The notes under the pieces were generated by a model. It was not told where the DNA came from. It did not search any database and worked only from the letters and a program-made list of their open reading frames with translations. The position numbers and the translations under genes were made by a program. From Nevskia sp. (GTDB taxonomy: Bacteria; Pseudomonadota; Gammaproteobacteria; Nevskiales; Nevskiaceae), in contig JAQGNU010000190.1 of the NCBI GenBank assembly GCA_028291645.1, forward strand, positions 3,113 to 67,112: 64,000 nucleotides of DNA, given 5' to 3'. Positions within the stretch are counted from its first letter, which is position 1, and every line of letters starts with the position of its first letter. This document shows, one piece after another, positions 1 to 64,000 of the stretch.

Positions 1-863
1 GCGGCTTCGGCGAACGGTACCTGATAGCCCGGTTCGAGCTTGATCGCGATGCCACCACGCGCACCGCCGCTGGAGACCGAGAGATAGTCGACGCCGGCGT
101 CCAGCAATCTGCGGCCATAGACGATCGCATCCTCGACGGTCCAACCGCCTTCAAGCCAGTCGGTGCCGTTGATGCGCAGGCCGAACGTCTTCGTAGTCGG
201 CCAGACTGCACGTACGGCGCGGACGACTTCGAGCGGGAAGCGCAGGCGATTTTCCAGCGAGCCGCCGTACCGGTCGTCGCGCTGGTTGGCAATCGGCGAC
301 AGAAACGCATGCATCAGGTAACCGTGCGCGGAGTGCAGTTCGACGAAGTCGAGACCCGCGCGATCGGCGCGTACGGCAGCTTGCACGAAGGCCTGCACGA
401 TGCGTGCGATGCCGCTCTCGTCGAGTGCGCTGGGCAGCGGCCAGCCGTTGCCCCAGGCGATCGGAGAAGGCGCGAAAGTCTGCCAGGCGCCTTCCGCCGC
501 GCTGAGTGGTTGGCCGCCGTTCCACGGCGCATGCGCCGAAGCCTTGCGTCCAGCATGTGCGAGCTGGATGCCGATAGGCAGCTCGGCAAAGCTTCTGAGG
601 CGCTCGATCATCTGCTGCAAGGCCAGTGCCTGCTCGTCGTTCCATAAGCCGAGGCAGCCATGCGTAATTGCGCCGTTCGGTTCGACCGCGGTTGCTTCCA
701 TCGTCAGGATGCCGGCGCCGGAATTGGCCAGGTGACCGAGATGCTGCTCATGCCAGGGCTGTACAATGCCGTCCATTGCAGAGTACTGGCACATGGGCGC
801 GACCACGATACGGTTCGAGGCATCGAGCTTGCCCAATCTGGCAGGGGAAAACAGAGCGCTCAT
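1..863 (-). CDS. NADH:flavin oxidoreductase, Old Yellow Enzyme family (N-terminal part; gene runs off the left edge)
   Basis: My own translation from ATG (complement of 863-861): MSALFSPARLGKLDASNRIVVAPMCQYSAMDG...VELHSAHGYLMHAFLSPIANQRDDRYGGSLENRLRF. These are classic OYE motifs. It is absent from the ORF track because there is no stop codon inside the window. Confidence 0.85.
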   Translation of the reverse strand, partial: MSALFSPARLGKLDASNRIVVAPMCQYSAMDGIVQPWHEQHLGHLANSGAGILTMEATAVEPNGAITHGCLGLWNDEQALALQQMIERLRSFAELPIGIQLAHAGRKASAHAPWNGGQPLSAAEGAWQTFAPSPIAWGNGWPLPSALDESGIARIVQAFVQAAVRADRAGLDFVELHSAHGYLMHAFLSPIANQRDDRYGGSLENRLRFPLEVVRAVRAVWPTTKTFGLRINGTDWLEGGWTVEDAIVYGRRLLDAGVDYLSVSSGGARGGIAIKLEPGYQVPFAEA

Positions 864-889
864 CGGGGCTGAAGATGTATTCCGAATAC

Positions 890-905
890 GGTATGTAACC
901 ATACC
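890..905. promoter_or_regulatory. Candidate operator copy 1: perfect palindrome GGTATG-TAAC-CATACC between the divergent OYE and TetR genes
   Basis: Read directly from the sequence. Arms are 6+6 with a 4-nt spacer. It lies in the 123-bp divergent intergenic region. Confidence 0.6.
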
Positions 906-986
906 ATATCCCGGTTCTGCTCGACGGAGGTCTCTAGCCGTTCGAGTGCCGGGCAGGCGCGCACGGACAGAATCGCAAAGGTTTGT

Positions 987-1679
987 GTGGCAGTAAAAGC
1001 CAAGGACCGGAGCAAGGCGGGCACAGCGTCCGCGCCGACAGATTCATCGCGCCATACCGGCAGGCGCGCACCGGGACGTCCGACCGTCGAGCAGGCCAGC
1101 GAGTTGCGCGAGAACATTCTCGATGCCGCGCTCGATGTCTTCTTCAGGCATGGCTTCGAGGCCAGCAGCATGGAGGGCATTGCACGCGCGGCGAGCGTCG
1201 CCAAAATCACGCTGTACCGGCATTTCGAGACCAAGGAGCAGCTGTTCGTGGAGGTCGCACGCCGCGCGCAGCTGCGCGTCCGCAGCAGCCTCGCATTCAT
1301 GGTCGACACGCGGGCACCACTCGAACAGGTACTGCGGAAAATTATCGAAACGCTCTACGACGGATTTACCCAGCCGCAATATCTTGCGGTGATGCGGATG
1401 GTGATCGCGGAAGCGACACGCTTCCCCAAGCTGGGGCGCGCGATGCTGAACGATTCGAAGATCGTTGCCGAGCCCCTGGTTCAATACCTGCAGCAGCTCA
1501 AGGACAGCGGCCAGATCGCGATCGAATCCGCCTACGACGCAGCCACACAGATTTCCGGCATGGCGAGCGGCGCCGGACGCTACCTGCTGGTAACGCCGTC
1601 GCGCCATCCGATGAGTCGCCAGCACTGGATCGAAACGCTGGTGAGCCTGTTCACGCGCGCCTGGCGCGTCGAAGCCTGA
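987..1679 (+). CDS. TetR/AcrR family transcriptional regulator
   Basis: N-terminal HTH signature ENILDAALDVFFRHGFEASSMEGIARAASVAKITLYRHFETKEQLF. 230 aa. Divergent from the OYE gene. Confidence 0.9.
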   Translation: MAVKAKDRSKAGTASAPTDSSRHTGRRAPGRPTVEQASELRENILDAALDVFFRHGFEASSMEGIARAASVAKITLYRHFETKEQLFVEVARRAQLRVRSSLAFMVDTRAPLEQVLRKIIETLYDGFTQPQYLAVMRMVIAEATRFPKLGRAMLNDSKIVAEPLVQYLQQLKDSGQIAIESAYDAATQISGMASGAGRYLLVTPSRHPMSRQHWIETLVSLFTRAWRVEA

Positions 1680-1813
1680 TCTAAATACTGCTGCGAAGCC
1701 GGGCTGCTACGGGACAAGTACCGGATCGCCGGTAATGTTACGGTGCCATACTTTAATCCGCGGACGACTTCGCGGATGCTCCGCGCACCCGACATTCTCC
1801 ATTTCCTCGCACC

Positions 1814-2095
1814 GTGAAAAATCGCGTCGACTCGATCGCCGGCCGCCTGCGGCAGGATTTCCTCATGCCGGTAATCGTCGCCCCGATGTTCCTGGTCTCC
1901 GGGCCCGAACTGGTGATCGCTTCCTGCAAGGCCGGCCTGATGGGCTGGTTCCCGACGCAGAACGCGCGCAAGGCGGTCGACGCCGGCGCCGATGGCCTGA
2001 TGGGCGCGCGGTTCATCGCCTGCCCTGAGAGCCTGGTCAACCAGGAGTACCGCGACATGAAGGTGCGCGCGGGCATGGATGGCGTCGGGCGGTGA
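1814..2095 (+). pseudogene. Remnant of a nitronate monooxygenase (NMO / 2-nitropropane dioxygenase family) with large internal deletions
   Basis: The 93-aa ORF keeps the NMO N-terminus (PVIVAPMFLVSGPELVIASCKAGLMGWFPTQNAR) joined to a C-terminal-type segment (GADGLMGARFIACPESLVNQEYRDM). Full-length family members are about 320 aa. Confidence 0.5.
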
Positions 2096-2220
2096 CCGGT
2101 GTGATGTGCAATTGGTTGAAGAAGAGCCTGACCAGCTCCTCGCTGAATATCGGAACGCATCGCGGCCGCGGCGAGCCGCGCTGCAACTCGTCGCCAATCA
2201 ATAAAAAGGAAAGCCCGAAA

Positions 2221-3366
2221 ATGCTGGCACATCGTGCGGTGTACAACGAGGAGCATGCGATGTTTCGCGACGCGGTGCGCGGCTTCATCGCGGCCGAGAT
2301 CACGCCGAACTTCACGCGTTGGGAAGAACAGGGCATCGTCGATCGTGAATACTGGAGCAAGGGCGGCGCAGCAGGACTGCTCTGTGCGCAGGTGCCGGAA
2401 ATCTACGGCGGTCCAGGTGGCAGTTTCAAATACAACGCCATCATCGGCGAAGAGATCGCGTATGCCGGTTACGCCGGTCCGCTGAGCGACTTCTCGGTGC
2501 ACAGTGATGTCTGTGCCGGCTACATCCTGCATTTCGGCTCCGAAGCACAGAAGCAGTACTGGTTGCCGCGCATGGTCCGCGGCGAAAGCGTCTGCGCGAT
2601 CGCGATGACCGAACCGGGAACGGGCAGCGATCTGCAAGGCGTGCGTACCCGCGCGGTCGCCAGCGGCGACGAACTCATTGTCTCCGGCAGCAAGACCTTT
2701 ATCTCGAACGGCCAGCACGCGGATGTCGTGATCGTGGTCGCACGCACCAGCGACGCACCCGGTGCCAAGGGCCTCAGCCTGGTGCTGGTCGAGACCCACC
2801 GGCCGGGTTTTCGTCGCGGCCGCAATCTGGAAAAACTCGGCCATCAGTCGGCCGACACTTCGGAATTGTTTTTCGACGAAGTGCGGGTACCGGCTTCGAA
2901 CATCCTCGGTGGCGAAGGTTGCGGCTTCACCGTGCTGATGACGGAACTGCCGCAGGAGCGGCTGACATTGGCCATCTCGTCGATGGGGGCCGCGCAGCGC
3001 GCGTTCGATATCAGCTGCGAGTACGTGCACTCACGCCGCGCCTTCGGCAAGGCGGTAATGGAGTTCCAGAACACGCGCTACAAGCTCGCCGATATCAAGG
3101 CCGAACTGAGTGTCGGCTGGGCGTTCGTCGACCAATGCCTCGAGCGCCACGAGCGCGGCCAGCTCAGTTCGAGCGATGCTTCCATCGCAAAACTCTGGTG
3201 CAGCGAAATGCACGGCCGGGTGGTCGATCAATGCCTGCAGTTCTTCGGCGGCTACGGCTTCATGCGCGAGTATGAAATCTGCCGCTTATATGCCGATGCG
3301 CGCGTGCAGCGCATCTACGGCGGGACTTCGGAAATCATGCGCGAGCTGATTTCGCGCTCACTCTGA
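2221..3366 (+). CDS. Acyl-CoA dehydrogenase
   Basis: MLAHRAVYNEEHAMFRDAVRGFIAAEI...MTEPGTGSDLQGV...RIYGGTSEIMRELISRSL. ATG at 2221 is preceded by AAGGAAAG. The longer track ORF from 2092 has a non-homologous N-extension. Confidence 0.9.
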   Translation: MLAHRAVYNEEHAMFRDAVRGFIAAEITPNFTRWEEQGIVDREYWSKGGAAGLLCAQVPEIYGGPGGSFKYNAIIGEEIAYAGYAGPLSDFSVHSDVCAGYILHFGSEAQKQYWLPRMVRGESVCAIAMTEPGTGSDLQGVRTRAVASGDELIVSGSKTFISNGQHADVVIVVARTSDAPGAKGLSLVLVETHRPGFRRGRNLEKLGHQSADTSELFFDEVRVPASNILGGEGCGFTVLMTELPQERLTLAISSMGAAQRAFDISCEYVHSRRAFGKAVMEFQNTRYKLADIKAELSVGWAFVDQCLERHERGQLSSSDASIAKLWCSEMHGRVVDQCLQFFGGYGFMREYEICRLYADARVQRIYGGTSEIMRELISRSL

Positions 3367-3417
3367 CAATCCGCTTGCCGCGCTCGCGGCAGGCGCGAGC
3401 GCAGCCCGGTTCAAGTA

Positions 3418-3446
3418 AAATGGTTCCATATAGTTGCGAACCATAC
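3418..3446. promoter_or_regulatory. Candidate operator, degenerate tandem pair: AAATG-GTTC-CATAT A GTTGC-GAAC-CATAC
   Basis: Two 14-bp units separated by 1 nt, immediately upstream of the MarR gene. The right half-sites are conserved and the left half-sites are degenerate. Confidence 0.35.
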
Positions 3447-3461
3447 TAATATGGTATTAGG

Positions 3462-4022
3462 ATGATTAACAGGTTAACCATATTGATATCGTACATGCGC
3501 GGAATCGAACGTCTGGCATCAGTAGAACGAAGCACACCGCCGATGGCGGAGGCCTTGCCCGAACTGCCGATGGCGGAAACAGTCATGGTGCGGCTGATGC
3601 GCATCGGCGTATTCGGCCTCGGCAATTTCTTCGAGCCGGTATTCCGCGAACTCGGCTTGACCGAGAACAGTTTCCACGTGCTCTGCCTGCTGATGGCTGG
3701 CGACCAGGGCCGCGCATCGCCGAGCGAGCTAAGTGAACTGGTAGGCACCACCCGCGCGAACATGACCCGCATTCTCGATTCGCTGGTCAACGACGGCTTG
3801 GCCTCTCGCGCCATCGAGGCACGCGACGGACGACGTCACGTCATTCGCATTACCACGGCCGGATGCAAGGTCGCGAGCGAAGCCGGTCCCAGACTGGTCG
3901 AGCCCTTGAAGCGGGCGTTCTCGGGCCTGGACGCAGACGAGCTTGCATCATTGGACCGGTTGCTACGCAAAGCGATCGTGTCCTTCGACAAGGGTGCGAC
4001 GCCGCTGCGTGTCGCGGCCTGA
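3462..4022 (+). CDS. MarR family transcriptional regulator (alternative start ATG 3543)
   Basis: Winged-helix MarR region: FHVLCLLMAGDQGRASPSELSELVGTTRANMTRILDSLVNDGLASR...DGRRHVIRITTAG. Confidence 0.85.
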   Translation: MINRLTILISYMRGIERLASVERSTPPMAEALPELPMAETVMVRLMRIGVFGLGNFFEPVFRELGLTENSFHVLCLLMAGDQGRASPSELSELVGTTRANMTRILDSLVNDGLASRAIEARDGRRHVIRITTAGCKVASEAGPRLVEPLKRAFSGLDADELASLDRLLRKAIVSFDKGATPLRVAA

Positions 4023-4085
4023 ACACACCGATTGATATCGACAAGAACCCGTCGCAGCTGACGACGCCAACAGAGGAGAAGGAAT

Positions 4086-4835
4086 ATGGATGAGAAAACC
4101 AGTCTCAGGTACCAGTTGATCAGTGCCTGGTGTGGCCCCGCGTTTCTGGTCACCTTCGTGTTTTTCTGGGGATTCCTGGGACACAATCTGCCGAACCCGT
4201 CGCCCGCATCGAGCGCGGCCGATCTGACTACACGCTATCTCAACAACCTCGGCGAGATACGGCTGGGGTTTATCGTCTCGATGATCACGGTCTGCCTGTA
4301 CCTGCCCTGGACTGCGGTGCTCAGCGCGCAGATGGCGCGGATCGAAGGGAACTTCCCGGTACTCAGCTTCCTGCAACTGCTCGGCGGCGGTTTGACGGTG
4401 ATGGTGGTGTCGTTCAGCGCGATGTTCTGGGCAGTGGCGGCGTTTCGCCCGGATCGCGATCCGGCCTCGTTTCAGCTGCTCACCGATATGGGCTGGCTAT
4501 GTATCGATCTGCAGTACGCCTGCACCACGCTGCAGATGGTGGCGGCGGCGCTGGCCGGATTGGCGGATAAGCGCAAGCTACCGCTGTTTCCCCGCTGGGT
4601 CTGCTACCTGACCATCTGGTGCGGTATCAGCTTTTTCCCCGCGAGCCTTACCGGCGTGCTGAAGACCGGTCCGTTCGCATGGAATGGTGCGCTGAGCTAC
4701 TACATTCCGTACTTCTGCTGGCTTTGCTGGTACAGCACGGCAAGCATCTACATGATCAAGGAAGTGCGCCGACGCATGCATGGCGCGGACGTTCCGGCGA
4801 CCTCCGGTCGACTTGCGCACGGCATGGGGACTTGA
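4086..4835 (+). CDS. Polytopic membrane protein of unknown function (paralog of 41184-41948)
   Basis: About six hydrophobic segments. Good RBS (GAGGAGAAGGAA). Shares WCGP, LSAxMAxxEGxxPV, PRW and GxFAxxG motifs with the 41184 ORF. Confidence 0.6.
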   Translation: MDEKTSLRYQLISAWCGPAFLVTFVFFWGFLGHNLPNPSPASSAADLTTRYLNNLGEIRLGFIVSMITVCLYLPWTAVLSAQMARIEGNFPVLSFLQLLGGGLTVMVVSFSAMFWAVAAFRPDRDPASFQLLTDMGWLCIDLQYACTTLQMVAAALAGLADKRKLPLFPRWVCYLTIWCGISFFPASLTGVLKTGPFAWNGALSYYIPYFCWLCWYSTASIYMIKEVRRRMHGADVPATSGRLAHGMGT

Positions 4836-4966
4836 AAGCTTGAGGCGGCAAGTCCGCCTCAGTCCGGCGCGCAGGGCTTCGGCATTCACATCCTGCTTCG
4901 GTGTGTTCTGCGGCGACATGGCCGCTGCGCGCGGCCCTGTGCGTCAATCATCTGGGGTGTCGTCTC

Positions 4967-5563
4967 ATGAGTGCAATTGCAGCGACGCCGGATGCGGCGG
5001 AGTACAGCACGCGACGCCTTCCGGGAGACCAGGACGTCTGGATTTTCATCATCGCCGAACTGCTGATGTTCGGCGCGTTCTTCATTGCCTATATCGTAAA
5101 CCGGGCAGGCGAGGTCGACCTGTTCAATGCCTCCCAGCTGACGCTCGACCGAAGCTTCGGCGTGGTCAACACGCTGCTGCTGGTGACAAGCTCGTGGGCG
5201 GTCGTAGAGGCCGCGGCAGCGGTGAGAGGAAATCGTGCTGCGTTGGCCCCATGTTATCTATTGATAGCCATCGGGCTCGGCGTCGCCTTCATTGTCGTCA
5301 AGTTCTTCGAATACTCGGCCAAGTTCGAGGCCGGGCTGTCGATGACGACGAACACCTTCTACATGTTTTATTTCTGCCTGACGATGATCCATCTTGCGCA
5401 CGTCGTCGTCGGTACGATCATCCTGATCGTGATGTGGACGAATGCGCGCAATGGAAACTACGCCGCCGCCCACACCAAAGGTCTCGAAACCGGCGCGTCG
5501 TATTGGCATATGGTCGATCTGCTCTGGATTTTCCTGTTCGCACTGCTGTATCTGCTGAGATAG
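4967..5563 (+). CDS. Heme-copper oxidase subunit III family protein (NorE/NirO-like)
   Basis: DVWIFIIAELLMFGAFFIAY...NTLLLVTSSW...FYFCLTMIHLAHVVVG...GASYWHMVDLLWIFLFALLYLL is typical of the COX III fold. ATG at 4967 is in frame with the track ORF 4901. Confidence 0.8.
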   Translation: MSAIAATPDAAEYSTRRLPGDQDVWIFIIAELLMFGAFFIAYIVNRAGEVDLFNASQLTLDRSFGVVNTLLLVTSSWAVVEAAAAVRGNRAALAPCYLLIAIGLGVAFIVVKFFEYSAKFEAGLSMTTNTFYMFYFCLTMIHLAHVVVGTIILIVMWTNARNGNYAAAHTKGLETGASYWHMVDLLWIFLFALLYLLR

Positions 5564-5569
5564 TTCGAC

Positions 5570-5854
5570 ATGTCCGGATTCCTGCGCGACGCGCGTCATC
5601 GAACCTGGCTGTTGCTGGTCATCGCCACCGGCGCAACCTTCTGGCTTCGCGTCGATAGCGACATCGGCTTGGCCGCCGCCGCGGGAACGATCGCGATCGC
5701 CTATATCAAGGGGCGTCTGATCGTCCTCGACTTCATGGAATTGCGCCATGCGCCGCGGATCTGGAAAGGCATTTTCGAGACCTGGCTGTTTGTGGTTTCG
5801 GCAATCATTCTTGCCGTCTATCGCTTCGGACTCCCCGCAATCGGCAGTGCCTGA
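5570..5854 (+). CDS. Small 3-TM membrane protein, prokaryotic COX-IV-like (NorF/NirP-like position)
   Basis: 94 aa with three hydrophobic helices. Starts 6 nt after the COX-III-like gene. The family call is tentative. Confidence 0.5.
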   Translation: MSGFLRDARHRTWLLLVIATGATFWLRVDSDIGLAAAAGTIAIAYIKGRLIVLDFMELRHAPRIWKGIFETWLFVVSAIILAVYRFGLPAIGSA

Positions 5855-5938
5855 GGATTTGAACTTGCGGCATGCGTGACGAAAGTTCGGAGTAACCGGG
5901 AGGCGACGCCGGCAAGGGATTGAGGGCAGGGTCGAAAA

Positions 5939-5958
5939 ATGGTATGTTTCCATACCAT
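5939..5958. promoter_or_regulatory. Candidate operator: perfect 20-bp palindrome ATGGTATG-TTTC-CATACCAT, overlapping a -10-like CATAAT (5956-5961)
   Basis: Read directly from the sequence, 85 nt upstream of the proposed TTG start at 6043. It falls inside the implausible N-extension of track ORF 5920. Confidence 0.6.
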
Positions 5959-6042
5959 AATGTGAATCGGCGCCGGCGGGTCTGCACGAAACAGACATGC
6001 GAAGGCGACTCTTCACACAGAACGCTCTGCCGGAGGCATTCC

Positions 6043-7491
6043 TTGACGTCCAGTACTCCCATCGGCATCAAGTCCTTCGGTGCCTACATCCCGCACCGGC
6101 GCCTGTCGCGCGCGGCGATTGCCGCGGCGCATGCCTGGGCCTTGCCGTCGCTGAAGTCGCTCGGAAAAGGCGAGAAAGCCTTCTGCAGCTGGGACGAGGA
6201 TGCGATCACGATGGCGGTGGAAGCCAGCCGCGATTGCCTGCGCGGTGGATCGGCGGATGCGATCGCCGGCCTCAGCTTCGCCAGCACGACGGCGCCGTAC
6301 GCCGACCTGCAGAACGCCACGATCGTTGGTTCGGCGCTGCGTCTGCCGGATGTGTCCACGCGGACCGATCTCGCTGGTTCGCTGCGCGCCGGCCTGGCCG
6401 CAGTCGCGCAGGCCCTGCAAAGTTCCGCCCCGGGCGAACAGCTCATCGTCGCCGCCGACCGCCGCCGCGCGAAGCCGGGCAGCGTGCAGGAAATGCTGTA
6501 TGGCTCGGCCGCCGCGGCGCTGCGCGTCGGGCAGGGCGACGACGTCATCGCCCGCTTCCTCGGACGCGAGTCGGTTTCGGTGCCGTTCATCGATCACTTC
6601 CGCCAGAACGGCGAGAAGTTTGACTACTACTGGGAAGAGCGCTGGGTCCGCGACGAGGGTATTTCGAAGCTGGTGCCGCGTGCAGTCGGCGCTCTGCTCA
6701 AGCAGCTCGGTCTGTCGATGGATCGGGTCGCTCACTTCGGTCTGGCCGGCGGCCCTGCAGGTGGCGACAAGCTGGTTGCGAAGGCGCTGTCGTTGCCGCC
6801 GGATCGTCTGCTGCCGGACCTGCAAGGGCAGGTTGGCGACTGCGGTGCCGCGCAGCCGCTGCTGCAGATCGCGGCTGCGCTCGAACGCGCCAGGGCCGGC
6901 GACATATTCATCGTTGCATCGTTCGCGCAGGGCTGCGAAGTGCTGGCATTCGAGATGCTGCAGCCGGCACCAGCGACTGGACGCCGCGGTCTCGCCGGTT
7001 CGATCGCACGCCGCGTCGAAGAGACCGCGTATCTCAAGCTGCTGTCGTTCGACGGCGAGATCGAACTCGATTGGGGCATGCGTGCGGAGACCGACAACAA
7101 ATCCGCGCTGACACAGCTTTATCGCAGCGCCGATCAGATTCTCGGCTTCGTCGGCGGCAAGTGCGGTAGCTGCAATTCGATCCAGTTCCCGCGCATGCCG
7201 TCCTGCGTGAATTGCGGCGCGCTCGACTCGCAAATACCGTATGCGCTGGCCGACGAGCCGGCCCGGGTGGTCACGTACACCGCCGATTGGCTGCAGTACT
7301 CACCGGCGCCGCCGATGTACATGGGGCTGGTGCAGTTCGATGTCGGCGCGCGTCTGCTGATGGAGATGGTCGATGTCGGCGCCGCTGGCATCGACGTCGG
7401 CACGCCGCTGGCAATGAGCTTCCGCATCAAGGAACGCGACCGCCTGCGGCATTACGACCGCTATTTCTGGAAAGCGGTGCCGACGTCCTAA
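6043..7491 (+). CDS. Thiolase-fold (HMG-CoA synthase / KAS-III-like) domain fused to a C-terminal DUF35 Zn-ribbon + OB-fold domain
   Basis: N-terminal domain: IGIKSFGAYIPHRRLSR...SWDEDAITMAVEASRDCL. C-terminal domain: GGKCGSCNSIQFPRMPSCVNCGA...YTADWLQYSP (DUF35-like). TTG at 6043 is preceded by GGAGG. Confidence 0.75.
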   Translation: MTSSTPIGIKSFGAYIPHRRLSRAAIAAAHAWALPSLKSLGKGEKAFCSWDEDAITMAVEASRDCLRGGSADAIAGLSFASTTAPYADLQNATIVGSALRLPDVSTRTDLAGSLRAGLAAVAQALQSSAPGEQLIVAADRRRAKPGSVQEMLYGSAAAALRVGQGDDVIARFLGRESVSVPFIDHFRQNGEKFDYYWEERWVRDEGISKLVPRAVGALLKQLGLSMDRVAHFGLAGGPAGGDKLVAKALSLPPDRLLPDLQGQVGDCGAAQPLLQIAAALERARAGDIFIVASFAQGCEVLAFEMLQPAPATGRRGLAGSIARRVEETAYLKLLSFDGEIELDWGMRAETDNKSALTQLYRSADQILGFVGGKCGSCNSIQFPRMPSCVNCGALDSQIPYALADEPARVVTYTADWLQYSPAPPMYMGLVQFDVGARLLMEMVDVGAAGIDVGTPLAMSFRIKERDRLRHYDRYFWKAVPTS

Positions 7492-7509
7492 CCTTTAGAG
7501 ATTCGAAAC

Positions 7510-8709
7510 ATGGCCACAGGTATCAAGGATAAGGTCGCAATCATCGGCATGGGCTGCTCGCGTTTCGGCGAGCGCTGGGACTGCGGTGCCGAACAACTGG
7601 TGACCGAGGCGTTCAGCGAAGCGCTGGCGGATGCCGGCATCGAACGCGCGCAGATCGGCGCGGCCTGGTATGGCTCGGCGATGGAGCGCTCGGTCGGCAA
7701 CTCGGCGATTCCACTGTCGACTGCGCTGCGGCTCGAAGGCATTCCGGTCACGCGCGTCGAGAACATGTGTGCGACTGGCACCGAAGCCCTGCGCGGCGCG
7801 ACCTATGCGGTCGCTTCCGGTGCGGTCGACATCGCACTCGCGATCGGTGCGGAGAAGCTGAAGGACAGCGGCTTCGGCGGACTGCCGGTGATGGGCAAAG
7901 GCACGCTCAACGATCTATGGATGCTGTATGGCTCCGCGCCTGCCGGCTTTGCGCAGCTCGCCGCCGGCTATCGTTCGAAATACCGCATTTCCAGGGAAGA
8001 CCTGAAGCAGGCGATCGGCCGTGTATCGTGGAAGAGTCACCAGAACGGCGCCAAGAATCCGAAGGCACATCTGCGCAAGGCAGTGGAGATGGAGACTATT
8101 CTCAATGCACCGATGATCGCCGAGCCCCTCGGTGTGTTCGATTGTTGCGGCGTCAGCGATGGCGCCGCCTGCGCGATCGTCACCACGCCCGAGATCGCGC
8201 GCAGCCTCGGCCACCGCGATCTGGTCACGATCAAGGCGCTGGCGCTATCGGCCAGTGCGGGTCGCGAGTGGGGCACCGACCAGTGGGACGGCTCGTACGT
8301 GCAGAACACGCGCAACGCGGCGAAGGCTGCTTATAAGGAAGCCGGCATCACCGATCCGCGCAAGGAACTGTCCGCACTGGAGGTGCACGACTGCTTCTCG
8401 ATCACCGAACTGGTAACGATGGAAGATCTCGGCGTGTCGCAGGACGGCGAAGCCTGGCGCGATGTGCTCGACGGCGTGTTCGATGCCGACGGCAAGATCC
8501 CCTGCCAGATCGACGGTGGCCTCAAGTGCTTCGGTCACCCGATCGGCGCTTCCGGGCTGCGCATGGTCTACGAGCATTACCTGCAGTTGCAGGGCCGTGC
8601 GGGAGCGCGGCAGCTGAAGAATCCGCAGCTCGGACTGTCGCACAACCTCGGCGGCGTTCCCTACAACGGCGTCTGCGGCATCAGCATCGTCGGACTCGAA
8701 GGCCGCTGA
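7510..8709 (+). CDS. SCP-x / nonspecific lipid-transfer-type thiolase (thiolase domain protein)
   Basis: VAIIGMGCSRFGERWD...VENMCATGTEALR...EVHDCFSITELVTMEDLG...GHPIGASGLRM. Confidence 0.9.
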   Translation: MATGIKDKVAIIGMGCSRFGERWDCGAEQLVTEAFSEALADAGIERAQIGAAWYGSAMERSVGNSAIPLSTALRLEGIPVTRVENMCATGTEALRGATYAVASGAVDIALAIGAEKLKDSGFGGLPVMGKGTLNDLWMLYGSAPAGFAQLAAGYRSKYRISREDLKQAIGRVSWKSHQNGAKNPKAHLRKAVEMETILNAPMIAEPLGVFDCCGVSDGAACAIVTTPEIARSLGHRDLVTIKALALSASAGREWGTDQWDGSYVQNTRNAAKAAYKEAGITDPRKELSALEVHDCFSITELVTMEDLGVSQDGEAWRDVLDGVFDADGKIPCQIDGGLKCFGHPIGASGLRMVYEHYLQLQGRAGARQLKNPQLGLSHNLGGVPYNGVCGISIVGLEGR

Positions 8710-8966
8710 GCAAGGCGGCTTCGCGCCCTTCTCGGTATCCCGTTGGCGCTCGCAATCAAGGCGGATTGTCGGGCTCGGAATTCCGCTTGCCATGTGCCCT
8801 GTACGGAAGGCCCCTCCTGCTAAGTCCGGTAACGGAAGCATCGAGGGGCAACCCTCGTGCGCATCTGCTTAAGCAGTCGAAGACTCTATTTTCCCGACGA
8901 CCAAGCTTCCCCAACCGATTGTACGGCTTGGTTGATTGCTGCCGGCTCATCACCCGAAATAAGGAG

Positions 8967-8994
8967 TTCACAGCGCTGCGGCCCTGCGTATAAT
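8967..8994 (+). promoter_or_regulatory. Possible sigma70-type promoter TTCACA-N16-TATAAT upstream of the second MarR gene
   Basis: Hexamers read directly from the sequence. It would give a leader of about 145 nt. There is no other support. Confidence 0.3.
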
Positions 8995-9144
8995 CGAAAC
9001 GAACACACCGTGCGGCTAAAGAACTTTCAGTCGGCGTTCACGCCAGCTGCAGCAGCAAAACCCAGAGTTGGGAACGCTGCGGTTGCTGCAAAGGGCTCTT
9101 AAGGTTTTAATTGTTTAATTCGAAGTGACTTTCGAGGACGAAGC

Positions 9145-9750
9145 ATGGCAGCGCCACACAACAGCAAGAAAAAGGCAGCGAGCAGCGCCCGCAGCAAGCC
9201 TGCCGTCAAAACGAAGAGCACTGGGACATCTGCATCGAAGCGGAAGAATTCAGGCGACAAGGAGACCTCGGCTTCTGGCGTCATCAGTACCCAGTCACGT
9301 GACGACATCCGTCTGAGCTTCCTGATTCACGATGTGTCGCGCATGCGCCGCGCCGTCTACGATCAGTTCATGAAACCGCTTGGTATCACGCGCGCGCAAT
9401 GGTGGGTGCTCGCGCATCTGTCGCGCAGCGACGGCATGATGCAGACGCAGCTCGCCGACGTGCTGGATGTCGGCAAGGCCAGCCTGGGTGATGTTATCGG
9501 GAGCCTTGAATCGGGCGGCTGGGTCGCGCGAATGTCGGATCCATCCGACAAACGCGCCAAGCGCGTGTTCCTGACTCCGCCGGCTCAATCGCTGATCAAG
9601 CGGATGACGGTGATGGAAGTGCAGTTCAACGATCGCGTGTTCGCCAAGCTCTCGCTGGAAGAACGCACCAAGCTGTTCGACATGATGCTGACGATCAAGC
9701 AGTCGCTGTCGCAGCTGTCTGCCAACGGCAACATCGATTCGGCCGACTGA
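9145..9750 (+). CDS. MarR family regulator with a ~55-aa Lys/Ser-rich basic N-terminal tail
   Basis: Tail: MAAPHNSKKKAASSARSKPAVKTKSTGTSASKRKNSGDKE. MarR core: ITRAQWWVLAHLSRSDGMMQTQLADVLDVGKASLGDVIGSLESGGWVARMSDPSDKRAKRVFLT. Confidence 0.85.
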   Translation: MAAPHNSKKKAASSARSKPAVKTKSTGTSASKRKNSGDKETSASGVISTQSRDDIRLSFLIHDVSRMRRAVYDQFMKPLGITRAQWWVLAHLSRSDGMMQTQLADVLDVGKASLGDVIGSLESGGWVARMSDPSDKRAKRVFLTPPAQSLIKRMTVMEVQFNDRVFAKLSLEERTKLFDMMLTIKQSLSQLSANGNIDSAD

Positions 9751-9896
9751 AGTTGCCCCGGCGGGTGTCCGCGTACGCGCCTAGCGCAATGGACTGAAGC
9801 GCGGCCGCAACAGCAGTCGGCCTTGCCGATCAGGCGCAGGGTTGAGGCTTGCACCCCATGCGCTCCTTGCGCCGCTGCCCGCACTGCAACGATCGT

Positions 9897-11078
9897 TCAG
9901 ACGCGCTCGAAGATGGCCGCGATGCCCTGACCGCCGCCGATGCACATCGTCGCCAGCGCGTAGCGTCCGCCGGTGCGGTGCAGTTCGGCGATCGCCTTGA
10001 TCGTGATGATCGCGCCGGTGGCGCCGACCGGATGACCGAGCGAGATGCCGGAGCCGTTGACGTTGACCTTGGCCGGATCGAAGCCGAGTTCGCGGCCCAC
10101 TGCACAAGCCTGTGCCGCAAAGGCTTCGTTCGATTCGATCACATCGAGATCCTTCACCAACAGGCCCGCGCGCTGCAGCGCCAGGTTGGTCGCCGGCACC
10201 GGACCGATGCCCATGTAGGCCGGTTCGACGCCTGCATGGCCATAGGACACCAGCCGCGCCAGCGGCTTTAGGTTCAGTGTTTTGACCTTCTCGCCCGACG
10301 CCAGCACCACGGCGGCGGCACCGTCGTTGATCGACGAGGCGTTGCCGGCGGTGACCAGGCCATCCTTCTTGAATACGGGCTTCAGTTTGGCCAGCGCATC
10401 GAGCGAAGTTTCGCGCGGCCCTTCGTCGGTCTCGAACTGGATCACGCCTTTGCGCGTCTTGATCTCGACCGGCACGATCTGGCTCTTGAAGCGGCCTTCG
10501 GCGATCGCGCGTGCCGCATTCTGCTGGCTCAGCAACGCCAGTTCGTCCTGCATCTCGCGGCTGATGCCATAGCGTGCGGCGACGTTCTCGGCCGTCACAC
10601 CCATGTGAATGTTCTGGAACGGGTCGTGCAGGATGCTGACCATGTAGTCCAGCACTTCGGCATTGCCCATGCGCGCCCCCCAGCGCTGCGACGGCAGCAG
10701 GTAAGCGCCGCGGCTCATCGATTCCGCACCCGCACCGATGGCGATGCCGGCATCGCCGAGCAGGATGGTCTGCGCGGCGGAGATGATCGCCTGCAAGGCG
10801 GAACCGCACAGACGATTGACGTTGAACGCCGGCGCTTCCTTCGGGATGCCGGCATCCATCGCGGCGACGCGGCCGAGATAGGCATCGCGCGGCTCGGTCG
10901 GAATCACGTTGCCCATCACCAGGTGCTCGACCTGCTCGGCACTGATGCCAGCGCGTTCGATCGCGGCGCGGACCGGCGTCGTCGCCAGCGTGGTCAAGGG
11001 CACATCCTTCAGAGAGCCGCCGAACGTACCGATCGCGGTGCGCGCACCGCTGACGATGAAGACTTCAGGTAAAGACAT
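9897..11078 (-). CDS. Acetyl-CoA C-acyltransferase (degradative/biosynthetic thiolase)
   Basis: MSLPEVFIVSGARTAIGTFGGSLKD...NRLCGSALQAI...NEAFAAQ...GHPVGATGAI...MCIGGGQGIAAIFERV. Confidence 0.95.
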   Translation of the reverse strand: MSLPEVFIVSGARTAIGTFGGSLKDVPLTTLATTPVRAAIERAGISAEQVEHLVMGNVIPTEPRDAYLGRVAAMDAGIPKEAPAFNVNRLCGSALQAIISAAQTILLGDAGIAIGAGAESMSRGAYLLPSQRWGARMGNAEVLDYMVSILHDPFQNIHMGVTAENVAARYGISREMQDELALLSQQNAARAIAEGRFKSQIVPVEIKTRKGVIQFETDEGPRETSLDALAKLKPVFKKDGLVTAGNASSINDGAAAVVLASGEKVKTLNLKPLARLVSYGHAGVEPAYMGIGPVPATNLALQRAGLLVKDLDVIESNEAFAAQACAVGRELGFDPAKVNVNGSGISLGHPVGATGAIITIKAIAELHRTGGRYALATMCIGGGQGIAAIFERV

Positions 11079-11099
11079 TGGATCCCCGGAAAGGAGTGC

Positions 11100-14000
11100 T
11101 TACATGTTGCGACGATAACGTCCGCCGACTTCGAACAGTGCGTGCGTGATCTGGCCGAGCGTGCAGCAGCGCACGGCATCCATCAGCACGGCGAAGATAT
11201 TACCGTCCTCGATCACTGTTTGCCGCAGCCGCTTCAGCAGCAGCGGTGCGGCTTCGGCGTTGAGCTGCTGGAATTCGGCGAGACGCCTGAGCTGTGACTG
11301 CTTCTCGTCGTCGGTCGAGCGCGCCAGCTCGATTTCCTGCGGCGTTTGGTCGCCCGCCGGATTGCGGAAGGTGTTGACGCCGATTAAGGGCAGCGAGCCG
11401 TCGTGCTTCTTGTGCTCGTAGTACAGGCTCTCTTCCTGGATCTTGCCGCGCTGGTAGCCGGTCTCCATCGCGCCGAGCACGCCGCCGCGATTGGCAATGG
11501 CTTCGAATTCTTTCAGCACGGCTTCCTCGACCAGGTCGGTCAGCTCGTCGATGATGAAACTGCCCTGCAGCGAATTCTCGTTCTTGGCCAGGCCGAATTC
11601 GCGGTTGATGATCAGCTGGATCGCCATCGCGCGCCGCACGCTTTCTTCGGTCGGCGTGGTGATGGCTTCGTCGTAGGCATTGGTGTGCAGGCTGTTGCAA
11701 TTGTCGTTGATCGCGATCAGCGCCTGCAGGGTGGTGCGGATGTCGTTGAAGTTCATTTCCTGCGCATGCAGAGACCGACCCGAAGTCTGCACGTGATACT
11801 TCAGCTTCTGCGAACGCTCGTTGGCGCCGTACTTGTGCTTCATCGCCACCGCCCAGATGCGGCGCGCGACACGGCCGATCACGCTGTACTCCGGGTCCAT
11901 GCCGTTGGAGAAGAAGAAGCTCAGGTTCGGCGCGAAATCATCAATGTGCATGCCGCGCGCCAGATACGACTCGACATAGGTGAAGCCGTTGGACAGCGTG
12001 AAGGCGAGCTGGCTGATCGGGTTCGCGCCGGCCTCGGCGATGTGGTAGCCGGAGATCGACACCGAGTAGAAGTTCTGCACCTGGTGATCGACGAAGTACT
12101 GCTGGATATCGCCCATCATCTTCAGCGCGAATTCGGTCGAGAAGATGCAGGTGTTCTGGCCCTGGTCTTCCTTCAGGATGTCGGCTTGCACGGTGCCGCG
12201 CACTGTCGACAGTGTCCTGGCACACAGCTTCTGGTATTCATCCGAATCCGGCTGACGGCCATTGGCTTCGACGAAGCGCTCGACCTGCTGGTCGATCGCG
12301 GTGTTCATGAACATCGCCAGAATCATCGGCGCCGGGCCGTTGATCGTCATCGATACCGAGGTCGTCGGCGCACACAGGTCGAAGCCCGAGTACAGCACCT
12401 TCATGTCGTCGAGCGAGGCGATCGACACGCCGGAGTTGCCGACCTTGCCGTAGATGTCCGGTCTAAGCTCCGGATCCCAGCCGTACAAGGTCACCGAATC
12501 GAACGCGGTCGACAGGCGATGCGCCGGCATGCCTTCGGACACGCGCTTGAAGCGGCGGTTGGTGCGGAACGCATCGCCTTCGCCAGCGAACATGCGGGTC
12601 GGGTCTTCGCCTTCGCGCTTGAACGGAAACACGCCGGCGGTATAGGGGAAATAGCCCGGCAGATTTTCCTTCATCAAGAATCGGAGCGTCTCGCCGTCGT
12701 CGTCGAATCTCGGCAGCGAGACCTTGCGGATCTTGGTGCCGGACAGCGACTCCGAGGTCAGCGTGGTGCGCAGTTCCTTGTCGCGCACCTTGGTGATCTG
12801 CACGTCACCCGCATACTGCTGCTGCAGGTTCGGCCATTGCGCCAGCAGCGTGCGCGCCTGCGCGGTCAGTTCGCCGTCTTTGGCCGAGACCAGTTCGTCG
12901 AAGCCTTCGGCAGGCTTGCCGCTCTGCTCGAACAGCGCCTTGGCGATGCGCAGGCTCTGCCGCTCGCGCGCGACGCGCGCCTGGCGTGCGGCCTCCTTGT
13001 GATAGCCGCGTACGCTGTCGGCGATCTCTGCCAGGTAGCGCACGCGCTCGGGTGGCACGATCGCGCGGCCGAGCGTGGATGCGCGCACCGGCACCTGCGG
13101 TAGCGCACTGGTCTGCGTTCTCAGGCCCTTTTCGCGCAGATCGGCCAGCAGTGCTTGATAAAGGCCGGTGACGCCATCGTCGTTGAAGCGCGACGCCATG
13201 GTGCCGTAGACCGGCATTGTGTCCGGGCTTTGCATGAAGCGCTCGCGATTGCGCTGGTATTGCTTGCGCACGTCGCGCAGCGCGTCTTCCGCACCCTTGC
13301 GGTCGAACTTGTTGATGGCGACGAAGTCGGCGAAGTCGAGCATGTCGATCTTCTCCAGCTGCGAGGCGGCGCCGAACTCCGGCGTCATCACGTACAGCGA
13401 GGTATCGACGAACGGCACGATCGCGGCATCGCCCTGGCCGATGCCGGAGGTCTCGACCACGATCAGGTCGAAGCCGCTGAGTTTGCAGGCGGCGAGCACG
13501 TCCGGGAGCGCTGCGGAGATTTCAGTGCCGGTGTCGCGCGTGGCCAGCGAGCGCATGAAAATCGATCCATTCATGTCGGGGGACTCGATCGCGTTCATGC
13601 GGATGCGGTCGCCCAGCAGCGCCCCGCCGGTGCGCTTGCGCGAAGGATCGATCGAGACGATCGCCACCCGCAAGCTGTCTTCCTGGTCGAGCCGCAGGCG
13701 CAGGATCAGCTCATCGGTCAGCGAGGACTTGCCGGCGCCGCCGGTGCCGGTGATGCCGAGCACCGGTGTCTTCACATCCTTCGCCGCGGCGAGCAGCGTG
13801 TCGCGCGTCGCCTGCGGATAGGCGCCGTTCTCGATAGCGGTGATCACGTGGGCGAGCTGGCGGCGATCGCCGCTGCGCAAGCTCTCCAGCGCGGCAGCGT
13901 GCGCCGGCGCCTGTGCGCACAGATCGTAGTCGCTGTTGCGGATGACGTCGTCGATCATGCCCTGCAGGCCGAGCGTCGCGCCGTCCTCGGGTGAATACAG

Positions 14001-14381
14001 CCGCGTCACGCCGTAGTCCATCAATTCCTTGATCTCGGAGGCGACGATGACGCCGCCGCCACCGCCGAACACCTTGATGTTTTCGCCGCCGCGCTGGCGC
14101 AGCAGGTCGATCATGTATTTGAAGAACTCGACATGGCCGCCCTGGTACGAGGTGATCGCGACACCCTGCACATCCTCCTGCAGCGCGGCGTTGACGATCT
14201 CGGCCACCGAACGGTTGTGGCCGAGGTGGATCACTTCCGCACCCGACTGCTGCAGGATGCGCCGCATGATGTTGACGGACGCATCGTGGCCGTCGAACAG
14301 CGAGGTCGCCGTGACGAAACGGACCTTGTGGGTCGCCTTGTAGGGAGTCCGGCAAATGGCCGGTGCGCCGCTATCGTCCAT
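11100..14381 (-). CDS. icmF: Fused isobutyryl-CoA mutase (B12-binding domain + MeaB-like G-protein + mutase catalytic domain)
   Basis: 1093 aa. B12 motif [11 protein letters not shown]-loop [10 protein letters not shown], and a mutase domain [25 protein letters not shown]...RRFK. The three-domain order is characteristic of IcmF. Confidence 0.92.
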
Positions 14382-14420
14382 CGTGATTATCCAAAGTGAG
14401 TGTCGCAGGGAGGCGACTGG

Positions 14421-14443
14421 ATTATATCGTATGGTACCAAACT
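14421..14443 (-). promoter_or_regulatory. Candidate operator (CGTATG-GTAC-CAAACT, 14428-14443) abutting a -10 TATAAT (complement of 14421-14426) upstream of icmF
   Basis: The minus strand reads AGTTTGGTACCATACG-A-TATAAT, 40 nt before the icmF ATG. Confidence 0.5.
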
Positions 14444-14471
14444 ATGATCGTCACGGATTGCGCCACGCCTC

Positions 14472-14504
14472 GCGCTGGCCGGCGTGGCGCACGCCGGCCA
14501 GCGC
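14472..14504. repeat. Perfect 15-bp-stem / 3-nt-loop GC-rich hairpin, flanked by 7-bp direct repeats GGATTGC (14455-14461 and 14510-14516)
   Basis: GCGCTGGCCGGCGTG-GCG-CACGCCGGCCAGCGC, read directly from the sequence. It lies between the SDR stop codon and the icmF promoter. No U-tract follows it. Confidence 0.6.
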
Positions 14505-14516
14505 CCGCAGGATTGC

Positions 14517-15452
14517 TTAAACCGGATCCCAGGTGAAGACGTCGCCGGAGCGGTGCAGCGCGTAGAAATCGTTCTGGAACATCGGGAATACGCGTTCGAC
14601 GATGGCTTCCGGCGTCCAGCCTTCCGCGGTGTGCGCGGTGCGTAGCGGACGCGGCTGCGAGAACAGGTAGATCTCGTTGTTGCGCACGCCGAACACCTGC
14701 CCGGATACGTTTTTGGCGCCGTCGCTGGCGAGCGCCGCCACGAATGGTGCGATCTTTTCCGGCACCAGCTTTTTCAGGCCTTCGACGCGGCGTTTCTGTT
14801 CCGGCGTCTCGTCCGGGATCGAATCGATCATGCGCGTCCAGGCGAACGGTGCAACTGCATTCGAACGCACGCCGAAGCGTTGCATGTCGAGCGCGATCGC
14901 TTTCGACAGTCCGACGATGCCGAGCTTGGCGGCGCAGTAATTGGCCTGGCCGAAATTGCCAACCAGGCCCGACGTCGAGGTCATATGAATGTAGGCACCG
15001 GAGCCCTGTTCCTTGAAATACGGCGCGGCGGCGCGGCTGACGTTGAAGCTGCCTTTCAGATGCACCGCGATGACCGAATCGAATTCCTCTTCACTCATCT
15101 TGTGGAAGATCGCGTCACGCAGATTGCCGGCATTGTTGACGACGATGTCGATACGTCCGAACGCCTTGCGTGCAGTCTCGACCATCGCCGCACCGCCGGC
15201 ATACTCGGCGACCGAATGCGTATCGACCACGGCTTCGCCACCGAGGGCTGCGATCTCGCGGATCACGCTGTCGGCCGGCGATTCGCTGGTCGCAGCACCG
15301 GTCAGCGAAACGCCGATGTCGTTGACGACGATGCGCGCACCGGCGCGTGCCAGTTCCAGCGCGATGCCGCGCCCGATGCCGCGTCCGGCACCGGTGACGA
15401 TCGCAACCTTTCCCTGTAGCAGCTTGTTCGATGATTCAGCCATGGTGCTCAC
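14517..15452 (-). CDS. SDR oxidoreductase resembling the (3R)-hydroxyacyl-CoA dehydrogenase domain of multifunctional enzyme type 2
   Basis: VAIVTGAGRGIGRGIAL...RIDIVVNNAGNLRDAIFHKMSEEEFDSVIAVHLKGSF...GNFGQANYCAAKLGIVGL. Confidence 0.88.
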   Translation of the reverse strand: MSTMAESSNKLLQGKVAIVTGAGRGIGRGIALELARAGARIVVNDIGVSLTGAATSESPADSVIREIAALGGEAVVDTHSVAEYAGGAAMVETARKAFGRIDIVVNNAGNLRDAIFHKMSEEEFDSVIAVHLKGSFNVSRAAAPYFKEQGSGAYIHMTSTSGLVGNFGQANYCAAKLGIVGLSKAIALDMQRFGVRSNAVAPFAWTRMIDSIPDETPEQKRRVEGLKKLVPEKIAPFVAALASDGAKNVSGQVFGVRNNEIYLFSQPRPLRTAHTAEGWTPEAIVERVFPMFQNDFYALHRSGDVFTWDPV

Positions 15453-15533
15453 TCCAAATTAACGCTGGTAAATACGGGCCCTATTGCGTGGGGACTCGAG
15501 GCGATGCCGGTACCAGTGCGTCGTCGTCGATCG

Positions 15534-16793
15534 TTAGATGCGCGCGGCAATGTCGTGCCAGTGGCGTGCGAGTTCCTCCTGGAACTGCGGTGCGGCGATC
15601 GCGATCAAGGCTTTGGCACGTGCATGCAGCGATAGCCCGCGCAGCGCGGCGATGCCGTGCTCGGTGACGACGTAGTCCGCTTCGTGACGTGCCAGCGCAA
15701 CCGTGCAGCCGGCGCCGAGTGCCGGCACGATGCGACTGTGCGCGCCGTCTTCTGTGATTGCCGGCAGTGCGACGATCGAACGGCCACCGGTACTCAGGCG
15801 TGCGCCGCTGGCAAAGGCAGGCAGGCCGCCGACGCCCGCGAGCAGGCGGCCCTTGATCGAGTCGGCGTTGACCTGTCCGAACAGATCGACTTCGACCGCG
15901 GAGTTGATCGCGCAGAAATTGGCGATCGCGCCGATGCGCCGCACGTCGTGCGTCTCGCTGACCGGCCGGAAGTAAAAACTGTCGTCGGCACCGACGCGTG
16001 CATAGAACGCGGCGTCGCCGAGTGCAACGCCGGCTTCGACCGCGCCCTCGCCACGGATGGCGCCGGCATCGACTAAACCGGCCACCGCATCGGTGATCAG
16101 TCCGGAATGAATGCGCAAGGCGCGATGATTGCCGAGTGCGGCGAGAATCGCATTCGGCAGTTTGCCGATGCCGAACTCCAGCGTATCGCCATCGCGAACC
16201 AGACTCGCGACCAGCGCGGCGTGATGCGCGCTCGCACCCTCGTTACCGTCGCTTCGATAGGCGAGCAGTTCGCAGTCCTGCTCGAACACTGCGTCGAAGT
16301 CCTCGGCATCGAGTGCGATTGAACCACGCGTGCGCGGTACACGTGGATTGATCTGGACCCAGCGTTGACGCGCCTTCTTCCAGACCGCCGGCAGAAAATC
16401 GATGCAGGCTCCGAGCGAGCAGCGGCCCTCCTGATCCGGTGGCGACACCTGCGCGATCGCGATATCGACATCGACCGCTTCCGCGAGATCCCGGTAGATG
16501 CCGGGATAGTCCAGCGGCAACAGTTCGGCGCGGGCGTCCTGCATGCCGCGGCGCAGGCTCGACGTCATGAAGTAGCCGCGCTGGCGCGTGCGCGGATGCA
16601 GCGCCAGGTAATCCGAGCGATTGACGCCGGGAAAATGCACGCCGGCAAAGCGCACATCGGCGGCTGCTTCGGGATTGGCCTGCAGCGCAGCGTAGAAGGA
16701 AAGGCTTTCACCGGACATGCCGGGAACGAACACGGTCATGCCGGGACGCAGGCGTGCGACCAGTTCTGCAGCGGAGGATAATTTTTGCGGCAC
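15534..16793 (-). CDS. Acetyl-CoA hydrolase/transferase family protein (4-hydroxybutyrate-CoA-transferase-like). Start uncertain: GTG 16793 or ATG 16847
   Basis: AELVARLRPGMTVFVPGMSGES...INSAVEVDLFGQVNADS...GGLPAFASGA. The ATG at 16847 would overlap the upstream MaoC gene by 47 nt. Confidence 0.82.
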   Translation of the reverse strand: MPQKLSSAAELVARLRPGMTVFVPGMSGESLSFYAALQANPEAAADVRFAGVHFPGVNRSDYLALHPRTRQRGYFMTSSLRRGMQDARAELLPLDYPGIYRDLAEAVDVDIAIAQVSPPDQEGRCSLGACIDFLPAVWKKARQRWVQINPRVPRTRGSIALDAEDFDAVFEQDCELLAYRSDGNEGASAHHAALVASLVRDGDTLEFGIGKLPNAILAALGNHRALRIHSGLITDAVAGLVDAGAIRGEGAVEAGVALGDAAFYARVGADDSFYFRPVSETHDVRRIGAIANFCAINSAVEVDLFGQVNADSIKGRLLAGVGGLPAFASGARLSTGGRSIVALPAITEDGAHSRIVPALGAGCTVALARHEADYVVTEHGIAALRGLSLHARAKALIAIAAPQFQEELARHWHDIAARI

Positions 16794-16800
16794 GACCCGC

Positions 16801-17217
16801 TCAGTCCGAGGCGCCGAGAGCGATGCTCGCGTTGCCGCTGACGGCAATTGTGTCAGTACCGGCGATCCGCGCTTCCAGTGTGAGCGTCAGCAGTGTGTCG
16901 CCGCGTTGATCGAGCAGGGCACGGCAATGCAGCGCGCGGTTGACCGGAATGATCGCGCCGAAGCGCGCGTTGAACGTGCGGATTGTGCTGGCCGGAAAAT
17001 GTTCGGTGAGCAAGCGGCCGAGTGCCGCCATGCCGAGCATGCCGTGCACGATGACGTCGTCGAAGCCGGCCTGCCGCGCGAAGGCGGGGTCGAGATGCAG
17101 GGGATTGAGATCGCCCGAAGCCTTGGCGTAACGCTGCAGACTTTCGTGAGTCATCACCTCCGTGATGAACTCGGCGACGACCGCATTCGGCAGCGCAGCG
17201 GCGAGATCGGCCTTCAT
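16801..17217 (-). CDS. MaoC-like (R)-specific enoyl-CoA hydratase, catalytic hot-dog subunit
   Basis: MKADLAAALPN...YAKASGDLNPLHLDPAFARQAGFDDVIVHGML. This is only the last 138 aa of track ORF 16801-17823. Its ATG overlaps the upstream stop codon as ATGA. Confidence 0.85.
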   Translation of the reverse strand: MKADLAAALPNAVVAEFITEVMTHESLQRYAKASGDLNPLHLDPAFARQAGFDDVIVHGMLGMAALGRLLTEHFPASTIRTFNARFGAIIPVNRALHCRALLDQRGDTLLTLTLEARIAGTDTIAVSGNASIALGASD

Positions 17218-17636
17218 GCGGCGGTCGCGGTGACCGGATGGCGCACCAGCACCACCTGCCGGGAGCGCCCGGCGATGCTGCCATCCTGCTTGCTGATGAC
17301 GGATTCGATGACGATGAACTCCATCACGCCGTTCTTCTTCTCGTACAGGTCGGTGACCGAACGCGACACGCTCAGGCGCTCGCCGGCGACGATCGGCACC
17401 AGGTAGTCGAACTGCTGTTCTGCATGCAGCACGCGGCGCAGATCGACGTTCAGCGCTTCGAGAATCGCGCGCGAACTGCCGTGCTCTCCTTCGATTGCCT
17501 TCATGAAAGTCGGTGGCGCCAGTCCGCTCCCCGCATCCGCTCCGATCGCAGCGGCAAACTCGGCCAGACGCTCGGGCTCGACGGTCACATCGAATGTCGG
17601 CAACGTGTAGCCGAGGTGGCGCCGGTCGATCGCCAT
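17214..17636 (-). CDS. MaoC N-terminal-type / FAS1-like dehydratase hot-dog subunit (partner of 16801-17217)
   Basis: 140-aa hot-dog-sized ORF: RRHLGYTLPTFDVTVEPERLAEFAAAIG...PPTFM...LHAEQQFDY. It shares boundary nucleotides with the genes on both sides. Confidence 0.78.
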   Translation of the reverse strand: MAIDRRHLGYTLPTFDVTVEPERLAEFAAAIGADAGSGLAPPTFMKAIEGEHGSSRAILEALNVDLRRVLHAEQQFDYLVPIVAGERLSVSRSVTDLYEKKNGVMEFIVIESVISKQDGSIAGRSRQVVLVRHPVTATAA

Positions 17637-18934
17637 TACGCCGCCGCGAGCTGCGCCGTCGCAAAGAATTCGTCGAAACCGCTCGGCAAAGCGAACAGCC
17701 CGGCACTATGCGTCTGTGCGGCGATTGCGCGCGTGCGCAACTCGCCTGCACCGCACTGCAGCGCATAGTTGAGCGGTCCACCGGTGTAAGCCGGGTGCAG
17801 GCCTTCGGCGACGACCGCCGCATCCGCCAGTTCCGGCTCGGCGATGCTGCCGGAACTCCAGACCGAGATTGCGGCGAGCGCTACCGCCAGCAGCAGATCG
17901 TCATCGGAGACTGCCAGCTCGCGTGCTTCGCGCGCCGCACTGCGCAGCCGCGGCAGCAGCGCTCCTGCGCCGCGGCCGAATTCACTTTCCGGTCCGAGCA
18001 GACCGAGTTTCTGCGCCTTCTGCCGATTGAGGAACAGCGCGCGCACCATGTTGCCGGCGACGCGGTCCTGGATCAGTTTGACGAAGCAATCCATTTCCCA
18101 ACGGAAAGCTTCATCGAATGAGCGAGTCCAGCCGCCGATCACGCAGGACAGGATGGCTTCGTAGGCGGGATAGCGTGCGCGCTGCTGTGCACTGACGCCG
18201 ACCGCCTGCAGGATCGTCGTGAAGACCTTGGCCTGTGCGAAGTCGTAAGGCGCCTCGCTGAATGTGCTGCCGGGTTTGTCCCAAGGCGCCTGCGGGGGCG
18301 AGAGGCTTGCGTTCCGCGCGATGTCCTTGGCGGTTGCGATCAACTGTGTGCGATCGACGAGGTGGTCGACCAGTTTCAGTTCCAGTGCGCGGCGTGCGTC
18401 GACCGAACTGCCGAGCAGCAACATCCGCAGACCTGCTTGCGCGCCGATCAGGCGCGGCAGCCGCTGCGTGCCGCCGGCACCGGGCAGCAGGCCGAGCTTC
18501 ACTTCGGGCAATCCGAGTTGCACCGCGTCGTCATCCGCGGCGACGCGGACATGGCAGGCCATCGACAACTCGAGTCCGCCGCCGAGCGCGAGGCCGTTGA
18601 TCGCAGCGACGTAGGGCTTACGGCTTTTCTCGAGGCGCCGGAACAGGCGGCCGAGATGTCCGCAGAGCTGATGCAACTGTACGGCGCTATCGGTGCGTGC
18701 GGCTTCGGTGTACTGGCGGATCATCTCCAGATCGGCACCGGCCAGAAACGCTTGCTTGCCCGAAGTCAGCACCACCGCGTTCACGGCCGCATTCGATTCG
18801 ACGAAGTCGAGCAGCGCTTCCAGCGAATCCATCATGCTTGCGGAGAACACGTTCATCGAACGTCCCGGCATGTCGATGCTGGCGAGCAGGACGCCGTCGT
18901 CGTCGAGCGAGGTGATGATGTTGACGTCTTTCAT
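17636..18934 (-). CDS. Enoyl-CoA hydratase/isomerase domain fused to FadB-type C-terminal helical domains, with no recognisable NAD-binding Rossmann domain
   Basis: Real start is MKDVNIITSLDDDGVLLASIDMP...LTSGKQAFLAGADL (crotonase fold). The C-terminal half (RYPAYEAILSCV...FRWEMDCFVKL...NMVRALFLNR...TGGPLNYALQCG) resembles the FadB/FadJ linker and C-terminal domains. Confidence 0.78.
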   Translation of the reverse strand: MKDVNIITSLDDDGVLLASIDMPGRSMNVFSASMMDSLEALLDFVESNAAVNAVVLTSGKQAFLAGADLEMIRQYTEAARTDSAVQLHQLCGHLGRLFRRLEKSRKPYVAAINGLALGGGLELSMACHVRVAADDDAVQLGLPEVKLGLLPGAGGTQRLPRLIGAQAGLRMLLLGSSVDARRALELKLVDHLVDRTQLIATAKDIARNASLSPPQAPWDKPGSTFSEAPYDFAQAKVFTTILQAVGVSAQQRARYPAYEAILSCVIGGWTRSFDEAFRWEMDCFVKLIQDRVAGNMVRALFLNRQKAQKLGLLGPESEFGRGAGALLPRLRSAAREARELAVSDDDLLLAVALAAISVWSSGSIAEPELADAAVVAEGLHPAYTGGPLNYALQCGAGELRTRAIAAQTHSAGLFALPSGFDEFFATAQLAAA

Positions 18935-18975
18935 GGGCAAGGTGTTGTGCGGTGGACGATCGGGAGCGAACGGAG

Positions 18976-19767
18976 TCAGACGTACTTCTTGAAGTCCGGC
19001 TTGCGCTTTTCGTTGAAGGCGCGCACGCCTTCGCGCGATTCTTCGCTCTGGTAGTAGCCCTTCACTGCAGCCACACCGAGGAAGCTGATGCCGCGGATGT
19101 TCTCGCTGTCGGCGTTGAACGAACGCTTGGCGATGGCGATGGCGGTCGGGCTCATCAGGTTGATTTCGGCGGCCCAGGCTTCGCACTCCGCATCGAGCTG
19201 GTCATGCGGCACGACCTTGTTGACCAGGCCCATCTCCAATGCCTGCTGGGCGCTGTAGCGGCGGCACAGGAACCAGATTTCGCGTGCTTTTTTCTCGCCG
19301 ACCATGCGCGAGAGATAAGCAGTGCCGAAGCCCGGATCGACCGAACCGACCTTGGGACCGACCTGGCCGAACTGCGCTTTCTCCGACGCCAGGGTCAGAT
19401 CGCACAGTGTTGCGAACACATTGCCGCCGCCGATGGCGAAGCCTTGCACGCGTGCGATGGTGACCTTGCGGATGTCGCGGATCGCCGTCTGCAGTTCCTC
19501 AATCGGCAGGCCGACGGTGCCGCGCGGACCGTACAGTCCGTCTTCCGAAAGATGCACTTTCTGATCGCCGCCGGTGCAGAACGCCTTGTCGCCGGCGCCG
19601 CCGAAGATCACGCTGTTGACCGACTTCTCTTCGTCGGCGCGACGGAACGCGAGGATCAGTTCTTCGACCGTCTGCGCGCGGAAGGCGTTGAACACTTCCG
19701 GACGATTGATCGTGATGCGGACAGCGTTCTCGCCGACTTCGTATTTGATGTCTTTGTATTCGGTCAT
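18976..19767 (-). CDS. MenB-family crotonase, BadI-like (2-ketocyclohexanecarboxyl-CoA hydrolase-like)
   Basis: MTEYKDIKYEV...AFCTGGDQKV...RGTVGLPIEELQTAIRDI...ARVQGFAIGGGNVFATLCDL...FGQVGPKVGSVDPGFGTAYL...EKRKPDFKKYV. GGAG lies 8 nt before the ATG at 19767. Confidence 0.85.
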   Translation of the reverse strand: MTEYKDIKYEVGENAVRITINRPEVFNAFRAQTVEELILAFRRADEEKSVNSVIFGGAGDKAFCTGGDQKVHLSEDGLYGPRGTVGLPIEELQTAIRDIRKVTIARVQGFAIGGGNVFATLCDLTLASEKAQFGQVGPKVGSVDPGFGTAYLSRMVGEKKAREIWFLCRRYSAQQALEMGLVNKVVPHDQLDAECEAWAAEINLMSPTAIAIAKRSFNADSENIRGISFLGVAAVKGYYQSEESREGVRAFNEKRKPDFKKYV

Positions 19768-19916
19768 GGCTTGCTCCGGGGTTTGCTTGTAAGAGAATTC
19801 TTTTCCGTTGGCGCTCGTGCTGCCATCCATGGCGAGACGGCTGCCTTTATCTGAACGCCGGCCATTCAGCGCCGGGCGTTCGGAAAGCGTGGATGCCATC
19901 GGCATCTGCACTTTCC

Positions 19917-20684
19917 TCACCCATGCATCGACAGGCCGCCGGAGATGCTGATGGTCTGGCCGGTCATGAAGCTGGCATCGTCGCTGGCGAGGAATGCCAC
20001 CAGTCCAGGATAGTCGTCCGGCTCGCCGATGCGGCCGAGTGGCACGCCGCGCACCATCGCATCACGGATCTTCTGGCCGGCCTCGCCGGTGCCGACGAAG
20101 GCATCCATCGCCGGCGTATTGGTCGGTCCCGGGCACACGCAGTTGAGCAGCACGTTGTTGCGCGACACTTCGCGCGCGAGTGCTTTCGCGAATGCGATCG
20201 TCGCGCCCTTGCAGCCGGAATACACCACTTCGCCCGAGGAGCCGACACGGCCGGCATCCGACGCGATGAAGATGATGCGTCCGCCGTTGCGCTTGACCAT
20301 GCCCGGTGCGACAGCGTGCGTCAGATGCAGCGGCCCCATGTAATTGATGTTGACAACCTTCTGCCAGAAGTCCGGCGTGGTCTTGAGGAACGGGATCGGC
20401 TGATCCCAGCCGGCGTTATTGACCAGCGCCCAGGTCGGTCCCAGGCGCTCCTCCAGCTTTTCCACAGCGACCTGCACGCTGCGATAGTGGGTGATGTCGC
20501 AGCATTCGGCATCGGCCTTGCCGCCGGCGGCGCTGATCAACTCGACCGTCTTCGCCGCAGCTTCGGTGTTGATGTCGAGCACGCCGACCACCATTCCTTC
20601 TTCCGCGAGGCGAAGGGCAATCGCTCGTCCGATGCCGCTGCCGGCGCCCGTGACGAGGGCAACTCGATCTTTCAAACCGCGCAA
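19917..20684 (-). CDS. SDR, BadH-like (2-hydroxycyclohexanecarboxyl-CoA dehydrogenase-like / FabG-like)
   Basis: VALVTGAGSGIGRAIALRL...LVNNAGWDQPIPFLKT...IASDAGRVGSSGEVVYSGCKGA...GQTISISGGLSMHG. Confidence 0.88.
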   Translation of the reverse strand: MRGLKDRVALVTGAGSGIGRAIALRLAEEGMVVGVLDINTEAAAKTVELISAAGGKADAECCDITHYRSVQVAVEKLEERLGPTWALVNNAGWDQPIPFLKTTPDFWQKVVNINYMGPLHLTHAVAPGMVKRNGGRIIFIASDAGRVGSSGEVVYSGCKGATIAFAKALAREVSRNNVLLNCVCPGPTNTPAMDAFVGTGEAGQKIRDAMVRGVPLGRIGEPDDYPGLVAFLASDDASFMTGQTISISGGLSMHG

Positions 20685-20737
20685 TGTCTTCTCCTGATTA
20701 AACAGCTGAATTGGAGCTTGGAACCAAAAGGTGCGGC

Positions 20738-20766
20738 ATTATAGTATGCTGCCATACTAAAATCCA
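20738..20766. promoter_or_regulatory. Candidate operator TAGTATG-CTGC-CATACTA (20742-20759) embedded in two overlapping divergent promoters: -10 TATAAT on the minus strand (20738-20743) and -10 TAAAAT on the plus strand (20758-20763)
   Basis: Read directly from the sequence: cATTATAGTATGCTGCCATACTAAAATcc. It lies in the 182-bp divergent region between the BadH-like operon and the TAG operon. Confidence 0.6.
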
Positions 20767-20866
20767 CAGACCCGATGTAGCAGCGTGACTTTAGGGCTAC
20801 GCGGCGGCTCCAGCCAGAGAAGCCGGGTCCAGGCGCCACGACTGGTGCGACGACGTTGAACTTGGG

Positions 20867-21736
20867 GTGAGTATGAGCATAGCGGTGCTGCACCAGGAGA
20901 GCCCGCCGGAGGTCGATGTATATGAGCAGGGTTCGGGTTCGACGCTGGTGCTGCTGCACGGACTCAGCGGCACCTGGCATATCTGGAAGCCGGTGCTCGA
21001 TCGGCTGCAGGCCTACCATCACGTGATTGCACCGACGCTACCGGGACATCGCGGGGGACCGCCGATGCCGGCAGGCGTGGAGCCGACGGTGGCGGCGATG
21101 GCCGATCTGCTGATCGCCACTTTCGCCGCACGTGGTATCCATTCCGCGCACGTTGTGGGGAACTCTCTGGGCGGCTGGCTGGCGCTCGAACTGGCGCGGC
21201 GCGGATTCGCCAGGTCCGTCGTGGTGTTTTCACCGGCCGGTGCCTGGCGGCGCCCGCAGGATTATCGCGACGTGTCGCGGCCCTTCAGCATCTTCTTCGT
21301 GCTGATGCCGCTACTGTTGATGCTGACCACCCTGTTTCTCGGATTCGCCTGGCTGCGACGCGCGCTCGGCCGGCAGACCATGGAGCACGCCGAACGCATC
21401 GCGCCGACGGACTTCCGCGACTCGCTGTCGGCGTTCAGCAAGACCACGGTGCTGCCGACGCTGCTGCGCACGATGGGCCGCGATGGCCCGATCGCGGGAA
21501 TCGATGCGCCCGGTACTCCGATCCGCATCGTCTGGGGCGAGCAGGATCGCGTGATTCCGTTCGAGCGCTACGGGCGGCCGATGCTCGAGCGCGTTCCGGC
21601 AGCGGAATGCCTGCACCTGGCCGGCGTCGGTCATGTGCCGATGTATGACGACCCGGCGAAAGTGGCGCAGGCGATTCTCGACGTCACCACCGCCGCGGAT
21701 GCGAGCGCAATGGCGTTGCCCGCAGGTGCTGCGTGA
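20867..21736 (+). CDS. Alpha/beta-fold hydrolase (alternative start ATG 20873)
   Basis: LVLLHGLSGTWHIW...VVGNSLGGWLALELA (nucleophile elbow)...AGVGHVPMYDDP. Confidence 0.85.
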   Translation: MSMSIAVLHQESPPEVDVYEQGSGSTLVLLHGLSGTWHIWKPVLDRLQAYHHVIAPTLPGHRGGPPMPAGVEPTVAAMADLLIATFAARGIHSAHVVGNSLGGWLALELARRGFARSVVVFSPAGAWRRPQDYRDVSRPFSIFFVLMPLLLMLTTLFLGFAWLRRALGRQTMEHAERIAPTDFRDSLSAFSKTTVLPTLLRTMGRDGPIAGIDAPGTPIRIVWGEQDRVIPFERYGRPMLERVPAAECLHLAGVGHVPMYDDPAKVAQAILDVTTAADASAMALPAGAA

Positions 21737-23577
21737 ACGGCAGCCTGTCTTCGATACTGCGCTCGCGCAAGAGCTATGCGCGGGAAGTGCTGAAAACAGA
21801 TCGCTTCCGCAAGCAGTTGGAATTACTCGCACGCCGCCTGAAGCGGCCACTCGACGAGGTCAAGGCCGAGGCCACGATCGGGCTCGAAGAGATCGTCACC
21901 GTGCAGAACCCGATGTATAGCGCGATGTTCGACCACGGTCTCGGACCGATGCATACGCGCGCCTGGACGGTCGCAGCCGATCGCGATGAATTGCGGCATC
22001 TGAAGCGTTTGAACGCCAAAAATCCCTTGGTCTTCCTGCCGACACACCGCTCCTATGCGGATGCCTTCATCCTGACCAAGGTGTTGCGCGAGAACGGTCT
22101 GCCGCGCAATCACATCCTTGGCGGCAACAACCTCGGCTTCTTTCCGCTCGGCACCATCATCCGTCGCGCCGGCGGTGTGCTGGTGCGGCGCAGCTTCAAG
22201 GACGACGAGGTCTACAAACTGGTCGTGCGCGAGTATCTCGGCTATCTCGTCGCGCAGGGCCGCAACCTTGAGTGGTACATGGAGGGCGGCCGCTCGCGCA
22301 CCGGCAAGCTGCGGCCGCCGAAGTACGGCCTGCTGCGATATCTGGTCGACGCCATTGAAAGCGGCGTCGCCAAGGACATGCTGTTGGTGCCGGTTGCGAT
22401 CACCTACGACCAGTTACACGAAGTCGGCGTGATGGCCGCCGAGGAGGCCGGTACCGCGAAGACCCAGGAAGGCCTGCGCTGGCTCGCGGGTTATGCGCGC
22501 GGCCAGCAGAAATGGATCGGTACCGCATTCGTGCGTTTCGGTGAAGCGCTGTCGTTGCGCGAAGCACTGCAGCGCGCCGACAGTGAATCCGGCGGCAGCA
22601 AGTGGACGGTCGAGAAGATTGCGTTCGAAGTGTTCCAGCGGATCAACCGGGTCACGCCGGTCACCGCACCGGCGCTGGTCACGCTGGCGCTGCTCGGTGT
22701 GCGCGATCGTGCGTTGACCTTGCCCGAAGTGCGCGGACTGGTCGATCCGCTGCTCGAATTCGCAGTACAGCGCGGCTTCCCGTCGGGCCAGCTCGAATCG
22801 CTCAACGACGATACCGGTCTGCTCGGCACGCTGGCCGCGCTGGCGAAGTCGGGCGTCGTGCGTTGTCACGAGAGCGGTGCGGAGCCGGTCTATGGCATCA
22901 ACCCCGGACAGCACTCGGTCGCTGCGTTCTATCGCAACAGCGCGATCCACTGGTTCGTCAATCGCGCGCTCACCGAGCTGGCGCTGGTGAGCGTCGACGG
23001 CAGTGTTGACGGCGATCCCCTGCAGCTGGCCTGGGAAAAGGCATTCGCTTTGCGCGACCTGCTGAAGTTCGATTTCTTCTTCAGTGACCGCCAGACCTTC
23101 CGCGACGAGATCAAGACCGAAGCGCGCCTGCTCGATGCCGAATTTCGCGACCACGTGGCCACTCCGCGCGCGCGCCGGCAGCTGTTGCGCAAGGCGCCGT
23201 TCCTGATCGCGCATCGCGTGCTGCCGGCGTTTCTCGAGGCGTACTTCATCGTCGCGGAGCGGCTCGCCATGCGGCCCGCCAATCAGCCGGTCGATCAGGA
23301 GGCGCTGGTCAACGAGTGCTACGGCGTCGGCCGTCAATATTTGCTGCAGCACCGTCTGCACAGTCCTGAAGCGATTTCCCGCGAGCTCTATCGCAATGCC
23401 TTGTTGCTGGCTGCCAATCGCGGCCTGCTGCCGAAAACGGTTGCCGAGGATGCCGGGCAACTCGACGAACTCGCGCTGCGTCGGCGTGCATTCGCGACCG
23501 AACTGGAGATGGCGGTGAAGGCCGTCAATGCAATCGACGAACTCGAGCAATCGCGTCTGAAGCTGGAGCTGGAATGA
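21733..23577 (+). CDS. PlsB-like glycerol-3-phosphate acyltransferase (short actinobacterial/proteobacterial type)
   Basis: Acyltransferase blocks FLPTHRSYADAF (HX4D), GGNNLGFFPLGTIIRRAGGVLVRRSF, YMEGGRSRTGKL and VPVAITYD. The GTG start overlaps the upstream stop codon (GTGA). Confidence 0.85.
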   Translation: MNGSLSSILRSRKSYAREVLKTDRFRKQLELLARRLKRPLDEVKAEATIGLEEIVTVQNPMYSAMFDHGLGPMHTRAWTVAADRDELRHLKRLNAKNPLVFLPTHRSYADAFILTKVLRENGLPRNHILGGNNLGFFPLGTIIRRAGGVLVRRSFKDDEVYKLVVREYLGYLVAQGRNLEWYMEGGRSRTGKLRPPKYGLLRYLVDAIESGVAKDMLLVPVAITYDQLHEVGVMAAEEAGTAKTQEGLRWLAGYARGQQKWIGTAFVRFGEALSLREALQRADSESGGSKWTVEKIAFEVFQRINRVTPVTAPALVTLALLGVRDRALTLPEVRGLVDPLLEFAVQRGFPSGQLESLNDDTGLLGTLAALAKSGVVRCHESGAEPVYGINPGQHSVAAFYRNSAIHWFVNRALTELALVSVDGSVDGDPLQLAWEKAFALRDLLKFDFFFSDRQTFRDEIKTEARLLDAEFRDHVATPRARRQLLRKAPFLIAHRVLPAFLEAYFIVAERLAMRPANQPVDQEALVNECYGVGRQYLLQHRLHSPEAISRELYRNALLLAANRGLLPKTVAEDAGQLDELALRRRAFATELEMAVKAVNAIDELEQSRLKLELE

Positions 23578-25028
23578 CGTATACGATGGACGAAGCCGTT
23601 GCGGCCATCATGGCCGCGCCTCAAGGCCCAGAGGTCTGTGCGTTCTTTGACTTCGACGGCACGCTGATCGACAGCTATTCCGCGACTGCGTACTTCACCG
23701 ACCGCGTGCGCTCCGGCGAAGCCGACTGGCGCGAGATTGCCGGCATGCTGAAGCTGCTGATGCACGGCGAACTCAGCGACGAGGAGTTCAAGCAGGTCAT
23801 CAGCAATGGCGTGCTTGACTGGGCCGGGCGCACCGAGACCGATATGCAGACGCTGTGGACGCGCCTGTTCAAGGAGAAGATCTCCGACTGGCTGTTTCCA
23901 GAAGCCTGGCGGCTGGTGCAGGCGCACAAGCGGAGGGGTCATACGATTGTGATCGCATCGTCCGCCACGCCCTACCAAGCGGCGCCGCTGGCGGCGGAGA
24001 TGGGGATCAAGCATCTCCTGTGCACCCAGCCGATGATCCGCAACGGCAAGCTCACCGGCGGCATCGTCGGCGAACCGCTGTGGGGCGAGGGCAAGGCCAA
24101 TGCGGTGAAGAAGTTCGCGAAAGCGCACAAGATTTCGCTCAAAGCTTGCTACGCCTATGCCAACGGCAACGAGGACGTGCCGTTCCTGAAGACCGTCGGA
24201 CATGCCACCGCGGTCAATGCCAAGGAAGCGCTGACGCACGTCGCAGGCGAGCGGGGCTGGCCGCAGCTGCGCTTCGAACGACGTAGCAAGACATCGCTGT
24301 CTGCAGTGGCAAGGACCGTCGGCGCGTATGGTGCGATGGCGGCCAGCTTCGTGATCGGTCTCGGCTATGCCAAGGCCACCGGCAAGACGCGCCGCGCGGT
24401 CGACATGATCAGCGCGGTGGGCAGCGACTGGGGGCTTGCAGTCGCCGGCATCGAGGTTGAAGTGCAGGGTGAACATAATCTTTGGGCACAACGTCCGGCG
24501 GTGTTCCTGCTGAATCACCAGAGCAAGCTGGATTTCTTCGTGATGATGTACATCACGCGGCGTGGCTTCACCGGTGTGGCAAAAAAGGAAGCTGCGAATA
24601 CGCCCGGCTTCGGCCCGTTCATGCGCATGGCCGATATGGTGTTCATCGACCGCGCCAACGTCGCCCACGCGCGCGAAGCCTTGTCGCCGGTGGTCGAGAA
24701 GATCAAGGCTGGCTTGTGCCTGTGCATCGCGCCCGAGGGCACGCGCTCATGCTCGCCGCGGATCGGCCTGTTCAAGAAAGGCGCGTTCCATATCGCGCGC
24801 CAGGCCGGTGTGCCGGTGGTGCCGGTGGTGATCCGCAACGCCGCCGAAATGATGTCGCGCAACGGCCAGAGTTTTCGCCCCGGCAAGGTCCAGGTCGCCG
24901 TGCTGCCGCCGATCGATGTGCAGGGCTGGAAGTTGTCCGAGATGGACGAAAAGGTTGCCGAGGTGCGGCAGCTGTTCGTTGACACACTCGATCGCTGGCC
25001 TGGCGAAACTTTCGGAGCGCAACGGTGA
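23574..25028 (+). CDS. Bifunctional HAD-IB phosphatase domain + 1-acyl-sn-glycerol-3-phosphate acyltransferase (PlsC) domain
   Basis: HAD motifs FFDFDGTLID, VIASSAT and GEGKA...ANGNEDVPF. PlsC motifs LLNHQSKLDFF (HX4D), FIDR, IAPEGTRS and PVVPVVI. ATGA overlap with the upstream gene. Confidence 0.9.
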   Translation: MTYTMDEAVAAIMAAPQGPEVCAFFDFDGTLIDSYSATAYFTDRVRSGEADWREIAGMLKLLMHGELSDEEFKQVISNGVLDWAGRTETDMQTLWTRLFKEKISDWLFPEAWRLVQAHKRRGHTIVIASSATPYQAAPLAAEMGIKHLLCTQPMIRNGKLTGGIVGEPLWGEGKANAVKKFAKAHKISLKACYAYANGNEDVPFLKTVGHATAVNAKEALTHVAGERGWPQLRFERRSKTSLSAVARTVGAYGAMAASFVIGLGYAKATGKTRRAVDMISAVGSDWGLAVAGIEVEVQGEHNLWAQRPAVFLLNHQSKLDFFVMMYITRRGFTGVAKKEAANTPGFGPFMRMADMVFIDRANVAHAREALSPVVEKIKAGLCLCIAPEGTRSCSPRIGLFKKGAFHIARQAGVPVVPVVIRNAAEMMSRNGQSFRPGKVQVAVLPPIDVQGWKLSEMDEKVAEVRQLFVDTLDRWPGETFGAQR

Positions 25029-26032
25029 AGCGGCTCAAGCGCGTCACCGTGCTCGGCGGTGGTTCCTGGGGCACCACTGTCGCTTCGCTGGTCAGCGCGA
25101 ACGCCGCGACGACGCTGTGGATACGCAACGAAGAAGCCGCAGAGCAGGTCAACCGCGAGCATCGCAATCCACGCTATCTCGGCGAACTGGCGCTACATGC
25201 GGGCCTGCGCGCGACGGCTTCGCTGCAGGAGGCCTTGTCCGATTGCGACGTGCTGGTGCTGGGCGTGCCCTCGCACGCGATGCGCGAAATCCTGCGCGAT
25301 TGCGCGCCGATCCTGCGTCCCTGGGTGCCGGTGATCAGTCTCGCCAAGGGGCTCGAACAGGGTAGCCATCGACGCATGACCCAGATCATCAACGAAGAAT
25401 TGCCGGGTCATCCGGCGGGCGTATTGGCGGGTCCCAACATTGCGCGCGAGGTGTTGCAGGGAATGGCCGCTGCTGCGGTGATCGCGATGACCGACGAGCA
25501 GGTCGGACGCGCGCTGCAGCCGCTGTTCGGCAGCCGCGTATTCCGCGTCTATCTGAATACCGACGTGATCGGCTGCGAACTCGGCGGCCCGCTGAAGAAC
25601 GTCATCGCGATTTCAGCCGGCATGGGCGATGGCCTCGGCGTCGGCCACAACACGCGCTCGTTGGTCATCACGCGCGGCCTGGCCGAGATTACGCGCCTGG
25701 GTGTCGCGCTCGGCGGCCGCGCCGAAAGCTTCGCCGGCCTTACCGGTCTCGGCGATCTGCTGACGACCTGCATGAGCCCGTTGTCGCGCAACCGCCAGGT
25801 TGGCGAGCGGCTCGCGCACGGCGAAAGCATTCCACAAATCGTCACCTCGATGCACATGGTCGCTGAGGGCATCAAGACCAGTACGGTGGTGATGGAACTG
25901 GCAGAAAAGTATCAGCTGAAGTTGCCGATCGCGGCCGAAGTCTCGGGTGTGGTCAAGGGCGAACGCACGGTTGCACAGGCGTTCCGGGGCTTGCGCGGCA
26001 TCGCGCCCGGTTCGGAACACGAGGCGGCGTGA
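25025..26032 (+). CDS. gpsA: NAD(P)H-dependent glycerol-3-phosphate dehydrogenase
   Basis: VTVLGGGSWGTTVA...NPRYL...LAKGLE...GPNIAREV...PLKNVIAISAGM...NRQVGERLAHG. GTGA overlap with the upstream gene. Confidence 0.93.
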   Translation: MKRLKRVTVLGGGSWGTTVASLVSANAATTLWIRNEEAAEQVNREHRNPRYLGELALHAGLRATASLQEALSDCDVLVLGVPSHAMREILRDCAPILRPWVPVISLAKGLEQGSHRRMTQIINEELPGHPAGVLAGPNIAREVLQGMAAAAVIAMTDEQVGRALQPLFGSRVFRVYLNTDVIGCELGGPLKNVIAISAGMGDGLGVGHNTRSLVITRGLAEITRLGVALGGRAESFAGLTGLGDLLTTCMSPLSRNRQVGERLAHGESIPQIVTSMHMVAEGIKTSTVVMELAEKYQLKLPIAAEVSGVVKGERTVAQAFRGLRGIAPGSEHEAA

Positions 26033-27564
26033 AGCAGCGTCGCCATTACAGAGGCATCAAACAACAGGACCAGGCAATGTCGGATTCAAGTCAGCAGATC
26101 CTCGACGAACTCCAGCACTGGGGAGGACCCGCCGAGCTGAGTGCATTCGAGGCGGTGATGTGGCGCGCGGAAAGCGATCCGCGGCTGCGTTCGACCACAA
26201 CCTCGGTATTCATCCTCGATCGCGTGCCGGACTGGCCGCGCCTGTATGCCGGTCATCAATGGCTGGTGCGGGCAGTTCCGCGTTTCCGCCAACGGGTGCT
26301 CGATCCCGCGATCGGCTTGCCGACCTGGGTCGAAGACGGTCGTTTCAATCTCGACTATCACCTGCGTCGGCTGTCGCTGCCGGCGCCGGGCAGCGAACGC
26401 CAGCTGTTCGATCTCGCGCAGACACTGGCGATGGTGCCGTTCGACCGCGTGCGTCCGCCGTGGGAAGGCACGCTGGTCGAAGGTCTCGAAGGCGGGCGTG
26501 CGGCCTATGTGCTGAAGCTGCATCACGCGACCTCGGATGGTCTCGGCATCATGCAGCTGCTGAGCCGCGTGCTGGGTCGCACCCGCGAGCCGAGCCGGCG
26601 CGCAATGCCGAAACCGGATATAGCCGGCGCAGCGCGTGCTCGCAGCGGCACTCGATCCGCGATGCAGCAGCTGCTTGGCCTGCCGCAGCAGGCGGCCGGC
26701 ACCGTGAGCGCGCTGCTCGGTGCGGCGCGCCGCTACGTCGCCGAGCCGGAAGCGCTGCGCGCCGCGCTGGATTACGGCAAGTCTGCGCAACGCGTCCTCG
26801 GCGCCAAGCCGGTAGCAGGTTCTCCGATTCTGAAACGGCGCAGCCTGGACTGGCGTTTCGACGCCATCGAGATTGCGCTCGATGAACTCAAGTCGGCTGC
26901 ACGCGCCTGCCAGGGCTCGCTCAACGATGTCTTCCTGGCGGGATTGATCGGTGGCTTCCGCCGCTATCACGAGGCCATGGGGGTGCCGTTGAAGCAAATG
27001 CCGATCGGTTTCCCGATCAGCTTGCGCAAGGAAGGCGACGCGATCGGCGGCAACAAATTCGCCGGCATGCAGTATCCGGCGCCGATCGACGAACTCGATC
27101 CGATCGCGCGCGTGCGCCACATCCAGGCCTTCGTCAGTGATGCGCGCGGCGAGCCTGCGCTCGGCGTCATGGTGCATCTGATGCCAGTGGTGATGTGTCT
27201 GCCGAACTCGGCGATGACTGCGCTCACCGCGGCGTTCACCACCGCGCAGGACGCGCAGATCAGCAACATCCCCGGCATCGCCGAAGACGTCTACATGGCC
27301 GGCGCCAAGCTCACCCATTTCTGGCCGTTCGCGCCGATACCCGGCTGCGCCATGATGCTGGCGATGATTTCGCACAACGGCCGTTGCTGCATCGGCCTCA
27401 ACAGCGATCGTGCTGCAGTGGTCGAGCCGCAACTGCTGGTCGACTGCCTGCGCGAAGGGCTGCAGGAAATGCTGGCGCTGGGGACGACTGCGGCCAACAA
27501 ACCGGCGCAGCCGGCCCATTCAAAAACTGCGGGCAAGCGCTCGCGCGCAACGGTGGGCGCATGA
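26029..27564 (+). CDS. Wax ester synthase / acyl-CoA:diacylglycerol acyltransferase (WS/DGAT). Alternative start ATG 26077
   Basis: Active-site motif HHATSDGLG (HHxxxDG), with LSAFEAVMWRAE at the N-terminus and NIPG in the C-terminal half. GTG 26029 overlaps the gpsA stop codon (GTGA). ATG 26077 has an AGGA RBS. Confidence 0.9.
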   Translation: MKQRRHYRGIKQQDQAMSDSSQQILDELQHWGGPAELSAFEAVMWRAESDPRLRSTTTSVFILDRVPDWPRLYAGHQWLVRAVPRFRQRVLDPAIGLPTWVEDGRFNLDYHLRRLSLPAPGSERQLFDLAQTLAMVPFDRVRPPWEGTLVEGLEGGRAAYVLKLHHATSDGLGIMQLLSRVLGRTREPSRRAMPKPDIAGAARARSGTRSAMQQLLGLPQQAAGTVSALLGAARRYVAEPEALRAALDYGKSAQRVLGAKPVAGSPILKRRSLDWRFDAIEIALDELKSAARACQGSLNDVFLAGLIGGFRRYHEAMGVPLKQMPIGFPISLRKEGDAIGGNKFAGMQYPAPIDELDPIARVRHIQAFVSDARGEPALGVMVHLMPVVMCLPNSAMTALTAAFTTAQDAQISNIPGIAEDVYMAGAKLTHFWPFAPIPGCAMMLAMISHNGRCCIGLNSDRAAVVEPQLLVDCLREGLQEMLALGTTAANKPAQPAHSKTAGKRSRATVGA

Positions 27565-28451
27565 ACATGAAACATACCGAAGGCACGCTGTTCGGCGTCA
27601 ACAATCTCAGTATCTTCCGCCAATCCTGGGTGCCGCTGAATCCGCGCGCGGTGGTGGTGATCGCACATGGCCTGGGCGAGCACAGCGGACGCTATGCGCA
27701 TGTCGTCGAGCATCTGTGCGCGCTCGGCTGTGCGGTCTATGCGCTCGATCATCGCGGGCACGGCCGCTCGGCCGGTCCGCGCGCCTATGTCGATCGCTTC
27801 GCGCATGCGGTGTCCGATCTTGATCAACTGGTCGACCTGGCGCGACGCGAGCAGCGCACGTCATCGCTGAAGCGTCCGCTGTTCCTGCTCGGGCACAGCA
27901 TGGGTGGCGCACTCGCGTTGAGCTACACGCTGAAATTCCAGGGCAAGCTCGATGGACTGATTCTGTCGGGTGCCGCCGTCGCGCTCGACGGCGCACCGCC
28001 GCTGATGAAGCCGCTGGCAAAGCTGCTGTCCGTGCTTGCGCCCAAGCTCGGCATGTTCCACGTGCAGGCGGAACTGATCAGCCGCGATCCGGCGGTGGTC
28101 GCAGGCTACAACAGTGATCCGCTCAATTGCCACGGCAAGGTGCCGGCACGCACGCTCGGCGAAATCGTCAATCTGGTCGAGTGGCTGCCCGCTGCCTTGT
28201 CGGTGCTGAAGCTGCCGATGCTGGTGATGCACGGCGGTGCCGACAAGCTGGCGGGTGTCGCCGGTAGCGAGAGGGTGTTCGCGCGCGCGGGTTCGGCCGA
28301 CAAGACGCTGAAGATCTACGACGATCTGTACCACGAAATCTTCAACGAGCTGCCGCCGGATCGAGCGCGGGTACTGCTTGATCTCGGCGGCTGGATCGAA
28401 GCGCGCTTCGTGTTGCAAGGCGCGGTTTCGGGTCGGCTGAAGTCGGCCTGA
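27561..28451 (+). CDS. Monoacylglycerol lipase / lysophospholipase-type alpha/beta hydrolase
   Basis: VVIAHGLGEHSGRYAHVVEHL...LDHRGHGRS...LLGHSMGGALA...HGGADKL...YHEIFNE. The ATG overlaps the WS/DGAT stop codon (ATGA). The track ORF 27195 carries an out-of-family N-extension. Confidence 0.85.
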   Translation: MNMKHTEGTLFGVNNLSIFRQSWVPLNPRAVVVIAHGLGEHSGRYAHVVEHLCALGCAVYALDHRGHGRSAGPRAYVDRFAHAVSDLDQLVDLARREQRTSSLKRPLFLLGHSMGGALALSYTLKFQGKLDGLILSGAAVALDGAPPLMKPLAKLLSVLAPKLGMFHVQAELISRDPAVVAGYNSDPLNCHGKVPARTLGEIVNLVEWLPAALSVLKLPMLVMHGGADKLAGVAGSERVFARAGSADKTLKIYDDLYHEIFNELPPDRARVLLDLGGWIEARFVLQGAVSGRLKSA

Positions 28452-28516
28452 TCGGCGCGGCTGCGCGCGAGTCCCTCCGAGCCGCTTCGCAGCCATTGCG
28501 GATCGCCCCGTCGAAA

Positions 28517-28534
28517 TAGTATGCTACCATACTA
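28517..28534. promoter_or_regulatory. Candidate operator: perfect palindrome TAGTATG-CTAC-CATACTA
   Basis: Read directly from the sequence, 32 nt upstream of the MaoC gene at 28566. It differs from the 20742 copy by one spacer base. Confidence 0.6.
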
Positions 28535-28565
28535 ACAAGATCGGCTTGTCGAGAGGAGCGCTGCA

Positions 28566-29048
28566 ATGGCTGGGCTGTACTTCGAGCAGTTCGAGGTGAA
28601 CAAGGTGTTCCGGCATGAAATCCGGCGCACTGTCACCGAGTCGGACAACGTCTGGTTCTGTGGTGCGACCTACAATTCGGCGCAGATCCATATCGACGCG
28701 GAATACTGCGCGACGACAGAGTTCGGCAAACCGCTGGTGAATTCGATCTTCACGCTGGGACTGGTGATCGGACTGTCGATCCAGGACACCACGCTCGGTA
28801 CCACGATCGCCAATCTCGGCATGACCGACACTCGCTTTCCGAAGCCGGTGTTCGCCGGCGACACGATCCATTCGGTGACTACCGTGGTCGAACTGCGCGA
28901 CAGCAAGTCGCGTCCGACCACCGGCATCGTCACGTTCCGCCACGAAGGCTTCAACCAACGCGGCGAACTGGTCTGTACCTCGTTGCGCCAGGCGCTGATG
29001 ATGCGCAGTCCGGTCGCCCGTCCCGCGGAAGCGGTCAGCGCAAGCTGA
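28566..29048 (+). CDS. MaoC family dehydratase (single hot-dog enoyl-CoA hydratase)
   Basis: LYFEQFEVNKVFRHEIRRTVTESDNVWFCGATYNSAQIHID...FTLGLVIGLS...FPKPVFAGDTI. RBS GAGAGGAG. Confidence 0.85.
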   Translation: MAGLYFEQFEVNKVFRHEIRRTVTESDNVWFCGATYNSAQIHIDAEYCATTEFGKPLVNSIFTLGLVIGLSIQDTTLGTTIANLGMTDTRFPKPVFAGDTIHSVTTVVELRDSKSRPTTGIVTFRHEGFNQRGELVCTSLRQALMMRSPVARPAEAVSAS

Positions 29049-29065
29049 ATATTTTGGAGCCTTCG

Positions 29066-30232
29066 ATGAATTTTGCAGTCAATCCGGACCACCAGGCCAT
29101 CCGCGACGGCGTCAGTGCCGTCGTCCGTTCGTTCAAGGACGAATACTGGCTGGAGCGTGATGAAGATGGCCGCTTCCCCGTGGAATTCCATCGCGCGATG
29201 GCGGAGGGCGGCTGGCTCGGCCTGACGATGCCCGAGGAGTACGGCGGCTCCGGCCTCGGCGTGACCGAGGCCATGATCATGATGCATGAAGTCGCCAGCC
29301 ATGGCGGCGGGATGGCGGCTACTTCCACGGTGCATATCAACCTGTTCGGGCCGCATCCGATCGTCGTCTTCGGCACGCCCGAGCAGAAGACGCGCTGGAT
29401 TCCGCGACTGGTCGCCGGCGCGGACCAGTGCTGCTTCGGTTTCACCGAGCCGGACGCTGGTTTGAACACCACGGCGATCAAAACCTTCGCCCAGAAAGTT
29501 CCGGGTGGCTATCGGGTTAACGGCCAGAAGGTCTGGACCTCGACCGCGCAGGTCGCCAACAAGATCATGCTGCTGACGCGAACCACCAAGCTGGAGGACT
29601 GCAAGCGCCCGACTGATGGCATCACGATCTTCTATACCGATCTCGATCGCAGCAAGATCGAAGTGCAGAAGATTCCGAAGATGGGACGCAAGGCGGTCGA
29701 TTCCAATGCGATCTTCATCGATGACCTGTTCATTCCCGACGAGGATCGTATCGGCGAGGAGGGCAAGGGCTTCGGCTACGTGCTGCACAGTCTGAATCCC
29801 GAACGCGTGCTGATCGGCGTCGAAGCCATCGGCATCGGGCAGGACGCGCTGCGCCGCGCATCGAAATACGCGCGCGAGCGTATCGTCTTCGGCCGCCCCA
29901 TCGGCATGAACCAGGGCATTCAGCATCCGCTTGCGGAAAAGTGGATGCAGCTCGAGGCGGCCTATCTGATGGTTTCGAAAGCGGCCTGGCTGTACGACAA
30001 CCATCAGCCTTGCGGTGCCGAAGCGAACGCCGGCAAGTTCCTCGGCGCGCGCGCCGGCTACGACAGCTGTCTGCAGGCAGTGTTGACCTTCGGCGGTTTC
30101 GGCTACGCCAAGGAATATCACGTCGAGCGGCTGCTGCGCGAAGTGACGATCACGCGCATCGCGCCGATCACCGAACAGCTGATCCTGTCGTTTATCGCAG
30201 AAAAAGTTCTCGACCAGCCAAAATCATACTGA
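29066..30232 (+). CDS. Acyl-CoA dehydrogenase
   Basis: MNFAVNPDHQAIRDGV...MPEEYGGSGLG...FGFTEPDAGLNT...GGFGYAKEYHVERLLRE. ATG 29066 lies 6 nt after GGAG. The track start at 29054 is TTG. Confidence 0.9.
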   Translation: MNFAVNPDHQAIRDGVSAVVRSFKDEYWLERDEDGRFPVEFHRAMAEGGWLGLTMPEEYGGSGLGVTEAMIMMHEVASHGGGMAATSTVHINLFGPHPIVVFGTPEQKTRWIPRLVAGADQCCFGFTEPDAGLNTTAIKTFAQKVPGGYRVNGQKVWTSTAQVANKIMLLTRTTKLEDCKRPTDGITIFYTDLDRSKIEVQKIPKMGRKAVDSNAIFIDDLFIPDEDRIGEEGKGFGYVLHSLNPERVLIGVEAIGIGQDALRRASKYARERIVFGRPIGMNQGIQHPLAEKWMQLEAAYLMVSKAAWLYDNHQPCGAEANAGKFLGARAGYDSCLQAVLTFGGFGYAKEYHVERLLREVTITRIAPITEQLILSFIAEKVLDQPKSY

Positions 30233-30275
30233 TAACAAATACCTGCGATATGAATGGTCATGCTACTTTACAACA

Positions 30276-30295
30276 ATCGTATGGAAGCATACGAT
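30276..30295. promoter_or_regulatory. Candidate operator: perfect 20-bp palindrome ATCGTATG-GAAG-CATACGAT
   Basis: Read directly from the sequence, 31 nt upstream of the ACAD start at 30327. Confidence 0.6.
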
Positions 30296-30326
30296 ACTGT
30301 TGTCTACACTGTTTTGGAGTCACCTA

Positions 30327-31553
30327 ATGTTTGAACGCAGCCTTTTCCAGAACGAACATGAAATGTTCCGTTCCTCGGTTCGCAAGTTCATCGAGAAGGA
30401 AATCGCTCCGTTTCACGCCGAGTGGGAGCGGGATGGCGTTGTGCCGCGCGAGCTCTGGCTGAAAGCGGGTGCCACCGGCCTGCTGTGCTGCACGATTCCC
30501 GAAGAGTACGGCGGTCTCGGGCTCGACTACCTGTTCGATGTTGTCGTGTTCGAAGAGATTGCGCGCAGCGGCTTTACCGGTCCGGGATTCCTGATCCACT
30601 GCGACCTCGTCGCGACCTACGTCAAATCCTTCGGCAGCGAGGAGCAGAAGAAGTACTGGCTGCCCAAGATGGTGACCGGTGAAGCGATCGGATCGCTCGG
30701 TATGACCGAGCCGCACGCCGGCTCCGACCTGCGCAACATCCGTACGCGCGCGGTGCGTGATGGCGACGATTTTGTCATCAACGGCCAGAAAGTTTTCATA
30801 TCGAATGGCCAGCTTTGCGACGTTCTCGTCCTCGCAACCAAGACGGACGGTCTTTCCAGCGGCAAGGGCATCACGCTGTTCCTGGTGGATACTTCGCTGC
30901 CCGGATTCAAGCGCGGCAAGAATCTGGAAAAGCTCGGCTTGAAGGCGCAGGACACGTCGGAACTGTTCTTCGAGGATCTGCGCGTGCCGGCCAGCGCCAT
31001 GCTGGGCAACGAAGGCGAAGGTTTCAAGCTGATGATGACGAAGCTCGCGCAGGAGCGACTGGCACAGGCCATCCGTTCGGCGACCGTCGCCGAAACCCTG
31101 ATCGACATGACGGTCGACTACACCGCCAACCGGCGCGCCTTCGGCCAGACCATCGGCGATTTCCAGAACACCCAGTTCAAGCTGGCCGAAATGAAGACCG
31201 ATGCGGTCATCGGCCGCGTGTTCACCGATCACTGCATCAAGAAATTCATGGACGGCCAGCTCGACGAGGTCGATGCCGCAATGGCGAAGATGTGGCTTTC
31301 GAATCTGCATTGTCGCGTTGCCGACGAATGCCTGCAGCTGTTCGGCGGCTGGGGCTACATGTGGGAATACCCGATCGCACGCGCCTTTGCCGATTCACGC
31401 ATCGTCAAGATTGCCGGTGGTTCCATCGAAATCATGAAGCACATCATCGGGCGCTCGCTGTTCAGTGCAGCGCGCGGTCATGAGCGTGTTCAGTCCATTG
31501 GAAAAAGTGCTGATAGCAAAGCTGGTGATGAGGGTAACCGGGCGGTCGCATAA
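30327..31553 (+). CDS. Acyl-CoA dehydrogenase
   Basis: MFERSLFQNEHEMFRSSVRKFIEKEIAPFHAEWE...MTEPHAGSDLRNI...FGGWGYMWEYPIARAFADSRIVKIAGGSIEIM. RBS GGAG. Confidence 0.9.
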   Translation: MFERSLFQNEHEMFRSSVRKFIEKEIAPFHAEWERDGVVPRELWLKAGATGLLCCTIPEEYGGLGLDYLFDVVVFEEIARSGFTGPGFLIHCDLVATYVKSFGSEEQKKYWLPKMVTGEAIGSLGMTEPHAGSDLRNIRTRAVRDGDDFVINGQKVFISNGQLCDVLVLATKTDGLSSGKGITLFLVDTSLPGFKRGKNLEKLGLKAQDTSELFFEDLRVPASAMLGNEGEGFKLMMTKLAQERLAQAIRSATVAETLIDMTVDYTANRRAFGQTIGDFQNTQFKLAEMKTDAVIGRVFTDHCIKKFMDGQLDEVDAAMAKMWLSNLHCRVADECLQLFGGWGYMWEYPIARAFADSRIVKIAGGSIEIMKHIIGRSLFSAARGHERVQSIGKSADSKAGDEGNRAVA

Positions 31554-31622
31554 ACCCGGTTCGACCTCGCGCGGCAGATCGCAAAGCCGTTTTGGCAGCA
31601 GGTAAATATTTGGAGGAGTGGT

Positions 31623-32744
31623 ATGAGTGACTATTTGAAATATTGGACACCGGTGCTGGTATTGGCAACTGCGTTCGCCGGCATTATTCTCGGCGGCGAT
31701 TGGGTCTGGCTTGGCATCCTGACGTTCCCGACGCTGGCCGTACTCGATTCGATGTTCCCGCGCGACTACGGCGTGCGCAAGATGACCAATGCCAGGCTGG
31801 CCAATATTCCTATTTGGCTCTGCGCGGTCGGTCCGGTTGCCTTGTATGTCGCGTTTGCCTGGCGCATATCGCATGAAGACCTCACGGGATGGCAGATTTT
31901 CGGCGGCATCCTCAGCGTTGCCTGGATGGGAGTTATTCCGCTGATTCCCGCTGCCCACGAGCTCTACCACATGCGCGGTGCGTTGCCCAGAACGGTCGGT
32001 CGTTATTCGCACCTGTGCATACTCGATTGCACCCGGGACATCGGCCATGTGGTAGGGCACCACATCGACGTGGCCACGCCGGACGATGGCGACACCGCAG
32101 CGCGCGGCGTCAGCCTCTATGCCTTCACGCCGAAGGCGGTGATTGAAAGCACCAAGTACGCGCTGAACATGGAAGCGCGTGCGCTAAGGAAGAAGGGGTT
32201 GAGTCCCTGGAACTTCCGGCACCGGGCGTACCGCGCGATTCTCGCGCAGATCCTGTTTCAAACGCTGCTGTTCGTCGTCGGCGGATGGAAGGCAGTCGTA
32301 TTCGCTCTTTGCGCGATGACCATCTCGCGCTTCTGGGTCGAATCATTCAATTACTTCCAGCATTACGGCGTGATCCGCGTGAAGGGGGCGCCGATTGGCC
32401 GCAGGCATCTGTGGAACCATCTTGGCTGGTTCTCGCGCACGGTCGCGTTCGAGATCACCAATCATGCCGATCACCATCTGAACTCGTACCAGGTCTACTA
32501 CAAGCTGGTGCCTCACAAGGAAGCGATTCCGATGCCGAGCGTGTTCGTCTGCTTCCTCTCCGCATTGTTTCCGCCGCTGTGGCACGAAGCCATCATCAAG
32601 CCAGCGCTGAAACGCTGGGACCTGGAATTCGCGACGGCGGAAGAGCGCGTGCTCGCGGCCAAGCAGAACGAAGCCGCCGGTTGGCCCGACTGGCAGCATG
32701 AGCCTGGGGTCAATGTCGGCAAGTCCGCAACCGTAGGCATTTAG
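31623..32744 (+). CDS. AlkB/XylM-family integral-membrane di-iron monooxygenase (xylene/alkane hydroxylase-like)
   Basis: Histidine boxes HELYH, GHVVGHHIDVATPDD and NHADHH, plus NYFQHYG. The 373-aa length and the C-terminal AGWPDW resemble XylM, from memory. Confidence 0.85.
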   Translation: MSDYLKYWTPVLVLATAFAGIILGGDWVWLGILTFPTLAVLDSMFPRDYGVRKMTNARLANIPIWLCAVGPVALYVAFAWRISHEDLTGWQIFGGILSVAWMGVIPLIPAAHELYHMRGALPRTVGRYSHLCILDCTRDIGHVVGHHIDVATPDDGDTAARGVSLYAFTPKAVIESTKYALNMEARALRKKGLSPWNFRHRAYRAILAQILFQTLLFVVGGWKAVVFALCAMTISRFWVESFNYFQHYGVIRVKGAPIGRRHLWNHLGWFSRTVAFEITNHADHHLNSYQVYYKLVPHKEAIPMPSVFVCFLSALFPPLWHEAIIKPALKRWDLEFATAEERVLAAKQNEAAGWPDWQHEPGVNVGKSATVGI

Positions 32745-32780
32745 GTCACACGTATCCCTCCGCCAACACGGGGAAATTTG

Positions 32781-32816
32781 ACGCCGCTGGACCTGATGGC
32801 CGGCGGCGTTTCTTTG
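32781..32816 (+). terminator. Rho-independent terminator after the monooxygenase gene
   Basis: Stem ACGCCGCTGG / CCGGCGGCGT (one mismatch), 9-nt loop, followed by TTCTTT. Confidence 0.55.
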
Positions 32817-32901
32817 GGATCTATATCGCTCATCGCCTGACCGATCATGAATCGGAGTGCGAAGTCCGACAAATCAATAATGCTGCGCGGGAGCAGTCAT
32901 C

Positions 32902-33690
32902 ATGACTTATGAATCCATCGATCTGAGCGTTAACGACGGCCTGGCGACCTTGACGCTCAACCAGGCCGCGCAAGGCAATCCGTTCAATGCGACGCTGTGC
33001 GCCGACATGGCCGCTGTAGCCAACGAGCTTGCCGGCCGCAACGATGTCCGCGCCATCCTGCTGAAGGCGAACGGACGGTTCTTCAGCGTCGGTGGCGACA
33101 TCGCGATGTTCGCGAAGAACCTGGACATGCTGCCGAACAAGATTCGCGAGTGGACCAGCGGCCTGCATATGGGCATCGCGCGACTCGCACGCCTGAACGC
33201 GCCCATCGTCGCCTGCGTCCACGCAACCGCGATGGGCGGTGCCGTCGCCCTGGTCGCGAATTGCGATCTGGTATTCGCCGGCCGGTCGGCGCGCTTCGGT
33301 GCGGCCTATCCGCAGATCGGTTACAGCTGTGATGCCGGCGCGTCATTCGGACTGGCATCGCGCATGGGCCTGGCCAGAGCGCGGCGCTTTCTGATTCTTT
33401 GCGAAACGCTGACTGCCGACGAAGCCGGCCGCGTCGGTCTGGTCGATCACGTCGTCGACGACGCAGTGCTCGTGTCGGAGGCCGAACAGGCTGCGATCAA
33501 GCTCAGTAATGGGCCCACCCGTGCCTACGGCGAGATCCGGCGCCTGTTCAGCCGGGCGCTGGGACAACCGTTCGAAGCGCAGCTCGAAGACGAAGCGCAG
33601 GCGCTTGCGCGTGCCGCGTCGACCGCCGACGCGCGCGAGGGCATCACTGCATTCGTGGAAAAGCGGCAGCCGCAGTTTCACGGCAGCTGA
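32902..33690 (+). CDS. Enoyl-CoA hydratase/isomerase family protein
   Basis: LATLTLNQAAQGNPFN...GRFFSVGGDI...ACVHATAMGGAVALVANCDL...REGITAFVEKRQPQF. Confidence 0.9.
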   Translation: MTYESIDLSVNDGLATLTLNQAAQGNPFNATLCADMAAVANELAGRNDVRAILLKANGRFFSVGGDIAMFAKNLDMLPNKIREWTSGLHMGIARLARLNAPIVACVHATAMGGAVALVANCDLVFAGRSARFGAAYPQIGYSCDAGASFGLASRMGLARARRFLILCETLTADEAGRVGLVDHVVDDAVLVSEAEQAAIKLSNGPTRAYGEIRRLFSRALGQPFEAQLEDEAQALARAASTADAREGITAFVEKRQPQFHGS

Positions 33691-33736
33691 GTCGCTGATA
33701 AAAGTGCGCAGCTGAACGCGCCGAGGGAGGAAGAAC

Positions 33737-35308
33737 ATGTGGTTACACGCTGAAATCAAATCGCTCGCCGACATTCCGCGGTATTACGCACGCACGCTGC
33801 CCGACAAGATTGCGCTGATCGATGGCGTGGGTGGACGCACATTTCGTCAACTCGACCGAACCAGCAACCTGATCGGCGCGGCGCTCGTCGCCGCGGGCGT
33901 TCCCAGGTGCTCGCACATCGGCTTCATCGGCAAGAATTCCGCCCGCTACTTCGAAGCGCTGTTCGGCGCCACCAAGGCCGCTTGTGCAATCACGCCTCTG
34001 AACTGGCGGCTCACGGAAACCGAACTGGCGCTGGTGATCGAGGATGCGCGCTGCCCGATCATATTCGTCGACAAGGAATTTTCCAGCGTCGCCAAAAATC
34101 TGCAAGGGAGCTGCACGCATAAATTCCGCTGCATCCAGTTCGACTCGACCAGCACGGCTGCAGATGAATTTGAAGACTGGCTCGGTACCGGCGAGCCGGT
34201 GGATCCCGCCATCGAATGCAGCGCGGAGGATACCGCTGTCCTGATCTACACCTCGGGCACCACCGGAAAGCCCAAGGGCGTCCAGCTGACGCACCGCGGC
34301 TTCGGCTACATGCGGCTCTGCGAACATCTGGAGCCCGCGCTGCAGTGGCAAGCCGATGACGTAATGCTGATGGTCATGCCGAACTTCCACCTGGTCGGCA
34401 CCGGGCTTTCGGTGCAGTCGCTCTACAACGGCTCCACCGTTTCGATCCTGCCGGCGCTGGATCCGGGTCGGACCTTGAAGCTGATCGAACGTGACCGTCC
34501 CACTATCTGTGCGCTGGTGCCGACCGCGATCCAGATGCTGCTGGATCATCCCGACGCGGCGACCGCGGATTTCTCTTCGCTGCGTCTGGTGATGTACGCC
34601 GGCTCGCCGATCAGTTCGCGTCTGTTGCAGCGGGCGATCGCCGAGATGAAATGCCGCTTCATGCAGTTTTACGGCGCCACTGAATCGTCCGGTGCCATTA
34701 CATTGTTGCGCCCCGAGCAGCATGACATCGACAACGAGGCCAGGCTGCGCTCGTGTGGAACGCCATTGCCGCTGATCGAAATAAAGATCGTCGATGCCGA
34801 AGGCAAGGAGTTGCCGCAGGGGGCGACCGGAGAATTCATGGTGCGCTCGCCATCGCTGTTCGGCGGCTACTGGAATCAGCCCGATGCGACCGCGGCAGTA
34901 TTGCAAGGCGGCTGGTACCGAACCGGCGATGCCGGTTTCCGCGACGCCGAGGGGCTGCTGTACATCGTCGATCGCGTCAAGGACATGATCGTCACCGGAG
35001 GCGAGAACGTCTATTCCGGAGAAGTCGAACAGGCGCTGCAGAAGCATCCCGCCGTGCGACTCTCCACCGTCATCGGTGTTCCGGATGAACGCTGGGGCGA
35101 GAAAGTCACTGCGGTCGTGATCGTCGCCGAGGGCGCCACACTGACCGCCGACGAAGTGATTTCGCACTGCCGCACGCTCATCGCCGGGTACAAGGTTCCC
35201 AAGACGGTTCGTTTCGTCGACGTATTGCCGATGACCGCAACCGGAAAAGTGCTCAAGCGCGCAGTCCGCGATCAATTCCTGAAGGATGTCGAGAACGTCG
35301 TCGGGTAA
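33737..35308 (+). CDS. AMP-dependent acyl-CoA synthetase (fatty-acid--CoA ligase)
   Basis: AMP-binding motif LIYTSGTTGKPKGVQLTH, then YGATE, WYRTGDAG, VDRVKDMIVTGGENV and KVLKR. Confidence 0.9.
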   Translation: MWLHAEIKSLADIPRYYARTLPDKIALIDGVGGRTFRQLDRTSNLIGAALVAAGVPRCSHIGFIGKNSARYFEALFGATKAACAITPLNWRLTETELALVIEDARCPIIFVDKEFSSVAKNLQGSCTHKFRCIQFDSTSTAADEFEDWLGTGEPVDPAIECSAEDTAVLIYTSGTTGKPKGVQLTHRGFGYMRLCEHLEPALQWQADDVMLMVMPNFHLVGTGLSVQSLYNGSTVSILPALDPGRTLKLIERDRPTICALVPTAIQMLLDHPDAATADFSSLRLVMYAGSPISSRLLQRAIAEMKCRFMQFYGATESSGAITLLRPEQHDIDNEARLRSCGTPLPLIEIKIVDAEGKELPQGATGEFMVRSPSLFGGYWNQPDATAAVLQGGWYRTGDAGFRDAEGLLYIVDRVKDMIVTGGENVYSGEVEQALQKHPAVRLSTVIGVPDERWGEKVTAVVIVAEGATLTADEVISHCRTLIAGYKVPKTVRFVDVLPMTATGKVLKRAVRDQFLKDVENVVG

Positions 35309-35353
35309 ACGCGACCGGCTTCGCGCCGTTGGGCACGCCACATAATCGCGGAA

Positions 35354-36625
35354 TCATTTTCCGAACTGGCGTCCCACCGACAGGCCCACCAGGAACAACT
35401 CGTTGGAGATGTTTGCCTCGCCGCCGCCGAGCGCCTGCGGGATCGAATTGCGGCCGTCGATGTGATGCTGTTGCGCGAGTGCCGCGTAGCCCGACAATTC
35501 GTAACGGCTGTGGAACGCCCAGGTCGCGCCGGCTGTGTAGTGGGTTTTCAAGGTTGCCGGTGCCAATGCGTTGAACAGCGTCTGCGAGGGCGGAAAATTC
35601 TGCGTCGAATAAATGTAGCCTGCGCGCACGCGCAGACTCGGCAGCGCCTGATACGACACGCCGAGCTTGTAGGAATTCTGATCGAGCCAGCCGAATCCGG
35701 GACCATTCGCCGAGCCGAGCGGCTTGCCCTGTGCAAGCAGCTCGATGCCATTGCCGAACGCGTGACGCGAGGCGTAATCCTCGCGTCCGAATTCCACGGC
35801 GATCTGCAGTTTCGGCAGCGGCGTAAATGCCAGCGCACCGCCATACACGGCCGGCAACTCGAGTCGGCCACCATCCGGCAACAGGCCACCGTATTCGCTG
35901 ATGCGCTGGCTCCAACTCTTCGAGCGATACGACAGGCCACCGGTCATCCACGGCGTCAGCGTTCCGGTCCAGCCGATCGAGAGGCTGCCGCCGAGTGCGC
36001 CATGCTTGCCGACGTCGGTGACGCCGTCGGGTGCCTGCGAAAACGCTTCAAATGGCGCCAGGCCTTTTATCTCGATGGTCTCGCGCTGCAGATTGACGGC
36101 CACACCGATCGATTGTCCGGGCATCAGCACATGCGCCAGTACCAATGACAAACCCGAGATCTTCAGCGCCAGGCTGCTGCTCTGCGCGGCGGCGGCCTCC
36201 GCCGGCGACGCGAAGCGCGCGTAGGGACTCATCGTGTAGTCGGGCCCGAGGCCGGCGGCGTAGGCGGATGCGCCGATACTCCAGCGATCCGACAACGGCA
36301 GCGTGATGCCGCCCTGCGGAATGAAATAGTAGTGGTGCGCATCCGAGTCGGAGCGCTGGTCCGGGCCCAAGCTGTTGCCGACGATCGTGGTGCTCGCGTT
36401 CGGCATCAGCAGGTCGACGCCGAGATCGAAACGGCGTCCGAGGCCGCTTGCAGATGCGGGATTGGCCGCGATCGCGGTGGTTTCTTCGGCATCGACGTAA
36501 CTGATGCCGCCGTTGCCCAGGGATTTGATGCCGGCGCCATGCTCGAACACGCCGAGCGTTGCGTTGGCCTCGAGCGGAAGCAGGCTCAGCAACAAAAGGC
36601 CGGATGCTACATATCGCGTTCGCAT
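35354..36625 (-). CDS. FadL/TodX/XylN-family outer-membrane hydrophobic-compound channel
   Basis: Real start with signal peptide is MRTRYVASGLLLLSLLPLEANA, followed by FEHGAGIKSLGNGGISYVDAEETTAIAANPASASGLG. Alternating beta-strand pattern throughout. The upstream 73 codons of the track ORF are Arg/Cys/Ser junk. Confidence 0.78.
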   Translation of the reverse strand: MRTRYVASGLLLLSLLPLEANATLGVFEHGAGIKSLGNGGISYVDAEETTAIAANPASASGLGRRFDLGVDLLMPNASTTIVGNSLGPDQRSDSDAHHYYFIPQGGITLPLSDRWSIGASAYAAGLGPDYTMSPYARFASPAEAAAAQSSSLALKISGLSLVLAHVLMPGQSIGVAVNLQRETIEIKGLAPFEAFSQAPDGVTDVGKHGALGGSLSIGWTGTLTPWMTGGLSYRSKSWSQRISEYGGLLPDGGRLELPAVYGGALAFTPLPKLQIAVEFGREDYASRHAFGNGIELLAQGKPLGSANGPGFGWLDQNSYKLGVSYQALPSLRVRAGYIYSTQNFPPSQTLFNALAPATLKTHYTAGATWAFHSRYELSGYAALAQQHHIDGRNSIPQALGGGEANISNELFLVGLSVGRQFGK

Positions 36626-36674
36626 GGAGATCAGTTGCAAGTGGTTGCTGCTGCGTTGCCTGCGTACAGGCAGC

Positions 36675-37031
36675 TCACGACATTCGGAACGCAGGGCCGT
36701 ACAGCAGGTAGAGACCCAGCGCTGCGACCGAACCATGCGCGACGACGAGCAGCAGCAGCGGTGCTGCGCCCCTGAACAGAACGCGGAACAACAGCACGCC
36801 GCCTGCGAAGCCGGCCGAGAGGACCGCGAGCGCCCACCAGGCAAGTGCCGGAGTCGCGTCGCTCCTGAGATTCACCGTCAACAGCACTGCCAGGGAGATC
36901 AGTCCAGCGATGCCGTGACCGGCGCCCAAGGCCGCTGGAATCCTGATTTTTGCGACGACCATTGCCGTCATCAGCAAGCCGCCGGCGGCGACGAGGGAAA
37001 AAAGAGCGAACGTGATCTGAAAAAGGTTCAT
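36675..37031 (-). CDS. Small 4-TM membrane protein, unknown function
   Basis: MNLFQITFALFSLVAAGGLLMTAMV... (118 aa). GGAG RBS before the ATG at 37031. Confidence 0.5.
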   Translation of the reverse strand: MNLFQITFALFSLVAAGGLLMTAMVVAKIRIPAALGAGHGIAGLISLAVLLTVNLRSDATPALAWWALAVLSAGFAGGVLLFRVLFRGAAPLLLLVVAHGSVAALGLYLLYGPAFRMS

Positions 37032-37243
37032 CGCAGTCTCCGGTTGTACAAGACACGGCTCGAAACGCGTGCGACATCCGCCGGCGGTCCGCGCCTGCGG
37101 ACTCGGTGTGGAGCGGCTGATGAAGGCGACGCAGGCGGTTCCGACGCAACCGTGGTCGGCCGGCACCCGACGATCAGCAATCTGCCCGGCTCATCCCGTC
37201 TGGCTTCGGCACGATCGAGTGCTTCAATTCGCGGACTGCGCCT

Positions 37244-37618
37244 CTAGCCGACGCTGGGCACTGCGCCAGCGACCGCGCCGCGGCTGTCCAGGAAGCGCTC
37301 GCGAACGACGAGGTAGACCGGAAAGGCCATCGAAACCCCGATGTAAGACAGTGCGACGAAGAACCAGCCCCACTTCATACCCATGCCGATGCGCCGGCTG
37401 TCGAACACCACCCACACCATGAACACGAGCCAGGCGATTGCCATGTCGATGCTGAGGAAGGCGGCGGTGCCGCCGGCCTTGATCGCATCGCCGAAGAACT
37501 GGATCGGGTTCATGATGTTGCCGCCGTTGCGCATCCATTCGAATGCGTGCGGCCAGGTCAGCAACAACGCCGCGGCGCCGAGAATCAGGAAGAAGGCATG
37601 TTTGATATTGGTCGTCAT
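37244..37618 (-). CDS. Small membrane protein, DUF2834-like
   Basis: MTTNIKHAFFLILGAAALLLTWPHAFEWM...LSIDMAIAWLVFMVWVVFDSRRIGM...FPVYLVVRERF. This is only the C-terminal 124 aa of track ORF 37244-38665. Confidence 0.55.
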   Translation of the reverse strand: MTTNIKHAFFLILGAAALLLTWPHAFEWMRNGGNIMNPIQFFGDAIKAGGTAAFLSIDMAIAWLVFMVWVVFDSRRIGMGMKWGWFFVALSYIGVSMAFPVYLVVRERFLDSRGAVAGAVPSVG

Positions 37619-37749
37619 GTTGGCTTGAGTTCCCTGAGTTAAAGTTTCTGAGCGTTTGCTTGGGTGGCTTGGCGACGGCGTACGTCTGATGGGTTTGCGA
37701 TGGCTCTCAAATGTTTTGCTGGATGCCGCGGCGTCGGTTGCGATGCAGC

Positions 37750-38823
37750 TCAGGGCATCTTTGCGATATGACTCTCGTCGGTGAATTTGTCGTAATAGAT
37801 GTCGTCCAGTTGCATGCCGACTTCGGTCATCGATGCGATGCCGGCATCGATCATTCCCGGCGGTCCGCACATGTAGCCCTCGGCGCTGCTCCAGTCGATG
37901 CCAGGCATGGCGTCGGTGATGAATTGCGTGACCAGGCCGCGTGCGCCGGTCCACGAACTGTCCGCCGGCTCGTGCGACAGCACCGGCAGGAAGACGAACT
38001 TGTCGGCCCATGACGCCGCGATCTGCTGAATCTGTTCGAGCCCGTAAAGATCGGCTTGCGTACGTGCGCCGAACAGGAAGGCGCAGGGCCGCTTGACGCG
38101 GTCCTTGCGGCCGTTTTCGAGCAGGCTCAGCAGTGGCGCGAGGCCACTGCCTCCGGCGATGCAGATCATCGGGGTGGACCCCGGGTGCAGATGAAATGCG
38201 CCGTGCGGTCCTTCGATATCGAGCGGCACGTTCTGCAACCGCCCGGCGAACAGGTCCTCGGTGAATGCGCCGCCCGGGACCTTGCGAATGAAAAAGCTGA
38301 CGGAGCTGCGGCCGTCGCGATCCGGCGCGTCCGCGAACGAATAGTTGCGTGCCCGGCGGATGTTCGGATACTTGAGGTTGGCGTATTGCCCGGCGATGAA
38401 CCTGATCGGACGATCGAGTTCGACGGTGATGCGCACGATGTCGTGGGTCAGCGCTGCGCTTGCGACGAGTTTGCCGACGAACTGCTCCGGTGCAGGCGCA
38501 TCGAGCGCCTGGCTTTCCACCTCGACCTGGGTCAGCGCGTCCCGCGGAATCGCCTGGCAGGCAAGGATGAAGCCGGCCGCGATCTCCTGCTGCGACAGGG
38601 TGTAGCCGAAATCGGTGAGCGCGTTGACCCGGCCGGCCTTCAGCTTGCATTTGCAGGAGCCGCAAGTCCCGACCGTGCAGTTATGCGGAAAAGGCACGCC
38701 GTTGGCGAGCGCGGCTTCGAGCATGGTCTGACCGCTGGGTACCTCGTAGCGCGCGCCGAAGGGCGCGACCTCGACGAACTTGGCCTCTTTCTGCCCGAAC
38801 ATCGATTTGAACAAACCCATCAT
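37750..38823 (-). CDS. XylA-type NAD(P)H:acceptor reductase: N-terminal plant-type 2Fe-2S ferredoxin domain + FAD/NAD-binding FNR domain
   Basis: 2Fe-2S motif FPHNCTVGTCGSCKCKL...ACQ. FNR motifs RNYSFAD, AGGSGLAP and YMCGPPGM. Confidence 0.85.
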   Translation of the reverse strand: MMGLFKSMFGQKEAKFVEVAPFGARYEVPSGQTMLEAALANGVPFPHNCTVGTCGSCKCKLKAGRVNALTDFGYTLSQQEIAAGFILACQAIPRDALTQVEVESQALDAPAPEQFVGKLVASAALTHDIVRITVELDRPIRFIAGQYANLKYPNIRRARNYSFADAPDRDGRSSVSFFIRKVPGGAFTEDLFAGRLQNVPLDIEGPHGAFHLHPGSTPMICIAGGSGLAPLLSLLENGRKDRVKRPCAFLFGARTQADLYGLEQIQQIAASWADKFVFLPVLSHEPADSSWTGARGLVTQFITDAMPGIDWSSAEGYMCGPPGMIDAGIASMTEVGMQLDDIYYDKFTDESHIAKMP

Positions 38824-38869
38824 TCCTCCAACACGATCCGCTGCTCTTTTGGCAGAAGCTTGCTAGGTA

Positions 38870-38887
38870 TAGTAGGCTACCATATCA
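38870..38887. promoter_or_regulatory. Candidate operator, two mismatches: TAGTAGG-CTAC-CATATCA
   Basis: Read directly from the sequence. It sits in the divergent region between the reductase (start 38823) and the NADP-oxidoreductase (start 38977). It has the same CTAC spacer as the 28517 copy. Confidence 0.4.
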
Positions 38888-38976
38888 TTATGTTCAAGCG
38901 CGGCTCGGTGACTTGCGCGCAGTGGCATCAGAAATAGACCGCCGGCACGACCGGCGTACCAGGAGAGAGACTCTCA

Positions 38977-40005
38977 GTGAACGTCAATCGGCGCGTTGTG
39001 GTGGTTGAACGGCCTCGTTACATCGTTCCTACGGCCAACTGCTTCAGACTCGAACAGGCACCGGTGCCGCAAGTCGGCGAGGGGCAGTTGCGCTTGCGCA
39101 CCTTGTGGCTGTCGCTCGACGTCATGCTGTATGCCCGCGTCAAACGCGTCAGTGCGGATGCCGAGCCGGTGAATCTGGGCGACGTGATGGTCGGGCCGAC
39201 GGTCGGCCGTGTCGAGGAGTCGCGCCATCCCGATTACAAGGCTGGCGAATTGCTCAGTGGCTTCTGGGGTTGGCAGGGCTACGGCATTTCCGAGGGCCGG
39301 CGCCTGCGCAAGCTCGACTTCGGCTTGAAACAGCCCTCGCATGCGCTGAGCGCCTATGGCACGTCCGCATTCGGTGCTTATGTCGCACTGACAGAACTGG
39401 CGCCGCCGCTCGCCGGCGAGACCGTCGTCGTCGGCACTGCGATCGGCGGTCTTGGCCAGATTGCGGGGCAGATCGCGAAGATCAAAGGCTGTCGCGTGGT
39501 CGGCATTGCCGGCGGAACCGAGAAATGCAGGATAGCGGTGGAACGGCTCGGCTACGACGCTTGCGTCGATCATCGCGCACGCGATTTCGTCGAGCAGCTG
39601 CGCGCGGCTTGCGGTAAAGGCGTCGACGTGTTCGTCGACACCATCGGCGGCAGGGCGCTCGATGCCGTCGTTCCGCTGCTCAACAAGGACGCGCGCATCG
39701 CCGCCTGCGGACTGATGGCGACGCCGCATTTCGGTGAAGCAGCCTATAGCGGCAAATACCAGTCCAGCATGAGTCTGCTGAACGAGATCATCAACCGGCG
39801 CCTGCAGGTGCGCGGTCTCGTCGTATTCGACCACCTGCGTCATTGCCTCGAACCATTCCATCGCGAAATGACCGCCTGGATCGACAGCGGCCGGATCAAG
39901 CTGATCGAGGACATCGTCGTCGGTCTGGAACAGGCGCCCGATGCGTTCCAGGGCCTGTTCGAAGGCCGCAACCGCGGCAAGCTGCTGGTCAAGATCGCGG
40001 ATTGA
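38977..40005 (+). CDS. NADP-dependent medium-chain oxidoreductase (alkenal/enone reductase, YncB/PTGR1-like)
   Basis: GETVVVGTAIGGLGQIAGQIAKIKGCRVVGIAGG...EGRNRGKLLVKIAD. GTG start after AGGAGAGAGA. Confidence 0.85.
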   Translation: MNVNRRVVVVERPRYIVPTANCFRLEQAPVPQVGEGQLRLRTLWLSLDVMLYARVKRVSADAEPVNLGDVMVGPTVGRVEESRHPDYKAGELLSGFWGWQGYGISEGRRLRKLDFGLKQPSHALSAYGTSAFGAYVALTELAPPLAGETVVVGTAIGGLGQIAGQIAKIKGCRVVGIAGGTEKCRIAVERLGYDACVDHRARDFVEQLRAACGKGVDVFVDTIGGRALDAVVPLLNKDARIAACGLMATPHFGEAAYSGKYQSSMSLLNEIINRRLQVRGLVVFDHLRHCLEPFHREMTAWIDSGRIKLIEDIVVGLEQAPDAFQGLFEGRNRGKLLVKIAD

Positions 40006-40043
40006 GCGACCGCCCGATTCGAAAACCAAGGAAGAGAGCACAA

Positions 40044-41165
40044 GTGACTACATCGGTACAGAGCTTCAAAGCCAGTGCAGCGATCGTCCGCAACGTCGGC
40101 GGTCCGTTCACGATCGAGTCGATTGATGTCGCCGCCCCGAGCGGCGATCAAGTGCTGGTGCGCATGGTCGGTGTCGGCATCTGTCATACCGATCTGGTAT
40201 GTCGCGACGGTTTCCCGGTGCCGATGCCGATCGTGCTCGGTCATGAAGGTTCCGGCATCGTGGAAGCGATCGGCGACAAGGTCACCGGCGTCAAGGTCGG
40301 CGATCATGTCGTGCTGAGCTTCAACTCCTGCCAGTCGTGTCCGAACTGCGCAAAGTCGCAGCCGGCCTACTGCTACAACTTCCTCGCCAACAATTTTGCC
40401 GGCGTGCGGCCCAGCGATGGCTCGACCTCGCTCGCACAGAACGGTGCGGCGGTGCACGGCCAGTTCTTTGGCCAGTCGTCATTCGCAACACTGGCGATCG
40501 CACGCGAGATCAACACGGTGGTGATCGACAAGAACCTGCCGCTGGAAATCATGGGCCCGCTCGGTTGCGGCATCCAAACCGGTGCCGGCGGCGCGGTCAA
40601 TTCACTGGAGATGCAGAAGGGCGATTCGCTGGCGATCTTCGGCGGCGGCGCGGTGGGACTCAGCGCACTGCTCGGTGCGCGTGCGATCGATGCCGGCACC
40701 GTTATCGTGATCGAGCCGAATGCCGCGCGCGGTGAACTGGCGAAGCAGCTCGGCGCAACCCACGTGATCAATCCGAAGGAAACGCCGGATGTGCTGGCGA
40801 AGATCAAGGAGCTGAGCGGCGGCGGCGTCAACTACGCGCTCGATACCACCGGTATCCCAGCGGTGATGGGCGTCGCTATCGAGACGATGCTGCCGCGCGG
40901 CATGCTGGGGCTGATCGGCGTGCCGCCACCGGATGCGAACCTGCCGGCGAACCTGATGAGCATGCTGATCCGCGGCGCGCGCGTGAAATACATCACCGAG
41001 GGCGATTCGAATCCGCAGGAATTCATTCCGCGCATGCTCGGCTGGTACAAGGCCGGGAAATTCCCGTTCGATCGCCTGATCAGCAAATTCAGATTCGAGC
41101 AGATCAACGAAGCCGCGCATGCGACGGAAACGGGTGCAGCGATCAAGCCGGTGCTGGTGTTCTGA
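40044..41165 (+). CDS. Zn-dependent aryl/benzyl-alcohol dehydrogenase (XylB-like)
   Basis: GICHTDLVCRDGFPVPMPIVLGHEGSGIVEAIGDKV...FFGQSSFAT...PLGCGIQTGAG...IFGGGAVGLSA...KFPFDRLI. GTG at 40044 is in frame. The 67 upstream codons of the track ORF overlap the previous gene. Confidence 0.9.
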   Translation: MTTSVQSFKASAAIVRNVGGPFTIESIDVAAPSGDQVLVRMVGVGICHTDLVCRDGFPVPMPIVLGHEGSGIVEAIGDKVTGVKVGDHVVLSFNSCQSCPNCAKSQPAYCYNFLANNFAGVRPSDGSTSLAQNGAAVHGQFFGQSSFATLAIAREINTVVIDKNLPLEIMGPLGCGIQTGAGGAVNSLEMQKGDSLAIFGGGAVGLSALLGARAIDAGTVIVIEPNAARGELAKQLGATHVINPKETPDVLAKIKELSGGGVNYALDTTGIPAVMGVAIETMLPRGMLGLIGVPPPDANLPANLMSMLIRGARVKYITEGDSNPQEFIPRMLGWYKAGKFPFDRLISKFRFEQINEAAHATETGAAIKPVLVF

Positions 41166-41183
41166 CAGTAACAGGAGGATGCC

Positions 41184-41948
41184 GTGGATATTTCGGAAGA
41201 AAGCAGTCGCAACAACCAGTTGTTCGCAATCTGGTGTGGCCCGATTTTTACGCTACTCACGCTGATCGGCTGGTTCGGTCTGTCGCAGGGTCTGCATCCG
41301 GCACACGCCGATCTAAGCCCTGCGGCAACTGCGACGTTCTTTGCCGCGCATCAATTCGGCATCGAACTCGGCTGCTCGATCTGGATCATCGGTTGCTGTT
41401 TCCTCGGCATCTGGACCGCTCAGCTCAGCGCCATGATGGCGAAGATGGAAGGACGCATGCCGGTATGGGCCATCGTGCAGGGCATGGCCGGCGGCGGTAT
41501 CGTCGTGCTGGTCATGCTGAGTTGCTGTCTGTGGATTAACGCGGCCTACCGGCTCGGTGCGAATCCCGACGTGATCGTTTCCTCCAACGACAGCGCCTGG
41601 CTCGCGATACTTCTGACCTGGCCGATCCTGTCATTGCAGATGATCGCCGCCGCGGTGGTGATGCTGCAGGATCGTCGCGCGGCGAAGATGGTTCCGCGCT
41701 GGCTGTCGATCGCATCGATCATCGGCGCGGTCGCGCTGATCACGGCCGGTGTTCCGGCATTCACCAAGAGCGGTGCTTTCGCTTATCACGGCCTGTTCGG
41801 CTATTTCATGCCGATGGTGATCTGGGGCCTGTGGTTCGACAGCCACTCTTGGTTCATGGGCCGGGCACTGATTCGCGAAACGCGTATCGCCGCGGGTGCA
41901 TCGCCGATAACAGCCGCGCCGTTTGCTGCCAGTCGCGCAGTTCGATAA
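41184..41948 (+). CDS. Polytopic membrane protein of unknown function (paralog of 4086-4835)
   Basis: LFAIWCGPIFTLL...AQLSAMMAKMEGRMPVWAIV...VPRWLSI...GAFAYHGLFGYFMPMVIWGLWF. Starts 18 nt after the alcohol dehydrogenase gene. Confidence 0.6.
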   Translation: MDISEESSRNNQLFAIWCGPIFTLLTLIGWFGLSQGLHPAHADLSPAATATFFAAHQFGIELGCSIWIIGCCFLGIWTAQLSAMMAKMEGRMPVWAIVQGMAGGGIVVLVMLSCCLWINAAYRLGANPDVIVSSNDSAWLAILLTWPILSLQMIAAAVVMLQDRRAAKMVPRWLSIASIIGAVALITAGVPAFTKSGAFAYHGLFGYFMPMVIWGLWFDSHSWFMGRALIRETRIAAGASPITAAPFAASRAVR

Positions 41949-41998
41949 CAGCAAAAACGGCGCGGGATGGCCATCTCGGCGCAAGCAAAACTCACGCA

Positions 41999-42682
41999 TC
42001 AGGCAGTCAGTTCTGGATCGCCGTGGCTGAGGTATTCCCACATACGCTCGTAGACCCTGCCGGCGGTGACCTGGCGTGCAAGCGTCTCATCGGCCGTCAG
42101 CAGCGTCTCGTCGCCGTCGGCGTGCAGATCGGCCAGTGCGGTTTCGACACGCGCCGCCTCTTCGAGAAACCAGGACAGCGCGACGGCCTCGATCAGGTCC
42201 GCACCGACGACGACGGCGCCATTCGCGCGCATGACGATGGCCTTGTCGGTGCCCAGCTTTTGCGCCAGCCGGTCAGCCGCGGCATCGTCGCGCAATAGGC
42301 GCGGGTCTTCCCATAGCGGCGGTGAAGGCGCGAAGTACGCACCGAAGCCATGTCGCGGGCGCACCGTACGCCGCAGCAAGGACAGCAGCATCGTCTGCGG
42401 CGGCATGATGCGGCAGACCGCACCGACATCGCTGCGTCGACGATAGATCGCCTGGTGGATGCGCACTTCGCCGAGCACGCCGTCCGGCAGTGGGCCGTCG
42501 ATTGGAACGATCGTGCCATTTTCGCCGGGAAGTATCGTGCCCATCGGCTTCGCGGCACAGACCAGAAAGGTCTTGTCGTCGAGACGCGCGCTGCAGTGGC
42601 CGTAGGCGTGCACCAGATTGCCCTTCGCCAAGGCGCGCGCGGCGACGCGCAGCTCGCGTTCCTGTGCAATCGTCGTCGTCAT
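41999..42682 (-). CDS. Class II aldolase/adducin-domain protein
   Basis: MTTTIAQERELRVAARALAKGNLVHAYGHCSARL...EVRIHQAIYRRRSDVGAVCR...IVMRANGAVVVGADLIEAV. Confidence 0.8.
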   Translation of the reverse strand: MTTTIAQERELRVAARALAKGNLVHAYGHCSARLDDKTFLVCAAKPMGTILPGENGTIVPIDGPLPDGVLGEVRIHQAIYRRRSDVGAVCRIMPPQTMLLSLLRRTVRPRHGFGAYFAPSPPLWEDPRLLRDDAAADRLAQKLGTDKAIVMRANGAVVVGADLIEAVALSWFLEEAARVETALADLHADGDETLLTADETLARQVTAGRVYERMWEYLSHGDPELTA

Positions 42683-42773
42683 ATCGCTCCGCGTCGGGTG
42701 TTTGGAAGCGGCAATAGTATCTATCATTACTAATTTTAGAAAACCCCATTTCTTCTAGTCCACCTCACGAGCT

Positions 42774-43214
42774 ATGTCTTCCTATCCTGCAAATCCGCTG
42801 TTGGCGCGGCGCCAGTCTTATTCCCATTGTGTGCCGGAGCATGTCCGCTGGTCCGACACCGATCTGGTCGGCCACGCCAACAATCTCGCGTTCGGCGCGT
42901 TCTGCGAAACCGGCCGCTCGATGTTCGTCAAGCGTTACGTCGAGAAGGATGCCGCCGAGCGCGCGATGTTCCTGCCGGCGCAGCTGATCCTGAATTTCCT
43001 CGGTGAAGCCTTCTGGCCGGCACAGGTTGATGTGGGTACCGGCGTGCTTTCCGTCGGTCGCAGCTCGTGCCGGATCGGGCAGGGCCTGTTCGACGGCGAG
43101 CGCTGCTTCGGCACGGCGGAGACGGTATTGGTGCTGATCGACGAACAGACGCGTCGTCCGCTCGCACTGCCGGATTCCATCCGCAACTGGTTCGGTGGCT
43201 ACCTCATCGTCTGA
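42774..43214 (+). CDS. 4HBT/YbgC-type acyl-CoA thioesterase
   Basis: VRWSDTDLVGHANNLAFGAFCETGRSMF, hot-dog size (146 aa). Confidence 0.8.
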   Translation: MSSYPANPLLARRQSYSHCVPEHVRWSDTDLVGHANNLAFGAFCETGRSMFVKRYVEKDAAERAMFLPAQLILNFLGEAFWPAQVDVGTGVLSVGRSSCRIGQGLFDGERCFGTAETVLVLIDEQTRRPLALPDSIRNWFGGYLIV

Positions 43215-43350
43215 GCGGCTGCTGCTTTCAGGAAGCCCAGCCACGCGCTGCGGGATCGTCGCGGACAGGCGCGCTTGCGGCCGGCGCAATCGAGCGCCAT
43301 GCAAGCATCTTCCGATCAACTTACAAGCCAGCCAGCCTGAATGTTGAATA

Positions 43351-43379
43351 GTCTGTAACCATACGGTATTGTTACCTAC
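43351..43379. promoter_or_regulatory. Candidate operator, tandem pair: GTCTG-TAAC-CATAC G GTATT-GTTA-CCTAC
   Basis: Two 14-bp units separated by 1 nt, 51 nt upstream of the acetaldehyde dehydrogenase gene. Confidence 0.45.
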
Positions 43380-43429
43380 CTAAACACGACGAGCCGCCCG
43401 GAAGAGGGCGGCCTGAGCACAGGAAGAGG

Positions 43430-44356
43430 ATGAGCAAGATCAAGTGCGCGCTGATCGGGCCAGGCAATATCGGCACCGATCTGTTGTACAAGCTGCGTCG
43501 CAGCGAAGTGCTGGAGCCGGTCTGGATGGTGGGCGTCGATCCCGGTTCCGAAGGTCTGGCACGCGCCCGCTCGTTCGGTCTGAACACCACGGATGGCGGC
43601 GTCGATGCATTGCTGGCACATATCGCAGCCGACGACATACGCATCGCCTTCGATTCGACTTCGGCGTACGCCCATGCCGAGAATGCGCGCAAGCTCGCCG
43701 CTCACGGCGTGCTGATGATCGATCTGACGCCGGCAGCGATCGGCCCGTTCTGCGTGCCGCCGGTCAATCTGGATGCGCAGATCGGGCGGCGCGCGACCAA
43801 CGTCAACATGGTCACCTGCGGCGGCCAGGCGACGATTCCGATGGTCGCGGCGGTGTCGCGCGTGCAGCCGGTGGAATACGGCGAGATCATCGCCACCGTG
43901 TCGTCGCGTTCGGTCGGTCCCGGCACACGCAAGAACATCGACGAATTCACCCGCACCACCGCACGCGCGGTCGAGCGTGTCGGCGGCGCTGCGCGCGGCA
44001 AGGCCATCATCATCATCAATCCGGCGGAACCGCCGCTGATTATGCGCGACACCGTGCACTGCCTGACCGTCGACGCACCCGACCAGGCGGCGATCACCGC
44101 ATCGGTGCAGGCAATGCTGGCGGAAGTGCAGAAGTACGTGCCGGGCTATCGCCTGAAGAACGGCCCGGTATTCGACGGCCGCCGCGTATCGATCTATCTC
44201 GAAGTCGAGGGTCTCGGCGATTACCTGCCGAAGTATGCCGGCAACCTCGACATCATGACCGCCGCCGCTGCGCGCACCGGCGAAGTGTTTGCGCGCGAGA
44301 TGCTGGCGGGCCGCTGGCAACTGCCGACGCACCTTGCAACGGAGGCCATCGCATGA
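43430..44356 (+). CDS. Acetaldehyde dehydrogenase (acetylating), DmpF/MhpF/BphJ family
   Basis: [25 protein letters not shown]...[14 protein letters not shown]...[16 protein letters not shown]. Confidence 0.95.
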
Positions 44357-45381
44357 GCCTGCAGGGACGCAAGATTCGTGTGCATGACATGTCCCTGCGC
44401 GACGGCATGCATCCGAAGCGGCACCAGATCACGATCGAACAGATGAAGTCCATCGCGACCGGTCTCGACGAGGCCGGCGTGCCGCTGATCGAAGTCACGC
44501 ACGGCGATGGTCTCGGCGGCAACTCGGTCAACTATGGCTTTGCCGCCGCCAGCGACGAGGATTATCTGCGTGCAGTGGTGCCGCTGATGAAGCAGGCCAG
44601 GGTCTCGGCGCTGCTGCTGCCGGGCATCGGCACCGTCGACGAATTGCGCATGGCGGCGGATTGCGGCATCGCTACGATTCGCGTAGCAACGCACTGCACC
44701 GAAGCCGACGTGTCGGAGCAGCACATCGCGCTGGGCCGCAAGATGGGTCTCGATACCGTCGGCTTTCTGATGATGTCGCACATGGCCGCACCGGAGAAGA
44801 TCGTCGAGCAGGCCTTGTTGATGGAGAGCTACGGCGCCAACTGCATCTACACGACCGACTCGGCCGGCTACATGCTGCCCGAGGATGTCGGCGCGCGCGT
44901 CGGTCTGCTGCGCGACGCGCTCAAGTCCGACACCGAGATCGGCTTCCACGGCCATCACAATCTCGCAATGGGTGTCGCCAACTCGATCGCCGCAGTCGCG
45001 GCGGGCGCCGCACGCATCGACTGCGCCTGCGGCGGCATGGGCGCGGGTGCCGGCAATACGCCGCTGGAAGTCTTCATCGCCGTCTGCGAACGCATGGGCA
45101 TCGAGACCGGCGTCGATCTGTACAGGGTCACCGATGTTGCCGAGGACCTGGTCACGCCGATTCTCGATTTCCCGGTGCGCATCGACCGCAATTCGCTGAC
45201 GCTCGGTTACGCCGGCGCCTATTCTTCGTTCCTGCTGTTCGCCAAGCGCGCCGCGGCCAAGTACGACGTATCGGCGCGCGACATCCTGGTCGAGATGGGG
45301 CGCCGCAAGACCGTCGGCGGCCAGGAAGACATGATCGAAGACGTCGCCCTCGATCTGGCGCGGGCCAAGGCCGCTGCCTGA
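44353..45381 (+). CDS. 4-hydroxy-2-oxovalerate aldolase, DmpG/MhpE/BphI family
   Basis: [25 protein letters not shown]...[11 protein letters not shown]...[14 protein letters not shown]. The ATG overlaps the upstream stop codon (ATGA). The track ORF 43444 is an out-of-frame N-extension. Confidence 0.95.
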
Positions 45382-45391
45382 GCCGGCGACG

Positions 45392-47122
45392 ATGAGCGCA
45401 AGCCCAGACCAGCATCGGAATCCCGGCGAGTGCTTTCGCGCCGCGCGCGATCTGCTGCTCGCGCATCGCGAAGACTACGCCAAGGCCTATGCTGAATTCC
45501 GCTGGCCGGAGTTGCCGCAGTTCAACTGGGCGATCGATCATTTCGACGTCATCGCGCAGGACAATCAGCGACTCGCCTTGTGGATCGTCGACCACGAGGG
45601 TGGTGAGGTAAAGCGCAGCTTCGAACAGCTGCGCGTCGCTTCAAACCGCTGCGCCAACTACTTGCGCGGCCTTGGCATCGGTCGCGGCGACCGTGTGCTG
45701 ATGATGTTGCCGAATACTGTCGAGCTGTGGGAGATCATGCTCGCCGCACTCAAGCTCGGCGTCGTGCTGAGCCCGGCGACGACGCTGCTGGCGCAGGCCG
45801 ATCTGGCCGATCGCATCGAGCGCGCGCAGATCACCACAGTCATCGCCGATACGAGCGTTGCCGAAAAATTCGATGGCGTCGCCGCATCGTGCCGCCGCAT
45901 CCTTGTCGGCGGCAATGCACCTGGCTGGAGCGCTTACGCCGACAGCGCAGCGATGCCGGAGATTTTTGCCGCGGATGGCGCGACCGCTGCGGATGATCCG
46001 TTCGTTCTGTACTTCACGTCCGGCACCACCAGCAAACCGAAGATGGTGATGCACACGCATCGCAGTTATCCTGTCGGGCATCTCAGCACGACCTATTGGC
46101 TCGGCCTGCGTGAAGGCGATGTGCATTTCAACATCAGCTCGCCGGGTTGGGCCAAGCACGCCTGGAGTTGTTTCTTCGCGCCGTGGAACGTCGGCGCAAC
46201 GATCTTTATCTACAACCAGACGGCGTTCGATGCGGCGCGCACGCTCGATACGATTGCACGTCATGGTGTCACCACGCTGTGTGCGCCGCCGACCGCGTGG
46301 CGCTCGCTGATTCTGACCGAGCTTGCGCAGTATCCGGTGCGCTTGCGCGAAGTCACCAGCGCCGGTGAGCCGCTCAACCCCGAAGTGATCGAGTGCGTCA
46401 AAGCGGCCTGGGGCTTAACCGTACGCGAGGGCTTCGGCCAGACCGAGTCCACGGCAATGCTCGGCAATACGCCAGGCCAGGCCGTGCGACCCGGTTCGAT
46501 GGGGCGGCCGCTGCCGGGCTATGCGGTGGACCTGCTCAACGGCGACGGGCAGCCCGCACTCGAAGGCGAAGTCTCGATCGCACTGAGTCCCCGGCCGGCC
46601 GGTCTGATGGCCGGGTACGACGGCGACGCTGCGCGCACAGCGCGTGCGCTCGGTGGCAGTCACTATGGCACCAGCGATGTCGCGCGGCGCGACGCCGAGG
46701 GTTATTACTGGTTCATCGGCCGCACCGACGACGTCTTCAAGAGTTCCGACTACCGCATTTCACCGTTCGAACTGGAGAGCGTGCTGATCGAGCATGCCGC
46801 AGTGGCCGAAGCCGCCGTCGTCGAAAGCCCCGATCCGAAGCGCCTGTGTGTGCCCAAGGCATTCGTGATGCTGAAGCCGGGTTTCGCGCCCGATCGCGAG
46901 ATCGCGCTGTCGATCTTCCGCTTCACCAGCACTCGTCTCGCGCCGTTCCAGCGCATCCGGGCAATCGAGTTCTGCGATCTGCCCAAAACCGTCTCAGGGA
47001 AAATCCGGCGCAATGAGCTGCGTGCGCTGGAGTTGCAACGCAGACGCGGCGGACAACGGGGCGAATGCGAATTTCGTGAAGAGCAATTCGTTGAACTGAC
47101 CAAAGCGCGGAGGACGCCATGA
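45392..47122 (+). CDS. AMP-binding acyl-CoA synthetase (medium-chain / aromatic-acid CoA ligase-like)
   Basis: LYFTSGTTSKPKMVMHTH...GFGQTE...YGTSDVARRDAEGYYWFIGRTDDVFKSSDYRISPFE...SGKIRR. Confidence 0.9.
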   Translation: MSASPDQHRNPGECFRAARDLLLAHREDYAKAYAEFRWPELPQFNWAIDHFDVIAQDNQRLALWIVDHEGGEVKRSFEQLRVASNRCANYLRGLGIGRGDRVLMMLPNTVELWEIMLAALKLGVVLSPATTLLAQADLADRIERAQITTVIADTSVAEKFDGVAASCRRILVGGNAPGWSAYADSAAMPEIFAADGATAADDPFVLYFTSGTTSKPKMVMHTHRSYPVGHLSTTYWLGLREGDVHFNISSPGWAKHAWSCFFAPWNVGATIFIYNQTAFDAARTLDTIARHGVTTLCAPPTAWRSLILTELAQYPVRLREVTSAGEPLNPEVIECVKAAWGLTVREGFGQTESTAMLGNTPGQAVRPGSMGRPLPGYAVDLLNGDGQPALEGEVSIALSPRPAGLMAGYDGDAARTARALGGSHYGTSDVARRDAEGYYWFIGRTDDVFKSSDYRISPFELESVLIEHAAVAEAAVVESPDPKRLCVPKAFVMLKPGFAPDREIALSIFRFTSTRLAPFQRIRAIEFCDLPKTVSGKIRRNELRALELQRRRGGQRGECEFREEQFVELTKARRTP

Positions 47123-47337
47123 AAAGCGCCGCAAAAATTATTGAAAGCAGAGAAGCAGTTCGACTCAAGGTCATGCGCGTGCATGTGCAGGCGGTCCAGG
47201 TCTGGTTCCTGTGTCCGGGCTGCAATGTCGCACTTGAAGGTTTTCTCAGCGATCCGCGCGGAATCAACGAAATCACCTGCCAGGACTGCGGCACCGAGTT
47301 CGACATTCCGAACGCGGCCGACATTGTCATCTGCTGA
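47119..47337 (+). CDS. 72-aa zinc-ribbon-like protein (CPGC...CQDC), unknown function
   Basis: The ATG overlaps the ligase stop codon (ATGA). Two CxxC pairs are 18 residues apart. Codon usage looks native. I recognise no family. Confidence 0.5.
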
Positions 47338-47360
47338 AATGCAGTCTCCCGGAAAACGCC

Positions 47361-48638
47361 ATGCCTCTTGCCGAAAGTAGCGATCAAGCCGCGGTGCGGA
47401 TCGATCCGTTGCGCCATACCTTCAAGGTTTCGCGCCGCAGTTTCGTCGATCCGCAGATCCTGCGCGATGAGTACAAGAATATCTTCGAAAAATGCTGGCT
47501 CTATCTGGGTCACGAATCGGAGTTGAACAAGCCTGGCGATTTCGTCAATCGCGTCATCGCCAAGCGCGGCATCCTGTTCACGCGCGATGCGCAGAACACG
47601 TTCAACGCGTTCTTCAACGTTTGCCCGCATCGCGGCGCGCAGGTCTGCCGCGAGCGCAAGGGCAACGCCAAGTCGTTCCAGTGCTTCTACCACGGCTGGG
47701 TGTTCGGCTCGGATGGCAAGCTGAAAAGCCAGCCCGGACAGGACAGCTATCCGGCCGATTTCAATTGCGACGGCGCCGCCAACCTGGTGCCGGTGCCGCG
47801 GCTCGACAGCTATCGTGGTTTCTGGTTCATCTGCTTCGACCGCAGTGTGCAGAGCCTGTCGGATTATCTGGCCGGCGCCAAGGAGTGGATCGACATCGTC
47901 GCCGATCAGTCCGAGGCCGGCATGACGCTGGTCGGCGGCACCCAGGAATATCAGATCCGCGCGAACTGGAAGCTGCTGACCGAAAACAGCATCGATGGCT
48001 ATCACGCGATCAACACGCATGCGACCTACATCGATTACCTGAAGAACTCGCAAGGCAGCATGTCGGCGGTGCCGTTCGACGGCACCGGCTACGACCTCGG
48101 CAATGGTCACGCGGTGATCGAGTACCGCGCGCCCTGGGGGCGCCCGGTCGCGCAGTGGATTCCGTTGTGGGGCGAAGAAGGCAAGGCCGAGCTCGATCGT
48201 GTCTACCAGCGGCTGGTCGAGCGCTTCGGCGAGCAGCGCGCGCATCGCATCGCCTACTTCAACCGCAACATGTTCATCTTTCCGAACCTGGTGCTGAACG
48301 ACATCATGGCGATCACCGTGCGCACCTACTATCCGACCGCGCCGGACGCGATGCAGGTGTTCGGCTGGGCACTTGCACCAAAGGAGGAGAGCGCCTGGGC
48401 GCGCAAGTTCCGCCTGTCCAACTTTCTCGAATTCCTCGGACCGGGCGGCTTCGCGACGCCGGACGACGTCGAAGCGCTCGAACAATGCCAACGCGGCTAC
48501 GAGAACATGCGCGAAGCGCCGTGGAACGACATCTCCAAGGGCATGACCAAGGCGCGCGTGAACTACGACGACGAGCTGCAGATGCGCGCTTTCTGGACGC
48601 AATGGCAGGCATGCACCCAGGCAACGGCCGGCGCTTGA
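47361..48638 (+). CDS. Rieske non-heme-iron ring-hydroxylating oxygenase, alpha subunit
   Basis: Rieske motif CPHRGAQVC...CFYHGWVF. Catalytic-domain motif [13 protein letters not shown]. Confidence 0.9.
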
Positions 48639-48648
48639 GGAGAATCGA

Positions 48649-49143
48649 GTGAGCGCAATTGCCGAGGTAACCCGGGACCAGGTCGAAGACTTCATGTTCT
48701 TCGAAGCGGAGCTGCTCGACGAGTGGCGCCTGAAGGATTGGCTCAAGTTGTTCACCGACGACGCCTGCTACTACGTGCCGACCACCGATAGCGCGCCCGA
48801 CGCGTCGCCGGATGTCGATCTGTTCTATGTAGCCGACGATCGCTTCCGCCTCGAACAGCGCGTCGAGCGTTTATTGAAGCGCACGGCGCACGCGGAATTC
48901 CCCAGATCGAAGACCCGGCATCTGGTCAGCAACGTACGCATCCGCGAACGCAGGGACGACGAGTTGATCGTCGGTGCCGCGGTATTGACGTATCGCACCA
49001 AGGCCGGCCTGACCGAAACCTATATCGGCAGCTATCGCTATCGTCTCGCGCTTCTCGCCGATGGCCTGCGTATTCGCGAGAAGCGTTGCATGCTCGACAT
49101 GGACGGTCTCAAGCCGAACGGTCGCATCAGCATCATCCTGTGA
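48649..49143 (+). CDS. Ring-hydroxylating dioxygenase beta subunit (SnoaL/NTF2-like)
   Basis: 164 aa: FFEAELLDEWRLKDWLKLFTDDACYYVP...RYRL. GTG start after GAGGAGAA. Confidence 0.85.
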   Translation: MSAIAEVTRDQVEDFMFFEAELLDEWRLKDWLKLFTDDACYYVPTTDSAPDASPDVDLFYVADDRFRLEQRVERLLKRTAHAEFPRSKTRHLVSNVRIRERRDDELIVGAAVLTYRTKAGLTETYIGSYRYRLALLADGLRIREKRCMLDMDGLKPNGRISIIL

Positions 49144-49154
49144 GGCAAGCCCGA

Positions 49155-50129
49155 ATGAACGTCCCTTTTCGTTATCGTCGTCTCGGTTACGTTGCGCTCA
49201 ATGTCACCGACGTTGCGGCCAGCACTGCTTTCTACGTCGATCAGGTCGGCCTCGCGCTGACCGAATCCAGCGAGACGTTCACCGCGCTGCGCTGCTCGCG
49301 CGATCATCACAACCTGCTGCTGTTTTCCGCGAGTGAGCCCGGCGTCAAACGCATCGGCTTCGAGCTGGCAAGCGCTGCCGATCTCGCCGCCGCACGCCGC
49401 TACATCGTTTCGCTGGGTGTGGCACTGGAGGAGGTTCCTGCCGCGGAACTGAAACAGTTGCGCACCGTCGCCGCGTTCCGCTTCCGGCTGCCGGGCAGCG
49501 GCCTGTGCTTCGAGTTCTTCGTGCAGATGATGCAGCTGGCGCAGGCTTTCAGGCCGACGGTCGCCAAGATCGAACGGCTCGGCCATGTCGTTCTCAACGT
49601 TGCCGACTTCGATCAGTCGCTGGGTTTCCTTACCGAGAAGCTGGGTTTCTGCGTCTCCGATTTCGTGCCCGGTTTCGCGGCGTTTCTACGCTGCTTTCCC
49701 AACCCGCTGCACCATTCGCTGGCAATTCTGACCGGCGCACACGATCACCTGAACCACGTCAACTTCATGGTGCAGGACATCGACGATGTCGGCAGCGCGA
49801 TGAACCGCATGAAGAAGGCCAATATCGAGATCGTGTTCGGCCCAGGTCGTCACCAGCCGTCGGAAAGCATCTTCCTGTATTTCCTCGATCCGGATCGCAT
49901 GACCGTGGAGTACAGCTTCGGCATGGAGCGCTTTCCGGAAGATGCCGCCCGTGAGGCGCGCTTGCTGGAGCCTGTTCCGGGGACGCTCGACAGCTGGGGC
50001 AGCGTGCCGTCGCCGGCGTTCGGTCAGATCGGCCGCATCGAGCAGGCCGGCGATGCGAATGCTGCTGTGCCATCGGCCGCGGCGTCCGTTGTGCGCGTGA
50101 GCGGTGAACCAAGCGGAGCCCTGGCTTGA
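49155..50129 (+). CDS. Type I two-domain extradiol ring-cleavage dioxygenase (VOC superfamily)
   Basis: LGYVALNVTDV...RLGHVVLNVADF...LHHSLAIL...LNHVNFMV...FLDPDRMTVEYSFG. Confidence 0.85.
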   Translation: MNVPFRYRRLGYVALNVTDVAASTAFYVDQVGLALTESSETFTALRCSRDHHNLLLFSASEPGVKRIGFELASAADLAAARRYIVSLGVALEEVPAAELKQLRTVAAFRFRLPGSGLCFEFFVQMMQLAQAFRPTVAKIERLGHVVLNVADFDQSLGFLTEKLGFCVSDFVPGFAAFLRCFPNPLHHSLAILTGAHDHLNHVNFMVQDIDDVGSAMNRMKKANIEIVFGPGRHQPSESIFLYFLDPDRMTVEYSFGMERFPEDAAREARLLEPVPGTLDSWGSVPSPAFGQIGRIEQAGDANAAVPSAAASVVRVSGEPSGALA

Positions 50130-50884
50130 GCGGCACGCTGCAAGGCCGCGTGGCCGTCGTCACCGGTGCCGCGCGCGGCATTGGCTATGCGATCGCCGAG
50201 CGCTTCGCGCGCGAGGGCGCGAAATTGGTGCTGGCAGATCTCGACAGTGCGCTGCTGCGCGAATCGGCGGCACGACTCACTGCTGCCGGCGCCGAAGTCG
50301 TTACCGAAGCGGGTGATCTTTCTCTGCAGGACGTCGCGCAGCGCACCATTGCCGCGGCGTCGAATCGCTACGGCCGCCTCGACATCCTGGCCAACAATGC
50401 CGGTGGCGGAATCCTGCGGCCATTCCTGCAGCACACGCCGGAAACCTTGCGCCAGACCATCGATCGCAATCTGTGGACTGCGATCTGGTGCTGCTGGTAC
50501 GCCTTGCCGCTGATGCAGGCGCAGGGCTATGGCCGCATCGTCAACCTCGGTGCCGATTCGGTGCGCAACGGACTTTGGGATCATGCCGCGTACAACGCCG
50601 CCAAGGGCGGCATGCACGGCATGACGACCGGGCTGGCACGCGAATTCGCGCGGTGCGGCATCACCGTCAACACGGTTGCGCCCTGTGTCGTCAACACGCC
50701 GCAACTCGCGGAGGTCGCCAGGCGCGATCCGGAACTGGCGTGTAAGGTCACCGCCATCGTGCCGATGGGCCGCGCCGGCGAAATGCACGAAGTCGCATCG
50801 ATGGTGGCCTACCTGGCGGCCGAAGAAGCGGCCTTCGTCACCGGGCAGGTGATCAGCGTCAACGGCGGCACCACGATGCTTTAG
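50126..50884 (+). CDS. SDR (cis-dihydrodiol dehydrogenase-type position)
   Basis: VAVVTGAARGIGYAIA...NNAGG...YNAAKGG...GQVISVNGG. The TTG start overlaps the upstream stop codon (TTGA). Confidence 0.88.
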   Translation: MSGTLQGRVAVVTGAARGIGYAIAERFAREGAKLVLADLDSALLRESAARLTAAGAEVVTEAGDLSLQDVAQRTIAAASNRYGRLDILANNAGGGILRPFLQHTPETLRQTIDRNLWTAIWCCWYALPLMQAQGYGRIVNLGADSVRNGLWDHAAYNAAKGGMHGMTTGLAREFARCGITVNTVAPCVVNTPQLAEVARRDPELACKVTAIVPMGRAGEMHEVASMVAYLAAEEAAFVTGQVISVNGGTTML

Positions 50885-50913
50885 CCGATCAACCTCGCCA
50901 ACTACAAATCAAC

Positions 50914-51240
50914 ATGTCGAACCTCATGTCGAACCTGTTAGCCATCTGCGCCGCCGACGAAGTGCTCGAAGGCGAGATCAAGGGCGCCGCACTGCCGGAT
51001 GGCACGCGCATCGCGCTGTTCAACCTGCATGGCGCGTACTACGCCACCAACGATACCTGCACACATGAAAGCGCCTCCCTGTCGGAAGAGGGCATGGTGG
51101 ACGACCAGAACGTCATCTGCGGCTGGCACTTGTGCGGCTTCGAAATCGCCACCGGTGCGGCGGTGGCAACGCCTTGCAGCGAGCCGCTGCAAACCTATCC
51201 GGTCAAGCTGATCGACGGGATCGTGCATGTCGAGTACTAG
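50914..51240 (+). CDS. Rieske-type [2Fe-2S] ferredoxin component
   Basis: CTHESASL...CGWHLCGF (CxH...CxxH), 108 aa. Confidence 0.85.
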   Translation: MSNLMSNLLAICAADEVLEGEIKGAALPDGTRIALFNLHGAYYATNDTCTHESASLSEEGMVDDQNVICGWHLCGFEIATGAAVATPCSEPLQTYPVKLIDGIVHVEY

Positions 51241-51919
51241 GTCACGCGTGACGTCCGGAAATGCGCGCGCGCGCGTGCCGGCATCCAAGCCAGTCAGAGG
51301 TCCGCACAAGCGGCGCACGCAGGCCGAGCGCACCGACGAGATGCGCCTGCGGCTGGTCGAAGCGGCCGCGCTGGTGCTGCGGCGCAAAGGCTACGCCGGC
51401 TTGCGCACCGACGAAGTGTCGCGCGCCGCGAAAGTCTCGCGCGGCGCACAGCAGCATCACTTCCCGACCAAGGACAGTCTGGTGCTGGCGACCGCCGCAC
51501 ATCTGCTGAAAGCCGGACTCGACCGCGGATTGTCGCGTGCGCGCAGCACCGACAAGAGCGCCGATCCGATCGAAGCCATCATCAACGATTCGACCGAGTT
51601 CTTTCTCGGTCCCGACTTCAATGTGATTCTGGATCTGGTGCTCGCCGGCTCCAAGGATCGCGATCTGCGCGATCAGGTTTACGCGCAGACACGCACCAGC
51701 CGGTTGGCGGTGGAAGAGGCCTGGCTCGCGGTGCTGTGCGACAGCGGCCTGTCGCGTGCAGATGCCGAAACCGCGCTGTGGCTGACCTTGAGCATCGTCC
51801 GCGGCTTCGCGGTGCGCGCGCTGTGGCAGCGCGACGAGCAGTTGTTCCGGACGCTGCTGGATCAGTGGAAGCTGATCCTGGCGGGTCATCTGAAAAATCT
51901 GAAGGGAACCAAACGATGA
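51227..51919 (+). CDS. TetR family transcriptional regulator (embedded in the catabolic operon)
   Basis: [47 protein letters not shown]. Overlaps the ferredoxin gene by 14 nt and the hydrolase gene by 4 nt. Confidence 0.85.
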
Positions 51920-52797
51920 GTCTCTGGCTGGATATGCTCGGTGCGGAAATCCGTTATGTCGAAACGCCGAATTTCGGCCGCATCCGGATTGCGGAAGCCG
52001 GCCCCAAGGAGGCACCGGCGATTCTGTTTCAACACGGCATCGGCGGGCATCTGGAAGCGTACTGCAAGAACCTGCTGCCGCTGGCGGACGAGTTTCATAC
52101 GATCGCGTTCGACTATGTCGGGCATGGCCTGTCGACGCGCAAGCCGATGGAGTACACGCCGCCGGTGCTGGCCGAACAGCTGCGCGAGCTGATGGATGTA
52201 CTCGGCCTGCAGCGTGCGCATCTGTCGGGCGAGTCGCTCGGCGGCTGGGTCTCCGGCTTCTTCGCGGTGAAGTATCCGCAACGCGTCGATCGCCTGATGC
52301 TCAACACCAGCGCCGGCATTCCGATCGTCAGCGCCAAGGGCCGCGCCGACATGGACCAGCTGATGGAGCTGTCGAAGAAAGCCGCGGGGCAGGCGCCGAC
52401 CTACGACAGCGTGCGTGCGCGCATCGGCTGGCTGATCCATCCCGACAATCATCGGCTGATCACCGACGAACTGGTGAACCTGCGCCTGCGTTACTACACG
52501 ATGCCGGAAGGGCGCGAAGTCTCGCCGATGGTGAATCGCATGCTGCCGCGTCACGACGAGTTTCTGTTGCCGCTGGAGCAGATCAGGAATCGCACGATGC
52601 TGCTGTGGACGCGGGACAACCCGATCCACGATCTCGAGTGTGCGCAGGCTGCGTGTGCGCGCATCGCCGGCGCCGAGTTGTACGTGATGCGGGCCGACGC
52701 TGCGCATTGGCCGCAGTACGAAGCGCCCGAGGAATTCAACAAGCTTGCACGCCGCTTTTTCGGCGGCGCCGGCGGGAAAAATGGAGCAGACACTTGA
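51916..52797 (+). CDS. Meta-cleavage-product (C-C bond) hydrolase, alpha/beta fold (BphD/MhpC-like)
   Basis: [16 protein letters not shown]...[14 protein letters not shown]...[10 protein letters not shown]...[12 protein letters not shown]. Confidence 0.85.
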
Positions 52798-52811
52798 GCC
52801 GGATCGAGCCG

Positions 52812-53615
52812 ATGCCGGCGGCAGCGTCCGCTGATGAGCTGATCAACCGTGCGGCAGCGCGATTGCGACAGGCGTATGTCTCGAGCACGCCATGTGAACC
52901 GGTGAGCGATTTGCTGTCGCCGGGCGATCTCGACGGCGCCTATCGCGTGCAGGAGACCAACACCGAGTTATGGCTCGGCGAAGGACGCCGTCTTGTCGGC
53001 CGCAAGATCGGGCTGACATCGGCGGCCGTGCAGAAGCAGCTGGGCGTCGATCAACCGGACTACGGCATGCTGTTCGCCGACATGGCGATCAGCGACGGCG
53101 AACCGATCGCCTCCGGACGTGTGCTGCAGGCCAAGGCCGAGGCTGAAGTTGCCTTCGTGCTGGAGCGCGCTGTCGACGTCGAGCAAGCAACCGTCGCTGA
53201 CCTGATCTGCGCGATCGGTTACGCAGTCGCCGCGATCGAAGTCGTCGGCAGTCGCATCGCCAACTGGGACATCCGGCTGGTCGACACGGTTGCAGACAAT
53301 GCTTCCAGTGGCCTTTTTGTGCTGGGCAATACACCGTTCAGGCTCGATGGTCTCGACTTGCGCAATTGCCGGATGCAGATGACGCAGAACGGCGTTGCGG
53401 TGTCGTCCGGCAGCGGCGCGGCCTGCCTGGGACATCCGCTCAACGCGGCGTTGTGGCTCGCACGCAAGATGGTGCAGATGGGGCGGCCGCTGGGTGCCGG
53501 CGATATCATTCTGTCCGGAGCGCTCGGGCCGATGGTCGCTGCACGCCCCGGCGATATATTCGAAACGCAGATCGTCGGACTTGGCTCGGTGCGCGCCGCT
53601 TTCGCTGCAGACTGA
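52812..53615 (+). CDS. 2-keto-4-pentenoate hydratase (MhpD/BphH family). Alternative TTG start at 52794
   Basis: [26 protein letters not shown]...EAEVAFVL...IEVVGSRI...DNASSG...[13 protein letters not shown]. Confidence 0.9.
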
Positions 53616-53653
53616 ATCCATATTCCGCGAGGCCAGGCCTTTCAAACCGCAAC

Positions 53654-54430
53654 GTGACCGACGTTAACAGTAGCCGCAGCCGATCCCGCCTGGTGGCACT
53701 CCACGGCGCGGTGAACTTCCGCGATTTCGGCGGCTACCGTGCAGCCGATGGTCGCCAGGTGAAGTGGGGCCAGCTCTACCGCTCCGACTCGCTGGCGGAA
53801 CTGACGGTTGCCGATGTCGAGATCCTTGCCGCGCTGGGCCTGCGCACGCTGTGCGATCTGCGGCATGCCGACGAGCGTGCGCACAAACCGGATCACGTGG
53901 ATGTCGTTTCCAAGCTGAAGATTCATGCGCTCGGCTTTTATCCGACCAAGGCGCAGGAACTGCTGGCCGGTGTTCGAGCGAATCATTTCGATGCTGCCGA
54001 CGTCGAGTCTCATCTGCGCGAGGCTTATGCGCGATTCCCGCTGGACCAGTTGGCGATCTATTCGCGCATCATGAATATATTGCTGGAAGCCGCTTCGTTG
54101 CCCTTCCTGATTCATTGCACCAGCGGGAAAGATCGCACCGGCTTTGCCGCCGCAGCGATCCTGATGGCGCTGGGCGTTTCGCGCGATGCCATCCTCGAAG
54201 ACTATCTGTTGACGAATCGGTATCAGCGCGACCTGTCGTTCATGCTGGGGACCGACATCGATCCGGCGGTGATGATCGCGCTGACGCAGGCACATCCCAG
54301 CTATCTTGCCGCTGCGTGGCAGACGATCGATCAAACCTGGGGTTCCGATCAGGCGTTCGTGCACGAGGGCCTGGGTTTGCATGCGAGTGCCCAGACGCGG
54401 TTGCGCGCCTTGCTGCTAGAACCCCTTTAA
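53654..54430 (+). CDS. Protein-tyrosine-phosphatase-like protein (Y_phosphatase3 type)
   Basis: NFRDFGG...LYRSD...LRTLCDLR...active-site loop FLIHCTSGKDRTG. GTG start is in frame. Confidence 0.8.
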   Translation: MTDVNSSRSRSRLVALHGAVNFRDFGGYRAADGRQVKWGQLYRSDSLAELTVADVEILAALGLRTLCDLRHADERAHKPDHVDVVSKLKIHALGFYPTKAQELLAGVRANHFDAADVESHLREAYARFPLDQLAIYSRIMNILLEAASLPFLIHCTSGKDRTGFAAAAILMALGVSRDAILEDYLLTNRYQRDLSFMLGTDIDPAVMIALTQAHPSYLAAAWQTIDQTWGSDQAFVHEGLGLHASAQTRLRALLLEPL

Positions 54431-54444
54431 AACAAGCTTTAGGG

Positions 54445-54720
54445 ATGTTGCCGGCCAATCTCACCGTGTCGATGAACATCGATTACCTGGATCGCAGCCT
54501 GCCGGGCGAGTGGCTGGAAGCCGATGCATCGATTTCGAAAATGGGCCGGCGTCTGGCCTTCGTCAGTTGTCAGGTGCATGCGAAGACGCGAATGGTTGCC
54601 CGCGCCAGCGGCGTCTGGCTGCTGCAATGGCGGGATCAGTCTGTTGCTGGCGCAGCAGGCGGCGGTACGAACACTGATTCCAGCACGAACGGATCGTCGA
54701 ATTCACTGCGTCCGATATAG
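54445..54720 (+). pseudogene. Possible C-terminal fragment of a PaaI-type hot-dog thioesterase
   Basis: LTVSMNIDYLDRSLPGEWLEADASISKMGRRLAFVSCQVHAKTRMVARASGVW looks like the last ~55 aa of the fold. The N-terminal half is absent. The 3' tail overlaps the convergent gene by 85 nt. Confidence 0.35.
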
Positions 54721-56096
54721 CTGATCGCATGATGTCCCAGTTGACGCGGCGCGCCGGGCTGGCGGATGCCGCTTGCGCGCAGCAGGATTCCGTCGGCGCC
54801 GCGACTGCCGGCGACCAGACCGTCCGGGCCGAACAGGCTGCGCGAGCTGCCGTCCGGACGCGGCAGCATCAGCAGGTCTTCATAGCGCCGCAGTTCATAG
54901 ACATGGCTTTCCGTTGCGGCTACCTGATCCGCGCCGACCACGCGCTGCAGGGCATGCGTGGCCGATTGCAACCGTAAAACCTTGAGTCCATCCGGAACCT
55001 GCGGCTGCGGGAACAGCGCAGGCTCATGCCAGTAGCTGTTCTCGATGCGCGGCGTCACCGCGCCCGTTGCGAACCAGAGGTGGTCGCTACCTGAGGCACG
55101 CAGACTTTCATACGCGAGCGGGCGTGCCTGCTGATCCAGTGTGACGCGCCAGATCATGCCGTCGATGTGGTCGTCGACAGAGCCTGCCGACGGATCGCCG
55201 TGGCCCTTGAACCAGACGAAATAGTTGATCTGCGTCAGCCGCTCGGTTCCGAACCGCGTGAATGTGATCTGGTAATAAACCAGCGGCTGCGAAGCATCGA
55301 CCGTCGCACCGGATGCGGACCACGTCGGCGCGCCCGGGCGGTCGCGCTCGTCGTCGGTGTCTATCCAGAGCGCCGGCGCATTGACCTCGGCAAGCGCGCG
55401 CCAGGCGGAATCGAACAGGCCGGGGAAGCCGAGCTCGTCTGCAAGTGAATCGCCATAGCCGTTCGCGACGAGCGAACGGTCCTCGACCGGCTTGACCTGC
55501 CACAACAGCAATGGGCCGTGTTGTCCCAATTCGCCCAGTGGACGCGCGAACGCGCGCATCACGGCGGTTTGATGCTGGGTGACACGCGCGCGCAGCAGAG
55601 GCACTGCCAGGGGATACAGACCCAGCGTGCGCGCGGTATCCGAATAATCGTCGGGTGGTACCACTGCGGCAATCAGGCGAGCCCGATTGGCGGGATCGTC
55701 GAGTTCGATGCCGGCAAGGCCACGGCCGCAGTTCAGCAAATCGAAACGCAGGATCGCGGCTTCCTGTATCGACAGTCCCAGGTTGACATACTCGAACTCG
55801 CGCGCCTCCTGATCGTACTCGCGCATATGCCGGACCCAGGCGCCGACCTCGTCGATGCTGTGCACCTCGTTGCGGAACGAAGCCAAGGTGCGATCGGTGC
55901 GCAAGTAAGGAAAGCCCGGCACGCGGTAGTAGCCGGCATCGCGCACGCCGGCGGCATCGATCCGCGCATCGATTTCGGCATAACGGGCGCGACAGTTCTT
56001 GTAGGCCGCGAAAAAGCCGACGAAACGCGGATCGTCGTGCGCGCACGCTACAGCGCAGATAACAATTACGAGGGTAGCGACGAATAGGCGTGTCAT
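54636..56096 (-). CDS. Exported protein (possible lipoprotein), unknown function
   Basis: N-terminus MTRLFVATLVIVICAVAC-AHDD. 486 aa with native codon usage. I recognise no family. Confidence 0.6.
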   Translation of the reverse strand: MTRLFVATLVIVICAVACAHDDPRFVGFFAAYKNCRARYAEIDARIDAAGVRDAGYYRVPGFPYLRTDRTLASFRNEVHSIDEVGAWVRHMREYDQEAREFEYVNLGLSIQEAAILRFDLLNCGRGLAGIELDDPANRARLIAAVVPPDDYSDTARTLGLYPLAVPLLRARVTQHQTAVMRAFARPLGELGQHGPLLLWQVKPVEDRSLVANGYGDSLADELGFPGLFDSAWRALAEVNAPALWIDTDDERDRPGAPTWSASGATVDASQPLVYYQITFTRFGTERLTQINYFVWFKGHGDPSAGSVDDHIDGMIWRVTLDQQARPLAYESLRASGSDHLWFATGAVTPRIENSYWHEPALFPQPQVPDGLKVLRLQSATHALQRVVGADQVAATESHVYELRRYEDLLMLPRPDGSSRSLFGPDGLVAGSRGADGILLRASGIRQPGAPRQLGHHAISYIGRSEFDDPFVLESVFVPPPAAPATD

Positions 56097-56126
56097 CGTC
56101 TTCTGCCGGGATTCAACGTGCTTAGC

Positions 56127-57152
56127 TTACCTGGTTGCGACTGGCGCAACTTCCGTAAAGGACCACTGGAAGCTCACCTTGGCGGCGCCCTGCCACAGGC
56201 CGAGCCAGGTGGAATTGCCGTTCAACGAGAGCGGCAGCGGCAGTGTCGTCGTCACCGAACCTGACGAGGCGGCATGGCGCAGTGTCGCTGCGAGCCAGTC
56301 GACGACGGCGCTCGGCACTGGTTGTGGCTCCTGTTGGGTGCTGGTGTGGCCGTTTTCGGTATGGATCGTCGCGCCTACCGGGCGCGGAATGAAAACGTTG
56401 TCCAGATACATCGATCGAGTACTGTCCTGCGTATCGATAGTCGCGCCGAAATGATCGCAGAGCGCCAGGCCATCGCTGCTGTCGATCGAATCCGCCGAGT
56501 GATGTTCTGAGAATGGCACCAGCCGGTCGACATCCTTGTTGAAGCGCACGCCGTCGATCTGCATTTCCAGCGTCACCCGCGATTGCTCCGCGCAGCCGTG
56601 AAAAGGCAGGAAATAGAGATAGGTTCCAGGAACCGTGTCTTCTTCGAGGGCTGCCGGATATTCGAGCGCGGCGAAGATCGACGCGTAACGCATGGTGACG
56701 TCGCTATTGCAACGCTGGTCACCTTTGCATGCAGATATGTCCTCCTGCATGCGGTTGGACAGCGCGGCCTTCTCCTCCGGCGTTCTGGGCAACTGGAAAG
56801 GATGCCCGGATGCTTCGAACTCCTTCTTGGCGCGCCGTGCGAGAAAGATGATCTTCGCTTCGAAGCGCGTGTTGCGATCCAGGTCTTCGAGGTTGCGGAC
56901 CTGCAGCTGGCCGTCGGACTTGAGACGTGTCGTGATCTCATAGCGCTGGGTCGTCGTTGCTTTCGACCACTCTTCACCGGTCTTGGGGTCGCTTCGTTTC
57001 CAGGTTTGCCGGGCCTCGACCGTAACGACGTAGTGAAGCTGACGTTCGATATCCCGCGCCTGGACGGCACCGGAAATTGCCTGCATCGAGATGGCCATGA
57101 CGATCCTGTGGCTCCGCTTCTGCAGGCGCAGCTTGTTGGCGGAGCAGCTCAT
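56127..57152 (-). CDS. Exported protein, unknown function (start uncertain: 57152, 57098 or TTG 57200)
   Basis: Signal-like MSCSANKLRLQKRSHRIVMAISMQAISGAVQA-RD. Ends 30 nt upstream of the 54636-56096 gene. I recognise no family. Confidence 0.5.
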   Translation of the reverse strand: MSCSANKLRLQKRSHRIVMAISMQAISGAVQARDIERQLHYVVTVEARQTWKRSDPKTGEEWSKATTTQRYEITTRLKSDGQLQVRNLEDLDRNTRFEAKIIFLARRAKKEFEASGHPFQLPRTPEEKAALSNRMQEDISACKGDQRCNSDVTMRYASIFAALEYPAALEEDTVPGTYLYFLPFHGCAEQSRVTLEMQIDGVRFNKDVDRLVPFSEHHSADSIDSSDGLALCDHFGATIDTQDSTRSMYLDNVFIPRPVGATIHTENGHTSTQQEPQPVPSAVVDWLAATLRHAASSGSVTTTLPLPLSLNGNSTWLGLWQGAAKVSFQWSFTEVAPVATR

Positions 57153-57365
57153 ATATCGCTTGGAAGTTGGATTGCGATGCGGACTTCGTCGCTGAAGCAA
57201 AGGTTTCCAGATGCCATTGTCGGCTGGAAGTGCGGCTTCGATGTGCAGCCGCGGCTACGCACCGTCGACCCATGAAAGAGGCACCGCAGCTTACGGTGAA
57301 TGCGTGAAGATCAAGGCCGTGAACGCGGACGGCGCAGCCGACGCGCGCTCACGGCTCATGTCGTC

Positions 57366-57635
57366 CTAGGTGTTGCCGTTACGAGCACTTGCCCGGAGCT
57401 TCACCAGCAAGCCGGGTAGCGCCGTCTGCTTCAGGATCGGCAGGCCGGAAGTGACGGAATAGCCAGCCGTCAGCAAGGAAATCGGCAGGCCTTTAAGAGA
57501 CGCGGGGAGCGTAAGCAAGCCGCCTTTATGCAGCAAGGTGATGTTGGTCAATCCAAGACCTTTCCCGGATGCCGGTGCGGCAAACGCAGGAGCCGAGAGC
57601 GCCAACAGCAATGTGACCAATACGATCTTTTTCAT
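57366..57635 (-). CDS. Small secreted protein (89 aa) with Leu/Gly/Pro-rich quasi-repeats, unknown function
   Basis: Strong RBS GGAGGA. Signal peptide MKKIVLVTLLLALSAPAFA-AP. The mature part has LKGLPISLL / SGLPILKQ / LPGLLVKL. Confidence 0.55.
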   Translation of the reverse strand: MKKIVLVTLLLALSAPAFAAPASGKGLGLTNITLLHKGGLLTLPASLKGLPISLLTAGYSVTSGLPILKQTALPGLLVKLRASARNGNT

Positions 57636-57979
57636 CTTCTAATCCTCCAGTCGCACATCGAACGGTGTCGAAAAAATAGCTCCGCATCGACACACCTGTC
57701 CGGATAATAGCGATAGTATTGTTCCGTATCAATATAGAGGAAGACCGGGAAAGGCAGGCAATGCAAGCGGCCCCTGTCAGGCAGCGCGAGGCAGATGGCA
57801 TGAAGCTGCGCGAATTGCACTCCGGAAGCCTTGGCGGTCGGTATCTTCCGACGCGACGAACGGCGCGTTGTTACTGGTCGTTCTGAGCGCGAGTGGGGCA
57901 GCAGATCCCTGCGAAAGTCTCTGGCGGAATCGGAAGCCGGCAGCAAATCAACAAGCTGTGGGGCTTGCATTTATAAAAT

Positions 57980-57995
57980 AGTATGGTACCGTACG
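57980..57995. promoter_or_regulatory. Candidate operator, one mismatch: AGTATG-GTAC-CGTACG, within an AT-rich stretch
   Basis: Read directly from the sequence, inside the 830-bp non-coding region. Related half-conserved copies lie at 57715-57730 and 58321-58334. Confidence 0.4.
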
Positions 57996-58466
57996 CATAT
58001 ATTAAATATTCGAGCATTAGATACATAGGAGTGCTTGGAATTGGCGGCATGGAAGGCTCATAAAAGGTAGCGAACCTGACTTGTAGTAGAACTTGTTGTG
58101 CGACGAAAAGAACGACGCGATACGACGTCGATGCTTAGATAGAAAGCTCAGCGCGGCACTGACCGCACGCCACGAAGCTGCAACGGACGGAGGAATTACT
58201 TGCTTAATCTTGAAGTCGTGCCAGAGCGGCGGCCAACCCAATCGCGCTGCGTTCGGTGCTTGCCGAAGGCCAGTTCAACGTGAGCGCTCAACGCGCATAT
58301 CGACTCGCGTTAAAAATAAGGTCTGGAACCATACGTATTTATGAGGCCCGCATCGGAGCGACGATTCCGTGCGCTCTGCCGCGAATGCCTCGGGGCCCAT
58401 CGAATTAGCCACTTCGTCCGAAGCGGATTTCAGTGACCTAGTAAAACATTTTGAGGAGAGCACGAG

Positions 58467-59858
58467 ATGCACATCAGGAAATACGATTTTGATTACGGTC
58501 GCCGCATGCTGCTTCAGAAAGCTGCGGTCGGTGCCACTGCCGGCGTGCTTGCGCCGCTGTGGCCCACGATTGCGCGATCGGGTCAGGTGACGAAGGCCTA
58601 TCCGGATGAGTTGATCAGCATTGAGGCCAATACCAAGGGCAAGGTCAAGGTCGGAGATGTCATCACCTCGGCCAACGTCGAGTATGTGAAGCATCTGATG
58701 GATCCCATCATGTACGACCAGGTCCTCAAACAGGGCCGCAAGATTACGATCGGGCCACCCACCACCGACGTCTCCAAGCTGTTTCCGCATGCCTACTACG
58801 AAGCGACGCTGAGAAACGCCGGCAAGGCCGCGTTCGATGCTACCGGCAACGTTGTCGAGAAGGCGACTGGTGGCCCGTGGATCGGCGGCAACCCGTTTCC
58901 GGAGATGCGTACCGGTGAAGAGGCGACCGCCAACATCACGCTGAGCTGGGGTCGCCACGATATCTCGCAGTACGCCGTGCGTGACTTCGACATCAACCCG
59001 AACGGATCGCCGGCATTCACCTACGACTTCTTTTGGACGGAACTGAACACGACCTGTCGTACCGGCGCGGAAAAGATTTTCCAGGGCCATAAGGACATGT
59101 TGCGGTATCAGTCGGTGTTCTTCACTTCGCCGCAGGAACAGGCCGGCGCGTCGTTTCTGGTGCCCTGGTATTACGACCAGCGCAAGTTTCCGGACATCTA
59201 CGGCTACCTGCCGCAATTCCGCCGCATCCGTCAGTTCCCGGCCAACCAGCGTTTCGAACCGCTGGTCCCCGGTATCACCTTGTTTCTGTCCGACGCCTGG
59301 GGCGCCGGCGATCCGATGCTGACCTGGGGCAACTACAAGGTGGTGCGGCGCGAGCCGCATCTGGTGCCGGGCAACGGTAACTGGCGCGGCAAGGAGCACC
59401 CGAATTGGGAAAACCACCATCGTCACGGCGGTCCCAAGGGCGAGACCTTCATGGACACGACCATGGAACTGGTTCCGGAAACGCTGGTGATCGATGCGGA
59501 ACCGACCGGTTATCCGCGCGCGCCCGTCGGCAAGAAGACCATGTGGATCGACGCCCGCAACGGCATGCTCGCCGGCTACGTCACCTATGACCGTCGCGGA
59601 CAAATCTGGAAGCAGGTCGAAGGCGCGTTCGGCCAGCAGGTCCAGGGCGACGTCGTCAACAAGGACAAGGACGGCTATCCGAACTGGTCGTGGACGTTCG
59701 TGCACATCCAGGACGTGCAGTCGGGCCGCATGAGCTTGCTCAACCACGTCAAGCAGATTTCGGGCGGCTACTCGAGTTCGTATTACGCGGAAGACGAAGG
59801 AAAGGTCTACGACGGCTTCCTGACTCAGGCGGCGATTGCCCGTTTAGGTGCCGTTTAA
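58467..59858 (+). CDS. DUF1329 family periplasmic/outer-membrane-associated protein with a Tat-like signal
   Basis: RBS GAGGAGAG. N-terminus YGRRMLLQKAAVGATAGVLAPLW. Core GGPWIGGNPFPEMRTGEE...NITLSWGRHD is typical of DUF1329. Confidence 0.82.
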   Translation: MHIRKYDFDYGRRMLLQKAAVGATAGVLAPLWPTIARSGQVTKAYPDELISIEANTKGKVKVGDVITSANVEYVKHLMDPIMYDQVLKQGRKITIGPPTTDVSKLFPHAYYEATLRNAGKAAFDATGNVVEKATGGPWIGGNPFPEMRTGEEATANITLSWGRHDISQYAVRDFDINPNGSPAFTYDFFWTELNTTCRTGAEKIFQGHKDMLRYQSVFFTSPQEQAGASFLVPWYYDQRKFPDIYGYLPQFRRIRQFPANQRFEPLVPGITLFLSDAWGAGDPMLTWGNYKVVRREPHLVPGNGNWRGKEHPNWENHHRHGGPKGETFMDTTMELVPETLVIDAEPTGYPRAPVGKKTMWIDARNGMLAGYVTYDRRGQIWKQVEGAFGQQVQGDVVNKDKDGYPNWSWTFVHIQDVQSGRMSLLNHVKQISGGYSSSYYAEDEGKVYDGFLTQAAIARLGAV

Positions 59859-59879
59859 AAAGTCGAAGCAAGACTAGCG

Positions 59880-59916
59880 CCCCGGTCAGGTCCTCTGCGA
59901 ATGGACTTGGTCGGGG
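59880..59916 (+). other. Intercistronic hairpin (14-bp stem including three G-U pairs, 9-nt loop) between the DUF1329 and BNR genes, with no U-tract
   Basis: CCCCGGTCAGGTCC-tctgcgaat-GGACTTGGTCGGGG, read directly from the sequence. Confidence 0.4.
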
Positions 59917-59931
59917 TATCGAGGAGGCAGC

Positions 59932-60942
59932 ATGAAATTTTCGGCATGCACAGCGCTGTGTGCAAGTTCAGCGATTGTCGCAATTGGCGCAGCGGGCGGC
60001 GTCAGTTTGGCATTGGATAAAGTCAGCACCTCCAAGTTGTTGAAGACCGTCTTGGAGGGAACGGCGCACGATGCGCTGTTCGGGATCAGCTTCGACCAAG
60101 GCAAGGGCGTTGCAGTCGGAGTCGGTGGTAGCATTTTCGAATCGAGCGACGGCGGACTCGGCTGGGAGCCGGTAGAACAAAGTGCAACCCAGATGGCCTT
60201 GCTGGCAGTCGATCGGCATGGCGACCACACCATCGCCGTCGGTCAACGCGGCGCCATTCTGGTCGAGGAATCTGCGGGCCAGTGGAAAGCTGCATCCGCC
60301 CCGGACATGTCGCGGCTGTTTGCTGTCAGCGTTACCGCAGCGGGTGTTGCGGTCGCCGGCGGCGAATTCGGCGCGCTGATTCGCTCCGCTGATGGCGGCC
60401 TCAACTGGACGTCGATCGCGCCTGTGAGCTGGGATTCATTCATCAACGATGTTCCCGGCGGCAACGCACAGCCGAACATTTACGCGGTGAGCGTCAGCGA
60501 GTCCGGCGACATTCTGGTCGCCGGCGAATTCGGCGTGATCCTTCGTTCCAGGGATGAAGGCAAGACCTGGCAAGCGATCAAGCAGGGACAGTATCTGTCG
60601 CCTTCGCTGTTTTCGCTTTTCCAGTCCGACAAAGGGGTGCGCTTCGCGGTTGGACAGAAGGGCGACATCGAACGTTCTGCCGACGATGGTGCGACCTGGC
60701 AGCAGATTCCGACGAAGACCGACGCGAACCTGCTGAGCATCGCCGCAAAGCCGGGCGGACAGGAGCTGGTCGCGACCGGCATGCGCGCGATGCTGCACAG
60801 CACCGACGGCGGCACGACCTGGATGCCAGTGATCGAGGACGACACGCTCTCCGATTGGTATCAGGCCGTAAGAACCGATCTGGCTTCGGGACGAATCGAA
60901 GCCGTCGGGCACGCGGGAAAAATCATTCAGATCGGCAGCTAG
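59932..60942 (+). CDS. BNR/Ycf48(HCF136)-like beta-propeller protein, exported
   Basis: Signal MKFSACTALCASSAIVAIGAAGG. Repeated S-x-D-x-G-x-T/W motifs: SSDGGLGW, SADGGLNW, SRDEGKTW, SADDGATW, STDGGTTW. Confidence 0.82.
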   Translation: MKFSACTALCASSAIVAIGAAGGVSLALDKVSTSKLLKTVLEGTAHDALFGISFDQGKGVAVGVGGSIFESSDGGLGWEPVEQSATQMALLAVDRHGDHTIAVGQRGAILVEESAGQWKAASAPDMSRLFAVSVTAAGVAVAGGEFGALIRSADGGLNWTSIAPVSWDSFINDVPGGNAQPNIYAVSVSESGDILVAGEFGVILRSRDEGKTWQAIKQGQYLSPSLFSLFQSDKGVRFAVGQKGDIERSADDGATWQQIPTKTDANLLSIAAKPGGQELVATGMRAMLHSTDGGTTWMPVIEDDTLSDWYQAVRTDLASGRIEAVGHAGKIIQIGS

Positions 60943-61029
60943 GAAAGATCGATCGCCCGACGGGATCGGTCATCGGGCTCTGCTGATCTTTTAATAAAAG
61001 CAACGAAGCAAAGGGGAGGCACCTAGGAC

Positions 61030-63138
61030 ATGAGCTTCAAATTTGGAAAACGTTCAGCTTTGGGAGTTGCCGCACTTGTTCTGACCAGTACCGGTGCACA
61101 GGCCGGCGGCGGTGCCGGGTTTCAGTTCTTGGGCGGTGACGTTTCATACAACGGCCTGATCCGATCGGAACTCGCGATCAATACCGGTCACGCCGCATAT
61201 TCCAACCAGTTTGGCGATGAAGCCAACGGTGTACCGATCCCGCGCGCCGCGGGCAACCCGCTGACGAACTGGACGACAGTGCTCGATCCGACCGGACCGC
61301 TGCCACTGGGCTTCATCATTGGCGCGGTATTGCCGCCGACCAAGGGTGTTTCCAATCAGAGTCTGCTGACGACGACCGACGTCGTCACGCGTTACGTGCC
61401 GCACGAGAATCCAGACCTCAACTATCACGTCCTCAGGGGCGAACTGCAGACCACGATCGCCTGGGACAACATCGCCCTGGTCACCCGTCTTCGCGTGCTG
61501 TACGAACCTGACGGCCTCGGTTATCGGGACTTCGACTACGACGCTTACCAGGATATCAACGGCGGCATCACCGGCGGCGTTCCGGGGCTCTATCACCACA
61601 CGCCCAATCACCTCGGCTTCGAGGTCGAAGGAAAGAGGCATCCGTTGCTGTTCGAACGCTCAGGGGCCAATTATTCGGTCGATCTGCCCGCGTTCTTCCT
61701 GCAGTATCAGGTCGGCAGCCTGACCGCGCGCCTGGGCAATCAGAGCGTCGCCTGGGGCCAGCTGCTGTTCTTCCGCACGTTCGATACCGCCAATGGACTC
61801 GACTTGCGCCGCCATCTCATTCTCAACCGTGCGGTCGAGGAGTATGCGGACGTACGCGAATCGGCTCCCGGCCTGCGCCTCACTTACCAGTTGACGGACC
61901 AGGTCGTCGTCGATGCCTTCGTGCAGCAGTTCATTCCAACGATGCTGACGAATCCGAACACGCCGTACAACGTCGTTCCTTCGCAGTTCACCGTGCATGA
62001 TCGCTATTACCAGGACGGTGACGAGCGTCGACTCAACGAAGGCATCAAGATCAAGGGCGACTTCGGCGGATTCGACCTGGAAGGCTTCTACACGCGTCGC
62101 TACAACCCGCTCGGTGCCATCCGCTGGACTGCGTCAGGCGTCAACAAGCCGCTGCCGAATTCCAATCTGCTCGGCCTCGTCTTCAACCAGTATTGTCAGC
62201 TAGTCCTCGGCTCGCCGGTCGGGCAGGGATGCGGGCCGCAGCTCGCGAAGACGCCTTTCGAAGCATCGCCGGCCGGCGTTTTCTCCGCCGAGGAATGGTA
62301 CAACTACGCGGGCTACATCAAGCTCGATGCGCTCGACGGCCTGAACAAGGCGGTGGATGATTTCCCGGCGGCGCAGCAGTTGCTCGCACAGGACATCGGC
62401 CACAACAACGTCGCTGCAGGCAACGAACTCGACGCATTTTTCATGGCCGGAGAAGGTCTGCGCGGCCACATCGAGCGCAAGTACTTCGTCGAGAACGTGT
62501 TCGGACTCAGTGGCGGCTACGTGCTCGATGCCGAACCCGGCTCGATCCTCGATCAGCTGATCACGCACGTCGACGTCACCTACACACCGAAGCGCACATT
62601 CACCGCAGTCGACTTGCGGCAGCAGTTCGACAAGCGCGATGAGATCCAGGTGGGCCTGGTGATGGAGAAGTATCAGCGCTTCTCTCCGGATTTCCCCGCG
62701 ACCTACCTGGTGTTCCAGTATCTCTGGCAGAAGAACAGCGATCTGGTCGGCTTGCTCAACGACGGCTACGGCAGCGAGAACTACAGCCAGTCCTGCGGTA
62801 CGCGAACCGGATGCATCAAGCTGGACACGCACGTTCCCACCAGCGCCGATCCGAAAATCAATCCGGGCCGGCCTTGGGGTTCGAACTACCTCGTGTTCGC
62901 ATTCGTGCAGCCGTTCCCGAACTACATCTACGAGGTCAGTGCTGCGACTTTGGTCGATCCGTACGGCGGTGTGCTGTTCCAGCCGGGCGTGCAGTGGAAG
63001 CCGCAGGGCAATGTCACCGTCAACCTGTTCTACAACTACCTCAACGGCCACGCCTGGGGCGGCAATGCGAACAAGAACACGATCCATCTGATCGACTTTG
63101 CGAACGAAGTCGGCATCCGTCTCGGTTATCAGTTCTAA
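61030..63138 (+). CDS. DUF1302-family outer-membrane beta-barrel protein
   Basis: Signal peptide ...LTSTGAQA. LGNQSVAWGQLLFFRTFDTANGLDLRR core. Terminal ...GIRLGYQF (aromatic C-terminus). Confidence 0.8.
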   Translation: MSFKFGKRSALGVAALVLTSTGAQAGGGAGFQFLGGDVSYNGLIRSELAINTGHAAYSNQFGDEANGVPIPRAAGNPLTNWTTVLDPTGPLPLGFIIGAVLPPTKGVSNQSLLTTTDVVTRYVPHENPDLNYHVLRGELQTTIAWDNIALVTRLRVLYEPDGLGYRDFDYDAYQDINGGITGGVPGLYHHTPNHLGFEVEGKRHPLLFERSGANYSVDLPAFFLQYQVGSLTARLGNQSVAWGQLLFFRTFDTANGLDLRRHLILNRAVEEYADVRESAPGLRLTYQLTDQVVVDAFVQQFIPTMLTNPNTPYNVVPSQFTVHDRYYQDGDERRLNEGIKIKGDFGGFDLEGFYTRRYNPLGAIRWTASGVNKPLPNSNLLGLVFNQYCQLVLGSPVGQGCGPQLAKTPFEASPAGVFSAEEWYNYAGYIKLDALDGLNKAVDDFPAAQQLLAQDIGHNNVAAGNELDAFFMAGEGLRGHIERKYFVENVFGLSGGYVLDAEPGSILDQLITHVDVTYTPKRTFTAVDLRQQFDKRDEIQVGLVMEKYQRFSPDFPATYLVFQYLWQKNSDLVGLLNDGYGSENYSQSCGTRTGCIKLDTHVPTSADPKINPGRPWGSNYLVFAFVQPFPNYIYEVSAATLVDPYGGVLFQPGVQWKPQGNVTVNLFYNYLNGHAWGGNANKNTIHLIDFANEVGIRLGYQF

Positions 63139-63150
63139 CGGCCCTCGTAC

Positions 63151-63216
63151 CCGCATGCTTGATCCTGAGAATGCGGTTTTGCCAGCGGTCGGAAACGGCC
63201 GCTGGCGGCTTTTTTT
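63151..63216 (+). terminator. Tandem rho-independent terminators after the DUF1302 gene
   Basis: First hairpin: CCGCAT-N14-ATGCGG followed by TTTT. Second hairpin: GCCAGCGGTCG-GAAA-CGGCCGCTGGC followed by GGCTTTTTTT. Confidence 0.75.
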
Positions 63217-63228
63217 CCACGAGCTGCC

Positions 63229-64000
63229 ATGAGGCTAATCAAATACGACAGACAGTACAGCCGCCGCCATTTTCTGAAGCAGGCTGCAGCGGGTACTTTC
63301 TGTGCGGGCGTGTTGATGCCGACCTGGGAAGCGATCGCTGCGACGGGCGATATCTCGAAGGCGTATCCGGACGAACTGCTGTCGATCGAGGGCTACACCC
63401 GCGGCAAGATCAAGACCGGTGACGAGATCACCGCTGCGAACGTCGAGCATGTGAAGGATCTGCTCGAACCGGTTCGTTACGAACAGATATTGAAGATGGG
63501 GCGCAAGCTGAAAGTGGTCAAGACGACCACCGATGTGATGAAGCTATCGCCCTGGGAATACATCGAAGCGACGCTGAAGAATTCCGGCAAGGGACGCTTC
63601 GACGCACAGGGCAACAACGTCGTCAGCGACGATGGCCAGCCCTGGATCGGCGGCAATCCTTTTCCGAATCCGAAAAGCGGCATCGAGCTTTTTGCCGCGC
63701 AGACCTTGAACTGGGGCCGTCACGACGCCTCGTTCTACGCGATGAAGATCTGCGATGTCGCCGTCGATGGCGAGCCTCGCTTTTTTTACGAAGGCGGTTG
63801 GGCCGAGTTGTCGGCGGTGGGGCGCACGACGATGAACCCGAAACCCTATTGGCCAGAGAACAAGGACAAGCTGCGCTTCCAGTCGGTGTTCTTCACTTCG
63901 CCGCAGCAGTTCCGCGGCACCTCGTTCCTGAACATCTGGCCCTATGACCACAGCAAGTTTCCGCTGCTCTACGGCTATGTCGCGGACTTCCGGCGCGTGC
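63229..64000 (+). CDS. Second DUF1329 paralog with a canonical twin-arginine signal (5' part; runs off the right edge)
   Basis: My own translation: MRLIKYDRQYSRRHFLKQAAAGTFCAGVLMPTWEAIAATGDISKAYPDELLSIEG...GQPWIGGNPFPNPKSGIE...LRFQSVFFTSPQQF. It is colinear with 58467-59858. It is not in the track because there is no stop codon in the window. Confidence 0.8.
   Translation, partial: MRLIKYDRQYSRRHFLKQAAAGTFCAGVLMPTWEAIAATGDISKAYPDELLSIEGYTRGKIKTGDEITAANVEHVKDLLEPVRYEQILKMGRKLKVVKTTTDVMKLSPWEYIEATLKNSGKGRFDAQGNNVVSDDGQPWIGGNPFPNPKSGIELFAAQTLNWGRHDASFYAMKICDVAVDGEPRFFYEGGWAELSAVGRTTMNPKPYWPENKDKLRFQSVFFTSPQQFRGTSFLNIWPYDHSKFPLLYGYVADFRRV

What the first reader, a model, noticed from the sequence alone, without database searches (positions are those of the whole stretch)
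890..58334. Recurrent GTATG-N4-CATAC palindrome in front of at least ten operons: candidate operator of a single undescribed lipid/hydrocarbon regulon
The same inverted repeat keeps appearing in the intergenic DNA.

Perfect copies:
- 890-905 GGTATGTAACCATACC
- 5939-5958 ATGGTATGTTTCCATACCAT
- 20742-20759 TAGTATGCTGCCATACTA
- 28517-28534 TAGTATGCTACCATACTA
- 30276-30295 ATCGTATGGAAGCATACGAT

Copies with one or two mismatches:
- 14428-14443 CGTATGGTACCAAACT
- 38870-38887 TAGTAGGCTACCATATCA
- 57980-57995 AGTATGGTACCGTACG

Tandem degenerate pairs with 15-bp centre-to-centre spacing lie at 3418-3446 and 43351-43379. Half-conserved copies lie at 1738-1751, 42716-42731, 57715-57730 and 58321-58334.

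Every copy I found sits in an operon-leading or divergent intergenic region. These include OYE/TetR, MarR, HMGS-DUF35-thiolase, icmF-thiolase, BadH-like/TAG operon, MaoC-ACAD, ACAD-xylM-like, reductase/oxidoreductase, the dmpFG-like pair, and the region upstream of DUF1329. None of the short intra-operon gaps carries it. Several copies abut or overlap -10-like hexamers, which is repressor geometry.

Copy 1 lies between a TetR gene and a divergent gene, the classic autoregulated TetR layout. TetR 987-1679 is therefore the prime candidate binder. MarR 3462, MarR 9145 and TetR 51227 are alternatives.

From memory, the half-site does not resemble the E. coli FadR box, the PsrA box (AAAC-N-GTTT) or the KstR/KstR2 boxes. 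If real, it links beta-oxidation, alicyclic and aromatic catabolism, TAG synthesis and an envelope uptake cluster under one switch, analogous in logic to KstR in actinobacterial steroid catabolism.
Basis: partly seen in the sequence, partly recalled or inferred. Interest (0 to 1): 0.78.

Follow-up and report, generated by a model that had tools for sequence, protein, structure and literature searches.

The report
Lipid-regulon operator of a Nevskia TetR repressor
A 20-bp palindrome sits in about a dozen promoter regions of this soil bacterium's fat-metabolism gene island and is conserved in its relatives, so it is almost certainly the docking site of one repressor, most likely the adjacent TetR protein, which makes it a solid but conventional new regulon.

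Summary
GTATG-N4-CATAC occurs 5 times exactly against 0.01 expected. A matrix trained only on those five sites finds 9 more intergenic sites (0.025 expected) and none in 58.5 kb of coding DNA.

Twelve of the 23 intergenic gaps of at least 80 bp carry it, usually inside sigma-70-like promoter cores.

The window comes from a Nevskia sp. MAG. Orthologous sites are conserved in Nevskia, Panacagrimonas, Solimonas and metagenomic relatives. They lie upstream of:
- the TetR gene 987-1679, in 9 of 12 genomes;
- the ACAD-desaturase-hydratase-ligase cluster;
- MaoC-ACAD;
- the HMGS-like/thiolase pair;
- the divergent beta-oxidation and triacylglycerol operons;
- the reductase/oxidoreductase pair;
- the DUF1329/DUF1302 envelope cluster.

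The site before the dmpFG ring-cleavage cluster is present in Solimonas aquatica and absent in Panacagrimonas perspica. About 1.5 Mb of control loci gave no hits.

Arm changes break the symmetry (49) far more often than they compensate (3), so the motif is read by a protein and is not an RNA hairpin.

My best reading is a lineage-specific TetR repressor (MexL/AefR-like fold) that autoregulates and controls a large lipid regulon. This is analogous to PsrA, TfmR, FadP and KstR but orthologous to none of those I could test. It is a new member of a known kind. Binding and the effector are untested.

The parts
888..907 (.). Operator ACGGTATGTAACCATACCAT between OYE-type flavin oxidoreductase (3-836, -) and TetR1 (987-1679, +). 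Candidate autoregulatory site.
   Evidence: Exact core. Scores 23.9 bits. An orthologous site lies upstream of TetR1 in L001, L002, L004-L007, L083-85 and L171.
987..1679 (+). TetR1, the candidate repressor (230 aa; TetR_N HTH plus TetR_C_7 AefR-like domain).
   Evidence: Pfam match. 100% identical to Nevskia sp. MAG protein JWR16_2912. AF2 model pLDDT 85; best fold matches are MexL, FrrA and AefR. The HTH segment 'VAKITLYRHF' is nearly invariant in 31 orthologues.
1735..1754 (.). Medium-strength site between TetR1 and the small ORF/ACAD 1814-3366.
   Evidence: 15.6 bits. No counterpart at 12 bits or more in L001-L007, so it is doubtful.
3415..3449 (.). Tandem pair (3415 at 7.2 bits; 3430 at 17.5 bits; 15-bp offset) immediately upstream of MarR1 (3462-4022) and its operon with an unknown gene and COX3/COX4-like genes.
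   Evidence: No orthologous DNA was available for footprinting.
5939..5958 (.). Operator upstream of the HMG-CoA-synthase-like gene and the thiolase-like gene (6043-8709, +).
   Evidence: Exact core. 28.6 bits. Conserved upstream of the orthologues in L003 (29.1 bits) and L100 (24.0 bits). Overlaps TCGAAA-18-CATAAT.
14426..14445 (.). Operator upstream of IcmF-thiolase (14381-9897, -).
   Evidence: 29.8 bits. Lies inside ATCATA-16-TATAAT on the minus strand.
20741..20760 (.). Operator in the divergent region between two operons. One is the beta-oxidation-type operon on the minus strand: SDR 19917-20684, then ECH, ECH, MaoC, MaoC, CoA-transferase and SDR down to 14517. The other is the storage-lipid operon on the plus strand, 20873-28451: abhydrolase, GPAT, HAD-acyltransferase, GpsA, WS/DGAT and lysophospholipase-like hydrolase.
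   Evidence: Exact core. 28.1 bits. Promoter-like pairs on both strands. Conserved at the same position in 14 metagenome contigs, including a TARA contig.
28516..28535 (.). Operator upstream of MaoC-ACAD (28566-30232, +).
   Evidence: Exact core. 31.7 bits. The orthologous site in Nevskia ramosa L081 at 14466 scores 29.8 bits.
30276..30295 (.). Operator upstream of ACAD plus a membrane desaturase/AlkB-family gene (30327-32744, +), possibly reading on into the ECH and acyl-CoA ligase genes to 35308.
   Evidence: Exact core. 29.6 bits. Lies inside TTTACA-17-TACGAT. The orthologous site is present in L001, L002, L004-L007 and L081.
38869..38888 (.). Operator between the ferredoxin-reductase operon (38823 downwards, -; it may include DUF2834, an unknown gene and FadL) and the oxidoreductase/Zn-ADH operon (38977-41948, +).
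   Evidence: 25.0 bits. Promoter-like pairs on both strands. Conserved in Solimonas aquatica L170 at 3860 (27.2 bits).
42714..42733 (.). Marginal site between class II aldolase (42682 downwards, -) and thioesterase (42831-43214, +).
   Evidence: 7.8 bits with the cross-species matrix and 12.5 bits with the window-only matrix. Weak.
43348..43382 (.). Tandem pair (43348 at 19.6 bits; 43363 at 8.1 bits; 15-bp offset) upstream of the cluster 43430-54430 (+): dmpF, dmpG, CoA ligase, Rieske dioxygenase, extradiol dioxygenase, SDR, ferredoxin, TetR2, hydrolase and hydratase.
   Evidence: The same tandem geometry occurs in S. aquatica L170 at 7978/7993. There is no site in P. perspica L169.
57713..57732 (.). 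Operator upstream of a small ORF encoding a signal-peptide protein (57635-57366, -).
   Evidence: 20.5 bits. Lies inside TTGATA-17-TATTAT on the minus strand.
57978..57997 (.). Distal operator about 480 bp upstream of the DUF1329-BNR-DUF1302-DUF1329 envelope cluster (58467 onwards, +).
   Evidence: 24.2 bits. Conserved at 290-480 bp upstream of the orthologues in L166 (16.8), L167 (23.0) and L168/L170 (23.0). It is the only conserved block in the upstream alignment.
58318..58337 (.). Proximal, weaker site about 140 bp upstream of the DUF1329 gene.
   Evidence: 15.2 bits. A possible counterpart in L167 at 9820 scores 13.5 bits.

Best explanation
The palindrome aT-n-GTATGG-ta-CCATAC-n-At is the operator of a dimeric transcriptional repressor. 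That repressor controls a large lipid regulon in Nevskiaceae (Nevskia, Panacagrimonas, Solimonas and uncultured relatives).

The most likely repressor is the TetR-family protein encoded at 987-1679 (TetR1). It would repress its own promoter and at least eleven other promoter regions in this window.

Shown here:
- The motif, its statistics and its strictly intergenic placement.
- Its overlap with promoter-like -35/-10 elements.
- Its conservation at orthologous promoters.
- Its linkage to TetR1.

Inferred:
- A TetR1 dimer occupies the operator and occludes RNA polymerase.
- A second dimer binds at a 15-bp offset at a few promoters.
- A lipid ligand (long-chain fatty acid or acyl-CoA, by analogy with PsrA, TfmR, Bacillus/Thermus FadR and KstR) releases the repressor.
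- Release would switch on, together, uptake (DUF1329/DUF1302/MMPL, FadL), activation and beta-oxidation, branched and alicyclic side routes, and triacylglycerol/wax-ester storage synthesis.
For: **Statistics**
- Searches give the counts against shuffles.
- 1.25 Mb of unrelated TetR loci and 272 kb of loci with distant abhydrolase homologues gave 0 hits at 14 bits or more.

**Placement**
- All 16 hits are intergenic and sit in 12 of the 23 gaps of at least 80 bp.
- The two promoter-like hits that the tool found in 20.6-30.4 kb both overlap sites.
- My own scan finds -35/-10 pairs enclosing 9 sites on the correct strand.

**Read by a protein**
- In 52 distinct sites, the six core position pairs show 255 consensus, 49 one-sided changes and only 3 compensatory changes.
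- The centre is itself palindromic.

**Footprinting: orthologous sites upstream of**
- ACAD30327, in 7 genomes.
- MaoC28566.
- The HMGS-like gene.
- The SDR19917/abhydrolase divergent region, in 14 contigs.
- The FdRed/oxidoreductase pair.
- The DUF1329 cluster, in 3 genomes.
- dmpF, in S. aquatica only.
- Sources.

**Assignment to TetR1**
- A site lies within 300 bp upstream of the TetR1 orthologue in 9 of 12 genomes, although the divergent neighbour differs (OYE or an SDR).
- TetR1 is embedded in the conserved core [site]-TetR1-ACAD-[site]-ACAD-desaturase-ECH-ligase.
- The recognition helix is nearly invariant across orthologues that share the motif.
- The model has a canonical TetR fold.
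Against: - No binding experiment exists. The true binder could be encoded elsewhere in the genome.
- TetR1 may carry the site only because it lies in a regulated operon with ACAD2092.
- Three TetR1 orthologues lack an upstream site: L003, N. ramosa L081 and L172.
- The 50%-identical homologue locus L082 has no sites.
- The effector is pure analogy. The nearest solved relatives (MexL, FrrA, AefR, RutR) bind non-lipid ligands.
- Promoter assignments are consensus matches. They are partly circular, because the motif flanks resemble a -10 hexamer.
- Membership of the dmpFG cluster is not conserved in P. perspica.
Confidence: 0.7

Rival explanations
1. The palindrome is a genuine operator, but a different regulator binds it: MarR1 (3462-4022), MarR2 (9145-9750), TetR2 (51227-51919) or an unlinked factor such as a GntR/FadR-type protein. 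TetR1 would then be only one more regulated gene.
For: - MarR1 has a 17.5-bit site plus a 15-bp-offset partner 20-40 bp before its start.
- The S. aquatica MarR2 orthologue has a 21.8-bit site upstream.
- Three TetR1 orthologues lack an upstream site.
- The central TGGTACCA resembles GntR-type cores (from memory), and N. ramosa has a GntR gene 1.2 kb upstream of TetR1.
- A site upstream of TetR1 could exist to regulate the downstream ACAD.
Against: - MarR2 orthologues in L003 and L083-85, and MarR2 in the window, have no site.
- TetR2 is in mid-operon with a 7-bp upstream gap.
- No MarR1 orthologue with available DNA could be examined.
- No GntR gene was found among the 60 window genes annotated.
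- TetR1 is the only regulator that co-localises with the motif in most genomes while its neighbouring gene changes.
Confidence: 0.22
2. The palindrome acts as an RNA or DNA structural element rather than a protein operator. Candidates are a hairpin terminator or attenuator, or a REP/MITE-like repeat.
For: - The 20-mers can fold as 6-8-bp hairpins of -5.5 to -8.7 kcal/mol.
- The site at 30276 is flagged terminator-like, with a T-rich tail after the ACAD29066 stop.
Against: - Arm changes are one-sided 49 times and compensatory only 3 times.
- The 'loop' positions are conserved and self-complementary.
- Some strong sites barely fold: 14426 gives -0.9 kcal/mol.
- Half the sites lie in divergent regions upstream of both neighbouring genes.
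- Flanks are not conserved between copies or between species.
- There is no Rfam match in the window.
Confidence: 0.02
3. The recurrence is a compositional artefact: AT-rich promoter-like words in the AT-richer intergenic DNA of a GC-rich genome.
For: - The pattern with up to 2 mismatches is not enriched over whole-window shuffles (19 against 11.2).
- The motif flanks resemble -10 hexamers.
Against: - Shuffling only the intergenic segments, with dinucleotides preserved, gives 0.015-0.10 hits against 13-16 observed.
- Orthologous conservation holds at 50-80% protein identity.
- About 1.5 Mb of control loci of similar GC content gave 0 hits.
Confidence: 0.01

Closest known systems
TfmR (XAC3052) of Xanthomonas citri / X. 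oryzae, a TetR-family fatty-acid regulator (PMC6637906, PMC11173191)
   Same: - A TetR repressor in the sister order.
- It is divergent to or adjacent to fadE (ACAD), and it also represses fadH. FadH is a 2,4-dienoyl-CoA reductase of the OYE family, and the window has an OYE gene divergent to TetR1.
- Long-chain fatty acids release it from DNA.
- It is described as restricted to one order.
   Different: - The TfmR operator has never been defined. Neither paper contains a motif.
- The nearest 50%-identity clusters to TetR1 are metagenomic singletons with no Xanthomonas name, which argues against close orthology.
- The known TfmR regulon is small (mhpC/fadE and fadH) plus indirect control of type III secretion.
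PsrA of Pseudomonas and other Gammaproteobacteria
   Same: - A TetR-family repressor that responds to long-chain fatty acids.
- It is autoregulated and controls beta-oxidation through a palindromic operator.
- Its regulon is large, averaging 11 genes per genome in comparative reconstructions (PMC5343134).
   Different: - The operator is G/CAAAC-N2-4-GTTTG/C (PMC13104628), unrelated to GTATGG-N2-CCATAC.
- TetR1 scores 22.6 bits on the NCBIfam PsrA model, whose cut-off is 300.
- Storage-lipid and DUF1329 operons are not reported for PsrA in the papers I read.
FadP of Burkholderiales (predicted TetR fatty-acid degradation regulon; Kazakov 2009, cited in PMC5343134)
   Same: - A lineage-specific TetR.
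- It was predicted by the same comparative-genomics logic to control a large fatty-acid degradation regulon (17.9 genes per genome).
- It replaces FadR or PsrA in its lineage.
   Different: - It is confined to Betaproteobacteria according to PMC5343134.
- Its motif could not be checked, because the primary paper is not held.
- No close beta-proteobacterial homologue appeared among TetR1 relatives.
KstR / KstR2 of actinobacteria
   Same: One TetR repressor with a palindromic operator repeated before many operons of a catabolic gene island.
   Different: - It controls steroid catabolism in a different phylum.
- TetR1 scores 32.4 bits on the KstR model, whose cut-off is 280.
- The operators differ (KstR boxes recalled from memory, not tested).
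MexL / AefR subfamily (TetR_C_7), the closest by sequence and fold
   Same: - TetR_C_7 domain.
- Best PDB sequence hit is MexL 8wrf, at E = 3e-23 and 32% identity. It is also the best fold hit.
   Different: - The MexL motif is TGTAATTT/AAATTACA, and it controls the mexJK efflux pump and phenazine genes (PMC11865548).
- No efflux pump lies next to TetR1. The operator and the regulon differ.

Membership tests
TetR-family repressor with palindromic operator | N-terminal TetR HTH domain plus an all-helical C-terminal ligand/dimerisation domain | tested here: met
   PF00440 at 60 bits and PF14246 at 57.9 bits, both above their cut-offs. The AF2 model (pLDDT 85) is all-helical and matches MexL, FrrA and AefR.
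TetR-family repressor with palindromic operator | Inverted-repeat operator of about 15-20 bp in target promoters, commonly including the regulator's own promoter | tested here: met
   An 18-20-bp palindrome. A site lies upstream of TetR1 in 9 of 12 genomes. Sites overlap promoter-like cores.
TetR-family repressor with palindromic operator | The protein physically binds the operator and a small ligand releases it | not testable with these tools
   This needs EMSA, DAP-seq and ligand titration.
PsrA regulon | Regulator orthologous to PsrA | tested here: not met
   The NCBIfam PsrA model gives 22.6 bits against a cut-off of 300.
PsrA regulon | Operator G/CAAAC-N2-4-GTTTG/C | tested here: not met
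   The consensus found here is GTATGG-N2-CCATAC. The PsrA motif is as quoted in PMC13104628.
TfmR (Xanthomonadales) | Regulator orthologous to XAC3052 | tested here: inconclusive
   No TfmR sequence was obtainable. Only 15 clusters (at 50% identity) lie within E <= 1e-30 of TetR1. Of the ten I looked up, none carries a Xanthomonas name.
TfmR (Xanthomonadales) | Linked to fadE/mhpC and fadH, and released by long-chain fatty acids | tested here: inconclusive
   An OYE (fadH-type family) gene is divergent to TetR1 and an ACAD lies downstream. The ligand response is not testable here.
KstR / KstR2 | Regulator orthologous to KstR | tested here: not met
   The NCBIfam KstR model gives 32.4 bits against a cut-off of 280.
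MexL/AefR-type efflux regulators | TetR_C_7 C-terminal domain | tested here: met
   PF14246 at 57.9 bits. MexL is the best PDB hit.
MexL/AefR-type efflux regulators | Operator TGTAATTT and an adjacent RND efflux operon | tested here: not met
   The motif differs. The neighbours are OYE/SDR and ACAD genes, not an efflux pump.
E. coli-type FadR (GntR family) | GntR winged-helix regulator encoded with the regulon | tested here: not met
   No GntR domain was found among the 60 window proteins scanned. An unlinked GntR cannot be excluded.

The most novel reading that the evidence does not exclude
A single lipid-sensing TetR repressor specific to Nevskiaceae, with a previously undescribed operator, co-ordinates three processes from one signal:
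- envelope uptake (DUF1329/DUF1302/MMPL, FadL);
- beta-oxidation and side-chain or ring catabolism;
- synthesis of storage triacylglycerol and wax esters.

At some promoters it would bind as two dimers offset by exactly 15 bp. If true, this would give the first regulatory evidence tying the uncharacterised DUF1329/DUF1302 envelope proteins to lipid acquisition. It would also show catabolism and storage under one repressor.
Probability: 0.45. Interest if true: 0.55.

Novelty: new member of a known kind. Interest (0 to 1): 0.4.

Why it matters
Nevskiaceae (Nevskia, Panacagrimonas, Solimonas) are widespread in soil, freshwater surface films and hydrocarbon- or lipid-rich habitats. Nothing in the literature I could search describes their transcriptional regulation.

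A defined operator together with a candidate repressor has several uses:
- It gives a ready-made regulon map, which can be used to annotate dozens of poorly characterised genes as lipid-related. Examples are DUF1329, DUF1302, DUF2834, the COX3/COX4-like pair and the HMGS-like/thiolase pair.
- It predicts that storage-lipid synthesis is induced together with fatty-acid catabolism.
- It offers a compact repressor/operator pair for biosensor or expression-control work.
- It suggests a concrete sequence to look for in the still undefined TfmR operators of Xanthomonas.

The finding does not change how this class of regulation is understood.

Tried and rejected
- **Bare pattern with up to 2 mismatches.** It is not significant against whole-window shuffles, so I replaced it with matrix tests.
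- **Exact look-up of the window's IcmF protein.** Not on record.
- **Literature search for GTATG/CATAC with TetR and operator.** It returned only primer noise. TATGGTACCATA gave no regulator paper. Nevskia, Solimonas, Panacagrimonas or Hydrocarboniphaga combined with TetR or regulon gave nothing relevant.
- **Kazakov 2009 (FadP motif).** The paper is not held.
- **MexL operator.** Different motif, so rejected as a match.
- **TfmR.** No operator is given in either paper and no sequence appears in the supplements, so orthology could not be tested.
- **Rfam.** No family was found in the window.
- **Leader of the DUF1329 gene.** Apart from the operator it is not conserved, so I dropped the idea of a conserved leader RNA.
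- **Structure prediction and fold search.** They confirm a generic TetR fold but give no usable clue to the effector.
- **The 50%-identity homologue locus L082.** It has no sites, so the motif does not extend to that paralogue or distant orthologue.
- **P0233 locus.** No DNA was available.
- **MarR1 and TetR2 as binders.** No MarR1 homologue lies in any fetched locus, so that rival could not be tested further. The TetR2 orthologues later fetched (L168-L170) sit mid-operon with no site.

Full report
**What is in the sequence**

The 14-mer GTATG-N4-CATAC occurs exactly at 891, 5942, 20744, 28519 and 30279. That is five matches against a mean of 0.01 in dinucleotide-preserving shuffles. With up to two mismatches the bare pattern is not enriched: 19 matches against 11.2 expected.

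I built a gene map with a codon-usage model and annotated 60 genes with Pfam. Intergenic DNA makes up 8.5% of the window.

Two matrix tests followed.
- A 20-bp matrix trained only on the five perfect sites, scored against intergenic composition, finds nine further intergenic sites at 12 bits or more. Shuffled intergenic segments give 0.025. There are no coding hits at 10 bits or more in 58.5 kb.
- A matrix built from 47 distinct sites in this window and its relatives gives 16 hits at 7 bits or more. All are intergenic, and shuffles give 0.10. Thirteen hits reach 14 bits or more against 0.015 in shuffles.

Three of them (42714, 43363, 3415) are marginal at 7-8 bits.

The T at position -5 and the A at +6 are invariant.

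**Where the sites lie**

The 16 hits fall in 12 of the 23 intergenic gaps of at least 80 bp. No shorter gap carries one. The site-bearing regions lead these genes or operons:
- the OYE / TetR1 divergent pair;
- the small ORF and ACAD;
- MarR1 with the COX3/COX4-like genes;
- the HMGS-like and thiolase-like pair;
- IcmF and thiolase;
- a seven-gene beta-oxidation-type operon, divergent from an operon of abhydrolase, GPAT, HAD-acyltransferase, GpsA, WS/DGAT and hydrolase;
- MaoC and ACAD;
- ACAD and a membrane desaturase/AlkB-family gene;
- the ferredoxin reductase / oxidoreductase divergent pair;
- the aldolase / thioesterase divergent pair;
- the cluster starting with dmpFG, with CoA ligase, Rieske dioxygenase and extradiol dioxygenase;
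- a small secreted-protein gene;
- the DUF1329-BNR-DUF1302-DUF1329 cluster.

The promoter tool found only two sigma-70-like pairs in 20.6-30.4 kb, and both overlap sites. My relaxed scan finds -35/-10 pairs with the site in the spacer or the -10 element, on the strand of the downstream gene, for 9 sites. At 20741 and 38869 this holds on both strands. These are consensus matches. They are partly circular, because the motif flanks (TAnnAT) look like a -10 hexamer.

**Provenance and conservation**

TetR1 (987-1679) is 100% identical to a protein of a Nevskia sp. MAG on a 67.9-kb contig.

TetR1 orthologues at 62-82% identity occur in Nevskia, Panacagrimonas, Solimonas and uncultured 'Sinobacteraceae'. 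Among 12 genomes including the window, 9 have a strong site (21-30 bits) within 300 bp upstream of the TetR1 gene. This holds although the divergent neighbour is an OYE gene in two genomes and an SDR in the others. Three genomes lack it: L003, N. ramosa L081 and L172.

The conserved core arrangement is [site]-TetR1-ACAD-[site]-ACAD-desaturase-ECH-ligase. The second site is present in seven genomes.

Other orthologous promoters also keep the site.
- MaoC-ACAD in N. ramosa.
- The HMGS-like gene in L003 and L100.
- The SDR19917/abhydrolase divergent region in 14 metagenome contigs, down to about 50% protein identity and including a TARA ocean contig.
- The ferredoxin-reductase/oxidoreductase pair in S. 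aquatica.
- The distal site 290-480 bp upstream of the DUF1329 cluster in three genomes. There it is the only conserved block in the upstream alignment.

The dmpF tandem site recurs with the same geometry in S. aquatica. P. perspica has no site anywhere in that 21.7-kb locus, so the aromatic cluster is a variable member of the regulon.

In three contigs where the TAG operon is not next to SDR19917, the site is missing (L088, L098, L105). L097 keeps it. The site may therefore serve the SDR operon first and the TAG operon second.

Controls were clean. 1.25 Mb of unrelated TetR loci and 272 kb of loci with distant abhydrolase homologues gave no hit at 14 bits or more.

**Protein operator or structure?**

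I compared the six core position pairs across 52 distinct sites. There are 255 consensus pairs, 49 one-sided changes that break the symmetry, and only 3 compensatory changes. The centre is conserved and itself palindromic. Some strong sites barely fold as RNA. Flanks are not conserved. Rfam finds nothing in the window. This is the signature of a dimeric DNA-binding protein, not of a hairpin or a mobile repeat.

Secondary sites occur only at exactly 15 bp from a primary site, in 3 of 62 primaries and never at any other offset within 60 bp. This suggests that a second dimer binds at a few promoters, as is known for some TetR proteins.

**Which protein?**

TetR1 has a TetR_N HTH and a TetR_C_7 (AefR-like) domain. 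Its AF2 model (pLDDT 85) has a canonical fold closest to MexL, FrrA and AefR. Its recognition helix is nearly invariant across 31 orthologues, and it has a conserved basic N-terminal GRPT arm. It reaches no NCBIfam equivalog cut-off: PsrA, KstR, FadR-Bacillus, AcrR and the others all fall far below. Only 15 clusters at 50% identity in 1.84 billion representatives lie within E <= 1e-30, and those I looked up are metagenomic singletons.

The rival regulators fare worse.
- MarR2 orthologues carry a site in only one of four genomes that have one, counting the window.
- TetR2 sits in mid-operon with no site.
- MarR1 has a medium site in the window, but no orthologous DNA was available.
- An unlinked regulator cannot be excluded.

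I put 0.7 on TetR1 as the binder, and about 0.95 on the motif being the operator of some repressor.

**Mechanism**

The following are shown: the motif, its placement, its conservation and its linkage to TetR1.

The following are inferred. A TetR1 dimer occupies the operator in the spacer/-10 region and blocks RNA polymerase. A lipid ligand releases it. The operons for uptake, activation, beta-oxidation and storage-lipid synthesis are then induced together. The ligand inference rests only on analogy with PsrA, TfmR, Bacillus/Thermus FadR and KstR (PMC6637906, PMC13104628, PMC5397183 abstract). The nearest solved relatives bind other kinds of ligand.

**Comparison with known systems**

The system works like PsrA, FadP, TfmR and KstR: one TetR repressor and one palindrome repeated before many lipid-catabolic operons.

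It is not PsrA or KstR, because both the model scores and the motif fail. It is not MexL in function, because the motif and the neighbours differ.

TfmR of Xanthomonas is the most intriguing analogue. It belongs to the sister order, is linked to fadE and fadH, and responds to long-chain fatty acids. The sparse homologue landscape argues against a close relationship.

**Verdict**

This is a well-supported new regulon and operator of a familiar kind in an unstudied bacterial family. It is useful for annotating DUF1329/DUF1302 and for the link to storage lipids, but it is not conceptually surprising. Interest: 0.4.

Noticed in passing
window 57366-57635 (-): An 89-aa ORF with a signal-peptide-like N-terminus (MKKIVLVTLLLALSAPAFA). 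My gene model did not call it. It is preceded by site 57713, which lies inside a TTGATA-17-TATTAT promoter-like pair. It may be a small secreted or lipoprotein member of the regulon.
   Followed up: partly
window 57978-58466; L166, L167, L168 upstream of DUF1329: The conserved operator of the DUF1329 cluster lies 290-480 bp before the start codon, which implies a long leader. Apart from the operator, the leader sequence is not conserved between four genomes, and no Rfam family matches.
   Followed up: yes
window 3400-30270 versus L001, L002, L004-L007: In relatives, TetR1-ACAD2092 is followed directly by ACAD30327-desaturase-ECH-ligase. In this MAG about 27 kb of further site-bearing operons lies between them: MarR1/COX3-like, HMGS-like, IcmF, the beta-oxidation operon, the TAG operon and MaoC-ACAD. 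Regulon members have therefore been gathered into one island here.
   Followed up: partly
window 3415/3430 and 43348/43363; L170 7978/7993: Secondary sites occur only at exactly 15 bp from a primary site, in 3 of 62 primaries and never at any other offset within 60 bp. This suggests a fixed two-dimer arrangement at a few promoters.
   Followed up: yes
window 3462-5854 (+): This operon comprises MarR1, a 249-aa protein with no family match, and proteins like cytochrome oxidase subunits III and IV, with no subunit I or II nearby. The same unknown/COX3/COX4 trio recurs in P. perspica (L169) and in the 986-kb relative. Its function is unclear.
   Followed up: no
window 6043-8709 (+): A 482-aa protein resembles archaeal-type HMG-CoA synthase over residues 7-330 (138 bits, below the cut-off of 244). 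It is paired with an SCP-x-type thiolase-like protein. The pair and its upstream operator are conserved in relatives (L003, L094, L100).
   Followed up: partly
window 30276-30305: The simple scan also scores the operator at 30276 as terminator-like: an 8-bp stem plus a T-rich tail just after the ACAD29066 stop. It could both end one transcript and gate the next.
   Followed up: no
L081 (Nevskia ramosa) 10801-11454; L171 10736-11386: In two Nevskia genomes a second TetR_N-only regulator gene lies immediately downstream of the TetR1 orthologue, followed by the desaturase gene on the opposite strand. I did not examine its relation to TetR1 or to the motif.
   Followed up: no
L166, L167, L168 downstream of the DUF1329 cluster: In relatives the DUF1329-BNR-DUF1302-DUF1329 genes are followed by one or two MMPL/RND-type transporter genes. 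The window ends before this point, so the cluster here probably continues beyond 64000.
   Followed up: partly

Follow-up and report, generated by a model that had tools for sequence, protein, structure and literature searches.

The cluster type considered here has already been published, in Actinobacteria (RHA1, Mtb) and in some Gammaproteobacteria. For the Rhodococcus jostii RHA1 atf9-plsB-plsC operon, a whole Kennedy pathway in one operon was proposed, with the HAD domain serving as PAP (Amara et al. 2016, PMC4850399). A Kennedy role was likewise proposed for M. tuberculosis (Mtb) Rv2482c (plsB2)-Rv2483c (HAD::plsC)-Rv2484c (tgs)-Rv2485c (lipQ) (PMC10699116; the cluster also appears in PMC10593935), whose PlsB2 has proven sn-1 acyltransferase activity (PMC10593935). 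In 2023, the same role was proposed for Gammaproteobacteria scaffolds carrying a complete Kennedy-pathway cluster adjoining ws/dgat (PMC10351704).

Layout of the operon and its products

We analysed a 64,000-nucleotide window from a Nevskiaceae-like genome of 3.8 Mb belonging to a soil/water gammaproteobacterium, in line with the proteobacterial origin proposed in the initial annotation. Open reading frame analysis and domain searches identified six co-directional ORFs on the + strand at window positions 20867-28451:

20867-21736, + strand: abh1, alpha/beta hydrolase (Abhydrolase_6)
21733-23577, + strand: PlsB2-like GPAT (PF01553 + GPAT_C)
23574-25028, + strand: HAD-IB::PlsC fusion (HAD PF12710 + PF01553)
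25025-26032, + strand: GpsA (PF01210 + PF07479; NF009098)
26029-27564, + strand: WS/DGAT acyltransferase (PF03007 + PF06974; TIGR02946)
27561-28451, + strand: abh2, Rv0183-type monoacylglycerol lipase (PF12146)

The domain assignments agree with the gene identities given initially, and every catalytic motif is intact: HX4D (x2), DxDxT, PEGTR, HHxxxDG and GxSxG (x2). The six-gene order and the 4-nt overlaps at all five junctions (GTGA 21733, ATGA 23574, GTGA 25025, GTGA 26029 and ATGA 27561) are likewise present as described. Four of the five overlapping starts are supported by homologues from L001-L005, whose alignments to plsB, HAD::PlsC, gpsA and abh2 begin at residue 1-6. For the WS/DGAT the start is ambiguous, with alignments beginning at residue 2 in Nevskia homologues and at residue 15-28 in most others; an alternative ATG at 26077 is preceded by its own AGGA. 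Alignments to abh1 begin only at residue 12-20 of the protein, and its true start may lie slightly downstream. Further 4-nt overlaps at 2092 and 19917 indicate that this arrangement is the ordinary operon style of the genome.

The first hydrolase, abh1, has a GNSLG nucleophile elbow and a strongly hydrophobic segment at residues 135-164; its closest solved structure, 6I8W, is matched at an E of only 1e-12. The GPAT carries its HX4D motif as HRSYAD (residue 105) and scores 676 bits against PRK03355, below the cut-off of 721, over model positions 186-778. GpsA exceeds the NF009098 cut-off (504 vs 436 bits), and the WS/DGAT, with HHATSDG at residue 165, scores 311 against a TIGR02946 cut-off of 309.95. 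The second hydrolase, abh2 (PF12146, 260 bits; GHSMG at residue 111), matches M. tuberculosis monoglyceride lipase 6EIC over its full length (E 1e-61).

In the fusion protein, an N-terminal HAD domain with DFDGT (26-30) and GNED (198-201) precedes a C-terminal LPAAT domain with HQSKLD (315) and PEGTR (387), and a PDB search matched PlsC 5KYM (E 2e-25) and HAD-IB 3FVV (E 1e-16). In HAD motif IV, Asn197 takes the place of the Asp found in 3FVV, the nearest solved HAD-IB (YANGNED vs YSDSVND). This residue is invariant in 18 aligned proteobacterial-type homologues, and HAD catalysis could differ as a result of the substitution. DxDxT phosphatases of the HAD type act in glycerolipid synthesis in the eukaryotic lipin/Pah1 Mg2+-dependent phosphatidate phosphatases and in plant GPAT4/6, and such a role is predicted here. 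Unlike lipin/Pah1, the domain is HAD-IB (PSP-like, TIGR01490), and the PDB search detected no sequence relationship to lipins.

Synteny, inheritance and accessory status

Panacagrimonas, Nevskia and Salinisphaerales MAGs share the six-gene order, together with the operator and the divergent SDR gene. L001-L003 and L005 have the full order, as do L004 and L006, on contigs that end within the cluster; L021 has the same order minus abh1. In Actinomycetota, a PlsB/HAD::PlsC/WS/DGAT core is widespread and gpsA is sometimes added. We counted genes within 5 kb of HAD::PlsC as linked, at 37 actinobacterial and 12 proteobacterial loci with flanks of at least 5 kb. PlsB was linked in 36/37 and 9/12 of these loci, respectively, and WS/DGAT in 30/37 and 9/12. 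The MAG lipase was linked at 9 of the 12 proteobacterial but only 5 of the 37 actinobacterial loci. Identity to cluster-linked actinobacterial homologues exceeds identity to own-genome paralogues for WS/DGAT (41-46% vs 24-31%), GpsA (48-60% vs 37%) and PlsB (38-53% vs 31%), which argues for inheritance as a module.

The likeness to Mtb Rv2482c-Rv2485c noted initially is borne out by the published account of that cluster and its proposed role (PMC10699116). The RHA1 and Mtb clusters share with this locus a core of PlsB2-type GPAT, HAD::PlsC fusion, WS/DGAT and an adjoining hydrolase, and identity of the present proteins to the cluster-linked homologues of actinobacteria is 38-53%, above that to their own-genome paralogues. 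The present operon differs in its gammaproteobacterial host, its gene order, a GPAT without ~185 N-terminal residues of the mycobacterial PlsB2 model, the 4-nt overlap at every junction and a palindromic operator held in common with beta-oxidation operons. It also differs in having gpsA and two hydrolases inside the operon, and gpsA is linked to the cluster in only 7/37 actinobacterial loci. A gpsA-containing proteobacterial version, to which the initial annotation drew attention, is not new, having been reported in 2023 (PMC10351704). The clusters in that study (sediment scaffolds OP731424/OP731425, Arenicella xantha DSM 24032 and Woeseiaceae) resemble ours in host class and in the authors' interpretation. 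They carry a GPAT, a PAP/AGPAT (HAD fusion), a WS/DGAT and an adjoining alpha/beta hydrolase or lipase, with an NAD(P)H-dependent G3P dehydrogenase in one scaffold; the lineage here is Nevskiaceae, and the comparison is with their published description, not with sequence or gene order. Beyond that report, our analysis adds the operators, the translational coupling and the accessory status of the module.

A search for other plsB/plsX-plsY/plsC/gpsA copies bore out the suggestion that the operon is distinct from housekeeping lipid synthesis. Elsewhere, the genome encodes PlsX, PlsY, a long PlsB of the E. coli type (C129), a second GpsA (C91, 37% identical to that of the operon), six more PlsC-type (PF01553) ORFs, four more WS/DGATs and two PAP2 proteins. 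With PlsX, PlsY, the long PlsB, the second gpsA and the other PlsC ORFs located outside it, the module is accessory rather than housekeeping.

An operator in common with fatty-acid catabolic operons

The initial annotation described the operon as bracketed by two near-identical palindromes. Both exist and agree at 17/18 positions (chance expectation in the window, 0), but they do not form a bracket, as the second lies shortly upstream of the next gene, MaoC, at 28566. The sites and associated features are as follows, with operators listed without strand:

20742-20759: operator O(TAG), perfect 7+7 palindrome TAGTATG-CTGC-CATACTA, TAGTATGCTGCCATACTA, in the 182-nt divergent intergenic region between SDR (-) and abh1 (+)
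28517-28534: operator TAGTATG-CTAC-CATACTA, TAGTATGCTACCATACTA, 32 nt upstream of the MaoC-ACAD operon (28566-30232)
889-906: operator, core GGTATG-TAAC-CATACC, in the divergent promoter region of a TetR gene
5940-5957: operator upstream of an HMGCS-like/thiolase operon
14427-14444: operator upstream of an IcmF-thiolase operon (- strand)
30277-30294: operator upstream of ACAD-desaturase-ECH-acyl-CoA synthetase genes
43349-43366: weaker operator-like site, one core mismatch, between thioesterase and acetaldehyde dehydrogenase genes
57979-57996 and 58319-58336: two weaker operator-like sites, one core mismatch each, upstream of ORF 58467-59858
20718-20745, + strand: sigma-70-like promoter TTGGAA-16-TATAGT, a consensus match that is weak alone (1 found vs 1.3 expected in shuffles)
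19917-20684, - strand: SDR gene, first of an SDR-ECH-ECH... operon, sharing its operator region with abh1
987-1679, + strand: TetR-family regulator (TetR_N + TetR_C_7), candidate repressor of the regulon

The motif GTATG-N4-CATAC occurs at least nine times on the contig, heading beta-oxidation-type operons; every strong site is intergenic and precedes lipid genes. This contig carries the genome's full set of five perfect-core sites and 11 of its 24 sites with at most one mismatch. The two palindromes are thus 2 of at least nine contig operators, a placement added by the present analysis, and by their sequence they are predicted members of a local regulon common to acyl-CoA catabolic operons. 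The operator core is found at the same place upstream of abh1 in L001, L002, L005 and L006, and with one mismatch in L003, where a homologous site also precedes MaoC. The SDR protein is 79-84% identical in relatives, and its gene is divergent from abh1 every time. No terminator was detected between abh2 and the MaoC-ACAD operon, and read-through from one into the other may occur.

The -10 hexamer of the predicted promoter overlaps the left arm of O(TAG). Transcription would proceed from a promoter whose -10 region lies under an 18-bp palindromic operator, and at least five to eight acyl-CoA/fatty-acid catabolic operons nearby would be headed by the same operator. One repressor would probably turn on fatty-acid breakdown and TAG synthesis jointly, with an acyl-CoA as the probable effector; under such joint switching, excess acyl-CoA would overflow into neutral lipid.

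The TetR protein encoded at 987-1679 is possibly the regulator. Operator-like sites lie upstream of its orthologues in L081 and L082, but no orthologue was found in 3/5 relatives that keep the operator, and the protein reached no NCBIfam cut-off. TetR-type fatty-acid regulons (Bacillus/Thermus FadR, Pseudomonas PsrA, mycobacterial KstR/FasR) similarly have palindromic operators that cover the -10 regions of a number of lipid-catabolic operons and include a TetR gene with an operator site in its own promoter. They differ from the present case in the two respects just given for the candidate, and also in that the regulon here takes in a biosynthetic TAG operon. The operator consensus, T-N-GTATG-N4-CATAC-N-A, could not be assigned to a described regulator.

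Predicted pathway and alternative products

The reading we favour, and consider reasonably probable, is that of an accessory, horizontally shared Kennedy-pathway operon leading from DHAP and activated fatty acids to triacylglycerol, with wax esters also possible. GpsA would form glycerol-3-phosphate from DHAP, the PlsB2-like GPAT lysophosphatidate, and the PlsC half of the fusion phosphatidate. The HAD half would then remove the phosphate to give diacylglycerol, to which the WS/DGAT would attach a third acyl chain. Turnover or editing would fall to abh1 and the Rv0183-type monoacylglycerol lipase. To call the module 'self-contained', as was done initially, is an overstatement. That description presupposes that the HAD domain acts as a phosphatidate phosphatase, which is a proposal only (PMC4850399, PMC10351704), and PAP activity could come from the two PAP2 genes elsewhere.

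The plant acyltransferase-phosphatases GPAT4/6 have the domain order of the fusion, an N-terminal HAD-type phosphatase followed by a C-terminal PF01553 acyltransferase, and their phosphatase reportedly acts on lysophosphatidate (work attributed to Yang et al., PNAS, 2010). If the HAD domain here did likewise, it would yield monoacylglycerol, which MGAT and DGAT activities of the WS/DGAT would convert to DAG and TAG while the monoacylglycerol lipase controlled the MAG pool. The Acinetobacter WS/DGAT is said to have MGAT activity (Kalscheuer and Steinbuchel, 2003), and the operon has a dedicated MAG lipase, as the proteobacterial linkage counts would suit. We nonetheless consider this route quite improbable, given a separate GPAT and an LPAAT-type domain, as the classical G3P to LPA to PA sequence needs, and the scarcity of linked MAG lipase in actinobacterial loci.

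The housekeeping PlsX/PlsY route runs on acyl-phosphate derived from acyl-ACP, and a CoA-dependent route would complement it. The module might then be mainly an acyl-CoA-dependent path to phosphatidate and membrane phospholipid, taking in fatty acids of exogenous or alkane origin while the cell grows on lipids; the WS/DGAT and hydrolases would provide only a safety valve or remodelling. Shared regulation with operons for fatty-acid catabolism suits growth on lipid, and PlsB2 has a major part in the general glycerolipid (PA) synthesis of mycobacteria (PMC10593935). Expression of RHA1 atf9-plsB-plsC also peaks in N-excess (vegetative growth) and drops in TAG-accumulating N-limitation (PMC4850399; PMC10351704). 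This makes the homologous operon one of vegetative growth; it runs against the nitrogen-limitation storage role implied at first, and 'storage' may be the wrong word. We regard a mainly phospholipid role as unlikely on three grounds: the linkage of WS/DGAT to HAD::PlsC in both phyla would be hard to explain were neutral lipid incidental, a phosphatase joined to the enzyme that forms PA would break down the precursor of phospholipids, and the long PlsB already in the genome is able to use acyl-CoA.

Within the favoured Kennedy-pathway reading, wax esters are possible as a further product, given a strong fatty-acyl-CoA-reductase-like (FAR-like) ORF on C56 (PF07993, 143 bits, 684-aa frame). That wax ester or another ester is the main product instead of TAG, with the glycerolipid genes supplying the phospholipid of lipid bodies and the WS/DGAT acting on fatty alcohols, seems very improbable. 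WS/DGATs are bifunctional, their product being set by substrate supply (PMC10351704), and the island carries alkane/hydrocarbon-type genes (a membrane desaturase/hydroxylase-like protein, ferredoxin reductase, alcohol dehydrogenase and FadL). The FAR-like gene, however, lies neither in the operon nor close to it, and gpsA, GPAT, LPAAT and phosphatase together in one operon make sense only with acylation of a glycerol backbone; the four other WS/DGAT paralogues would be free for wax esters.

Gene content and transcription unit

Six ORFs, all running in the same direction, fill the interval 20867–28451 on the + strand. Families were assigned with Pfam and NCBIfam models, and the assignments are given here with scores and, after "vs", model cut-offs.

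Genes of the operon and their family assignments
20867–21736 (+), abh1: Abhydrolase_6 hydrolase (Pfam)
21733–23577 (+), plsB: PF01553 plus GPAT_C acyltransferase; best model PRK03355 (mycobacterial PlsB2), 676.5 bits vs 721
23574–25028 (+), HAD::PlsC: fusion of an HAD-IB domain and a PlsC-type LPAAT; TIGR01490, 154 vs 98; TIGR00530, 113 vs 103
25025–26032 (+), gpsA: GpsA; NF009098, 504 vs 436; PF01210 and PF07479 both found
26029–27564 (+), wsdgat: WS/DGAT; TIGR02946, 311.0 vs 309.95; PF03007, 165 bits; PF06974, 77 bits
27561–28451 (+), abh2: PF12146 hydrolase, 260 bits

The expected catalytic motifs are all intact (HRSYAD, DFDGT, HQSKLD, PEGTR, GGGSWG, HHATSDG, GNSLG and GHSMG). GpsA exceeds its equivalog cut-off, has both the N- and the C-terminal domain, and carries GxGxxG as GGGSWG. 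WS/DGAT passes its family cut-off only marginally and has the HHATSDG active-site motif at residue 165. The operon PlsB falls below the E. coli-type cut-offs (TIGR03703, 210 vs 618.5; PRK04974, 227 vs 610) and below that of the mycobacterial PlsB2 equivalog, of which it covers only model positions 186–778 of 787. The N-terminal domain is therefore absent, HX4D is present, and the protein is best called PlsB2-like. Over its full length (residues 4–282), the product of abh2 aligns with M. tuberculosis monoglyceride lipase (crystal structure 6EIC, E 1e-61); it also matches human MGL at E 1e-44 and contains the GHSMG nucleophile motif. By full-length similarity and GxSxG it is a putative Rv0183/MGLL-type monoacylglycerol lipase, with its substrate specificity predicted. 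In abh1, residues 135–164 (21269–21358) include a highly hydrophobic stretch of about 24–30 residues, FSIFFVLMPLLLMLTTLFLGFAWL (Kyte-Doolittle 2.47), which lies within the hydrolase fold and might serve as a lid or anchor the protein to a membrane or lipid droplet.

The initial annotation had described a four-nucleotide stop/start overlap at each of the five junctions. All five, including that between plsB and HAD::PlsC, are read directly in the sequence. Alignments with Panacagrimonas and Nevskia homologues begin at residues 1–6 of PlsB, HAD::PlsC, GpsA and abh2, which supports these four starts and hence four of the overlaps. The fifth is less certain, since WS/DGAT may start at GTG 26029 or at ATG 26077, each preceded by a Shine-Dalgarno-like element. 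Such overlaps indicate an operon, yet they are not exceptional in this window, where similar ones occur at other operon junctions (e.g. 2092 and 19917). No terminator-like element was found on the + strand within the cluster or after abh2. The sole sigma-70-like match in the region, TTGGAA-16-TATAGT, has its -10 hexamer overlapped by a predicted operator at 20742.

Accessory status and inheritance of the module

The operon had been proposed to be distinct from housekeeping lipid synthesis, a reading that would fail if it held the only copies of its genes. The 3.8-Mb draft genome (91% complete) carries separate copies on other contigs.

Related genes elsewhere in the genome
C197: PlsX
C119: PlsY
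C129: long E. coli-type PlsB in an 834-aa frame
C91: second GpsA, 37% identical to the operon GpsA

Six more PF01553 ORFs and four more WS/DGAT paralogues are also present elsewhere in the draft. With PlsX, PlsY, the long PlsB, the second GpsA and other PlsC ORFs encoded elsewhere, a housekeeping role for the operon is ruled out: it is accessory.

Clusters of this type are already published for Actinobacteria and Gammaproteobacteria. In M. tuberculosis, Rv2483c and Rv2484c adjoin lipQ (Rv2485c), a GPAT gene (Rv2482c) and an enoyl-CoA hydratase gene, and Kennedy-pathway TAG synthesis has been suggested (PMC10699116); PlsB2 acylates the sn-1 position of G3P and of 2-acyl-LPA (PMC10593935). The R. 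jostii RHA1 atf9-plsB-plsC operon encodes a PlsC that is an AGPAT-HAD fusion (PMC4850399). Complete Kennedy-pathway sets beside ws/dgat were described in Gammaproteobacteria scaffolds in 2023, one of them with an adjacent NAD(P)H-dependent G3P dehydrogenase gene and with genes shared with Arenicella xantha and Woeseiaceae (PMC10351704). The operon studied here has the core common to the RHA1 and M. tuberculosis clusters, a PlsB2-type GPAT, HAD::PlsC and WS/DGAT; the GPAT gene adjoins the fusion gene, WS/DGAT lies in the cluster, and the proteins are orthologous to cluster-linked copies. The six-gene module of the initial annotation is confirmed, and its interpretation was largely right; the idea is sound, not new. 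Current concepts are unchanged. What is added is a further lineage for a known, predicted type of cluster, the demonstration that in it the module is accessory and passed on as a whole, and a regulatory hypothesis in which a local operator regulon would tie it to lipid catabolism.

Named relatives of the fusion protein belong to Nevskiaceae, Panacagrimonas and Nevskia, and a scan of species-representative genomes for HAD::PlsC returned 80 loci. All six genes, in the order abh1-plsB-HAD::plsC-gpsA-wsdgat-abh2, are again present in MAGs of Panacagrimonas and Nevskia (loci L001–L003 and L005). The order is also seen in two further MAGs, one of Nevskia and one of Salinisphaerales (L004 and L006), where the contig breaks off within the cluster. 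Locus L021, from a 'Rubrivivax' MAG, lacks abh1 and otherwise keeps the operon order, and shorter versions are found in Zhongshania, Solimonas and Stenotrophobium.

Genes no more than 5 kb from HAD::PlsC, counted only at loci with flanks of at least 5 kb (Actinomycetota, n = 37; Pseudomonadota, n = 12)
PlsB: Actinomycetota 36/37; Pseudomonadota 9/12
WS/DGAT: Actinomycetota 30/37; Pseudomonadota 9/12
gpsA: Actinomycetota 7/37; Pseudomonadota 6/12

Identity of operon proteins to cluster-linked actinobacterial copies and to own-genome paralogues
WS/DGAT: 41–46% to cluster-linked copies; 24–31% to paralogues
GpsA: 48–60% to cluster-linked copies; 37% to the paralogue
PlsB: 38–53% to cluster-linked copies; 31% to the paralogue

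The operon proteins are nearer to cluster-linked actinobacterial copies than to their own paralogues; hence the genes travel together as one module. A maximum-likelihood tree of HAD::PlsC places the proteobacterial sequences (from MAGs labelled gamma-, beta- and alpha-) in one clade with an SH-aLRT of 99%, and a short branch separates it from the actinobacterial diversity of what is a single family. The tree is unrooted, so it does not give the direction of transfer between phyla. The fusion is broad in Actinomycetota and patchy around its present host, occurring in 19/121 genomes and 5/30 genera of its own order, 7/13 of its own genus and 4/400 of its class; this distribution, taken alone, hints at an actinobacterial origin. 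Recent horizontal acquisition is unsupported by composition, as the GC content of the cluster is 64.7% and that of the genome 63.2%; any acquisition would be old.

Three genomes of the same order (G115, G102 and G105) carry two or three HAD::PlsC copies each, at 48–58% identity, which points to more than one acquisition of the module or to its duplication. Fusions from MAGs labelled Xanthobacteraceae, Alphaproteobacteria, Rhodoferax and Rubrivivax (L007, L009, L015, L016, L021 and L027) fall within the proteobacterial clade, and one from a MAG labelled 'delta proteobacterium' (L046) falls within the actinobacterial clade. These odd labels reflect either real spread across classes or mis-binned or mislabelled contigs.

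The predicted operator and its candidate regulator

Palindromes TAGTATGCTGCCATACTA (20742) and TAGTATGCTACCATACTA (28517) are both present. Searched as an 18-mer with no more than 2 mismatches, the motif occurs 5 times in the window (0 expected) vs once in the remaining 3.76 Mb. This contig holds all five perfect genome sites of the core, GTATG-N4-CATAC, and 11 of the 24 sites with no more than 1 mismatch. Every strong site is intergenic and stands ahead of lipid genes.

Predicted operator sites in the window
889: before the TetR gene
5940: before an HMGCS-like/thiolase pair
14427: before IcmF-thiolase
20742: between the divergent SDR-ECH operon and the TAG operon
28517: before MaoC-ACAD
30277: before ACAD-desaturase-ECH-acyl-CoA synthetase
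43349, 57979 and 58319: weaker operator-like sites

The two palindromes had been thought to bracket the operon. That picture, and any insulation of the operon by them, is ruled out, as copies of the motif stand before many nearby operons and the one at 28517 belongs to the MaoC promoter. Instead, the common operator suggests that the TAG operon may be switched together with acyl-CoA catabolism. Its position between the SDR gene (19917–20684, −) and abh1 is kept in five relatives, with a perfect core at L001, L002, L005 and L006 and one mismatch at L003, where an operator also precedes MaoC. This is good comparative evidence that the predicted operator is functional. In the relatives the SDR gene always stands head-to-head with abh1 across the operator, and its identity among them is 79–84% vs 49–76% for the TAG-operon genes; a functional tie between the two is possible.

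Nearly the whole of the 67.9-kb contig (C54) is a lipid/acyl-CoA catabolic island. It encodes several ACADs, thiolases, ECHs, MaoC, a fused IcmF mutase and an HMGCS-like protein, along with a membrane desaturase/hydroxylase-like protein, ferredoxin reductase, FadL and acyl-CoA synthetase. A GC-rich hairpin lies at 14455–14516, between an SDR stop codon and the icmF operator. The only 18-mer match off this contig (C110:13287, 2 mismatches) is flanked by a divergent SDR gene and a 3-oxoacid CoA-transferase subunit-A-like gene, neighbours that place the site once again in lipid/ketone catabolism.

Among candidate regulators, the TetR protein encoded at 987–1679 leads, at a probability we judge a little short of even. 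An operator lies in its own promoter region, and the same holds for all three TetR orthologues when the window copy is counted, with sites about 100 nt upstream at L081 and about 50 nt upstream at L082. No TetR orthologue (E ≤ 1e-30) was found in G121, G123 and G124, three of the five relatives that keep the operator; the best TetR matches there are 26–30% identical and have no operator site nearby. The two MarR genes of the window (3462–4022 and 9145–9750) are each found in four of the five relatives and have no convincing operator sites in their own promoters. At L001, no regulator gene lies between ACS and SDR.

Proposed function and the HAD domain

The best-supported reading is that of an accessory Kennedy-type TAG operon that would be de-repressed, along with the fatty-acid catabolic operons, through the common operator in response to a presumed effector. 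Computation establishes what the genes are, that their motifs are intact, how the operon is laid out, that it is accessory and inherited as a module, and that the operator is conserved; all the activities, the PAP role of HAD, the product, the repression logic and the effector are predictions. The common operator suggests a simple logic linking fatty-acid catabolism and storage in hydrocarbon-associated Gammaproteobacteria. We also put forward a more extensive proposal, which we consider rather unlikely as a whole. In it, one repressor/operator switch would control the TAG operon and some eight fatty-acid/acyl-CoA catabolic operons of the approximately 64-kb lipid island; neutral-lipid synthesis would serve as an acyl-CoA overflow valve of lipid/hydrocarbon catabolism and not as an N-starvation response; and HAD::PlsC would be the long-missing Mg-dependent bacterial PAP, taking LPA through PA to DAG within a single polypeptide. 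In a rival assignment, the operon would provide a phospholipid route that depends on acyl-CoA and serves growth on lipids; this is favoured by the expression pattern in RHA1, where plsB transcripts drop under N-limitation (PMC4850399).

As a candidate for the DAG-forming enzyme of bacterial TAG synthesis, the HAD::PlsC fusion has stood in the literature since 2016. A PAP role for the HAD domain has only been proposed, for homologues (PMC4850399, PMC10351704), and according to the second of these papers the function of the AGPAT-HAD proteins 'remain[s] to be elucidated'. In the fusion encoded here the domain scores well over the HAD-IB cut-off of TIGR01490, and D26, D28, T30, S129/S130, K174, E200 and D201 are invariant among 18 aligned proteobacterial-type homologues. 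Motif IV (residues 197–201, 24162–24176) reads N-G-N-E-D, with Asn197 in place of the first acidic residue, canonically Asp in HAD-IB; the segment is YANGNED here vs YSDSVND in 3FVV, the closest solved HAD-IB protein. Asn197 is likewise invariant in the 18 homologues.

The HAD domain of plant GPAT4/6 acts on LPA, and by analogy the domain in the fusion may do the same, giving a route to monoacylglycerol. Two PAP2-family genes elsewhere in the genome mean that the HAD domain is not the sole conceivable PAP. In this operon the cluster takes a compact form, with six coupled genes, no paralogue confusion inside and housekeeping genes apart. These traits suit it for use as a cassette, both to produce TAG in a heterologous host and to test in E. 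coli whether HAD is a PAP.

Wax-ester formation is a further alternative for the operon, and one observation in its favour comes from elsewhere in the genome. At C56:9335–10084 (−), a 684-aa open frame contains a strong NAD_binding_4 (PF07993) match of 143 bits and resembles a fatty acyl-CoA reductase, so that the organism may make wax esters too.
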